The translations under genes and the position numbers were made by a program. Below, piece after piece: positions 1 to 64,000 of a DNA stretch of 64,000 bases (the stretch's first letter is position 1; each line of letters begins with the position of its first letter). Below the pieces are notes generated by a model. That model was given only the letters and a program-made list of their open reading frames with translations. It was not told where the DNA came from and searched no databases. The stretch is from positions 2,294,001 to 2,358,000 of the forward strand of contig JBNRSN020000010.1 of NCBI GenBank assembly GCA_051313645.2, given 5' to 3'. This stretch comes from Centroscyllium fabricii. Its lineage: Eukaryota.

Positions 1-3000
1 CAAAAAACCATCACACTTCATTATTTCATCCCTACATCCATTAAACTACATGCACATCTCACATCCCTCTAATCAATAGTTCATCCACATCAACACTTCT
101 TTATATAAAACGTCTATATTCATTCTACTCTAAATCCAATGATCATCCACCCAGCACACACACTATCCATTCAAATCTACCTCCATTTATTCATCATGTT
201 ATTACTCAAACCACTCATCCAACGAAAGTCCCCTTTACACATTCATCCCTTTATCAATTCAACTACCTTTCCATCCCAAAGTTCTTACCAATAATCTGTC
301 CAATGATATAACCATCCACCCAAATTTTCCAACATGCATTTATCATTCACCCATTCAACCACTCTCTCCTTCAACTTCTATACCATTCATTCATCTGTTT
401 ATCAATTAACCTGCCTTTCTATCCAGCAATTTCTCTGCCCAACCACCGAAAATCCATACGACCATTATTCATACATCCCTACATTCATTCAACTAAATCT
501 CCCTCTCACAATCCCTCCCATCAACACAAACACCTCTCTATCAAAATCACTATGCATTCTACTCTCAATCTACATCTCATCCATCCATCCAGCAGGTATT
601 TATTTAACCCTCCATGAATTCGAATGACTTTCCTCCCAACATTGCCTCCAATAATCATTCAAACCATCCAAAACTCCAACCAAACATCAATCGATGCAAT
701 CATTAAATCTTTCATTCATCCAACAGTGCCTTCAGTCATCAATAAATCCATCCATTGAAACTTCCATTTATTCAACATTGCCTCCATTCATCATTAAGTC
801 CACCACTGGTTATCAATAATCCAATACTCGCGACAATTATTCATTCTTTCATCGATGTATGTGTTCATTCAAATTCTCATCCATTCAAAACCTATTCTAT
901 TCAACAATCCACCATGCATCGATCCAGCACCTTCACCAGTCATCGATCCATTCAACACCACACCATCAAGCACTCTTTCCAAACATCCATCTAGCCACTC
1001 AAACACCTGGCCCTCCAATGCACCCTTCAATCATTCCGGCATCCATTGGAAAACACATTTATCCATCGCTCCCGCCAATATCCCACAATCCATCCATAGA
1101 ACCAATTATCCATTTAACTCTACCTCCATTCATTCACATCACCATTCTTTCAACCACCCATCCAATGTCCCCTCCATTCATTCCTGTCCATTCAACTACT
1201 TGTCCCTCCAGTTATTCGGACCAATAATCCAACCATTATGCATACAAATAAATTTAACTCTCCCTCCATTCTTTGACATTGCCACACTTTGAAGCTCCTA
1301 AACTAAATTCCCCATCATTCATTAATCCCTATATTAATTCAACTTCCTTTCATTGCAAAAAAGTTGATCTATCTTCCATCCATTCAACATCCCGTTCTGC
1401 CATTTCTTCCTCCATTTAATCATCTCGACTCATTAAAGCACCAACTCATCTCCCACTCCGTTAATCCATCCCTTTATCATTTCAACTATCGTTCCATCCA
1501 ATAATCCACGTGATCACCAATCCTATCAAAATTCTCTCCCTTCCTTCATGCATCCCTACATCCATTTAACTGCATATCCCTCCCACATTCCCTCTTCAAT
1601 CTCCCATCCACACAAACACCTCTCTATCCAAACCTCTCTATGCATTCAACTCTCAATCGACAACCCGTAGATCCAGGACGCCATTTATTATTTCATCCTT
1701 CAATTATGAATTCCCGAATCCACAGACCTAGCTAGTCATTCAGCATTGGCTCAACGATCAGCCGAGCCATTGAGTTATTTCATTCAAACTCCCGCCAATT
1801 CAAAACCTCTTATTGAATAATCCATCATTCATCTATCTATCACCTCCACCAGTCATCTATCAATTCAACAATGATCTATCCAGCACTCCTTCCAAATAGC
1901 CATCAATCAGACAGCCACCCCTTCAATCATTCATCCATCCATTGAACCACCCATCTATCTGTCCGTCAATCCCGCAAACATTCATTCAACCAGTCTAAGG
2001 AAACCTCCATTCTAATATTCCACAATCCATCCATGCAAACAATTATACATTCAACTCTCCCTCCATTCATTGACATCGCCACACTTTGAACCAACCAGTA
2101 ATCGAAATACACCTTCATTCCTTAATCCATTTATTAATTCAACTACCTGTCCATCCCAAACATGTGATCAAGCGTCCACCCAATCAACTTCCCATCCATC
2201 AAACTCTCCCTCCATTCATTAATCACTCCGCTCATTCAACATCCTGTTATTCACCCATTCCGTTATTTCGCCCCTTTATCAGTTCAGTAAACTTTCCATG
2301 CAACAATCCCTATGATAAACGAGCCAGCTATTCAGCACACCCGTCATTCATTACTATATCCGTTCAACTGCTCATCCATTTCACAATTCCTCTAATCAAA
2401 CTCCCATCCACACAAATACCTCTCCATTCCAAATCTCTATATTCATTATGCTCTCAAATCGACAACTAATCCGTTCAGCATGCCCTTGATTCTTTCATCA
2501 CTCCATAAAATCAACCAACTCACCATCCAGCACTCCTTGCAAACATCCATCCAGCCACTCGAACATCTGGCACTCCAGCGCTCCCTTCCATCATTCATCC
2601 ATCCATTGGAAAATGCCGCTATTCACCCCTCTATCCAAACATCCGACAATCCATCAATAAAACCAATTGTTCGTTCAGCTCTGCCTCCATTCATTCACAT
2701 CGCCAATCTTTATAACACCCCACCAATGGCCTCTCCATTCATTCACCACTTTATCAATTCAACTACATTCCCATACTAAAATTCTACCCAATAATCAATC
2801 AATCAAATTACCACCCACCCAACTCTCCCTACATGCATTTATCTCCAATTAAATAAAGCACCCTCTGATCCATCTTCCACACCATTTATTCATCCGTTTA
2901 TCAATTAACCTGCCTTTCTACCCAACAATCTCTCCGATCAACCAGCCAAACAACCATCACTCACTTCATTAATTCATCCCTATGTCCATTAAACTACATG

Positions 3001-6000
3001 CCCATCTCACCCGTCTAATCAATAATCCATCCACATAAACACTTCTCTATTTAAAACGTCTATATTAATTCTGCTCTAAATCCAATGATCATCCGCCCAG
3101 CACACACACTATTGTTTCAGCCCTCCACAAAATCAACCACTTCTCAAACCAACAACCCTTCCAATCATCAATCAATCCATACACTGAACCATTCACTCAA
3201 GATTCACACCAAACATACACTAATTTAAAATAATACAACACGCTCTGCAATCTTTCCTGTACCCATCTATCTATTCAGTCACACATTCAAACAGTCATCA
3301 ATTTACCATAGATTCCATTATACATTATCTTTTTTTCCCTCACCATTATTCATCAAATCTACTAATCATCCATTCAACAACGCCCCAACCAGCATTCCTT
3401 CCAAACATCTGTCCATCCAGGCACGCACTTGCCATCCAACGCTCCCTTCAATCATTCATATATCGATTGAACCGCCATCCATTCATCACTCTCTGCAACC
3501 ATCCAAGCATCCATCCATTCACTCAACTACGGTATCTATTAATTAATCCTTCCAAAATTGAACCACCTACACATCTAAAATTGCCTCCAATCATCAATCA
3601 CTCAATACACGGATTGCCTGTCATCCAATACACACTGCAACAATTCATTTTGTCTTCCATTTATGCATTCTTTCCAAACCCATCCATTCAATACCTCATT
3701 GAATAATCCATCTATCCATCACCTCCACCAGTAATCCACCCAACAGCACCCATTGCAACATTGCTTCCAAATCTTTATCAACCAACTGACCGTATCTTCA
3801 GTCATTCATCCATCCATTCAAACACCCATCCATCACTCCTTCCAACCATTCAACTATCCATCAATCCAAACAGCCATCTATGCAAACCTCCGATCAAATA
3901 TAACAATCTATCCAATCAACCATTTATCCATTCCACCCTCGCTCTATTCATTGACATTGTCATACTTTGAACCACACATTAATCTAAATTCCCCTTTATT
4001 CATTAATCTCTTCATTATTTCAAACGTATTTCTATCCCAAAAATCTGATCTATCGGCCATTCTTTCTAATTCCATCTATCCAACTCTCCCTCCATACATT
4101 CAACTCTCCACTCATTCAACCACCCATCCATATACCATTCCATTATTTCTTCCCTTTATCAGTTCAGCTACCTTTCCATCCAACAAGCCCTGTGATAACC
4201 ACCCCTACAATCTACCACTCGCTTCATTCATTCATTCATCTCTGAATCATTTCAGCTGAATATCCTCTCAATTCCTCCAATTAAACTGCAAGCCACACAA
4301 ATACTTCTATATTCAAAATATCTGTATTCATTCTACTCCGAATAGATAACTCATCCATCCAGCAAGTCCTTGATGCTCTCCTGCCTCCATATGTTCACTC
4401 ACCTCTCCATGCAGCATTCTATCCAATCATGAATTTACCCACAGATAGAACCATCCGTTCATCCAGCATTGCCTCCAAAGATCAGCCAATCCATCCAGTA
4501 ATTTCCAACCATTCAACAGTCCCGACAATCATTCATCGATCCATCCTCCATTCTGTTCAATCATTCATTCAATCACTCATCTATCCCACCCCCCTGCTGT
4601 CCAATACTTATTCCATTATTCTTCTGTTCATCACAGCAACCTATCATCCAACCCACACATTCAATATCAGCCCGCTCAGCATCCTTCCAAAAATCGATCC
4701 ATTTACTCCACCACCTGGGAGTACAGCACTGCATTCAATCATTCATCCATCTATTGAACCATCGATCCATCCATCACTCCACCTAACCAACCATCCATTC
4801 ACTCAATTAAGCTTATATCCAATAATCTCGCCGAACACCCGACAATCCATCAATTCAACAAATTCTCCATCAATGTCTCCCTCCATCGTTTCAAATCAGC
4901 ATTGATTTAACCACCAGTCCATTCAACGTCCCATCGATTCATTCCTTCCTTTATCAGTTAAACAGCCTGCCCATCCCACAATCTATCTGATCAACCACCC
5001 ATCCATCCAACACTCTCTTGGTTCATTTAACCTTTCATCCATTTAACCAAAGTTCCACACATCCCTTCCTGACTTCATTCATCCTTTTCTCCGTCAAACA
5101 TTCTCTCTAACCAATCAGTATACCACACAAACTCCTCTTTTCCTTACAAACTCATTAATGATTATTCCCTTACAACACAGCTCATAAATCCAGTGCACCC
5201 TCTATTTTTTCATCTCCATAGATTCTACAATATCTGCTTCCAACAGTTTATCCAATCTTTATGCAATCCATCCACTGATATGCAATCGTCGAATACTGCC
5301 TACTGTAATTCATTTTGCTTTCCATTTATTCATTCACTCAATCTTTGATCCTTTCAACACCACTTTTCAATATCCATCATGCATCACCTCAACCAATCAG
5401 TCATCCGTATATATCTTCACCGTCCAACCATCCAAACATTATTCTATCCAACCCAACACCCAAACATACCACAGTTCTTTCATTCAAGCAAATATCCATT
5501 CAAATCTAACTCCATTTATTCATCATTGTTATTTTCAAACCACTCATCCAACGAAAGTCCCCTTTACACATTCATCCCTTTATCAATTTAACTACCTTTC
5601 CATCCCAAAGTTCTTGCCAATAATTTGGCCAATGAAGTAAACATCTACCCAAATTTGCAAAAGCATGCATTTATCATCCACCCATTCAACCACTCTCTCT
5701 TTCAATTTCCACACCATTCATTCATCTGTTTATCAATTAACATGCCTTTCTATCCAGCAATATCTCTGCCCAACCACCCAAAATCCATACTCCCATCATT
5801 CATACATTCCTACAGCTACATATCCCTCTCACAATCCCTCTAATCATTCTCCCATCCACACAAACAGCACTCTATCCAAATAACTATTCATTCTACTCTC
5901 AATTGACATCTCGTGCATCCATCCAGCAGGTCATTTCTTTATTTATTTAACCCTCCATAAATTATAACGCCTTTCCTTCCAACGTTTCCTCCAATAATGA

Positions 6001-6291
6001 TTCAAACCATTCAAAACTCCATCCAAACATCAATCAATGCAATCAATAAATCTTTCATTCATCCAACAGCGCCTTCAGTCATAAATAAATCCTTCCATTG
6101 AAAGTTCCATTTATTCAACATTGCCTCCATTCATCATTAAGTCCACCATTGGTTATCAATAATCCAATATTCGCTACAATTATTCATTCTTTCATCGATT
6201 TATGCATTCATTCAAACGCCCATCCATTCAAAACCTATTCAATTCAATAATCCATCAAGCATCAATCCATCACCTCCAGCAGTCATGCTAC

Positions 6292-6696
6292 GGGCGGCAC
6301 GGTGGCATAGTGGTTAGCACTGTTGCCTCAGAGCACTAGAGACCCGGGTTCAAATCCAGCCTCGGGTACTATCTGTGTGGAGTTTATACATTCTGCCCGT
6401 GTCTGCGTGGGTTTCCTCTGGGTGGTCCGGTTTCCTCCCACAGTCCAAAGATGTGCGGGTTAGGTTGCTAGGCCATGATAAATTGACCCTTATTTTTAGT
6501 GGGATTGAATGTGTAGGGTTATAGGGATAGGCTGTGGTGTGTGCCGGTGCAGGCTCGATAGGGATCGAGGGATATGGGGACAAGGCAGGGACAGGGTACT
6601 GGGTTGGATGATCAGCCATGATCTCATTGAATGACGGAGCATGCTCGAAGGGCCGAATGGCCTACTCCTGCTCCTATCTTCTATGTCTATGTCTAT
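6292..6696 (+). mobile_element. Full-length HE1/V-type tRNA-derived SINE with CR1-derived tail
   Basis: gggcggcacggtggcatagtggttagcactg head with pol III A box (tggcatagtgg) and B box (ggttcaaatcc). V-domain-like core tgtgtggagttt...gtgtctgcgtgggtttcctc. CR1 tail gggccgaatggcctactcctgctcc followed by (ctatgt)n. Empty paralogous site near 945. Confidence 0.9.
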
Positions 6697-9416
6697 CCAT
6701 TCAACACCACACCATTCAGCACACCTTCCAAATATCCATCTAGCCACTCAAATACCTGGCCCTCCAACACTCCCTTCAATCATTCCTGCTTCCATTGGAA
6801 AACACATTTATCCATCCCTCCCTCCAAAATCCCACAATCCATCCATAGAACCAATTATCCATTTAACTCTACCTCCATTCATTCACATCACCATTCTTTC
6901 AACCAGCCATCCAATGTCCCCTCCATTCATTCCTGTCCATTCAACTACTTGTCCCTTCCATTATTCAGACCAATAATCCACCCATTACGCATAGAAATCC
7001 ATTTAACTATCCCTCCATTCTTTTACATTGGCACACTTTGAAGCACCTAATCTAATTTCCCTTCCTTCATGAATCCCTATATTAACTTAAGTACCTTTCA
7101 TTGCCAAAATTTTGATCTATCTTCCATCCATTCAACTTCCCGTTCTGTCATCTCTCCCTTCATTCAATCATCTCTAGACTCATTAAAGCACCCACTCATC
7201 ACCCACTTCATTAATTCATCCCTTTCTCAGTTCAACTATCGTTCCATCAAATAATCCCTGTGATAACCAATCGAATCAACAATCTCTCCCTTCATTCATT
7301 CAACCCAACATCCATTCAACCTCATATCCCTCCCACATTCCCTCCCACATTCCGCCATCCACACAAACACCTCTCTATCCAAATCTCTCTATTCATTCAT
7401 CTCTCAATCGACCACTCATAGATCCAGGACTCCATTTATTATTTCATCCCTTCAATTATGCATTATCCCATCCACTGTACTAGCTGGTCACTCAGCATGG
7501 CCTCAACGATCAGCCTATCCATTGAGTTATTTCCAATCGTTCAACATTGCCTACAATCATTCTTCCATCTGTTCACTCATTCATTGAAGCCCTCACCCAG
7601 CCAACAACCCTGCTATCCATTAAGCATTCCATCTTTTCATCTATTCATCACAGCAAAATATCATCCACTCACTGAAGAACTCCCCGCCCAGCAAACCTTC
7701 CAAACATCCATCCATCCAGTCCACCGCCTGGAAATCCAGCGCTGCATTCAGTAAATCATTCATCTATTGATCTTTCATCTATCCATCACTCCCACTAATT
7801 ATTGAAACACCCATCCATCCACTCAATCCAGCTTCTATCCAACACTCACGCAAAACATCCCACAATCCAACAATCAACACATTCTCTATTATATCCCCCT
7901 TCATTGCTTCACAACTGCATTGAATAAACAACCAATCAGTTCACTTTTCCCTTTGAGTCATTCATCTCCAGCAATAAAATTGCCTGCCTATTGCAGTCCC
8001 TCGGATCAACCATCCACCCGTCCAACACTATTTATACATTCATGCCACAATCCCTTAAACCAAATCTCCAAACCTCACTTCCCGGAATCACTCACCCATT
8101 ATACATTCAATTGCCGACCCATCTCTCAATCGCTCTAATCGATCAAATATCTACTGAACCTCCTCTCTACCCAACACACTCGCTATTCATTACATTCTCA
8201 AACCACAGCTCATCAAACTAGTGTGCCCACTTCTATTCCTATGTCTCTATATATTCTACCGACTTTCCATCCAATATTAACACCAATAATCATTCAGTCA
8301 ATCCAAAATTTATTCCAAACATCAATCAATCAATCCAATCAACAAACCTTTCATTCAGTAAACAGCGCCTCGAGTCATAAATAAATCCATCCATTGAAAA
8401 GTCCATTGCCTCCAATCATCACTCAGTCCATCCACTGCTAATCAATAATCCAGTACAGCCTTCTATTATTCATTCTTCAATCGATATATCGATTCATTCA
8501 AACTGTCATCCATTCAAAACCTATTCTATTCAATAATCCATCATTCATCTATCCAGCACCTACACCACTCATCCATCCATTTAGCACTGTGCCATCCAGC
8601 ACACCTTCTAGACACCCATCCAGCCACTCAAAAACCTGGCCATCCAGCGCTCCCTTCAATCATTCATCGATCCATTGGATAACACTTCTATCCCACTCTC
8701 CCTGCAAACATCCCACAATCCATTCATCCAACTAATTATCCATTCAGCTCTCCCTCCATTCATTCACATCGCCACACTTTAAACCACCCATCCAAAGACA
8801 CCTCCGCTCATACATCCCTTTATCAATTCAACTTAATTTCCATCCCGAAATTCGGCCCAATAATCCATGTAACGAAATAAATAGCCATGTAACTCTCCAA
8901 CATGCATTTATATACCATTCAAATAACCACACTCTCATTCAACTTAAATGCCATCCATTCATCCGCCTTTCATTAAACTGCCTTTCGAACCAACAATCTC
9001 TGGTCAATGAATCAACGATCCACCACTCCCCTTTTCATTCATCACTACATCCGTTAAATTATATGTCCATCTCTCAATCCCTCGAATCAATAACCCATCC
9101 ATTCAAAATCCCTATCCAGAACCTATCTAATCATTCTACTCTCAATCCAATGATCATCCAACCTGCACTCTCTCTATTGTTTCAGCCTTCCATAAATTCA
9201 CCCACTTCTCAATTCAACAATCCTTCCAATTATCTATCAAACCAAACACAGAACTAGTCGCTCAATATTCCCTCAAATCTTCAACTGACATACAATTATT
9301 TCAACATTCCCTGCAATATTTAATCTACAGTTATTCACTAATTCATTTAAATACTCCCCGCTATTCAATAATCATTACACTATTCATCGTGTGTTTATTG
9401 CCATTATTCATCGATT

Positions 9417-9694
9417 TGTTGAGGCCTGCAAGGCTGAAGGACCACGCTGGACACAGAGAGGTTAAAAGCAGAGTTTTTATTAACTACTTGTTACAGCTAG
9501 GGCCAGGTAGGGAGAAAGAGACTGAGCCACCTGGTGCTCAGGTATTTAAAGGTCCCGCCGCTGGGGACGTCACTGCCGGCTGGCCACCTGGTGACGTCAT
9601 CACGTCGGGGAAGTCCGTGCGTCCTCCGACGGGCGGGGCCGCTTTGCAGCCTTCCCAGCGCGGGTTCGTGGCTGCCGGTGGGCGTGTCACCACA
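9417..9694 (-). repeat. 3' LTR (278 bp)
   Basis: tgttgaggcc...gtcaccaca, a direct repeat of 13951-14228 with about 5 substitutions counted by eye. Confidence 0.96.
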
Positions 9695-9709
9695 CAGCTC
9701 CCCCCCAGA
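9695..9709 (-). other. Polypurine tract of the Gypsy element
   Basis: Minus strand reads TCTGGGGGGGAGCTG immediately before the TG of the 3' LTR. Confidence 0.85.
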
Positions 9710-9906
9710 ATCCGCGAGGGGAAGTGTAGTTTCCTAGAGGAGAGGGAGACAAAAAAAAAAGAGAGCAGACACACATTTCGATTACACACAGAATGTCCGA
9801 CAGTTTGCCGCAATGGCCTGGTGTTGTGGCCGGCAGGTGTTGTGTGCTGTTCCGTGGTTCGAAAGATGGTGTTGTGGCGGGCCGTCAATGCTCTGCCCGT
9901 GTCGCC

Positions 9907-12900
9907 TCAGGCGAGGCGCTTAGGTGGCCTGATGGTACGGCCGGCACGTGTGATGTGTTGCTTGTTGGTCTGTGTGGGAGTGTGGGCGGGTTTTGGTGCG
10001 GTAGGGCGGCCGCGTTTAGGTGGTTGTGTGGGGACTGTTGTCTCGCCCGCCATTACGTGTGCTGGTTTGAGCCGGTCAATGGATACGGTCTCAGTTCGGT
10101 TGCCCATTTGAATGTCAAAAGTCTTGGGTCCCGCCCGAAGCACTCTGAATGGCCCGTCGTACGGTGCCTGCAGCGGTGCTTTGTGAGAGTCATGGCGGAC
10201 AAACACGTACTTGGCGTCCTGAATGTTGTTGGGGACTCGTGTCGCCGGTTGACCGTGGCGGGCCACCGGAAGTGGTTTGAATTCTGCTGCCTGGTTGTTG
10301 AATTCCCTGAGGCAGCGCTCGGCCGACCAGGGTTCGGTTGTTTCTGCGACGAACTCGCCTGGTACGGTTAGTGGTTGGCCGTAAACGAGTTCGGCTGCCG
10401 AGGCGTGTAGATCTTCTTTGGCCGCTGAGCGGAGGCCGAGCATTACCCAGGGCAGGCGGTCCGTCCAGGTTGCGTCCTGGAGGCTGGCCCGCAGGGATGT
10501 TTTAAAAGTTCGGTGGAACCGTTCGCAGAGGCCGTTGGCTTGCGGGTGGTAGGCAGTGGTTCGGTGCAGGGTTACCCCAAGGTCGTGAGCGATGGTTGAC
10601 CATAGGGTTGAAGTGAATTGGGGGCCCCTGTCTGAAGTAATGTCGTTGGGGACGCCGAAGCGGGCGACCCAGGTGGCGATGAAGGCCCTGGCCAGTTCGG
10701 CGGTGGTGGTCGTGTTGAGGGGGACCGCTTCAGGCCAGCGGGTGGTGCGGTCGACCATTGTGAGGAGGTACGAGTGTCCACGTGATGGGGGTAGTGGTCC
10801 GACCAGGTCGATGTGCACGTGGCTGAAGCGTCTGGCTGGGATGGCGATTGGTTGGAGCGGTGCTTTGATGTGTTTGTGCACCTTGGCTCGCTGGCAGGCA
10901 TTGCACGAGGTGGTCCAGGCGCGGACATCTTGTTTTAGGCCGCGCCAAACGAATCGCGCAGAGATGAGCTTGGTGGATGCGCGGACGCCGGGGTGGGAGA
11001 GGCCGTGGAGGGCCTGGAAGATGTGCTGCCTCCACGCGGGTGGCACCACGGGCCTGGGTTGGGGCAGGGTGACGTCGCAGCGGACCGCCGTGGCTGTGGG
11101 TCCGTGTGCTACGGTGGCTAAGAGTAGGCCGGGAAGTTTGTTGGTGGGGTCGAGGAGGTCGGGATCGCTGAGTTGGTCGGCCGCCATTTTGACGTAGTCG
11201 ACCGCGGTCTGGACGGTGTTGGTGGTTGGGAATGCGCAGCAGTGTGCGCAGGCGCGGTTGGTGGCTGGGGTTGGGGGGTGGTCGGCGGTTTGGGTGCTGG
11301 TGGTGCCTGCGCTGCTGATGGCGGGGCCCGCGGGGTGGTCGGGGTTGGGCTTGTGAATGGCGGGTCGTGAGAGGCAGTCGGCGACCACGTTGTCGCGGCC
11401 GGCAATGTGCTGGATGTCGGTCGTGAACTCGGACACGGCCGCGAGCTGGCGCTGCTGCCTGGCCGACCAGGGTTCGGAGAGCTTAGCCATTGCAGAGACT
11501 AATGGTTTGTGGTCCACAAATGCTGTAAAGTGGCGGCCCTCTAAAAGGAAGCGGAAGTGGCGCACTGCGAGGTAGAGAGCGAGTAGCTCCCTATCGAAGG
11601 CGCTGTACTTGACCTCTGGGGGCCGGAGGCGGCGGCTGAAAAAGGCCAGTGGTTGCCATGAGTCGCCCGACCACTGCTCGAAGACTGCTCCGACAGCGTG
11701 GTCGGAGGCGTCGGTGGTGAGGGCTACTCTGGCATTGGGCCTGGGGTGGCTGAGGAGGGTGGCTTTGGCAAGGGCCGTTTTGGTTGCGGTGAAAGCGGTG
11801 GCAGCTTCGGCCGTCCACTCGACCGCGGTCTTGTTGGATTGCCCGTGGGTGGCCTGGTAGAGGGGGGCCATGAGGGCGGCTGCGCCGGGGATGAAACGGT
11901 TGTAAAAATTAACCATTCCAAGGAATTCCTGCAGCCCCTTGATGGAGTGCGGGCGGGGGAATTCCTGGACCGCCTGCACCTTGGAGGGCAGGGGTATGGC
12001 CCCGGTGTGGGAGATGTGGTGGCCGAGGGAGTCAATAGCCTCGAGGCCGAATCGGCACTTGGAGGGGCTTAATATGAGGCCGTGGTCGGCCAGGCGTTTA
12101 AAAAGGGTTCTGAGGTGGATGAGGTGTTCCCGGGGGGAGGCGCTGGCCACCAGGATGTCGTCGAGATAGACGAATGTGAACTGGAGGTCCCGGAGGACTG
12201 AGTCCATGAGGCGCTGGAAAGCCTGGGCCGCGTTTTTGAGTCCGAAGGGCATCCGGAGAAATTCGAATAGGCCGAATGGGATGATGACGGCTGTCTTAGG
12301 GACATCCGCCGGGTGCACTGGAACTTGGTGGTAGCCCCGTACCAGGTCGATCTTTGAAAAGACCGTGCAGCCGGCTAGCCTCACGGAAAAATCCTGGATG
12401 TGGGGGACTGGGTACCTATCCGGGGTGGTGGCGTTGTTGAGGCGGCGGTAGTCTCCGCAGGGGCGCCAGCCGCCATCGGGTTTGGGGGCAATGTGGAGGG
12501 GGGAGGCCCAGGGTCTGCTGGAGCGGCGGATGATGCCGAGCTGTTCCATGATGTGGAACTCGGCTCGCGCGATCTCTAGCTTGGCCGGGTCCAGCCTGCG
12601 TGAGTGGGCGTGGACCGGGGGGCCTGTGGTGGTGATGTGGTGCTCTACGCCGTGCTTGGCGGAGCGGGCTGTGAAGGTGGGGTTGGTTAGGGTGGGGAAC
12701 TCGGCGAGCAGCGTGGCGTACGTGTCGGAGTTGCGGGCCCGGCAGTGAGCTGCCGTGTGGGTCTGGTGTGCTGGGGCTGTGGAGCACGGGATGGTCGACA
12801 TGATTTGGATGTCGACCAGGCGGCGCCGGGTAACATCGACAAGGAGCCCGTGGGCGCACAGAAAGTCGGCTCCGAGTAGGGGCGTGTTAACCTGTGCGGT

Positions 12901-13854
12901 GATGAAGTCCCACGTATACCTGTGGCCTGCTAGTTTAATGGTAAGCTGGCGGGTACCGAACGTGAGTATCTCGGAGCCGTTTGCGGCTTCCAGTGGTGGG
13001 CCTCGGGTGCCCTGCTTGGATTCTGCGGGGGAGGCTGGCACGATGCTGTGCTGCGCGCCTGTGTCGCAGAGGAAACGGAGGCCTGAGACACTGTCTGTAA
13101 CGAAGAGCAGCGCTCCGGAGCGGCCGACGCACATGGTGGGGCTGGGGCAGGTTTGGGGTTTGAAGTTGCAGGGCGGAACGCAGCGCTGCGCTTTGGCCTC
13201 AAACCTGGTATGGTAGTAGCACCAGCCAGTTGCCACGGTGCGTGGCTTTTTGTGGGTCCGCGCGGCACTGAGTTGGGGCCGGGGTTGTGGGTGGTGCTGC
13301 TCTTGTTGGGCGGCAGCGTGACGGTGCATGGTGGCGCGGGTGCGCTCGGCCTTAATGAGCTTGTCTGCCTCCTGAGCTAACTGCCTGTTTGAGAGGTGCT
13401 CCAAGACCGTCAGTGTCGGTCTGATGGAGGGCGGCAGCTTAAGGAGGTAGAGGGCGCGCTTAAGGGTGTCTGAGTCGCGATTGAGCGCCTCGAACTGGGC
13501 CCACAAGTCGGTGGGGTCTGCATCTCCCAGGTCGGGGAGGTTAATGACCTGGCAATCGCGCTCGAAAATGGTTGGGGTGAATTTTGCGAGCAGCGCGGCC
13601 TTTAGTGATTCGTACCTGCCAGCAGAAGTGTCTTCCTCGATGGTGTCCCACATTCTGTCGATGGTGGACTGTGCGAGGGCTGCGAAGAGCAGGCTGTAGC
13701 GGTCGTCTGCGTGCACGCCATGGATGTGGAAGGTGTTCTCGGTGTTGCGAAACCAAGCCGCTGGACGGAGCTCCCAGAATTGTGGTATGGTTGGGACTGG
13801 GAGGTAAACTTGGCCCCGTCTGCTTTGGCGTGCTGAGTCGTTTGCTGCTGGCAT
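9907..13854 (-). CDS. gag-pol: Gypsy Gag-Pol polyprotein, 1315 aa (Gag CHCC knuckle, aspartic protease, RT, RNase H, integrase)
   Basis: CYYHTRFEAKAQRCVPPC (CX2HX9CX3C), protease FLCDTGA, RT MPFGLKNA and YLDD, RNase H TDAS and DRELLA, integrase H-H/CNAC zinc motif, SDRGPQF, HPQANGLCER and GPF motif. No stop or frameshift. Start context ACCACCATG. Confidence 0.97.
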   Translation of the reverse strand: MPAANDSARQSRRGQVYLPVPTIPQFWELRPAAWFRNTENTFHIHGVHADDRYSLLFAALAQSTIDRMWDTIEEDTSAGRYESLKAALLAKFTPTIFERDCQVINLPDLGDADPTDLWAQFEALNRDSDTLKRALYLLKLPPSIRPTLTVLEHLSNRQLAQEADKLIKAERTRATMHRHAAAQQEQHHPQPRPQLSAARTHKKPRTVATGWCYYHTRFEAKAQRCVPPCNFKPQTCPSPTMCVGRSGALLFVTDSVSGLRFLCDTGAQHSIVPASPAESKQGTRGPPLEAANGSEILTFGTRQLTIKLAGHRYTWDFITAQVNTPLLGADFLCAHGLLVDVTRRRLVDIQIMSTIPCSTAPAHQTHTAAHCRARNSDTYATLLAEFPTLTNPTFTARSAKHGVEHHITTTGPPVHAHSRRLDPAKLEIARAEFHIMEQLGIIRRSSRPWASPLHIAPKPDGGWRPCGDYRRLNNATTPDRYPVPHIQDFSVRLAGCTVFSKIDLVRGYHQVPVHPADVPKTAVIIPFGLFEFLRMPFGLKNAAQAFQRLMDSVLRDLQFTFVYLDDILVASASPREHLIHLRTLFKRLADHGLILSPSKCRFGLEAIDSLGHHISHTGAIPLPSKVQAVQEFPRPHSIKGLQEFLGMVNFYNRFIPGAAALMAPLYQATHGQSNKTAVEWTAEAATAFTATKTALAKATLLSHPRPNARVALTTDASDHAVGAVFEQWSGDSWQPLAFFSRRLRPPEVKYSAFDRELLALYLAVRHFRFLLEGRHFTAFVDHKPLVSAMAKLSEPWSARQQRQLAAVSEFTTDIQHIAGRDNVVADCLSRPAIHKPNPDHPAGPAISSAGTTSTQTADHPPTPATNRACAHCCAFPTTNTVQTAVDYVKMAADQLSDPDLLDPTNKLPGLLLATVAHGPTATAVRCDVTLPQPRPVVPPAWRQHIFQALHGLSHPGVRASTKLISARFVWRGLKQDVRAWTTSCNACQRAKVHKHIKAPLQPIAIPARRFSHVHIDLVGPLPPSRGHSYLLTMVDRTTRWPEAVPLNTTTTAELARAFIATWVARFGVPNDITSDRGPQFTSTLWSTIAHDLGVTLHRTTAYHPQANGLCERFHRTFKTSLRASLQDATWTDRLPWVMLGLRSAAKEDLHASAAELVYGQPLTVPGEFVAETTEPWSAERCLREFNNQAAEFKPLPVARHGQPATRVPNNIQDAKYVFVRHDSHKAPLQAPYDGPFRVLRAGPKTFDIQMGNRTETVSIDRLKPAHVMAGETTVPTQPPKRGRPTAPKPAHTPTQTNKQHITRAGRTIRPPKRLA

Positions 13855-13937
13855 GGTGGTAGCGATTCGGCTGCGGCAGCTTGGCCCTCAGTCCTGCAGT
13901 GGCTGCTTCATTGTTCACCTGAGAAACGTCTCAGGTA

Positions 13938-13949
13938 TCGGGGTCACCA
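13938..13949 (-). other. Primer binding site complementary to the tRNA-Trp 3' end
   Basis: Minus strand TGGTGACCCCGA lies one base after the 5' LTR. It equals the first 12 nt of the known tRNA-Trp PBS (TGGTGACCCCGACGTGAT). Confidence 0.88.
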
Positions 13950-13950
13950 G

Positions 13951-14228
13951 TGTTGAGGCCTGCAAGGCTGAAGGACCACGCTGGACACAGAGAGGTTAAA
14001 AGCAGAGTTTTTATTAACTACTTGTTACAGCTAGGGCCAGGTAGGTAGAAAGAGACTGAGCCTCCTGGTGCTCAGGTATTTAAAGGTCCCGCCGCTGGGG
14101 ACGTCACTGCCGGCTGGCCACCTGGTGACGTCATCACGTCGGGGAAGTCCGTGCGTCCTCCGACGGGCAGGGCCGCTTTGCAGCCTTCCCAGCGCGGGTT
14201 CGTGGCTGCCGGTGGGCGTGCCGCCACA
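13951..14228 (-). repeat. 5' LTR (278 bp)
   Basis: tgttgaggcc...gccgccaca, adjacent to the PBS and followed by the TSD gatt. Confidence 0.96.
14010..14172 (-). promoter_or_regulatory. LTR promoter and polyadenylation signals
   Basis: In element orientation: GC box (perfect gggcgggg in the 3' LTR at 9631, gggcaggg here), palindromic CRE TGACGTCA at 14126-14133, TATA-like TTTAAATA at 14077-14084 and AATAAA at 14010-14015. This is the expected U3-R order. Confidence 0.65.
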
Positions 14229-15699
14229 GATTCATGAATACAACCAATCATACATTCAACAACTCCCCACTGTCCGTTCACACATGCAGCTTACCATCCA
14301 ACACTCCCTTCAATCATTCTTGTATCGATTGAATAACCATCCATTCATCACAGTCTCCAACTATCCACAAATCCATCCATTTACTCAGCTACGGTCTCCA
14401 TTCTTTAATCCCTCCGGGATTGATCCACCTCTCCATCCAACATTGCCTCCGATCATCAATCACTCAATACATTGATTTCCAATCATCCATTACTCCCTGC
14501 AATCATTAATTTCTTCATCAATGTATGTTTTCATTCAAACTCCCGCCAATTCAAAATCTCTTATTGAATAATCCATCATTCATCTATCCATCACCTCCAC
14601 CAGTCATCCAACAATTCAACAATGATCTATCCAGGATTCCTTCCAAATAACCATCAATCAGACAGCCATCCCTTCAACCATTCATCCATCCATTGAACCA
14701 CCCATCTCTGTGTCCGTCAATCCCGCAAACATTCATTCATCCAGCCTTCTAAGGAAACCTCCATTCTAATATTCCATAATCCATCCATGCAAACAATTAC
14801 ATATTCAACTCTCCCTCCATTCATTGACATCGCCACACTTTGAACCAACCATTAATCTAAATATCCCTTCATTCATTCATTAATCCATTTATTAATTCAA
14901 CTACCTGTCCATCCCAAACATGTGAGCAAGCGTCCACCCATTCAACTTCCCATCCAGCAAACTCTCCCTCCATTCATTAATCACTCCGCTCATTCAACAT
15001 CCTGTTATTCACCCATTCCCTTATTTCGCCCCTTTATCAGTTCAGTAAACTTTCCATGCAACAATCCCTATGATAAGCGGGCCAGCTATCCAGCACACCT
15101 GTCATTCATTACTATATCCGTTCAACTGCACATCCATTTCACAATTCCTCTTATCAAACTCCCATCCACACAAATACCTCTCCATTCCAAATCTCTATAT
15201 TCATTATGCTCTCAAATCGACAACTAATCCGTTCAGCATGCCCTTGATTCTTTCATCACACCATAAAATCAACCAACTCACCATCCAGCACTCCTCGCAA
15301 ACATCCATCCAGCCACTCGAACATCTGGCACTCCAGCGCTCCCTTCCATCATTCATCCATCCATTGGAAAATGCCACTATTCACCCCTCTATCCAAACAT
15401 CCGACAATCCATCCATAAAACCAATTGTTCTTTCAGCTCTGCCTCCATTCATTCACATCGCCAATCTTTATAACACCCCACCAATGGCCCCTCCATTCAT
15501 TCATCACTTTATCAATTCAACTACATTCCCATACCAAAATTCTGCCCAATAATCCATTCAATCAAATTACCACCCATCCAACTCACCCTACATGCATTTA
15601 TCTCCAATTAGTTCAAACACCCTCTGATCCATCTTCCACACCATTTATTCATCCCTTTGTTAATTAACCTGCCTTTCTACCCAACAATCTCTCCGATCA

Positions 15700-16095
15700 G
15701 GGTGGCACGGTGGCAGTGCTTTGCACTGTTGACTCACAGCACTGGAGACCCGGGTTCAAATCCAGCCTCGGGTACTATCTGTGTGGAGTTTGCACATTCT
15801 CCCGTGTCTGCGTGGTTTTCCTTCGGGTGTTCCGGTTTCCTCCCACCGTCCAAATGTGCGGGTTAGGTTGATTGGCCAGGATAAATTGACCCTTAGTGTT
15901 TGGGGGATTGAATATGTGGGGTTACGGGGATAGGGTGGGATATGTGTCGGTGCAGGCTCGATAGGGATCGAGGGATATGGGGGAGCGCAGGGGCGGGGTG
16001 CTGGGTTTGGATGATCAGCCATGATCTCATTGAATGGCGGAGCAGGCTCGAAGGGCCGAATGGCCTACTCCTGCTCCAAGTTTCTATGTTTCTAT
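15700..16095 (+). mobile_element. Full-length HE1/V-type SINE
   Basis: Same head, core and CR1 tail as the 6292 copy, ending in (tttctatg)n. ATCA on both flanks. Empty site ctccgatcaaccagcc at ~2932-2947. Confidence 0.9.
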
Positions 16096-17677
16096 CAACC
16101 AGCCAAACAACCATCAATCACTTCATTAATTCATCCCTACATCCATTAAACTACGTGCCCATCTCATCCGTCTAATCAATAATCCATCCACATAAACACT
16201 TCTCTATTTAAAACGTCTACTCTAAATCGAATGACCATCAGCCCAGCACACACACTATTGTTCCAGCCCTCCACAAATTCAACCACTTCTCAAACCAACA
16301 ATCCTTCCAATCATCAATCCATACACTGAACCATTCACTCAAGATTCACACCAAACATACACTGATTTAAAATAATACAACACGCTCTACAATCTTCCCT
16401 GTAGACATCCATCTATTCAGTCATTCATTCAAACAGTCATCCATTTAACAAATATTCCATTATTCATTGTCTTCTTTTTCCTCGCCATTATTCATCAAAT
16501 CTACCAATCATCCATTCAACAACTCTCCAACCAGTATTTCTTCCAAACATATGTCCATCCAGGCACGGACCTGGCCACCCAACGCTCCCTTCAATCATTC
16601 ATCTATCGATTGAAGCACCATCCATTCATCACTCTCTGCATCCATCCAATTATCCATCCATTCACTCAACTGCGGTCTCTATTATTTAATCCTTCCAAAA
16701 TTGAACCACCTCTCCATCGAAAATTGCATCCAATCATAAACCACTCAATACACTGATTGCCAGTCATCTAATGCACACGGCAATCATTTATGTTTTCTTC
16801 CATTTATGCATTCATTCAAACTCCTGTCCATTCAAAACCTCATTGAATAATCCATCATCCTCAATCCATCACCTCCACCAGTCATCCACACAATAGCGCC
16901 CATTCCAACATTGCTTCCAGATCTTTATCAACCAACTGACCATATCTTCAGTCATTCATCCATCCATTCAAACACTCAGCCATCCATTACTCCTTCCAAC
17001 CATTCAACTATCCATCAGTCCAAACAGCCTTCTATGCAAACCTCCGATCAAATACCATAATCTATCCAATCAACCAATTATCAATTCCACTCTCCCTCCA
17101 TTCATTGACATTGTCATACTTTAAACCACCCATTAATCTAAATTCCCCTTGATTCATTTATCTCTTCATTATTTCAAACGTATTTCCATCCCACAAATCT
17201 GATCTATCGTCCATTCTTTCAACTTTCCATCTATCCAACTCTCCCTCCATACATTCAACTCTCCACTCATTCAACCACCCATCCATACCCAATTCCATTA
17301 TTTCTTCCCTTTATCAGTTCAGCTACCTTTCCATCCAACAATCCCTGTGATAACCACCCCAGCAATCCACCACTCGCTTCATTCATTTATTCAGTCATCT
17401 CTAAATCCTCAGCTGAATATCCTCTCAATTCCTCCTATTAAACTCCAAGCCGCACAAATACCTCTCTATTCAAAATATCTGTATTCATTCTACTCCGAAT
17501 AGATAACTCATCCATCCAGTAAGTCCTTGAGGCTTTCCTGCCTCCATATGTTCAGTCATCGCTCCATGCAGCATTCTGTTCAATCATGAATTTACCCATT
17601 GACAGAACCATCCGTTGATCCAGCATTGCCTCCAAAGATCAGCCAGTCCATCCAGTAATGTCCAATCATTCAACATT

Positions 17678-18401
17678 CATAAGAACATAACATAAGAAAT
17701 AGGAGCAGGAGTAGGCCAATCGGCCCCTCGAGCCTGCTCCGCCATTCAACAAGATCATGGCTGATCTGATCCCAACCTCAATTTTATTTTTACTCTCCAC
17801 CCCGCCCAGACCAATGTGATCACCTGGGAGAGGTGAAAAACCAGATAGAAAAAAAAAAGTAGCCAATTTTGTAGAAAAAAAATCAGGAAAATTCCTCTCC
17901 GACCCATCTAGGCGATCGAAAATTGGTCCAGGAGATCACATGGCCGATCTGAACCTAGCCTCACGTCCACTTACCAGCCCGTTCACCATAACCCCTAATT
18001 CCCTTTAATTCCAGGAAACTGTCTATCTCAGTTTTAAATTTATTCAACGTAGCAGCTTCTATAGCTCTCTGGGGCAGCAAATTCCACAGCCGCACCACCC
18101 TCTGAGTGAAGAAGTTCCCCCTCATCTCAGTTTTGAAATGGGAGCCCCTTATTTTAAGATTATGCCCCCTAGTCCTAGTCTCACCCACCATTGGGAGCAT
18201 CCTAACCGCATCCACCCGATCAAGCCCTCTCACAATCTTATATATCTCAATAAGATCGCCCCTCATTCTTCTGAACTCCAATGAGTAGAGGCCCAATCCA
18301 CTCAGCCTCTCGTTATATGTTAGCCCCCTCATCCCCGAAATTAACCTAGTGAATCTTCTCTGCACTGCATCGAGAGCAAGTATGTCCTTTCTTAAATAGG
18401 G
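17678..18401 (-). mobile_element. 5'-truncated CR1 LINE (ORF2 C-terminus, long 3' UTR and (ttatgttc)n tail)
   Basis: Translation QRRFTRLISGMRGLTYNERL...RRMRGDLIEIYKI...TRTRGHNLKI...FFTQRVVRLWN is a typical CR1 ORF2 end. The CR1 3' hairpin region and microsatellite tail are present. Empty site near 4518. Confidence 0.93.
17961..18365 (-). pseudogene. CR1 ORF2 C-terminal fragment (134 aa, no RT core)
   Basis: The ORF track protein matches CR1 ORF2 C-terminal motifs and is truncated upstream. Confidence 0.85.
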
Positions 18402-19017
18402 ATTAAGAATATCCTCTCAATTCCCTACAATCATTCATCGATCCATCCTTCCATCTGTTCAATCATTCATTCAATCACTCATCCATCCCACCCCCCTGCT
18501 GTCCAATACTTATTCGATTATTCTTCGGTTCATCACAGCAACCTATCATCCAACCCACTCATGCAATACCACCCCGCTCAGCAATCCTTCCAAAAATCGA
18601 TCCATTCACTCCACCACCTGGGAGTACAGCACTGCATTCAATCATTGATCCATCTATTGAACCATCGATCCATCCATCACTCCATCTAACCAACCATCCA
18701 TTCACTCAATTAAGCTTCTATCCAATAATCCTGCCGAACACCCGACAATCCATCAATTCAACAAATTCTCCATCAATGTTTCCCTCCATCGTTTCAAATC
18801 AGCATTGATTTAACCACCGGTCCATTCAACTTCCCATCAATTCATTCATTCCTTTATCAGTTAAACAGCCTGCCCATCCCACAATCTATCTGATCAACCA
18901 CCCATCCATCCAACACTCTCTTGGTTCATTTAACCTTTCATCCATTTAACCAAAGTTCCACACATCACTCCCTGACTTAATTCATCCCTTTCTCCGTCAA
19001 ATATTATCTCTAACCAA

Positions 19018-19111
19018 CCACACACCACAGCTCATACGGAATAAGGGCGGCACTACATTGAGGGCCCAACAGCCTGTACAGTGCTGTATGTTCTATGTTC
19101 TATGTTCTATG
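19018..19111 (+). mobile_element. Very short CR1 3'-end insertion with 5' filler
   Basis: ggcactacattgagggcccaacagcctgtacagtgctgtatg(ttctatg)3. Absent from paralogous sites at ~5115 and ~28228. Confidence 0.8.
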
Positions 19112-20300
19112 TATACCACACAAACTCCTCGCTTCCTTACACACTCACTAATGACTCTACCCTTACACCACAGCTCATAAATCCAGTGCACCTTCTAATC
19201 TTTCATCCCCCATTGACTCGAACACCTCTCCTTCCAACATTTTCTCCAATCTTTATACAATCCATCCACTGATATGCAATCGTCGAATACTGCCTACTGT
19301 AATTCATTTTTCTTTCCATTAATGCCTTCACTCATCCTTTCATCCCTTCAACACCTCTTTTCAATATCCATCATGCATCTATGCATCACCTCAACCAATC
19401 ACTCATCGATATATATCTTCACCCTCCAACCATCCAACCATCCATCCAAACATTATTCTATCCAACCCTCCCTCCAAACATACCGCAGATCTTCCATTCA
19501 AGCAAATATCCATTCAAATCTACCTCCATTTATTCATCATTGTTATTCTTCAAATCACTCATCCAACGAAAGTCCCCTTTACACATTCATCCCTTTATCA
19601 ATTCAACCACCTTTCCATCCCAAAGTTCTTACCAATAATCTGCCCAATGAAGTAAACATCCACCCAAATTTGCCAACATGCATTTATCATCCACACATTC
19701 AACCACTCTCTTGTTCAACTTCCACACCATTCATTCATCTGTTTATCAATTAACCTGCCTTTCTATCCAGCAATTTCTCTGTACAACCACCCAAAATCTA
19801 TACTCCCTTCATTCATACATCCCTAGTTACATATCCCTCTCAAAATCCCTCTAATCATTCTCCCATCCACACAAACAGCACTCTATCCAAATAACTATGC
19901 ATTCTACTCTCAATTGACATCTCGTGCATCCATCCAAAGGTCATTTATTTATTTATTTAACCCTCCATAAATTATAACGTCTTTCCTTCCAACATTGCCT
20001 CCAATAATCATTCAAACCATTCAAAACTCCACCCAAACATCAATCAATGCAATCAATAAATCTTTCATTCATCCAACAGCGCCTTCAGTCATAAATAAAT
20101 CCACACATTAAAACTTTCATTTATTCAACATTGCCTCCATTCATCATTAAGTCCACCACTGGTTATCAATATCCAATACTCGCTGCAATTATTCATTCTT
20201 TCATCGATTTATGCATTCATTCAAACTCTCATCCATTCAAAACCTATTCAATTCAATAATCCATCATGCATCGATCCATCACATCCACCAGTCATACCAC

Positions 20301-20703
20301 GGGCGGCACGGTGGCATAGTGGTTAGCACTGTTGCCTCAGAGCACTAGAGACACGGGTTCAAATCCGGCCTCGCGTACTATCTGTGTGGAGATTGCACAT
20401 TCTCTGTGTCTGCATGGGTTTCCTCCGGGTGCTCGGGTTTCCTCCCACAGTCCAAAGATGTGCGGGTTAGGTTCATTGGCCATGATAAATTGGCCCTTAG
20501 TGTTAGGGGGATTGAATGTGTGGGGTTATGGGGATTGGGTGCGATATGTGTCGGTGTAGGCTCACTAGGGATCGAGGAATATAGGGACAAGGCAGGGACA
20601 GGGTACTGGGTTGGATGATCAGCCATGATCTCATTCAATGGCGGAGCAGCCTCGATGGGCCGAATGGCGTACTCCTGCTCCTATCTTCTATGTCTATGTC
20701 TAT
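20301..20703 (+). mobile_element. HE1/V-type SINE, duplicated paralog of the 6292 insertion
   Basis: Same flanks (cagtcat...ac and tccattcaacaccacacc) and same (ctatgt)n tail. Confidence 0.9.
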
Positions 20704-23700
20704 CCATTCAACACCACACCATTCAGCACTCCTTCCAAATATCCATCTAGCCACTCAAATACCTGGCCCTCCAACACTCCCTTCAATCATTCCTGCTTCC
20801 ATTGGAAAACACATTTATCCATCGCTCCCGCCAAATATCCTACAATCCATCCATAGAACCAATTATCCAGTTAAGTCTACCTCCATTTATTCACATCACC
20901 ATTCTTTCAACCAGCCATCCAATGTCCCCTCCATTCATTCCTGTCCATTCAACTACTTGTCCCTTCCATTATTCAGACCAATAATCCATCCATTACGCAT
21001 AGAAATCCATTTAACTCTCACTCCATTCTTTGACATTGGCACACTTTGAAGCACCTAATCTAATTTCCCTTCCTTCATGAATCCCTATATTAATTTAAGT
21101 ACCTTTCATTGCCAAAATTTTGATCTATCTTCCATCCATTCAACTTCCCGTTTTGTCATCTCTCCCTTCATTCAATCTCTAGACTCATTAAAGCACCCAC
21201 TCATCTCCCACTTCATTAATTCATCCCTTTCTCAGTTCAACTATCTTTCCATCCAATAATCACTGTGATAACCAATCCAATCAACAATCTCTCCCTTCAT
21301 TCATTCAACCTTACATCCATTCAACTGCATATCCCTCCCACATTCCGCCATCCACACAAACACCTCTCTATCCAAATCTCTCTATTCATTCATCTCTCAA
21401 TCGACAACCCATGGATCCAGGACTCCATTTATTGTTTCATCCCTTCAATTATGCATTACCTCATCCACAGTACTAGCTGGTCACTCAGCATGGCCTCAAC
21501 GATCAGCCTATCCATTGAGTTATTTCCAATCATTCAACACCCCCAACAATCATTAATTTATCCATTCATCTATCTGTTCACTCATTCATTGAAGCACTCA
21601 CCCAGCCAACACCCCAGCTATCCATTAAGCATTCCATCTTTTCATCTATTCATCACAGCAAAATGTCATCCACTCACTGAAGAACTCCCCGCCCAGTAAA
21701 CCTTCCAAAGGTCCATCCATCCAGTCTACCACCTGGAAATCCAGCGCTGCATTCCGTCAGTCATTCATCTGTTGAACTTCAATCTATTCATCACTCCAAC
21801 TAATTATTGAAACACCCATTCATCCACTCGATCCAGCTTCTATCCAACACTCACACCAAACATCCCACAATCCAGCAATCAACACATTCTCTATTATATC
21901 CCCCTTCATTGCTTCACAGCTGCATTGAATAAACAATCAATAAGTTCAATTGCCCCTTTGAGTCATTCATCTCCAGCATTAAAATTGCCTGCCTATTACA
22001 GTCCCACTGATCAAACACCCAGCCGTCCAACACTCTATACATTCATGCTACAATCCCCGAAACCATATCTCCGAACCTAATTTCCCGGAATCACTCATCC
22101 ATTATCCATTCAATTGCCGACCCATCTCACAATCACTCTAATCGATCACACATCTACTCAACCTCCTCTCTATCCAGCACACTCACGATTGATTATATTC
22201 TCAAACCACAGCTCATCAAACCAGTGTGCCCATTAGTATTCTATGTCTCTCTATAGCCTACCGCCTTTCCATCCAATATTAACACCTATAATCATTCAGT
22301 CAATCCAAAAATTATTCCAAACATCAATCAATCAATCCAGTCAACAAACCTGCCATTCATTAAACAGCGCCTCGAGTCATAAATAAATCCATCCATTGAA
22401 AAGTCCACTTCCTCCAATCATCACTCAGTCCATCCACTGCTAATCAATAATCCAGTACAGCCTTCAATTATTCATTCTTCAATCGATCTATGGATTCATT
22501 CAAACTGTCATCCATTCAAAACCTATTCTATTCAATAATCCATCATTCATCTATCCAGCACCTACACCACTCATCCATCCATTTAGCACTGTGCCATCCA
22601 GCACACCTTCTAGACACCCATCCAGCCACTCAAAAACCTGGCCATCCAGCGCTCCCTTCAATCATTCATCGATCCATTGGATAACACTTCTATCCCACTC
22701 TCCCTGCAAACATCCCACAATCCATTCATCCAACTAATTATCCATTCAGCTCTCCCTCCATTCATTCACATCGCCACACTTTAAACCACCCATCCAAAGA
22801 CACCTCCGCTCATACATCCCTTTATCAATTCAACTTAATTTCCATCCCGAAATTCGGCCCAATAATCCATGTAACGAAATAAATAGCCATGTAACTCTCC
22901 AACATGCATTTATATACCATTCAAATAACCACACTCTCATTCAACTTAAATGCCATCCATTCATCGGCCTTTCAATTAAACTGCCTTTCGAACCAACAAT
23001 CTCTCTGGTCAATGAACCAACCATCCACCACTCCCTTTTTCATTCATCCCTACTTCCGTTAAATTATATGTCCATCTCTCAATCACTCGAATCAATAACC
23101 CATCCATTCAAAATCCCTATCCAGAACCTATCTAATCATTCTACTCTCAATCCAATGATCATCCAACCTGCACTCTCTCTATTGTTTCAGCCTTCCATAA
23201 ATTCACCCACTTCTCAATTCAACAATTCTTCCAATTATCTATCAATCCAAACACAGAACTAGTCGCTCAATATTCCCTCAAATCTTCAACTGACATACAA
23301 TTATTTCAACATTCACTGCAATATTTAATCTACAGTTATTCACTAATTCATTTAAATACTCCCCGCTATTCAATAATCATTACACTATTCATCGTGTGTT
23401 TATTGCCATTATTCATCGATTCATGAATACAACCAATCATACATTCAACAACTCCCCACTGTCCGTTCACACATGCAGCTTACCATCCAACACTCCCTTC
23501 AATCATTCTTGTATCGATTGAATAACCATCCATTCATCACAGTCTCCAACTATCCACACATCCATCCATTTACTCAGCTACGGTCTCCATTCTTTAATCC
23601 CTCCGGGATTGATCCACATCTCCATCCAACATTGCCTCCGATCATCAATCACTCAAAACATTGATTTCCAATCATCCATTACTCCCTGCAATCATTAATT

Positions 23701-24883
23701 TCTTCATCAATGTATGTTTTCATTCAAACTCCCGCCAATTCAAAACCTCTTATTGAATAATCCATCATTCATCTATCCATCACCTCCACCATTCATCCAA
23801 CAATTCAACAATGATCTATCCAGGATTCCTTCCAAATAACCATCAATCAGACAGCCATCCCTTCAACCATTCATCCATTCATTGAACCACCCATCTATGT
23901 GTCCGTCAATCCCGCAAACATTCATTCAACCAGCCTTCTAAGGAAACCTCCATTCTAATATTCCGTAATCCATCCATGCAAACAATTATATATTCAACTC
24001 TCCCTCCAATCATTGACATCGCCACACTTGAACCAACCAGTAAACTAAATATCCATTCATTCATTAATCCATTTATTAATTCAACTACCTGTCCATCCCA
24101 AACATGTGATCAAGCGTCCACCCATTCAACTTCCCATCCATCAAACTCTCCCTCCATTCATTAATCACTCCGCTCATTCAACATCCTGTTATTCACGCAT
24201 TCCCTTATTTCGCCCCTTTATCAGTTCAGTAACCTTTCCATGCAACAATCCCTATGATAAACGAGCCAGCTATTCAGCACTTCCGTCATTCATAACTAGA
24301 TCCGTTCAACTGCTCATCCATTTCACAATTCCTCTTATCAAACTCCCATCCACACAAATACCTCTCCATTCCAAATCTCTATATTCATTATGCTCTCAAA
24401 TCGACAACTAATCCGTTCAGCATGCCCTTGATTCTTTCATCACTCCATAAAATCAAACAACTCACCATCCAGCACTCCTTGCAAACATCCATCCAGCCAC
24501 TCGAACATCTGGCAGTCCAGCGCTCCCTTCGATCATTCATCCATCCATTGGAAAATGTGGCTATTCACCCCTCGATCCAAACATCGCACAAACCATCCAT
24601 AAAACCAATTGTCCTTACAGCTCTGCCTCCATTCATTCACATCGCCAATTTTTATAACACCCCACCAATGGCCCCTCCATTCATTCATCACTTTATCAAT
24701 TCAACTACATTCCCATACCAAAATTCTGCCCAATAATCCATTCAATCAAATTACCACCCATCCAACTCTCCCTACATGCATTTATCTCCAATTAGTTCAA
24801 CCACCCTCTGATCCATCTTCCACACCATTTATTCATCCCTTTGTTAATTAACCTGCCTTTCTACCCAACAATCTCTCCGATCA

Positions 24884-25292
24884 GTGTGGCACGGTGGCAC
24901 AGTGCTTTGCACTGTTGACTCACAGCACTGGAGACCCGGGTTCAAATCCAGCCTCGGGTACTATCTGTGTGGTGTTTGCACATTCTCCTTGTGTCTGCGT
25001 GGGTTTCCTCCGGGTGCTCTGGTTTCCTCCCACAGTCCAAAGATGTGCGGGTTAGGTTGATTGGCCAGGATAAATTGACCCTTGGTGTTTGGGGGATTGA
25101 ATATGTGGGGTTACGGGGATAGGGTGGGATATGTGTCGGTGCAGGCTCGATAGGGATCAAGGGATATGGGGGAGCGCAGGGGCGGGATACTGGTTTGGGA
25201 TGATCAGCCATGATCTCATTGAATGGCGGAGCAGGCTCGAAGGGCCGAATGGCCTACTCCTGCTCCAAGTTTCTATGTTTCTATGTTTCTAT
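24884..25292 (+). mobile_element. HE1/V-type SINE, duplicated paralog of the 15700 insertion
   Basis: Same flanks and the same diagnostic variants (gtgctttgcactgttgactc, ctccaagtttctatg). Confidence 0.9.
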
Positions 25293-26883
25293 CAAGCAGC
25301 CAAACAACCATCAATCACTTCATTAATTCATCCCTACATCCATTAAACTACGTGCCCATCTCATCCGTCTAATCAACAATCCATCCACATAAACACTTCT
25401 CTATTTAAAACGTCTATATTCATTCTACTCTAAATCGAATGATCATCAGCCCAGCACACACACTATTGTTCCAGCCCTCCACAAATTCAACCACTTCTCA
25501 AACCAACATTCCTTCCAATCATCAATCCATACACTGAACCATTCACTCAAGATTCACACCAAACATACACTGATTTAAAATAATACAACACGCTCTACAA
25601 TCTTCCCTGTAGCCATCCATCTATTCAGTCATTCATTCAAACAGTCATCCATTTAACAAATATTCCATTGTTCATTGTCTTCTTTTTCCTCGCCATTATT
25701 CATCAAATCTACCAATCATCCATTCAACAACTCCCCAACCAGTATTTCTTCCAAACATCTGTCCATCCAGGCACGGACCTGGCCGCCCAACGCTCCCTTC
25801 AATCATTCATCTATCGATTGAAGCACCATCCATTCATCACTCTCTGCAACCATCCAAGTATCCATCCATTCACTCAAGTACGGTCTCTATTATTTAATCC
25901 TTCCAAAATTGAACCACCTCCATCCAAAATTGCCTCCAATCATAAACAACTCAATACACTGATTGCCAGTCATCTAATGAACACTGCAATCATTTATGTT
26001 TTCTTCCATTTATGCATTCATTCAAACTCCCGTCCATTCAAAACCTCATTGAATAATCCATCATCCTCAATCCATCACCTCCACCAGTCATCCACACAAT
26101 AGCGCCCATTCCAACATTGCTTCCAGATCTTTATCAACCAACTGACCATATCTTCAGTCATTCATCCATCCATTCAAACACTCAGCCATCCATTACTCCT
26201 TCCAACCATTCAACTATCCATCAGTCCAAACAGCCTTCTGTGCAAACCTCCGATCAAATACCATAATCTATCCAATCAACCAATTATCAATTCCACTCTC
26301 CCTCCATTCATTGACATTGTCATACTTTAAACCACCCATTAATCTAAATTCCCCTTGATTCATTTATCTCTTCATTATTTCAAACGTATTTCTATCCCAC
26401 AAATCTGATCTATCGTCCATTCTTTCAACTTTCCATCTATCCAACTCTCCCTCCATACATTCAACTCTCCACTCATTCAAACACGCATCCAAACCCAATA
26501 CCATTATTTCTTCCCTTTATCAGTTCAGCTACCTTTCCATCCAACAATCCCTGTGATAACCACCCCAACAATCCACCACTCGCTTCATTCATTTATTCAG
26601 TCATCTCTAAATCCTCAGCTGAATATCCTCTCAATTCCTCCAATTAAACGCCAAGTCGCACAAATACTTATCTATTCAAAATATCTGTATTCATTCTACT
26701 CCGAATAGATAACTCATCCATCCAGCAAGTCCTTGAGACTTTCCTGCCTCCATATGTTCAGTCATCGCTCCATGCAGCATTCTGTTCAATCATGAATTTA
26801 CCCATTGACAGAACCATCCGTTCATCCAGCATTGCCTCCAAAGATCAGCCAATCCATCCAGTAATGTCCAATCATTCAACATT

Positions 26884-27612
26884 CATAAGAACATAAGAAC
26901 ATAAGAAATAGGAGCAGGAGTAGGCCAATCGGCCCCTCGAGCCTGCTCCGCCATTCAACAAGATCATGGCTGATCTGATCCCAACCTCAATTTTATTTTT
27001 ACTCTCCACCCCGCCCAGACCAATGTGATCACCTGGGAGAGGTGAAAAACCAGATAGAAAAAAAAAAAAGTAGCCAATTTTGTAGAAAAAAAATCAGGAA
27101 AATTCCTCTCCGACCCATCTAGGCGATCGAAAACTGGTCCAGGAGATCACATGGCCGATCTGAACTGAGCCTCACGTCCACTTACCAGCCCGTTCACCAT
27201 AACCCCTAATTCCCTTTAATTCCAGGAAACTGTCTATCTCAGTTTTAATTTTATTCAACGTAGCAGCTTCTACAGCTCTCTGGGGCAGCAAATTCCACAG
27301 CCGCACCACCCTCTGAGTGAAGAAGTTCCCCCTCATCTCAGTTTTGAAATGGGAGCCCCTTATTTTAAGATTATGCCCCCTAGTCCTAGTCTCACCCACC
27401 ATTGGGAGCATCCTCACCGCATCCACCCGATCAAGCCCTCTCACAATCTTATATATCTCAATAAGATCGCCCCTCATTCTTCTGAACTCCAATGAGTAGA
27501 GGCCCAATCCACTCAGCCTCTCGTCATATGTTAGCCCCCTCATCCCCGGAATTAACCTAGTGAATCTTCTCTGCACTGCATCGAGAGCAAGTATGTCCTT
27601 TCTTAAATAGGG
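26884..27612 (-). mobile_element. 5'-truncated CR1 LINE, duplicated paralog of 17678-18401
   Basis: Same truncation point, same junction filler and near-identical ORF2 fragment (27172-27576). Confidence 0.93.
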
Positions 27613-29376
27613 ATTAAGAATATCCTCTCAATTCCCTACAATCATTCATCGATCCATCCTTCCATCTGTTCAATCATTCATTCAATCACTCATCTATCCC
27701 ACCCCCCTGCTGTCCAATACTTATTCGATTAATCTTCTGTTCATCACAGCAACCTATCATCCAACCCACTCATGCAATACCACCCTGCTCAGCAATCATT
27801 CCAAAAATCGATCCATTCACTCCACCACCTGGGAGTACAGCACTGCATTCATTCATTGATCCATCTATTGAACCATCGATCCATCCATCACTCCATCTAA
27901 CCAACCATCCATTCACTCAATTAAGCTTCTATCCAATAATCCTGCCGAACACCCGACAATCCATCAATTCAACAAATTCTCCATCAATGTTTCCCTCCAT
28001 CGTTTCAAATCAGCATTGATTTAACCACCGGTCCATTCAACTTCCCATCGATTCATTCATTCCTTTATCAGTTAAACAGCCTGCCCATCCCACAATCTAT
28101 CTGATCAACCACCCATCCATCCAACACTCTCTTTGTTCATTTAACCTTTCATCCATTTAACCAAAGTTCCACACATCACTCCCTGACTTAATTCATCCCT
28201 TTCTCCGTCAAATATTATCTCTAACCAATCACTATACCACACAAACTCCTCTCTTCCTTACACACTCACTAATGATTCTACCCTTACCCCACAGCTCATA
28301 AATCCAGTGCACCTTCTAATCTTTCATCCCCCATTGACTCGACCACCTCTCCTTCCAACATTTTCTCCAATCTTTATACAATCCATCCAGATATGCAATC
28401 GTCGAATACTGCCTACTGTAATTCATTTTGATTTCCATTAATGCCTTCACTCAACCTTTCATCCTTTCAACACCTCTTTTCAATATCCATCATGCATCTA
28501 TGCATCACCTCAACCAATCACTCATTCATATATATCTTCACCCTCCAACCATCCAAACATTATTCTATCCAACACTCCCTCCAAACATACCGCAGATCTT
28601 CCATTCAAGCAAATATCCATTCAAATCTACCTCCATTTATTCATCATTGTTATTCTTCAAATCACTCATCCAACGAATGTCCCCTTTACACATTCATCCC
28701 TTTATCAATTCAACCACCTTTCCATCCCAAAGTTCTTACCAATAATCTGCCCAATGAAGTAAACATCCACCCAAATTTGCCAACATGCATTTATCATCCA
28801 CCCATTCAACCACTCTCTTGTTCAACTTCCACACCATTCATTCATCTCTATCAATTAACCTGCCTTTCTATCCAGCAATTTCTCTGTACAACCACCCAAA
28901 ATCTATACTCCCTTCATTCATACATCCCTACAGCTACATATCCCTCTCAAAATCCCTCTAATCATTCTCCCATCCACACAAACAGCACTCTATCCAAATA
29001 ACTATGCATTCTACTCTCAATTGACATCTCGTGCATCCATCCAAAGGTCATTTATTTATTTATTTATTTAACACTCCATAAATTATAACGTCTTTCCTTC
29101 CAACATTGCCTCCAATAATCATTCAAACCATTCAAAACTCCACCCAAACATCAATCAATGCAATCAATAAATCATTCATTCATCCAACCACCCATTGAAA
29201 CAACATAGCCTCCATTCATCATTAAGTCCACCACTGGTTATCAATAATCCAATACTCGCTACAATTATTCATTCTTTCATCGATTTATGCATTCATTCAA
29301 ACTCTGATCCATTCAAAACCTATTCAATTCAATAATCCATCATGCATCGATCCATCACATCCACCAGTCATACCAC

Positions 29377-29779
29377 GGGCGGCACGGTGGCATAGTGGTT
29401 AGCACTGTTGCCTCAGAGCACTAGAGACCCGGGTTCAAATCCGGCCTCGCGTACTATCTGTGTGAAGTTTGCACATTCTCTCTGTCTGCATGGCGTTCCT
29501 CCTGGTGCTCCGGTTTCCTCCCACAGTCCAAAGATGTGCGGGTTAGGTTGATTGGCCATGATAAATTGGCCCTTAGTGTTAGGGGGATTGAATGTGTGGG
29601 GTTATGGTGATTGGGGGCGATATGTGTCAGTGCAGGCTCACTAGGGATCGAGGAATATGGGGACAAGGCAGGGACAGGGTACTGGGTTGGATGATCAGCC
29701 ATGATCTCATTCAATGGCGGAGCAGGCTCGAAGGGCCGAATGGCCTACTCCTGCTCCTATCTTCTATGTCTATGTCTAT
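29377..29779 (+). mobile_element. HE1/V-type SINE, third paralog of the 6292 insertion
   Basis: Same flanks and tail as the 6292 and 20301 copies. Confidence 0.9.
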
Positions 29780-31843
29780 CCATTCAACACCACACCATTC
29801 AGCACTCCTTCCAAATATCCATCTAGCCACTGAAATACCTGGCCCTCCAACACTCCCTTCAATCATTCCTGCTTCCATTGGAAAACACATTTATCCATCG
29901 CTCCCGCCAAATATCCCACAATCCATCGATAAAACCAATTATCCATTTAACTCTACCTCCATTCATTCACATCACCATTCTTTCAACCAGCCATCCAATG
30001 TCCCCTCCATTCATTCCTGTCCATTAATCTACTTGTCCCTTCCATTATTTAGACCAATAATCCATCCATTACGCATAGAAATCCATTTAACTCTCACTCC
30101 ATTCTTTGACATTGGCACTCTTTGAACCACCTAATCTAAATTTCCCTTCCTTCATTAATCCCTATATTAATTTAAGTACCTTTCATTGCCAAAATTTTGA
30201 TCTATCTTCCATCCATTCAACTTCCCGTTCTGTCATCTCTCCCTTCATTCAATCATCTCTAGACTCATTAAAGCACCCACTCATCTCCTACTTCATTAAT
30301 TCATCCCTTTCTCAGTTCAACTATCTTTCCATCCAATAATCCCTGTGATAACCAATCCAATCAACAATCTCTCCCTTCATTCATTCAACCCTACATCTTT
30401 TCAACTGCATATCCCTCCCACATTCCCTCCCACATTCCGCCATCCACACAAACACCTCTCTATCCAAATCTCTCTATTCATTCATCTCTCAATTGACAAC
30501 CCATGGATCCAGGACTCCATTTATTATTTCATCCCTTCAGTTATGCATTACCCCATCCACAGTACTAGCTGGTCACTCAGCATGGCCTCAACGATCAGCC
30601 TATCCATTGAGTTATTTCCAATTATTCAACACCCCCAACAATCATTAATTTATCCATTCATCTATCTGTTCACTCATTCATTGAAGCACTCACCCAGCCA
30701 ACACCCCTGCTATCCATTAAGCATTCCATCTTTTCATCTATTCATCACAGCAAAATATCATCCACTCACTGAAGAACTCCCCGCCCAGCAAACCTTCCAA
30801 AGATCCATCCATCCAGTCCACCGCCTGGAAATCCAACGCTGCATTCAGTCAGTCATTCATCTGTTGAACTTCCATCTATTCATCACTCCAACTAATTATT
30901 GATACACCCATCCATCCACTCAATCCAGCTTCTATCCAACACTCACGCCAAACATCCCACAATCCAACAATCAACACATTCTCTATTATATCCCCCTTCA
31001 TTGGTTCACAACTGCATTGAATAAACAACCAATCAGTTCAATTGCCCCTTGAGTCACTCCTCTCCAGCATTAAAATTACAGTCCCTCTGATCAAACACCC
31101 AGCCGTCCAAAACTCTATACATTCATGCCACAATCCCTTAAACCAAATCTCCAAACCTCACTCCCTGGAATCACTCATCCATTATCCATTCAATTGCCGA
31201 CCCATCTCACAATCACTCTAATCGATCACACATCTACTCAACCTCCTCTCTATCCAGCACACTCACTATTGATTATATTCTCAAACCACAGCTCATCAAA
31301 CCAGTGTGCCCATTACTATTCTATGTCTCTCCATAGTCTACCGCCTCTCCATCCAATATTAACTCCAATAATCTTTAATTCAATCGAAAATTCATTCCAA
31401 ACATCAATCAATCAATCCAATCAACAAACCTTCCATTCATTGAACAGCGCCTCGAGTCATAAATAAATCAATCCATTGAAAAATCCATTGCCTCCAATCA
31501 TAACTCAATCCATCCACTGGTTATCAATAATCTAGTACTGCCTTCAATTATTCATTCTTCCATCGATCTATGGATTCATTCAAACTGCCATCCATTAAAA
31601 ACCTATTCTATTCAATAATCCATCATTTATCTATCCAGCACCTGCACCAATCATCCATCCATTGAGGACTGTGCCATCCAGCACACCTTCTGGACACCCA
31701 TCCAGCCATTCAAAAACCTGGCCATCCAGCGCTCCCTTCAATCATTCATCGATCCATTGGATAACAATTCTATCCCCCTCTTCCTCCAAACATCTCACAA
31801 TCCATTCATCCAACCAATTAAAGCATTCATCACTCCCTCCATT

Positions 31844-32244
31844 ACATAGAAACATAGAAGATAGGAGCAGGAGTAGGCCATTCGGCCCTTCGAGCCTGCT
31901 CCGCCATTCAATGAGATCATGGCTGATCATCCAAACCCAGTACCCCGTCCCTCCTTGTCCCCATATCCCTCGATCCCTATCGAGGCTGGACTGACATATC
32001 CCACCCTATCCCCGTAACCCCACATATTTAATCCACCTACCACTAAGGGTCAATTTATCCTGGCCAATCTACCTAACCCGCACATCTTTGGACTGTGGGA
32101 GGAAACCGGAGCACCCCGAGGAAACCCACGCAGACACGGGGAGAATGTGCAAACTCCACACAGATAGTACCCGAGGCTGGATTTGAACCCGGGTCTCCAG
32201 TGCTGTAAGGCAACAGTGCTAACCACTGTGCCACCGTGCCGCCC
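31844..32244 (-). mobile_element. Full-length HE1/V-type SINE, independent insertion
   Basis: Reverse complement of head (gccaccgtgccgccc), core and CR1 tail. Empty sites at ~8760 and ~22762. Confidence 0.9.
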
Positions 32245-32988
32245 TAATTCACATCGCCACAATTTAAACCACCCATCCAAAGACACCTCCACTCATACAT
32301 CTATTTATCAATTCAACTCAATTTCCATCCCGAAATTCTGCCCAATAATCCATGTGATGAAATAAATAGCCATGTAACTCTCTTACATTCATTTATATAG
32401 CATTCAAGTTACCACCCTCTCATTCAACTTAAATGACATTCATTCATCCGCTTTTCAATTAAACTGCCTTTCTATCCAACAATCTCTCTGGTCAATGAGC
32501 CAACCATCCACCATCCCTTTTTCATTCATCCCTACATCCACTAAATTATATGTCCATCTCTAAATCCCATGAATCAATAACCCATCCATTCAAAAACCCT
32601 ATCCAGAACCTCTCTAATCATTTTACTCCCAATCCAATGATTATCCACCCTGCACACTCTATTGTTTCAGCCTTCCATAAATTCAACCACTTCTCAGTTC
32701 AACAATCCTTCCAATCATCTATCAATCCAAACACAGAACCAGTCGTTCAATATTCCCTCCAAACTTAAACTGACATAAAATTATCCAACACACCCAGCCA
32801 TTTTGCATTTACAGTTATTCATTTATTCATTCAAATACTCCCCGCTATTCAATAATTATTACATTATTCATCACTTTTTTGCCATTTTTCATCAATACAA
32901 GCAATCATACATTCAACAGCTCCACATTCAGCATTCATTCCAAGCATCTGTCCATTCACACACGCAGCTTGCCATCCAACACTCCCTT

Positions 32989-33741
32989 GCAGTAGCCGGT
33001 GACGTCCGCGGTGTGGGACTGTGAAGCAAGGGAGACCAGGTAGCACGTGGGCCGGATCTGCAGTCCGTAGCGCTGCGCTGTATTGGGGTGAATGAAGCTC
33101 TCTGTGCTTCCGGTGTCGAACAGGCAGTTCGTGACATGGCAGGTGATGGAGGCAAGATGGCAGCGCGCATAGACGCAGCGGCTTTGAGTCTCCGAAGGAA
33201 ATGATGTCCGCTGGTCTCCGTACTGGTTCTGAGCGTGGCCAGGCGCCGGTAACGTCGAGGCCGTCGTGGCTGGAGCCTGCCTGGCCCGAGCATCGGGGCT
33301 GGAGCGTCGGGGCCATCGGGGCCGTTGTGGCCGGGCGCTAGGAGCTTCGGGGGCTGCGTGGCCTGTGCATCGGGGCCAGGAGCATCGGGGCCTGTGTGTC
33401 GGGCGCTAGGAGCTTCGGGGCCTGCGTGGCCTGAGCGTCAGGGCCAGGAGCGTCGGGGCCGGGCGCTAGGAGCTTCGGGGCCTGCGCATCGGGGCCAGGA
33501 GCATCGGGGCCTGTGTGTCGGGGCCAGGAGCATCGGGGCCGTCGTGGCCGGGCGCTAGGAGCTTCGGGGCCTGCGTTGCCTCAGCGTCGGGACCGTCGTG
33601 GCCGGTGCAGGGGGGCGTTATGGACCAGACTGGGACTTACAGGAGAGGACATTTTAATATCTATTGTTTCTTTGGGAGATTGCATGTTCGCATTTCATTG
33701 TATTGTGTTGTTCACGTTACAATGACAATAAATTGAATTGA
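32989..33741 (+). mobile_element. GC-rich non-autonomous retroposon with Rex/Babar-like 3' end
   Basis: Sharp compositional insertion. Ends aatgacaataaa(ttgaa)2 and contains caagatggcagcgc. Comparison with the empty site at ~23492-23510 shows ~5 bp of target lost and no TSD. The family assignment rests on tail style only. Confidence 0.6.
33288..33605 (+). repeat. GC-rich minisatellite inside the retroposon
   Basis: Variant units of ggagc(a/t/g)tcggggcc, with gggcgctaggagcttcgggg recurring four times. Confidence 0.85.
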
Positions 33742-36538
33742 ATTCTTGTCTCGTTTAAACCACCATCCATTCTTCACACTCCAACTATCCAAGCATCATC
33801 CATTCACTCAGCTACGGTCTGTATTCCATCCAAATTTGAACTGCCTCTCCACCCAACATTGCCTCTGATCATCAATCACTCCATACACTGATTTCCAATC
33901 ATCCAATGCTCCCTGCAATCATTTATCAATTTATGCCTTCATTCAAACTCCAGTCAATTCAAAACCTCCTATATTGAGTAATCAGTAATTCATCCATCCA
34001 TCTACTCAACCAGTCATCCACCAATTCAACAGAGGCCCATCCAAATCTGCTTCCAAATATCAATCAATCAGCAGTCCATCCCTTCAGTCATTCATCCATC
34101 CATTGACCCATCACTCCATCCGTCACTCCTCCAAAAATGCATCCATCATCCATCCAACCAGTCTTCTAATCAAACCTCCATTCTAATATAACAATCCATC
34201 CATTCAAACAATTATCCAATTAATTCTCCCTCTATTAATGGACATTGCCACACTTTGAACCACACATTAATCTAAAATTGCGATCATTCATTAATCACAT
34301 TATCAATTCAACTACCTGTCCATCCCACACACCTGATTAATTGTCCATCCATTCAAATTCCCATCCATGCAACTCTCCCTCCATTCAGTTATCTCTCTGC
34401 TCATTCAACCACCCATCCATCTTCCATGCCAATATTTCATCCCTTTATCAGTTCAACACACTTTCCATCCAACAATCCCTGTGATAACCGACACAAACAT
34501 CCAACCCACCTTCCTACATTCATCCCTATATCCATTCAACTGCTTATCCGTCTAACAATCTCTCTGATCAAACTTCCATCCACACCAATACCTCTCTGCC
34601 CAAATCGTTGTACTCACTCTTCTCTCAATCGACAATTCATCCATCCAGAATGAAATTGAATCTTGAATTGCTCCATAAATCCAACCACCTCCTCAGTCAT
34701 CCAATACTCCCTAACATCATGAATTTATCCATCCTTCCACCTGTTCATTCATTCATTCAGTCACTCATCCATTCAACACCCCTGCTTTCCAATAATCGTT
34801 CCTTTATTCCTCTATTTATCACAGCAACGTATCATTCATGCATTGAACAACTCCCCACCCAACAAACCTACCAAACATCCATCGATCCACTCCACCACCT
34901 AGAAATCCAGCACTCGCTTCAATCATTCATCCATCTTTTAAGCCATCCACCCATCCATCACTGCCCCAAACCATTCAACCATCCATTCACCCACACAATC
35001 AAGCTTCTGTTCAACTGTCTCGCCAAACTGCCCACAAACCTTCAACAGAAAATATCTCCAAGAATCTCTGACTACTTCGTTTCACATCAAAATTGATTAA
35101 ACCACAAATCCGTTCAATGTCCCCTGGATTCATTCATCCATTTAACAATTAAACTGCCTGCTCATCCCTCAATCGCTCTGATCAAACACCCATCCATTCA
35201 ACACTCTGTTTATTCATACATCCTTTAATCCAGTTAACCAAATCTTCACCCATCATTCCCTGGATTATTCCTGCTTTCTCCATTGAATTGTCTATCCATC
35301 TCTCATCTCACTTATCAATCACACATCCACCCTTCCTCTTCTATAACCAGAACATTCAATATTTATCCTACGATCAAACCACATCTCATCAATCCAGAGC
35401 GGCCTCTATTCGTTTATCTCTGTATAAATTCTATCACCTCTTCATCCAACATTTCCACCAATCTTAATACAATCCATCCACTGATAAGAAATCTTCGAAT
35501 TCTCCCTGCTGTAATGCAAGCTTCTTTGTATTTATGCATTCACTCAACTTCTCATCTATTCAAGAATTGTTCTATTCAATAGTCCATCATTGATCTATCC
35601 ATCACCTCAACCAATCACTCATGCATCCATTAACTCTCCATCCATCACTCCCTATAACCATCCATCAATCCAACTACTCTTCAATCGCAACTCCAAACAT
35701 AGAGCAATCCATCCATTGAAACAATTATACATTCAACTCGCCCTCCATTCATTCACCATTGCTTATGTCCAAACCAATCATCCATCGAAAGTCCCCTTTT
35801 TTATTCATCCCTTTATCAATTCAACATCCTTTCCATCCCAAAATACTGACCAATAATCCATCAATCAAATAAAGATGCACACAAATCTCTCTATGCATTT
35901 ATCTTCCAAACCATTCAACCACCCTCTCATTAAACTTCCACACCAATCATGCATCAGTTTCTGAATTAACCTGCTTTTCTATGCAACACATTCTCTGATC
36001 AACCACCCAACCATCCTCCACTCTATTCATTCATTCATCGTTACCCCCATTCAAATGCTTATCCATCTCAAAATCACTCTAATCAATCTCCCATCTACAT
36101 GAACACCTCTCTATCCAAACGTCTCTATTCATCCTACTCTCAATCAACAACCGATCTATAAAGCAACCCGCCATAAACTCTATCGCTTCTCCAACCAAAA
36201 TTGCCACCAGTAACGATTCAATCCATCCAAAGTTCCCTCCAAACTTCGATCAATCCAACCAATAAAACTTCCATTTATCCAACATTGCCTCTAATCATAT
36301 TTGAGTCCATCCATTGAAACGTCCATGTATTCAACAATGCCTCCAATCAAAATTAAGGCCAACCATTGGTTATCAGTAATCCAGGACGCCTGTCAATTAT
36401 TCATTCTTCCATCGGATTATGCATTCATTATAACTCTCATCGGTTCAAAACCTATTCTATTCATGAATCCATCATTCATCTATCCATCAGCTCCTCCAAT
36501 CATCCATCCATTCAACCTCACCCCATCCAGCACTCCTT

Positions 36539-36703
36539 ATAGAATCATAGAATCCCTACAGTGCAGATAGAGGCCATTTCAGCCCATCGAGACTGCACCG
36601 ACACATATCCCACCCTATCCCCGTAACACCACATATTTAACCACCCTAACACTAAGGGTCAATTTATCCTGGCCAATCAACCTAACCCGCTCATCTTTGG
36701 ACT
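36539..36703 (-). mobile_element. 5'-truncated HE1/V-type SINE with the short tail variant
   Basis: Minus strand ...gggttaggttgattggccaggataaattgaccc...gtcggtgcagtctcgatgggctgaaatggcctctatctgcactgtagggattctatgattctat. Empty site at ~40575. Confidence 0.87.
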
Positions 36704-37681
36704 TCTAAAGATCCATCTAGCCAATCCAGCACCTGGCACTCCAGCGCTGCCTCCGATCATTCATCCATCCACTGGACAACACATCTATTCACCCCTCCAT
36801 CCAAACATCCCAGAATCTATTCATCAAGTCAATATCCTTTCAGCTATCACTCCATTCCTTCACATCTCCACTCTTGATGCCATCCCTCCAGATTCTCTAC
36901 CATTCATTCTTCACCGTATCATTTCAGCTACCATCTCATCCCGAAATTCTGCCCAATAATCCGTTTAATCAAATAATGACCATATGACTCTCCTGAAATG
37001 CTTTTATCTCAATTTATTCAGCCACCGTCTGACCCAACTTTCACATCATTCATTCATCCGTTTATCAAATAACCTGCCTTTCTACCCAATAAACTCTGTT
37101 TAACCAGCCAAACCCCCATCACTCCCTTCAATAATTCATCCCTGCATCCATTAAACTACATGCCCACCTCACATCCCTCAAATTAATTACACATCCACAT
37201 AAACACTTCTTTATATAAAATTTCTATATTCATTCTACTCTAAATCCAATGATCATCCACCAGGCACACCCACTATTGTTTCAGCCCTCCACAAATTCAA
37301 CCACTTCTCAATCCAGCAATCCTTCCAATCACCAATTAGTTCATACACTGAACCATTCAGCCAATATTCCCTCCAATCTTCAACCAACCATACACTGATT
37401 ACAAAAATGCAACACTCTCTACATATTTAATTTACCCATCCATCGATTCAGGCATCCATTCAACAAACTTTCCATTATTCATATTTTTTTCCTTGCCATT
37501 ATTCATCTATGCATCAAATCAAGTCATCATCCATTCAACAACTCCCCAATCAGCATTCCTTCCAAACATCTTTGCATCAAGGCACGCAACTGGCCATCCA
37601 GCACTTACTTCAATCATTCCTCTATCGATTGAACCACCATCCATTCAACACATTCTCTAATCATCCAAGCATGCATCGATT

Positions 37682-37711
37682 CATAGAGTCATAGAGTTAT
37701 ACAGCACAGAA
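37682..37711 (-). mobile_element. ~30-bp CR1/SINE tail remnant
   Basis: catagagtcatagagttatacagcacagaa, i.e. minus-strand ttctgtgctgtata(actctatg)2. Confidence 0.65.
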
Positions 37712-40700
37712 TGATTCACTGAACTACACTCTCTATTCTTTAATCCCTCCTGAATTGAACCACCTCTCCATCCAACATTGCCTCCAATTATCAATCAATC
37801 CATGCACTGATTGTCAGTCATCCAATGCTCTCTACGATCATTCATGTATCCACCCATTCAAGCATATTTTCCACCTCTCGTCCATTATAAACTCTGCGGT
37901 TCAATAATCAATCATTCATCAAACCAACACCTTCACCAGTCATCCACCCAACAGCGCCATTCCAGCACTACGTCCAAATATCCATCAACCAGCTGGCCAA
38001 CACTTCAATCATTCATCTAGCCAGGCAAAGACGCATCCATCCATCATTCCTTCCAAACATCCAACTATCCATCCATCCAAACAGGCTTCTATGCAAACCA
38101 TCGTCTAATTAAACCATAATCCATCCATTCAACCAATCATCCATTCCACTCTCCCTCCATGCACTGACATTTCCCTTATTTTCAATCACCCTTTTTTCTG
38201 AATTTTCACTCATTAATCCCTTAATTATTTCAAATAACTTTGCATCCCACAAATCTGATCAATCGTCCATCCATTCAACATCCCATCCATCCAACTCTCC
38301 CTTTATTCATTCACGTCTCCACTCATTCAACCAACCATTCATCGCCCATTGCATTATTTTATCCCGTTTTCAGTTCAAGAAACTTTCCATCCAAAGGTCA
38401 CTGTGGTAACCGCCCCTGGCATGCATCACACCCTTCATGCATTCATCACTAAACCTAGACAACGGCAAATCCTCTCACAATTCCTCTAATTAAACTCCCA
38501 TCCACACAAATAATTCTCTATCCAAAATCTCTAAATTCATTCTACTCTGAATGACAACGCATTCATCCAGCATGTCTTTGATGCTTTCCTGCCTCCATAA
38601 GCTCAGCCACCTGTCCATGCAGCATTCTCTCCAATCATGATTTAACCCATCGACAGAACCATCCGTTTATCCAGCATTGCCTCCAAAGATCAGCCAACCC
38701 ATCCAGTTATTTCCAATTATTAAACATTCCCGACAATCTTTCATTGATCCATCCTTCCATCTGTTCACTCATCCATTCACTCACTCATCCATCCAACACG
38801 CTGCTTTCCAATAATCATTCCATTATTCCTCTATGCATCACATCAACCTATCATCCACTCATTGAACAACTCCGCATTCAGCAAACCTTCCAAACTTCCA
38901 TCCATCCATCCATTCCACCACCTAGAAAGCCAGCGCTCCCTTCAATCACTCATCCATCTATTTAGCCATCCTGCCATCCATCACTGCCCCAATCCTTTCA
39001 ACCATCCATTCATCCACTCAATCAAGCGTCTTTCCAACTTTCTCGCTAAACAGCCCTAAACCATCAAATCAACAATATCTCCAAGAATCTCTCACTCCTT
39101 CGTTTCACATTAACATTGATTAAATCACCAATCTGTTCAAGGTCCCCTCGATTCATTCATCCCTTTATTAATATAACTGCCTGCTCATCCCTCGATCCAT
39201 CTGAACAAACACCCATCCATCCAACACGATTTATTCATACATCCTTTAATCCAGTTAACTAAATCTCTGCTCATCATTCCCTGGATTATTAATCCTTTAT
39301 CTGTTCAACTGCCTATCCATCTCACAATTGACTGGTCAATCACACATCCACTCTACCTCCTCTATAACCAAAAACATTCATTATTGATGCTAGTATCAAA
39401 CCACATCTCATCAATCCAGAGCGCCCTCTATTCATTTATCTCTGTATAAATTATATCACTTCTCCATTAAACATTTCCTCAAATCTTCATACAATCAATC
39501 CACTGGTATGACATCTTCGAATGCTACCTACTGTAATTCATGTGTCTTTCCATATATGCATTCATTCAACTTCTCATCCTTTCAATAATTGTTATTTTCA
39601 ATAGTCCACAATTCATCTAACCATCACCGCAACCAATCACTCATGCAACCATTAACTCTCTATCCATCACTCCCTATAACCATTCAACCATCCATCAATC
39701 CAACTAGTCTTCAATCACACCCTCCCTCCAAATATAGAACAATCCTTCCAGTCAAACAGTTATACATTCAACTCTCCCTCCATTCATTCACCATCGCTAA
39801 TCTGCAAACCACTCATCCATCGACAGTCTCCTTTATTAATTCATCCATTTAACAATTGAACTTCCATTCCATCCCAAAATACTGAATAATAATCCATCAA
39901 TCATATAGCGATGCACCCAAATCCCTCTACATGCATTTATCTTCCAATCATTCAACCACCGTCTCATTAAACGTCCACACTATTCATGCAACAGTTTCTC
40001 AATTAACATGCTTTTCTGTCCAACAACTTCTCTGATCAACCACCCAACCATTCTTCAATCTATTCATTCAGTCATCCCTACACCCATTGTAATGCTTATC
40101 CATCTCAAAATCGCTCCAATCAATCTCCCATCCATACGAACACCTCTCTATCCAAACATCTCCATTCATTCTACTCTCAATAAACAACTGATGCATAAAG
40201 CAACCCTTCATAAACTCTACCGCTTCTCCAACCAAAATTATCACCAGTAAAGATTCAATCAATCCCAAGTTCCCTCCAAGCATCGATTAATCCAATCAAT
40301 AAAATTTCCATTCATCCAACATTGGCTCTAATCATATTTGAATCCATCCATTGAAACGTCCATGTATTCAACGATGTCTCCAATCAACATTCAATCCAAC
40401 CATTGGTTACCAATAAACCAGTACGCCCTTCAATTATTCATTCTTCCATAGGATTATGCATTAATTGTAACTCTTATCCATTCAAAACCTATTCTGTTCA
40501 TGAATCCATCATTCATCTATCCATCAGCTCCTCCAATCATCAATCCATTCAACATCACTCCATCCAGCACTCCTTCCAAATATCCATCTAGCCACTCAAA
40601 CACCTGACACTCCAACGCTCCCTCCAATCATTCATCCATCCATTGAACAATGCATCTATTCACCCTCGATTCAAACATCCCACAACACATCCATCAAATC

Positions 40701-41552
40701 AATATCCTTTCAGCTATCCCCCATTACTTCACATCGCCACTCTTGATACCGTCCCTCCAGTTTCCCCTGCATTCATTCATCACTGTCATTTCAGCTACCA
40801 TCTCATCTTGAAATTCTGCCGAATAATCCTTTCAATCCAATAACGACCATACGACTCTCCTGAAATGTATTTATATCAACTCATTAAACCACCCGCTGAT
40901 CCAACTTTCACACCATTCATTCATTCGTTTATCGATTAACCTGCCTTTCAACCCAACAATCTCTGTTCAACCAGCCAAACCCCCATCACTCACTTCATTA
41001 ATTCATCCCTACATCCATTAAAATACATGTCCATCTCACATCCCTCTAATCAATAACACATCCACGTAAACACTCCTCTAAATAAAACACCCATGTTCAT
41101 TCTACTCTAAATGCAATGATCATCCGCCCCGCACACCCACTATTGTTTCAGCCCTCCATAAATTCAACCACATCTCAATCCAACCAACCTTCCAATCACC
41201 AATCAATTCATACACTGAACCATTCACCTAATATTCCTTCCAATCGTTATACACTGATTTTAAAAATGCAACATTCTCTACATCTTTCATTTACCTATCC
41301 ATCGATTCAGGCATTGATTCATTCAAACAGTCATCCATTCAACAACCTTTCCATTATTCATATTTTTGTTTCCTTGCCATTATTCATCTAATCAAGCGAT
41401 CATCCATTCAACAACTCCCCAATCAGCATTCCTTCAAACATTTTCCATCAAGGCACACAACTGGCCATCCAGCACTTCCTTCAATCATTCATCTATCGAT
41501 TGAACCACCATCCGTTCATCACATTCTCCAACCATCCAAACATCCATCGATT

Positions 41553-41574
41553 GATAGAGTCATAGAGCACAGAA
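41553..41574 (-). mobile_element. Paralog of the 37682 tail remnant
   Basis: gatagagtcatagagcacagaa at the homologous position of the next 3.9-kb unit. Confidence 0.6.
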
Positions 41575-44500
41575 AGATTCTCTCAACAACGCTCTTTATT
41601 CTTCAATCCCTCCTGAACTGAAGCACCTCTCCATCCAACATTGCCTCCAATCGTCAATCACTGAATAGAATGCTCGTCAGTTATCCAATACACCCTATGA
41701 TCATTCATCCATCCATCCATTTAAGCATAAATTCAACCTCTCGCCCAATTCAAAGACTCTGCTGTTGAATAATCTATCATTCATCTATCCATCAACTCCA
41801 CCAGTCATCCACCCAACAGCGCCATTCCAGCACTGCGTCCAAATATCCATCAACCAGCTGGCCAATCATTCAATCATTCATCGATCCAGTCAAACACCCA
41901 TCCATTCATCATTCCTCCCAAACATCCAACTATCCATCCATCCATGCATCCATGCAAAACAGTCTTCTACACAAACCTCTGTTCAAATATACGATAATCC
42001 ATCCAACCAATCATCCATTCCACGCTCTCTGCATTCATTGACAGGGCAATATATTCAACCACACATTTATCTAAATTCCCCTTTATTCATTAATCCCTTC
42101 ATCTTTTCAAATATATTTGCATCCCACAATATGATCAATCGTCCATTCATTCTACTTCACATCCAACCAACTCTACCTCTATTCATTTGTCTCCACTAAT
42201 TCAACCACCCATTCATCTCCCATTGCATTATTTTACCCATTTATCAGTTCAACAACCTTTCCATCCAAAGATCCTTGTGATAACCGCCCTCAACATGCAT
42301 CACACCCTTCATTCATCCCTAAACCCATTGAACTGCAAATCCTCTCACAATTCCTCCAATTAAACTCCCATCCACACAAATACTTCTCTTTCCAACATCT
42401 CTGTATTCATTCTTCTGAATCGATAACTCATTCATCCAGCAAGTCCTTGATGCTCTCCTGCCTCCATAGGTTCAGCCACCTCTCCATGCAGCATTCTGTC
42501 CAATCATGAAGTAACCCATCGACAGCACCATCCGTTCATCAAGCATTGCCCCTAAAGATCAGCCAATCCATCCAGTTATTTCCAATCATTCAACACTCCC
42601 GACAATCATTTATCGATCCATCCTTCCATCCGTTCACTCATTCATTCAATCACTCACCCATCCAACACCCCTGCTTTCCAATGATCTTTCTGTTATTCAT
42701 CCATGGATCACACCAACCTATCATCCACTCATTCAACAACTCCCCATCCAGCAAACCTTCCAAACATCCATCCATTCACTCCACCACCTGGAAATCCAGC
42801 GCTCCCTTCAATCAAGCCTCCATCTATTCAACCATCCATCCATGTATCCATCACTCCCACTGACCAGTAAAACACCCATCCATCCCCTAAATCAATGCAA
42901 TCTCGCCAAAAATCCCATAATCGATCATTCAACAATTTCTCTATTAATATCTCGCTCTGTCATTTCAAAACTGCCTTGAATAAACAAACAATCCATTCAA
43001 TTTCCGCTTGATTCATTCAGCCCTTTAACAGTTAAACTGCCTACACATCTCACAATCTCTCTAATCAATCACACATCCACCCAACCTCCTCTCAAACCAA
43101 CACACTCACAATTGATTCTATTTTCAAGCCACAGCTCATCAATCATGTGCCCACTAGTCTTGCATCTCTCTAAATATGCTACTGACTCTCCATCCAAGAT
43201 TGCCTCCAATAATCATTCAATCCATCAAAAATGTCTTCCATTCATAAATCATGCAACCCAAGCAACCAACATTCCATTCATTCAACAGCGCCTCCAATCA
43301 TAAATGAATCCATTCATTGAAACATCCATTTATTCAACATTGTCTCCAATCATCATTCAGTCTATGTACTGGTTATCAACAATCCAGTAATTCCTTCAAT
43401 TATGCATTCTTCCGTGAAATTATTCATTCATTCAAACTCACATCCATTCAAAACCTATTCTATTCAATAAACCATCATTCATCTTTCCATCACCTCCACC
43501 AATCACACATCCAGTCAACATCACACCATCCAGCACTCCTTCCAAACACCAATGTAGCGACTCAGACATCTCGCCTTCTGGTGTTCTCTTCAATCATTCA
43601 TCCATCCTTTGGATAAGACATCTATCCACCTCTCCCTCCAAACATCCCACAATCCATTAATTGAAACAATTATCCATTCAGCTCTCCCTCCATGCAGTAA
43701 TATCTCCACAATTTAAACCACCCATCCATTGACAACTCCACTCATTCATCCCTTTATCAATTCAACTACCTTTCCATCCGAAATTCTGTCCACTCAATCA
43801 AATAAACATCCAAGAAACTCTCCCACGATGGATGTTTATTCCACTCAAACAACCATCCTCTCATCGAATGTAAACGCCATTCATTCATCCACTTATCATT
43901 TATACAGCCTTTCCATCCTACAATCTGTGGTCAAAGACCCAACCATCCATCACTCCCTTCATTCATTCATGCCTACGTCCAGTAATCTACATTTCCATCC
44001 CACAACCCCTCGAATAAATAACCCATGCATTCAAAAAACTCTAACCAAATCATCTCTATTCATTCTACTCTCAATACTGCGATCACACACCATGCACACT
44101 ATCTGTTGTTTCAGCCCTCCATAAATCCAACCACTTCTCAATTAAACAATCTCTCAATCATCAACTGACTTACCATCATCCAACAATCCTGACAATCTTT
44201 CATTTAGTCATTAATTCATTCAAATATTCACCCATTCAACACACCGCTAATCAATAATCATTACATTATTCATTGTGTTTTGTTTTCTAGCCATTATTTA
44301 TCGAATCAAACAATCATCCATTCTACAACTCACAATTCAGCATTCATTCAAAGCATCTGTCCATCCAGAAGTCCCTTCAATCATTCTTGTATCGATTGAA
44401 CCACCATCCAGTCATCACACTCTCCAACTATCCACACATCCATCCGTTTACTCAGCTATGGTCTCGATTATTTAATCCCCAAGATTGAACCACCTTTCAA

Positions 44501-46010
44501 TCCAACATTTCCTCCAATCATCAATAACTCCATACAATGATTTACAATCATTCAAATCTCCCTGGAATCAATCATTTATTAATTCATTTACACATTCATT
44601 AAAACTCTCGTCCATTCAAAACCTCTTCTATTGAAAAATATATCATTCATCTATCCATAACCTCCAACAGTCATCCATCCATTCAACAATGCCCCATCCA
44701 GCACTCCTTCCAAATATCCATCAATCATCCATTCATTGCACGACCCATCCACCCGTCACTCCCTACAAACATTCATCCATTCAACCAGGCTTCTAAGCAA
44801 ATCTCCATTCAATAAAGTATAATGCATCTATTCAAACATTTATCCATTCAACTCTCCCTCCATTCATTGACATTGCCACACTTTGAACCACCCATTTATC
44901 TAAACTCCCCTTCATTCATTATTCACTTTAGTAATTAAACTACCTGCCCATCCCACAAATCTGATCAATCGTCCATCCATTCAACTTCCATCCATCCAAC
45001 CCTTCCACCATTCATTCATCTCTCCGTGCATTCAACTACCATTCCATATTCCATTCCATTATTACATCCCTTTACCAGTTCAACAACCTTTCTATCCAAC
45101 AATCCAAATGATAACCGACCACCATCCAACACAATCTTCATTCATTTATTTATTACTGCCTCCATTCAACTGCATATCCATCTTGCAATCCTTTAATCGA
45201 TTTACCATCTACACAATTTCTACCCAAATCGCAGTAACTATTCTACTCTCAATAGACATCTCATCTATCCAGCATGTCCTTGCTTCTTTCATGCATCCAT
45301 AAATTCAACCGCCTCTCCATGCAACATTCTCTCCAATCATTAACTTACCCATCCACAGAACCATCCTTTCATCAAGCATTGCCTCCAAAGACCAGCCAAT
45401 CCATCCAGTAATTTCTAATCATCCAACATTCCCTACAATCATTAGTTTATACATCCTTCCATCTGTTCACTCATTCATTCAACACTTACCCATCAAACAA
45501 CCGGCTGCTCAATAATCATTCCATTGTTCATCTATTCTTCACAGCAACCTATCATTCACTCATTGAAGGCGTATCCATCCAGCAATCCTTCCAAACATCC
45601 ATACATCCACTACACCACCTGGAAATACAGCACTCCCTTCAATTATTAATCCATCTATTGAACCATATATTGAGACAATCGTCCATTCACTCAATCAGGC
45701 TTCCATCCAAAACCCTCGCCAACTATCACAAATGCCATCAATTAATCAAGTCCCCCATTAATCTCCCCCTCCATCGTTTCACATCAACATTGATTAAACC
45801 ACCAAACTGTACAAATCCCCTCGATTCATTCATTATTTTATCAATTATATAGCTTTCCAAACCCACAAATCCTTTGATCAACCACCCATCCATCCATTAA
45901 TCTACTCATTCATTTTTAATGCATTGAACTGAATCTCCGCCCATGAATCCCTGGATTCATCCATCCTTTCTCCATTCAACTGCCTATCCATCTCACATCT
46001 CGCTAATCAA

Positions 46011-46181
46011 TGATGTGGAAGTTTAATGAAAGGGTGGTCGAATGATTGGAATATAAAGTCATGTAGAGAGATTTTGGTGCATCATTATTTGATTGATGTT
46101 TTATTGGTCAGTATTTTGGGATAGAAAGGAAGTTGAATTGATAAAGGGATGAGTGAAGAAAGGTAAATTTCAATGGATGAA
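46011..46181 (-). repeat. Inverted ~170-bp fragment of the satellite
   Basis: The only G-rich satellite segment seen. Its reverse complement aligns to 46652-46821, 35778-35945 and 39813-39980. Confidence 0.9.
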
Positions 46182-49100
46182 TCATCCACTCTAATTCCTC
46201 TATAACCAAAACACTCAGTATTGATTTTACTAACCCTAACCACAGCACATCAATCCAGGGTGCCCACTATTCATTTATCTCTGTATAACTTATATTGTCC
46301 CTCCATTCAACATTTCCTCCAATCTTCATACAATCCATCCACTGATATGAAATCTTCCAATGCTCACTACTGTAATTCATGTTTCTTTCCATGTATGCAT
46401 TCACTCAACTTCTCATCCATTCAACAATTGCTCTATTCAATAGTCCATCATTCATCTATCCATCAGCTCAACCAATCACTCATGCAACCATTAACTCTCA
46501 ATCCATCACTCCCTATAACCATCCAACCATCCATCAATCCCACTCGTCTTCAATCACACCATCCCTCCAAACATAGAACAATCCATCCATTCAAACAATT
46601 ATACATTCAACTCTCCCTCCATTCATTCCGCACCGCTAATCTGCAAACCACTCATCCATTAAAAGTCTCCTTTACTCATTCTTCCCTTTATCAATTCAAC
46701 TTAATTTCCATCCCAAAATACCGACCAACAATCTATCAATCAAATAATGATGCACCCAAATCACTCCACATGCATTTATATTCCAATCATTAAACCACCC
46801 TCTCATTAAACTTCCACATCATTCATGCATCAGTTTCTCAATTAACCTATGTTTCTATCCAACAATTTCAATGATCAACCACGCAACCATCCTCCACTCC
46901 ATCATTCAGTCATCCCTACACCCATTCAATTGTTTATCCATCTCAAAATCCCTCTAATCAATCACACATCCTTCCGATACTCTCGATATACATTCATGCC
47001 ACAATCGCTTTAACCAAATTTCCACCCCTCACTCCCTCGAATCACCCATCCTTTATCCATTGAACTGCCTACACATCCCACAATCCCTCTAATCAACCAC
47101 ACATTTACTCAACCTCCTCTCAATCCAACACACTCACAATTGATTCTATTTTCAAGCCACAGCCCGTCATCTTGTGTGCCCACTATTCTTGTATTTTTCT
47201 GTATGTGCTACTGCATCCCCGTCCGAGATTACCTCCAATAATCATTCGATCCATCTAAATTTTCTTCCAATCATAAAACAAGCAATCCATGCAACCAACA
47301 TTCCATTCATCCAACAGCGCCTCCAATTATAAATGAATCCATCCATTGAAACGTCCATTTAATCAACATTGCCTCCAATAAGCATTCAATCTGTGCACTG
47401 GTTAATAACAATCCAGAATTCCCTTCAATTATTCATTCTTCTCTCGTCTTATACATTTATTCATCTCTCCTCCATTCAAAACCTATTCTATTCGATAATC
47501 CATCATTCATCTTTCCATCACCTCCACCAATCACACATCCATTCAACATCACACCATCCAGCACACCTTACAAACAGCCATCCAGCCACTTAAACATCTG
47601 GCACTCCAGCGCTCCCTTCAGTCATTCATCCATCCATTGGACAATGCATGTATCTAACCCTCCATCCAAACATCCCACAATCCATCCATCGAAACAATTA
47701 TGCAGTCAACTCTCCCTCCATTCAATCTCATCGCCAATCTATTTACCATCCCGCCAATGGCTCGCCACCCATTCATCCCTTGAACATTTCAATTACCATC
47801 CCATCCCAAAATTCTGCCCAATCATCCATTCGATCAGATTACCACCCATCCAACTCTCTCTACATGCAATTTTCTCCAACTCATTCAACCACCCTCTGAT
47901 CCAACCTCCACACCATTCAATCATCCGTTTATCAATTAACCTGCCTTTCTACCCAACAATCTGTCCGATCAACCAGCCAAACAACCATCACTCACTTCAT
48001 TAATTCATCCCTTCATCCATTAAACGACATGCCCATCTCACATTCCTCTAATCAATAACACATCCACATAAACACTTCTCTATTTAAAACGTCTATATTC
48101 ATTCTACTCTAAATCCAATGATCATCCAACAAGCACACCCACTATTTTTCAGCCCTCCATAGATTCAGTCACTTCTCAATCCAACAATGCTTCCAAACAT
48201 CAATCAATTCAGATACTGAACCATTCATCCAATATTCCCTTCAATCTTCAACCAATCATAGTGATTTACAATACAACGCTCTCTACATCTTTCATTTACC
48301 CATCCATCGATTCAGTCATTAATTCATTCGAACAGTCATCCATTCAACACCCAGTCCGTTATTCATCGTCTTTTATTCTTGCCATTATTCATCAAATCTA
48401 CCAATTATCCATTCAACAGCTCCCCATTCAGCATTCCTTCGAAACATCTGTCCATACAGGCATGCACGTGGCCATCCAGCATACATTTCAATCATTCATC
48501 CAACGACTGAACCAGCCATCCATTCACTCTCTCCAAATATCCAAGCATTCATCTATTCACCCACCTACCCATTCAAAATTGCCTCCAAACGTCAATCACT
48601 CCATACACTGATTTCCAAATATCCAATAATACCTACAATTGTTCATGTATCCATCCATTTATACATTCATTCATACTCTCGGCCATTCAAAACCTCTTCT
48701 ATTGAATAATCTATAATTCATCTATCCATCACATCCAGCAGGCATCCTTCAATTCCACATTACACCATCCAGCACTCGTTCCAAAATATTCATCAACAAA
48801 CATGCCATCCCATCAAACAATCACCCATCCATTGAACCACACAATCATCTTCCACTCCCTCCAACCATCGAACCATCCATCCATCTAACCAGTCCTCTAT
48901 GCAAACCTCCCTCCAAATATACCATAATCCATCCATCGAAAAAATTATCCATTCAACTCTCCCTCCATTCATTCACATCGCCACTCTTTAAATCATCCAT
49001 CCAATGTCCCCTCCTCCCATTCATCTCTTTATCTATTCAACTAACTGTCCATCACAATACTTGCACCAATATTCCATCCAATACAACAACACATCTATCA

Positions 49101-52100
49101 AACTCTACCTACATTCATTTACCGTCCACTCATTCAACCACCCACTCATCCAATCAGCACTTCATTCATTTATCCATTTACCAATGTATTTGCATTTCCA
49201 TCCAACAGTCTCACTGAAAAACTACCCATCATGCTCTTCATACATTCATCCCTTCAATGCTATTACATACCAATCTCACAATCTCTATTAATTTCTAATC
49301 CACTCAAACACATCTCTATATAAAAACTCTATTCATTCAAATTTCAACCCAAAGTTCATTCACCCTCCACACCCACTGTTGTTTCAGCCCTCCATATATC
49401 CAACCGTCTCTCAATCCAACATCCCTTCCAATCCTTAATGAAACATCTTCAGATCTATCCTTCCAATTTCCCCTCCAATGATCAACCAATCATGCACCGA
49501 TTTGCAATCATCCAACACTCTCTACAATCTTTTCCTATCCATCTATTCAGTTATTCATTCATTCAATCACTCATCCATTCAGCACCCCTACAATTCAATA
49601 GTCATCTACCACTGCAGTCAAGCACCTGGCCATCCAGCGTTCCCTTCAATCATTCATCTATCGATTGAACGACTATCCATTCATCGCTCTCTGCAACTAT
49701 TCAAGCATCCCTCCATTCACGCAGCTATGGTCTCTATTCTTCATCCCTCCAGGATTGAACCATCTCTCCATCAAACTTTGCCTCCAATCATCAATCGCTC
49801 CATACACTGATTGCCAGTCATCCAATACTCCCTACAATCAGTCATGTAGCCATTCATTTATGAATTCATTCAAATTCTCGTCCATTCAAAACCTCTTCCA
49901 TTGATAATCTATCGTTCCTCTATCCATCACCTCCAACAGTCATCCATCCATTCAACAGCGCCCCGTCCAGCACTTTTTCCAAATAACCACAAACCAGCTG
50001 GCCATACTTTCAATCATTCTTCCATTCATTGAACCGCCCTTCCCCCGTCACTCCCTCCAACTATTCATCCATCCAACCAGTCTTCTGTTCAAAGCTCCCT
50101 CCAAATATACCACAATCCATCCAGTCAACCAATTATCCATTCAACCCTCCCTCCAATCATGGACATTGCCACACTTTGAAAAACCCATTAACCCAAATTC
50201 CCCTCTATTCATTAATCGCTTTATTAATTTAGTCCCCAGTCCATCCCACAACCCGGATCAGTTGTTCATTCATTCCACTCGCCATCCATCTAACTCTTCC
50301 TCCATTCATTCAAGTCTCTGCTCATTCAACCGCCCATGCATCCATCTCACACTCCAATAATTCCTCTCTTTATCAGTTCAGTTAGTGTTCCATCTTCCAA
50401 CCCCGAGGATAAGCGACCCGACCATCCATCACTCCCTTCAATCATTCTTCCCTACATCCAATCAATTATATATCCATCTCTCATGCTAAACTCCTCTCCA
50501 ACAATCAAGATACAATCCATTCACAGAACAATTTTTTCATCCTGCATTGCATTCAAATACCAACCTCACCAGCCCCTGATATTCAATGATCCAACATTCC
50601 CGACAACCCTTCATTTATCCTTCCTTCCATCTATTCACTCAATCGTTCTTTCAGACTCTCATCCATCCAACCACCCTGCTATTCAAGAATCCTTCCATTA
50701 GTGAGCTATTTACCAAAGCTACCAATCATGTTTCCTTTCAATAACTCCCCATTCAGCACTCCTTCCAAACCTTCAACCAGCCATTCAACCACCTGGCCAT
50801 TCCTTTGATTCAAATATTCCGTTACTGACACAAGTACTTGTCCATCCCACAATTCTTCTGACTAATCACCACACATCCATTCAACTAGCCACCTATCTAA
50901 ATTCTACGCATTTATTTCCTCCTTTCATCCAAGTTAAATGCCGGTCCAAATCACAATACCTCTGATCAAGCATACATACATCCAACTCACGCTCTTCATT
51001 CATTCCTTCATCCATTTAAACACCTGATCATTCTGTACTCCCTTCAATCGTTCATCCCTCCATTGAACCCTGCATCCATCTTTCACTCCCTCCACCCATC
51101 TCTCCAAAAGTGTTTTTTTCAATCGCCTCTCCAAACAACCCATCATCTATCCATCCAACCTTCCCTCCTTTCATTCTCATCGCCACACTTTAAACCGGTC
51201 AGTTATCCAAAGTCCCCAACATTCATTCATCCCTTTATCAATTCAGCTACCTACACATCCCACAATTCGCTCCAATCATCCATCCATTTAGCTAACCATT
51301 CATCCAGCTCTCCCCACATTCAATCATCTTCTACTCGTTGAACCATCCACTCATCCAACTCTCTCTCCATCCTTTCAACTCTCCACTGATGCCCCCACCC
51401 ACTCTTTCAACTGTGACTCCATTCATTCATCCCCTCTTCATTTAAACTCCCTTTCCATCCAACAATCCCTCTGATCAACCATCAATCCATCCACCACTCC
51501 CTCCATTCATTCATCCCTATATCCATTCTGCTACATATCCATCTGGCAATCCCCCTAATCAATCTCCCATTCACTCAAAACTCTCTAATCATTCTGATCT
51601 AAAACCACAGCCTATCCATCCAGTACTCCCTTTCATCTTTCATCCGTTGACACATATCAACCACACTCCATCAGACATTGCTGCCAATGATCATTCAGTC
51701 CATCCCCTGATTTCCAATCTCCCAGTATTCCTTCCAGTCATTCATTTATCCATCCATTATTGCATCCATTGAAACACTCATGCAATCAAAATGACTTCTA
51801 TTCAATAATATATGATTCATCTAACCACTACATCATCCATCCATTCAACATCTTCCCATTCAGCATTCCCTCTAAACATCCATCCATCCACTCATTCACC
51901 TGGCCATCCAGAGATCGCGTCAATCATTCATCTATCAATCGAACCACCCATCCATCCATCACTCCCTCCAACCAGCTAACCATCCATCCATCCAATCTGT
52001 CTTCTATCCTACCTAACCTCCAAATATCCCACAATCGATACACCCAAACAATTATCCATTCAACTCTCCTACCATTCCTGTCCATTTCTGCGGATGAATC

Positions 52101-52750
52101 CAACGAATCTTTGAAATTCACTTTGATTTATTCAACCCGTTATCAATTGAACTACCTGTTCATCCCACAATTCTGACCAATAATCCATCCATTCAACTCC
52201 CCATCCATCCAAATCTCCCACCATTCCTATATCTTTCACTCATTGTATCTCACACTAATCCAGCTCTCCCTCTACTCATTCACCTCACCTCTCATCCATA
52301 CAACGATGACATTCATTCATCCCTTTTTCAATGGAACTGCATTGCCTTCCAACAATCTCTCTGCTTAACCACTCAACCATTCATGACTCACTTCATTCAT
52401 CCATTCCTACTTCCATTCAACATATCCGTATGTGAATTACTCTAATCAATTTCGCATCCATTCAAACACCTCTCTATATTAATGTATTGTGTTCTCAATC
52501 CAAAGCCCATCAGCCCAGCACATCGTCTATTCTCTCAACATTCCATAAATTCAACCAACTCTCCATCCAACCACAGAACCATCCATTCACCCAACATTGC
52601 CTCCAACGATCAAATAATCCATCCATTGATTCCCAATGCCCTAACACTAACATCAATCATTCTTTTATCCATCCATCTGTTCAGTCATTCATTCACACAT
52701 TCATCCATTCAACACCCCTGCTATTCAATAATAATGTCATTATTAATCTT

Positions 52751-52880
52751 TCTAAAATTGTGTAGTTGTTGCATTTTCTGTGTGGATTTTATGTATTCTG
52801 TAAGTGGACAGCATTATCACGAGGTTAAATTACTTGTACATTTAAATGGACTTGGCAATAAAGTTGATTCAATTCAATTC
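52751..52880 (+). mobile_element. Short Rex/Babar- or L2-like LINE 3'-end fragment
   Basis: T/G-rich insertion ending cttggcaataaagttgattc(aattc)2. Confidence 0.6.
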
Positions 52881-53473
52881 TGTTATTCTTTTCATTATAC
52901 ATCCTATCAACCAGTCATCTGTTTAAACAAATCCTCACCCAGCATTCATTTCGGACATTCATCCATCCAGTCAAGCAGCTGGCCATCCAGCACACCCCTC
53001 AATCATTCCTCCACCCAGTGCACCACCCGTCCATCCAGCACTCATGCCAACCATTCACTCACCCAATGTTATATACAACACTCTCTCCAAACATCATGCA
53101 ATTCATCAGTGCAAACCATTCTCCATTAAACTTTCACTCCATCCTTCCAACTTCCTGTACATTCATTCATACATGTATCAACCCAAATAACTGTCTATCC
53201 CACAATTCTACTAACTGATCATCCATCCATTCAGCTGTGCATCTATCCAAATTACATTGCATTCATTCATCCGTTTTTCTGTTCAACTACCTGTCCATCC
53301 CATCATCCCTCTGATCAAGCGCCTATCCATCCAAAACTCTGTTAAATCATTCCTTCATCCATTTAACCAAATTTCGACCCATCAGTCCCTTTATTCATTC
53401 CTTTATCCAGTCAACTGCCTATACATCTCACAATCCCTCTTGTCAATCATTCATCCACTCAAACACCTCTTTC

Positions 53474-53801
53474 TATGTGTGTGGAGTTTGCACATTCTCC
53501 CCGTGTCTGCGTGGGTTTCCTCCGGGTGCTCTGGTTTCCTCCCACAGTCCAAAGATGTGCGGGTTAGGTTGATTGGCCAGGATAAATTGACCCTTAGTGT
53601 TAGGGGGATTGAATATGTGGGGTTACGGGGATAGGGTGTCGATGCAGGCTCGATAGGGATCGAGGGATATGGGGAGAGGGCAGGGGCGGGGTGCTGGGTT
53701 TCGATGATCAGCAATGATCTAATTGAATGGCGGAGCAGGCTCGAAGGGCCGAATGGCCTACTCCTGCTCCTAGTTTCTATGTTTCTATGTTTCTATGTTT
53801 C
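53474..53801 (+). mobile_element. 5'-truncated HE1/V-type SINE
   Basis: Begins at the core tgtgtggagtttgcacattctccccg, has the CR1 tail and (tttctatg)3. Confidence 0.9.
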
Positions 53802-54645
53802 CAAGACTCTCTTTATTCATCCTGCTTTCAATCCACAACTCATTCATCCAGCAAGCCCTCTGTTCTTCAATCCCTTCTTAAATTCATCCACCTCTCCATT
53901 CATCTTTCCCTCATATCATAAATCAAACGATCTGCAAAACCAACTATTCATCCAACATTCCCTTCAGTCATCAACCAATCCATCCACTGATTTTCAGTCA
54001 TCCAATACTCCCTACAGTCATTCGTGTACCCATCCATGTATGCATTCATTCAAGCTCTCATCCATTAAAACCTATTCTATTGAATTCTCCATCATTCATC
54101 TATCCATCATCTCCACCAATCATCCTTCATTTCAACACCTCCCTCTCCAACAATCCTTTAAAACAGTCACCTAACCATTGATTCATCTCGACATTCAGCA
54201 CTACCTTCAACCATTCATCCATACTTTGAAAATTCCATCCATCCATCCATCAGTTCCTCCAACCATCCATCCAATCTTCGATACCACCCGGCCTCCAAAC
54301 ATACCACAATCATCCATTCAAACAATTATTCATTCAACTCTCACTCCATTTATTCACAGCATCATTCTTTAAATCACACAGCCATGCAAAGACCCTGGCA
54401 TTCCTTCATCCCTTTATCAATTCAATTACCTCTCCATCCCATAATATGGACCAATCATCCTTCCATTAAATTAGCATCCATCTCGCTCTCCCTCCATTCA
54501 TCTTCCACTCATACAAACACAAATAAATCCAACTCATTCATTCATCTCACAAGTCATTCAACCACCCACTCACCTACCATCCACTCCATTCATTCATCCC
54601 TTTATCAATTCAACTACCTGTCCAGCACATTATTCTGAACAATAA

Positions 54646-55049
54646 TAGGCCTAAATTGTTCAGATTTTAGAAGAATGAGAGGTGATCTCATTGAAACATA
54701 CATAATTCTTACAGGACTTGACGGGGTAGATGCAGGGAGGATGTTTCCCCTGGCTGGAGAGTCTAGTACAAGAGGTCACAGTCTCAGAATGAGAGGAGGA
54801 GCAATTTATTCACTCAGAGAGTCGTGAACCTTAGGAATTCTCTACCTCAGTGTGCTGTGGAGGCTCAGTCTTGTAATATATTCAAGAGAGAGATCGATAT
54901 TTCTTTGAATATTAAGGGAATCAAGGGATATGGGGATAGTGCAGGAAAGTGGAGATGAGGTAGATCAGCCATGATCTTATTGAATGGTGGAGCAGGCTCT
55001 AGGGGCCGAATGGCCGACTCCTGCTCCTATCTCTTATGTTCTTACGTTC
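54646..55049 (+). mobile_element. Decayed CR1 LINE 3' fragment with short 3' UTR
   Basis: tttagaagaatgagaggtgatctcattgaaaca (FRRMRGDLIET), agaggtcacagtctc (RGHSL), aagggaatcaagggatatgggg (KGIKGYG) and the CR1 tail. It carries an internal deletion relative to the 17678 copy. Confidence 0.9.
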
Positions 55050-58000
55050 AACTACTCCTCCATGCAAGCCTCCCTCCATTCATTCATCACGCTCGCATTC
55101 ATCCATCCACTCAGCTAATTCCCATTACATTCATTCATCCATTTATAAATTCAACTGCCTTTCTATCCAACAATCTCTTTGATCAACCACCCAACCGCGC
55201 ATCACACCCTTCATTCATTTATCCCTACATCCAATCAACTACAAATCCCACTATTCAATCATCCATCCACTCAGCCACCCATCCACCAATCCACCGTCTA
55301 TCCAACACACTTTCTTTTCATGCTAATTTCTATACACAGACCATCCATTCAGCACAAACCGTATATTTTTACCCTTCCTAAATTCAACCAATTCTCCATC
55401 CAACATTGCCTCCAATCATTTAAACCATCTGCAGATCCGTTCAGTCATCGAACATGTCCTCAAGTCAGCCATCCCTCCATTGAACCATCCCTCCAACACT
55501 CCCGCCAACTATCCATCCATCCATCCAACCAGTCTTGTTTCCCACACACCTTTGAAACACAACGTAATCCATGCATCCTACCAATTATACATTCAATTCT
55601 CTCTCTACATTCATTCACATCGCCACTCTCTAAGCAGCCCACTTATCCAAACTTCCATTCACTCATTCATCACTATCAATTGAACCTACCTCTCCTTCCC
55701 AGAATTCAGAACAATAATTCATCTATTCAACTGCCCAGCCATAGAACTCTCCCTCCAATCATTCATCATCCACTTATTCAAACACCCACTCATCCAACTT
55801 CCACTTAATTCATTCATCCCTTTATCAATTAAACTTCCTTTCCATCAAACAATCCCTATGATCAACCACCCAACCATCCATCGCTCCCTCCATTCCATTA
55901 TCACTACATCCATTCAACTGCCTTTCCATCTAGCAATCTCTCTAATCAAACACCTCTCTGTCCAAAAATCTCTCTATTCCTTCTATTCTCAATCCACAGC
56001 CCACCCACCCAGCATACATTGTAATGTTTCATCCCTTCATTATTTTAAAGCCTCTCCATCCAAAAGTCCCTCCAATCACCAATCAATCCATCTGCAGCAC
56101 CTTTCATCCAAGGTTGCCCCCAATCATTCAGACATCCATCACCCAATAGTCCCTATAATCATTCATGTTCCCATCAATTTATGCATTCATTGATCCTCTC
56201 ATACAAACAACACATCTTCTATTCAACCAGCACTCCCTTCATTCATACATTGATCCACCCATCCATCCATTGCTACCCGGTCTCTATCCAACACTCTCCC
56301 AATATCACACCATCTAAAATTCTACCCAATCTCTATTAATCTCACCCTCTATAGTTTCAAATCACCACTGATTAAACCACTCACCAAATTAAATTCAACC
56401 ACCACACAATACAACTTTATCTCCAATCCTCATTCAATTCTTCTGCAGAAACATCCATTCATTATCATTGCCTGCAATCATAAATCAATCCACCACTGAT
56501 GTATAATCAGCCAATACACCCTACAATCAATCATGTATCAATCAATGTATGCATTCAGTCAACCTCTCATCCATCCAACACCACTTCTGCTGAATAATCC
56601 ATCATTCACCCATCCATCACCTCAACTAATCATCCATCCCTTCAACACCGCTCCGCCCAGCACTCCTTCCAAACATCCATCCATCCACCTGGCAATCCAG
56701 TACTCCCTTCAATCATCCATCCATTCAGCCACCCATCCACCCTTCATTACATCCAACTATCCATCCATCCACACATCGATCCAATCAGTTTTCTGTCCCA
56801 TCCTCCCGCCACACATCCCACAATAGATCCATTCAGCCAATTATCTATTCAACTCTTCATCCATTCATTCAGTTGCTGTTCTTTGAACAACCCCTCCATC
56901 CTAATTGCAATTTATTAATTCATCCGTTTATCAATGGAACAGACTGTCCATTATACAATACCTTTGATCAACCATCCTTCCACTCCACATGTGCTCTCTT
57001 CATTAATCCCTCGATCCATTCAACCACTGCTCCATTCATTCATTATTTTATCCATTCAACTACCTGCGCTTCCACAATTCCTCTAATCAATCACCCTGGC
57101 CAACGCTCACTATTAATTCGCCTTTTAGTGCACAACCCGTCCATCTAACCCGCCCTCTATTATTTCATCTATCCATAATTACAACCACTTCTACATTCAG
57201 CAATTTTACTTCATTCAATTTATCCACTGAATAATTCCCTCCAACCATCAATCAATCCATCCACTGTAATTTCAACCACCCACTACTTCCGACAATCACT
57301 CAGTCATCCATCCATCCACTCAATCATCCCCTCTACCAACACTATCTCCATCCAACACTACATTCTTCCATTCAAACAATTATCCATCCAACAATGTCTC
57401 CAATAGATCAACTTTGCCTTCATTCAATCACCAATCCATCCAACTGTCCCTCCACACATTCAATTATTTATCAATGCAAGCACCAGCCCTTCCATATATC
57501 CCATTGACCCACTCAACCACCCATCCTTCAGTCGCTCCATTCATTCACCTTTGCAACCACTCAACGACCTTTACATTCAACATGCGCTGCATTCATTAAC
57601 TTCTATAATCATTCAGCCAGCCATGCATCCAGCGTCCTCTCCATTCATTCACCTCCCCATCCATTCAACCACCTATCCAGCGAACACTCATTCCATTCAT
57701 TCACATCTCCACCCATTCAACCATCGATCTATCCAACACCACCTCCATCAATACAACCGGTTTGCCACCCAAACGCACATCTTTTGAGGCATCTCTCTCA
57801 ATTCAACTACCTGTCCATCCCATAATCGCAACTAACCAATCACCCATCCATTCAACTCGTCCTCCAAACGTTCAACCATTTCTTCATCCATCACTTATCC
57901 ATTCATTACCTCATCATTCACGTAAACACTTATTTAAAAATCACTCTTCATTCATTTATCTCTCCGCCCACTTTCACCATACATGTATCTCCCAATTCAT

Positions 58001-60375
58001 TCAACCACTCTTCTATCCAACACTCCCTCCATTCATTCTTCAACATTGCCTCCAATCATCCATCACTCCATCCACTGTACTTCCAGTCATGCTATACATC
58101 CGACAATCAATCACCCATGCAACCAATCACCTGTCCATCCAACACGCTCTCCATCCAACACCACATCCTTCCATTCAAACAATTCTCCACCAAAAATACT
58201 CAACATTCCTTCATCTTTCCATTCATGCAATTACCCATCCATCATACTTTCCAAACATGCATTCACCCTTTTACTAATTCATTCAACTACCTCTCCATCG
58301 AAAAATCCCTCTGACCAACTATCGATCCACTTAATCACCAATGCATACAAAGTTTCCCTCACATACTTCACATTCCGTTTCATTCAACCATCTCTCCATC
58401 CAACACTCTCTGAATTCATTCACATCTACATTCATTTCATTGTGTATTTATCCAGCACTCACTCTTTTCATGAATTCTACCAGCCTTTGGAACAATTTTC
58501 CTTCCATCACTTCCTGCATTAATTTAGCTCCCCATCCATTAATTCACCACTCCAACCAGTCAACACATTCTGTGACCAAAGCTCTCGGCCATTCATTCAC
58601 TCCACAGATATTCCAACCAGCATTATAACCATTCATTCTTCCCTCCATAAATTCAACAAAATATCCATCCAATATTGTCCCCAAACCTCAAACAATGCAT
58701 CCACTATATTCCCAATCATCCACTACTCTCTACAATTATTCATTAATCCATCCATTTACTCATTCATTCAACCTCTCATACATCCAAACACTCTTTTATT
58801 CAACAATCTATTATTCATTTGTACATCACCTCAACCAACCATTCATCCATTGTACAGCTCGCCTTCACAACATCCATCTATAAACTCAAACTGCCCATCC
58901 CATACTCCCTTCAATCATCCATTAAAACAGCTCTCCATCTATCATTATATACACCCAACATCCAAACATGCATCAATCCAACAGTCTTCTATCCCATCCG
59001 CCGTCCAGATAACCAAACTCTATCCATTCAAACAATTATCCATCCAACTCTTCCTACATTTATTCAAACCACCAATCAATCTAAAGTTCACTCCAATCAT
59101 TCATCACTTCACCAGTTGAACTAGCTGTTATTCCGACAATTGGGACCAATAACCCATCCATTCAACTGCCTATCTATCAAACTCTCCCTCCATTCATTCA
59201 TGTTCCACTGATTCAAAAACCCGCTCATGCAACCTTCACTCCATTCAGTCATCCCGCTATCAGCTAAACTGCCAGTTCTTACACCAGTCGATTTGATGAA
59301 CCAAACTTCCACTGAACACGCCTTGAATTCATTCATCCCTCGATCCATTCAACCAGTTCTCCATCATCTCATTTCATTCATCCTTTTATCATTCAACTAC
59401 GTGTGCTTCCACATTCCCTCTTACCAATCACCCATCCACACAAAAACTCTCTAGCCATCATTCGCTATTCATTCTTTTGTCAATCTACAGCTCATCCATC
59501 CAGCACACCCTGCACTCTTTCATCCAGTCATAAATACAACAGCTTCTGAATCCGACATCCCATCCATTTATCCAACATTCCTTCCAAACATCAAACATTC
59601 CTTTCGCTGATCCATCCATTGATACAACATTCCCTCCAATCATCAAATATTCCAGCCACTGAACCTTCTATTCTTCAAATATTACCTTCAATCATCCATC
59701 AATCCATCGACTCTACTTCCAATCATTCAGAACTTCATACAATCATCCATCGATCCATCCATCCAATCACCTGCCCATCCAACACCACATCATTCCATTC
59801 AACCCATTCTCCACAGAACACCACGTCCATTCCCGCACATTTCCATTCATGCAATCACCCATCCCTCCGACTGTCCCTCCATTAATTCACCACTTTATCA
59901 ATTCAATTTCTTCACCTTTCCTTTCATGCAATCATCCATCCATCAAATTTTCAGACCATTCATCCGCCCCTTTAATAATTCAGCTACCTATCAATCCTAC
60001 CGTCCCTTCATTCATTCATATTGCCCTCTTCAAAAAACCGGCTCATGCAACTTTCACTGCATTCAGTCATCCCTCTATTAGCTAAACTGCCTTTTCATAC
60101 AACAATCCCTTTGATCAACCATTCCTCCACTCAACACGCTCTCTATTCATTCATTTCTCGATCTATTCAACCAGTTCTCCATCCTCTCCCTTCATTCATA
60201 CCTTTATCATTCAACTACCTGTGCTTCCCCATTCCCACTGAAGAATTGCGCATCCACTGAAACAACTCTCTGGCCAACATGTTCTATTCATTCTTCTCTT
60301 AATCCGGAGATCTCCATCCAGCACACCCTGTACTCTTTCATCCATCCATAAACATAACAACTTCTGTATCCAACA

Positions 60376-60606
60376 TTCCCACCACCCAAAGACATGCAGC
60401 TTAGGTGAATTGGAGATGCTAAAAATTGTCCATGTATATGTGTGTGAGATATAGTTCTTAGATTTGGGTGTGTCGGGGGATATGGGGCGAGGGTAGGAGG
60501 GGGGAGCTGGGTTTGGATGATCAGCCATGATCTCATCAAAACATGGCGGAGCGGGCTCGAAGGGCCGAATGGCCTCCTCCTGCTCCTATCTTCTGTGTCT
60601 GTGTCT
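60376..60606 (+). mobile_element. 5'-truncated SINE of a divergent V-type subfamily with CR1 tail
   Basis: ccaaagacatgcagcttaggtgaattgg core end, a different linker, then gatgatcagccatgatctca...gaagggccgaatggcctcctcctgctcc and (ctgtgt)n. Confidence 0.8.
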
Positions 60607-62001
60607 CATCAATCAATCCATCTTCTGTACTTCAAATCGTACAATACGCTCTACAATCAGACATTCATTAAATCATCCAATCATCAACACATCCAACACA
60701 CTTTCTGTCCAACACAGCATCCTTACATTAAACCAATTCTGGAACCAACACTCTCTCCAATCCTTCAGCTTTGCATTCATTCCGTCACCCATTGATCAGC
60801 CTGTCCCTCCATTCATTCAGCTCTTTATCAATTCCACTAGCAGCCCTTCCGAATTTAGCCCTGTCCAGCTATCCAGCAAAACAAACACCATACATACCAC
60901 AAACGCTCCATTCAAAGCCACATCCATCCATCACTCCTTCCATTAATTTACCTCCCCAACGATACATTCACCCCTCCTTCCATTCAACCCATTCTGTGTC
61001 CAAAACTCTCATCCTTCCATTCACTGAACCGATATTCCAACCAACATTATCATTCATTCTTCCCTACATAAATGCAACCACCTCTATGTCGAGCATTGTC
61101 TCCAAATATCAATAAATCCATTCACTATACTTCCAATCATCCATTTATCTGTACAATCGTTCATTGATCCATCCATTTATGCATTCTTCAACCTCTCATC
61201 AATCAAACAACTCTTCTGTACAATAACACATCATTCATCTATCTATATCGTCAACCAATCATATGTCCCGTTCAACAACTCCCCTTCCAGGTCTCCTTCA
61301 AAATATTGATCTATAAACTCAAACAAATGGCATTCGGTACTCTCCACAGTCATCCATCCATTCGTTGAAAGAACTATCCATCTATGAATCAGTTCCTCCA
61401 AACATCCAACCATCCTCCAGTCTAACAGTCCTCTATCCCAACGCCCTGTAAACAAACCACAAACGATCCATTCGAAATATTATCCTAACAACTCCCCATC
61501 CATTCGTTCAAACCACCCATCCATCAAAATGTTATTCCATTCATTCATCCCTTTATCAATTCAACTAGGTGTCCATCGCACAATTGGGACCAATCATCCT
61601 TCCATTCAACTGCCTATCCATCCAACTCTCCCTCCATTCATTCATGTTCCACTGATTCAAAAACCCACCCATGCAACTTCCACTGCATTCAGTCATCCCT
61701 CGGTTAGCGAAACTGCCTTTTCATACACCAGTCCCTTTGATCAACCATTCCTCCACTCACCACGCTCTCTATTCATTCATTTCTCGAAATATTCAACCAG
61801 TTCTCCATCCTCTCCCTTCATTCATACCTTTATCATTCAACTACCTGAGCTTCCCCATTCCCACTGAAGAATTGCACATCCACTGAAACAACTCTCTGGC
61901 CAACATGTTCTATTCATTCTTCTCTTAATCCGGAGATCTCCATCCAGCACACCCTGTACTCTTTCATCCATCCATAAACACAACAACTTCTGAATACAAC
62001 T

Positions 62002-62231
62002 TTCCCTCCACCCAAAGACATGTAGCTTATGTGAATTGTAGATGCTATAAATTGTCCATGATTATGTGTGTGAGATATAGTTCTTAGAGTTGGGTATGTC
62101 GGGGGATATGAGGAGAGGTTAGGAGGGGGGAGCTGGGATTGGATGATCAGCCATGATCTCATCACAAAATGGCGGAGCGGGCTCGAAGGGACGAATGGAC
62201 TCATCCTGCTCCAATCTTCTGTGTCTGTGTC
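62002..62231 (+). mobile_element. Duplicated paralog of the 60376 SINE fragment
   Basis: Same sequence and flanks, about 1.62 kb downstream. Confidence 0.8.
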
Positions 62232-64000
62232 ACATCAATCAATCCATCCTCTTTACTCCAAATCATACAATACGCTCAACAATCAGACATTCATTAAATC
62301 ATGCAACACACATTCTGTCCAACACAGCACCCTTACATTAAACCAATTCTGGACCCAACACTCTCTCCAATCATTCAGCTTTGCATTCATTCCGTCACCC
62401 ATTGATCAGCCTGTCCCTCCATCCATTCAGCTCTTTATCAATTCCACTGGCAGCCCTTCCGAATTTAGTCCTGTCCAGCTATCCAGCAAAACAAACATAC
62501 ATACCACACACTCTCCATTCAAAGCCACATCCATCCATCACTCCTTCCAATAATTTACCTCCCCATCCATTCATTCACCCCTCCTTCCATTCAACCCATT
62601 CAGTGTCCAAAACTCTCATCCTTCTATTCACTGAACCGATATTCCAACCAACATTAACATCATTCATTCTTCCCTACATAAATACAACCGCCTCTATGTC
62701 GAGCATTGTCTCCAAACATCAATAAATCCATTCACTATACTTCCAATCATCCAATTATCTCTACAATCGTTCATTGATCCATCCATGTATGCATTCTTCA
62801 ACCTCTCATCAATCAAACAACTCTTCTGTACAATAACACATCATTCATCTATCTATATCGTCAACCAATCATATGTCCCGTTCAACAACTCCCCTTCCAG
62901 GTCTCCTTCACAATATTGATCTATAAACTCAAACAACTAGCATTCCGTACTCTCCTCAGTCATCCATCCATTCGTTGAAAGAAATATCCATCTAGAAATC
63001 AGTTCCTCCAAACATCCAACCATCCTCCAGTCCAAAAGTCCTCTATCCCAACGCCCTGTAAACAAACCACAAACGATCCATTCGAAATATTATCATAACA
63101 ACTCCCCATCCATTCGTTCAAACCACCCATCCATCAACATTTTACTCCATTCATTCATCCCTTTATCAATTCAACTAGGTGTCCATCGCACAATTGGGAC
63201 CAATCATCCTTCCTTTCAACTGCCTATCCATCCAACTCTCCCTCATTTCCTTCATCTTCCATTTATTCAATAAAACTCGTGCAACATTCACTCCATTCTT
63301 TCATCACTTCACCAGTTCAACTAGCTGTTATTCCTACAATTGGGACAAATAATCCATCCATTCAACTGCCTATCCATCAAACTCTCCCTCCATTCATTCA
63401 TGTTCCACTGATTCAAAAACCCACTCATGCAACATTCACTTCATTCAGTCATCCCGCTATCAAACGGCCAGTTCTTACACCAGTCCATTTGATGAACCAA
63501 CCTTCCACTCAACACGCCTTGAATTCATTCATCCCTCGATCCATTCAACCAGTTCACCATCATCTCATTTCATTCATCCTTTTATCATTCAACTACGTGA
63601 GCTTCCACATTCCCTCTTATCAATCACCCTTCCACACAAAAACTCTCTAGCCATCATTCGCTAATCATTCTTCTGTCAATCGACAGCTCATCCATCCAGC
63701 ACACCCTGTACTCTTTCATGCATTCATAAATACAACAGCTTCTGAATCCAACATCCCATCCATTCATCCAACATTCCTTCCAAACATCAAACATTCCAGC
63801 CACTGAACCTTACATTCTTCAAACATTTCCTTCACTCATCCATCAATCCATCGACTCTACTTCCAATCATTCAAAACTTCATACACTCATCCATCCATCC
63901 ATCGATCCATCCATCCAACACACTATCCATCCAAAACCACATCATTCCATTCAACCCATTTTCCACAGACCACCACGTCCATTCCCGCACATTTCCATTC

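Follow-up and report, generated by a model that had tools for sequence, protein, structure and literature searches.

Satellite arrays of the alpha-satellite type expand in layers, with younger higher-order repeats lying within older, diverged flanks. Human HSat2/3 is described as diverged short simple-sequence units in irregular kilobase-scale units, which measure 1.77 kb on chromosome 1 and 3.6 kb in DYZ1, likely of simple-repeat origin and derived from the pentamer CATTC (PMC4022460). It forms multi-megabase blocks beside centromeres and on the Y chromosome, with DYZ1 spanning 7-98 Mb and subfamilies present on several chromosomes (PMC4022460). Simple tandem repeats including satellites have been quantified along shark chromosomes, whose ends carry subtelomeric simple repeats, and the available part of that account describes no family like the one reported here (PMC10620051). 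Nor was a description of it found in the published literature, although shark genome supplements or repeat libraries could hold one.

The window, meaning the whole stretch of 64,000 bases analyzed here, is the middle part of a tandem array that the preliminary description had presented as a >64-kb satellite with nested higher-order repeats. The repeat does exist, though it is smaller and less tidy than stated. We regard it as a single-locus complex tandem array of 112 kb that likely arose from a decayed TCCA/TTCA microsatellite and probably serves as neutral subtelomeric filler.

Location, copy number and base composition

The core of the array extends from ~7.6 kb left of the window to ~40 kb right of it (scaffold ~2,286,400-2,398,100; ~112 kb), and a more decayed fringe continues for ~10 kb further left. 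Five genome-wide searches place the array, by the matches listed, at a single locus. In three DNA searches, in which 40 of the 54, 51 and 59 candidates were scored, 55/55, 105/105 and 112/112 of the listed matches fell within it, as did 28/28 and 17/17 in two pattern searches; a dispersed repeat used as positive control returned 2,419 candidates on many contigs. Module HMMs gave no match above control at 42 loci sampled elsewhere (maximum 20.4 bits) and nothing above control level in the fringe (maximum 29.5 bits), and the array is unique at 31 bases across kilobase stretches. The seven-unit pure TYCA pattern had 2,853 overlapping matches genome-wide versus 163 for the reversed control; ten sampled on one contig (C1) were short tracts, the longest 738 bp by TRF. 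The proposed heterochromatic ‘satellite family’ is not supported by an array that is heterogeneous, filled with insertions and restricted to one locus, with 38% of its bases having a copy at ≥90% identity (8.7% at ≥95%, 29.4% at 90-95%). The array lies 2.3 Mb into a scaffold (chromosome) of 219.8 Mb, which makes the proposed subtelomeric position reasonable, although the nearest scaffold end showed no array of telomere repeats. It is old, its oldest copies being ~70-75% alike, and is also present under a second organism label at ~99% identity, so that its persistence is real and tells somewhat against neutrality.

The strand was thought to contain essentially A, C and T only, yet G makes up 10.9% of the window and 6.4% of its 53,053 non-transposon bases (6.2-6.4% in the satellite DNA of the array). 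The claimed single polarity is not confirmed: the short inverted stretch of satellite is real and involved in all minus-strand satellite matches listed, the minus-strand genome pattern match included, but the Gypsy element and the SINE/CR1 pieces, some in opposite orientation, interrupt the satellite as well. Since transposons make up ~17% of the window (16 hand-delimited intervals, 10,947/64,000 bases), it is neither purely three-letter nor of one polarity. A substitution model fitted to 10 duplicate sets gave root frequencies of 0.04 for G and 0.35 for C, and equilibrium frequencies of 0.07-0.13 and 0.13-0.17, respectively; with G rising and C falling, the strand skew is inherited and decaying. 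A small residual strand asymmetry in the substitutions (LRT 19.2, 6 df, p 0.004) could stem from conversion, context or transcription. A simple parsimony count had indicated strong loss of G, but the three-copy sets were mis-rooted and the likelihood fit was used instead.

Register, duplications and insertions

Words of the TCCA/TTCA type predominate in the window, as first described, and a 4-bp register holds to ~120 bp. The rate of 4-mer matches peaks at 16, 20, 36, 52, 84, 88 and 104 bp, with rates of 3.8% (16 bp) and 3.59% (52 bp) versus ~1.2-1.5% in order-3 and order-5 Markov sequences, so that both register and sub-periods exceed a low-complexity control. Long-range 10-mer peaks rise to 3,972 per 21-bp bin (control maximum 95). 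Perfect tetramer runs of at least four units number 25 in the array versus 61 in the Markov control; a residual short register with no long perfect runs is a feature of simple-sequence-derived complex satellites in general. The sub-repeats of 16/20/36/52 bp and 146-149 bp lie within irregular modules of 0.6-2.3 kb. A reported ~145-bp repeat was recovered both by TRF and in the module consensus, which matches itself at 148-149 bp. Decay has gone so far that TRF overlooks most of the array, covering 4.5% of it compared with 20% of the DNA outside, and arrays of this kind would be missed in repeat annotation. The modules, previously given as ~1.1-1.6 kb, have no regular length: the anchor spacing has a median of 0.99 kb (quartiles 0.88-1.86) in one block and 0.75 kb (0.60-0.99) in another, with an overall range of ~0.3 to 4.5 kb. 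Module HMM matches passed a 60-bit cut-off in 73/145 and 121/276 cases, control maxima being 24.4 and 33.9 bits.

On a larger scale, blocks of 1.6 to 11.7 kb are duplicated head to tail in the same orientation, again in keeping with the general class, and form two diverged domains (Table 1). The offsets behind the suggested 1.6/3.9/9.1-kb units exist (1626, 3871/4020 and 9121/9189), but each unit has merely 2-6 copies. These ‘units’ are local tandem duplications, 70-97.5% identical, and not regular higher-order repeats.

Table 1. Features of the array within the window
Position	Strand	Feature	Remarks
1..64000	+	Tandem array, middle part	TCCA/TTCA-derived; base composition and tetramers profiled across 264 kb, dot matrix, layer map
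1778..9416	+	Youngest left-domain duplication, copy 1 (~7.6 kb)	93.3-94.5% to copies 2 and 3
6286..6692	+	SINE S1 (~400 bp)	Duplicated with array to 20296-20699, 29372-29775
9417..14228	-	Gypsy-type LTR retrotransposon, inserted in array	Pfam RVT_1, RNase H, rve
14229..23417	+	9.1-9.2-kb duplication, copy 2	14229-19029 vs 23418-28241: 97.0%, offset 9189; 19112-22762 vs 28233-31843: 93.8%, offset 9121
15700..16093	+	SINE S2	Duplicated to 24884-25292; matching flanks; empty site near 2940
17679..18421	-	CR1-like LINE end, 5'-truncated	Duplicated to 26885-27632
23418..32988	+	9.1-9.2-kb duplication, copy 3	Private reverse-strand SINE 31844-32246
32989..33741	.	GC-rich insertion, internal 15/29/38/68-bp repeats	No Pfam match
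34723..44076	+	Older duplication (3.9-4.0 kb), 2-3 copies	34723-36538 vs 38743-40575: 85.8%; 36702-40182 vs 40573-44076: 76.9%
46006..46180	-	Inverted piece of the satellite itself, 175 bp	85.7% to 46652-46826, opposite strand
53473..55046	+	Truncated SINE (53473-53797) and CR1-like end (54620-55046)	Satellite in between
55047..64000	+	Right-hand domain start, irregular 1.6-2.6-kb units, several with one truncated SINE	11.3-11.7-kb duplication runs beyond window (55047-58022 vs 66756-69691); 59978-61700 vs 61604-63308: 92.2%; five copies at 92.4-94.6%
60391..62232	+	Truncated SINE, two copies (60391-60605, 62011-62232)	Mark 1.6-kb unit; further copies beyond window
63135..63453	+	146-bp tandem pair, example of 146-149-bp sub-repeat	TRF period 146, 2.2 copies, 81%

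The insertions common to several copies demonstrate duplication in blocks and, together with the empty site of the Gypsy element near 23418, record its order. SINE S1, presumably of the elasmobranch HE1 type, has the same flanks in each of its three copies and an empty site near 943. In the youngest left-domain duplication, copy 1 carries S1 and lacks S2 and the CR1 piece, having empty sites at ~2940 and ~4521. The LINE ends at 17679-18421 and 26885-27632, which we take to be CR1, contain near-identical 151-aa frames, have no Pfam match and possess a tail in common with the SINE. The 4.8-kb Gypsy element is flanked by 278-bp LTRs (TG...CA) with five differences and a 4-bp target duplication (GATT), and its ORF (9907-13887) is a single stop-free frame of 1326 codons.

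Origin of the array and alternative explanations

The proposal that a decayed microsatellite was re-amplified in larger units is borne out by the surviving register, the scarcity of perfect runs and the insertion-marked block duplication. We suggest that expansion of a (TCCA/TTCA)n tract was followed by its decay, which left a C-rich, G-poor strand, the three-letter look being inherited from this seed and now eroding. Duplications at the observed periods of 16-52 bp and ~146 bp would then have built a module of 0.6-1 kb, the order of these events being tentative. Modules and groups of modules were repeatedly copied head to tail, giving the two diverged domains and their 1.6-11.7-kb blocks, and SINEs, CR1 ends and the Gypsy element, inserted between rounds, were copied along. 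The copying may have proceeded by unequal exchange or break-induced replication, both of which keep orientation and would explain the single polarity. A 16-52-bp minisatellite of tetramer-like words is an alternative seed and cannot be told apart from a pure microsatellite. The published rate of 7e-10 per generation (CI 1.4-14.1e-10, repeats excluded) is too loose for dating the array (PMC10587355).

The neutrality of the array is probable, as argued from absence in the sequence data. Across 464 kb, 314 ORFs of at least 55 aa lie in 76 locally unique segments; the longest 300 were scanned with Pfam and revealed no host gene, although host exons below ~165 bp would be missed. Pfam matches among these flank ORFs were of transposon type, bar one HMMR_N coiled coil, which was rejected as a host gene since it belongs to a dispersed repeat (92-94% on many contigs). 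A below-cut-off GDSL match beside an endonuclease frame is presumably LINE ORF1. Neither Rfam families nor tRNAs were matched, and the heat-shock and DUX-like motifs, in the form we assumed for them, occurred 0 and 1 times in 53 kb. Conceivably, though improbably, the array might instead be an ancient, lineage-conserved single-locus element with a job, either as a repeat-built lncRNA or heterochromatin-organizing locus or as a hemizygous sex-linked block. If so, it would be a convergent tetramer-based counterpart of HSat2/3, with its full expansion history in one assembled locus. A biological question would open only if RNA, chromatin or sex-depth data showed function.

Improbable, too, is that the array forms a long non-coding RNA locus built from repeats, or sits within a huge transcribed intron, with transcription helping to keep the strand bias. 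The single locus, the strict polarity and the residual substitution asymmetry are compatible with it, but the skew is decaying, only five GTRAG donors occur on the plus strand in ~96 kb with no polypyrimidine acceptor on the minus strand, and the searches of Rfam and of the 464 kb for host exons were negative. A centromeric or sex-linked role, as first proposed, appears unsupported. Layered centromeric arrays hold young blocks within older layers, and the young blocks of the array (90-97%) are likewise nested in older layers (70-80%) that have a decayed fringe, close to a chromosome end. It is nevertheless very unlikely that the layered duplications record the expansion of a present or former centromeric or pericentromeric satellite of an acrocentric chromosome: the array measures only ~112 kb at one locus, its insertions (17% of the window) are retained and not purged, and it has neither a fixed-length monomer (TRF 4.5%, spacing ~0.3-4.5 kb) nor many near-identical higher-order copies (2-6 per unit). 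Patchy recovery in two small contig sets (27/30 and 8/30 bins) hints, if weakly, that its copy number is not high.

Sex linkage of the array, or hemizygosity in certain individuals, is more doubtful still. In its favor, the contig depth of run X1 over run X2 averaged ~1.9 in 28 SINE-free bins versus 1.30-1.36 in two SINE bins, a ratio that is not copy number, has no baseline locus and comes from samples whose sexes are not given. Shark Y chromosomes are described as rich in satellites, but shark X chromosomes are conserved microchromosomes (28.4 Mb in the bamboo shark; PMC11406177), whereas the host chromosome here measures 219.8 Mb; moreover, the array is present in both samples. Assembly artefacts, which a repetitive region close to a scaffold end might invite, are scarcely credible as the source of the duplications given that divergence among the copies is 2.5-30% and some carry insertions of their own, that independent contigs match an 18-kb stretch (excluding the 9.1-kb copies) with exact pieces of up to 1,543 bp, and that a second study also contains the stretch tested. 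A battery of small tandem exons hidden in the modules is largely refuted and has next to no chance of being real, as donor/acceptor pairing is absent on both strands, the module consensus has stops in six of six frames and the best 27-bp windows are mere tetramer-rich stretches (median 0.73, maximum 0.92) with no outlying conserved block.

Comparison with known satellites and mobile elements

The array is best regarded as an undescribed but ordinary complex satellite, and its surroundings are a patchwork of other satellites. Like the repeats of shark chromosome ends, it sits near a chromosome end, among satellites of 37, 48, 27 and 30 bp, and the 37-bp neighbor (GC skew +0.74 to +0.79) has an equally strong strand skew. 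The neighbors have short fixed periods detected by TRF, which mostly passes over the decayed array. Its SINE resembles HE1, a V-SINE of sharks and rays with the partner LINE HER1 (PMC3747384), in its tRNA-like head (by eye) and in the 3' tail common with the CR1-like LINE end; the likeness is one of features and not of compared sequence, and the name is a presumption. The preliminary assignment to a shark or ray is probable, being in line with the SINE/CR1 content and the size of the genome. With alpha-satellite-type arrays it has in common the nested younger duplications and growth in one orientation, but it is far smaller, retains many insertions and has no fixed monomer or regular high-copy higher-order unit.

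The analogy to HSat2/3 holds for the build, namely a C-rich, G-poor strand and irregular kilobase-scale units (modules of 0.6-2.3 kb, duplications of 1.6-11.7 kb) made from diverged short repeats. Membership does not follow. The register is 4 bp, with 4-mer matches at distance 5 of 0.57% (controls 0.64 and 1.33%) and eight occurrences of the CATTC dimer in 95,888 bases, and the array has ~112 kb at one locus, with units in 2-6 copies at 70-97.5% identity, in place of multi-megabase blocks on several chromosomes. It represents a fully assembled example of a simple repeat turning into a complex satellite. Because the array occupies one locus, is unique at 31 bases across kilobase stretches and is dotted with insertions whose empty sites are known, its duplication order is open to direct reading, something difficult to achieve in the megabase arrays of human HSat2/3.

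Structure and extent of the array

The window spans G000:C2:2,294,001-2,358,000 on a 219.8-Mb scaffold of the 7.21-Gb Centroscyllium fabricii genome and is the middle part of a tandem array probably derived from TCCA/TTCA tetramers, its commonest 4-mers being TCCA, CATC, ATCC, CCAT, CATT, TTCA and ATTC. In a profile of 100 kb on each side, the tetramer-rich strand sets in gradually ~17 kb before the window and ends sharply ~40 kb after it. Self-similarity is detectable in the dot matrix from about -7.6 kb to +104 kb (window coordinates), indicating an array core of ~112 kb. The fringe to its left keeps the tetramer density with a weaker register and 8.4% G, and module HMMs gave no match there above control level, which suggests an earlier layer of the array that has decayed further. 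The strand had been described as 'three-letter', which fits the satellite part loosely and the whole window not at all (20,500 C, 18,568 T, 17,979 A and 6,953 G, with G-rich islands breaking up the sequence). After removal of 16 insertion intervals, set by hand (10,947 bases), G makes up 6.4% of the remaining 53,053 bases (C 33.8%, T 30.0%, A 29.8%) and 6.2% of the insertion-free segments of the core (95,888 bases).

Base and 4-mer autocorrelation favours multiples of 4 up to ~120 bp, with peaks at 16, 20, 36, 52, 84, 88 and 104, and that of Markov controls goes flat beyond ~16-20 bp. Perfect TCCA/TTCA runs of at least four units are fewer than in the control (25 versus 61), and the array is thus not a live microsatellite. 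The consensus of 46 aligned module starts (window conservation ~60-87%) contains an internal 148-149-bp repeat, and two block HMMs found 73 and 121 strong copies at widely spread spacings (medians 0.99 and 0.75 kb). A left domain (~-7.6 to 51 kb) and a right domain (~57 to 104 kb) match each other at ~70% in the dot matrix.

Duplications, insertions and strand skew

The kb-scale units of the preliminary description (1.6, 3.9 and 9.1 kb) are present as offsets, but they are local duplications. A 7.6-kb block (9.1-9.2 kb including insertions) occurs in three copies, 93.3-97.5% alike; the 3.9-4.0-kb offsets, at 77-86% identity, are older, and the 1.6-kb offset belongs to an irregular 1.6-2.6-kb family of at least five copies (92.4-94.6%). 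An 11.3-11.7-kb duplication runs on beyond the window in the dot matrix. Copies at ≥95% exist for only 8.7% of the array bases, and copies at 90-95% for 29.4%. Together with the 4-bp register and the depleted perfect runs, these block duplications support the proposed origin from a decayed tetramer that was re-amplified.

All three 9-kb copies carry the SINE S1 at an identical position, and an older homologue near window 943 lacks it. The SINE S2 and a CR1-like end (a 5'-truncated LINE piece) are present only in copies 2 and 3, and a reverse-orientation SINE is private to copy 3. The Gypsy-type element (table) has one stop-free frame of 1326 codons, and its empty site lies at the junction of copies 2/3. 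Shared insertions and empty sites indicate successive rounds in which blocks were copied along with the elements they carried. As the mechanism, unequal exchange or break-induced replication would fit, both of which preserve orientation. The single polarity reported earlier, except for 170 bp, holds for the satellite itself, whose sole inversion spans 175 bp, but not for the reverse SINE. Pieces translating similarly to the Gypsy element lie in the flanks (loci L012, L027 and L028), and a short tail resembling that of the GC-rich insertion occurs at window 52735-52850.

In a non-stationary likelihood analysis of 10 duplicate sets, with CpG columns left out, root frequencies were 0.042-0.045 (G) and 0.35 (C) and equilibrium frequencies 0.07-0.13 (G) and 0.13-0.17 (C); both models have the composition moving away from its current values. 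The free model beats the strand-symmetric one (LRT 19.2, 6 df, p 0.004), with G loss ~1.7 times faster than C loss, a modest asymmetry of substitutions that gene conversion, context effects, alignment error or transcription could cause.

Genomic setting and tests of function

Searched against the genome, DNA of the left domain matched 55 times, that of the right domain 105 times and that of the far end 112 times among the candidates scored (40 of 54, 40 of 51 and 40 of 59). All these matches are within the array, as are the 28 and 17 genome-wide matches of two 22-base patterns with one mismatch allowed (controls 1 and 0). The same DNA search, which skips simple repeats, is able to detect dispersed families, since a dispersed repeat near the array returned 2,419 candidates on many contigs. 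By these matches the array sequence appears confined to one locus; unrelated arrays of the same type may exist elsewhere. The genome is rich in pure TYCA tracts, and the ten sampled were all short; there is thus no lack of seeds, and the one seen amplified is at this locus.

The array stretch is present in six sequencing runs from two studies. Against window 33,800-52,000, run X2 differs at 10 of 10,182 bases (eight listed pieces) and run X5, from the second study and under a second organism label, at 16 of 2,365 (listed pieces). The sequence is real and occurs at ~99% identity under the second label; study P1 may be the source of the assembly. Contig depth in run X1 (9-39 in satellite bins versus 2.4 million in the main SINE bin) argues only weakly against a hidden high-copy family, contig depth being no copy number. 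Over the same interval, SINE bins have an X1/X2 depth ratio of 1.30-1.36 and the array one of ~1.9, both taken without a baseline locus, a difference that could reflect library bias or hemizygosity.

Several satellites form a patchwork at the chromosome end (table). The 48-bp satellite directly adjoins the left fringe, 14-, 27- and 49-bp tandem arrays lie to the right, and of another 20 samples of 6 kb each, 2 consist of tandem repeat throughout. No telomere array was found in the first 10 kb of the scaffold. Given the 37-bp satellite, strong strand skew is not special here; short pieces of that satellite reappear at 100 kb, 800 kb and 1.6 Mb. The two unique-poor stretches point to an extensive segmental duplication or to a very high density of shared transposons.

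Features in and around the array (G000:C2, host scaffold; L, loci on it)
Feature	Position	Details
37-bp G-rich satellite	L051, G000:C2:1-10000	89% matches; GC skew +0.74 to +0.79
Stretch with hardly any locally unique sequence	L029-L034, G000:C2 ~2,094,000-2,155,000	
Stretch with hardly any locally unique sequence	L009-L012, G000:C2 ~2,179,000-2,249,000	
Retroelement, minus strand	L009:1954-8078	~95 kb left of window; gag-, protease- and pol-like frames (615, 210, 1181 codons)
48-bp AT-rich degenerate satellite	L013-L017, G000:C2 ~2,236,000-2,275,500	multiples 96, 144 bp; longest TRF row 10.7 kb
Coiled-coil ORF	L014:8198-8959 (G000:C2 ~2,252,200-2,252,960)	weak HMMR_N Pfam match
Gypsy-type LTR element	window 9417-14228	between copies 1 and 2; 4-bp target duplication; both LTRs, 5/278 positions differ
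GC-rich insertion	window 32989-33741	~750 bp; internal 15-68-bp repeats, AT-rich tail
27-bp satellite, several blocks	L025-L028, G000:C2 ~2,421,000-2,454,000	also whole 6-kb sample L078 at ~2,650,000

Functional suggestions for the array are unsupported. The plus strand has five GTRAG donors, the minus strand lacks polypyrimidine acceptors and no block stands out in conservation, which argues against a hidden exon battery; neither Rfam families nor tRNA-type genes (ARAGORN) were found. In the surrounding 464 kb, 89% locally repeated, the 300 candidate ORFs scanned, out of 314, had no Pfam match beyond transposon-type ones and one dispersed coiled-coil repeat, a scan for host genes that short exons may escape. 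The coiled-coil ORF belongs to the dispersed repeat with 2,419 candidates (best copies 92-94%) and is probably an accessory ORF of an LTR element.

Comparison with known satellites

The most probable reading of the array is a neutral complex satellite at a single locus, not described before. The preliminary description is partly confirmed. No description of the family was found in the literature searched, and the part of PMC13100897 consulted holds nothing further on satellites. Simple tandem repeats at chromosome ends are presented as a general feature of sharks in the part consulted of PMC10620051. According to the portion seen of PMC11406177, the bamboo shark X measures 28.4 Mb and the satellite-rich Y 12.5 Mb, unlike the 219.8-Mb host chromosome, although a fusion is possible. 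Human Satellites 2 and 3, in the excerpt consulted of PMC4022460, are CATTC-derived and form kb units in multi-megabase blocks next to centromeres and on the Y. The suggested likeness stands for the architecture, kb units being built from short repeats in both, whereas the array departs from them in pentamer, size and distribution. Complex satellites of this kind are already known, and the array would add another, apparently undescribed, example.
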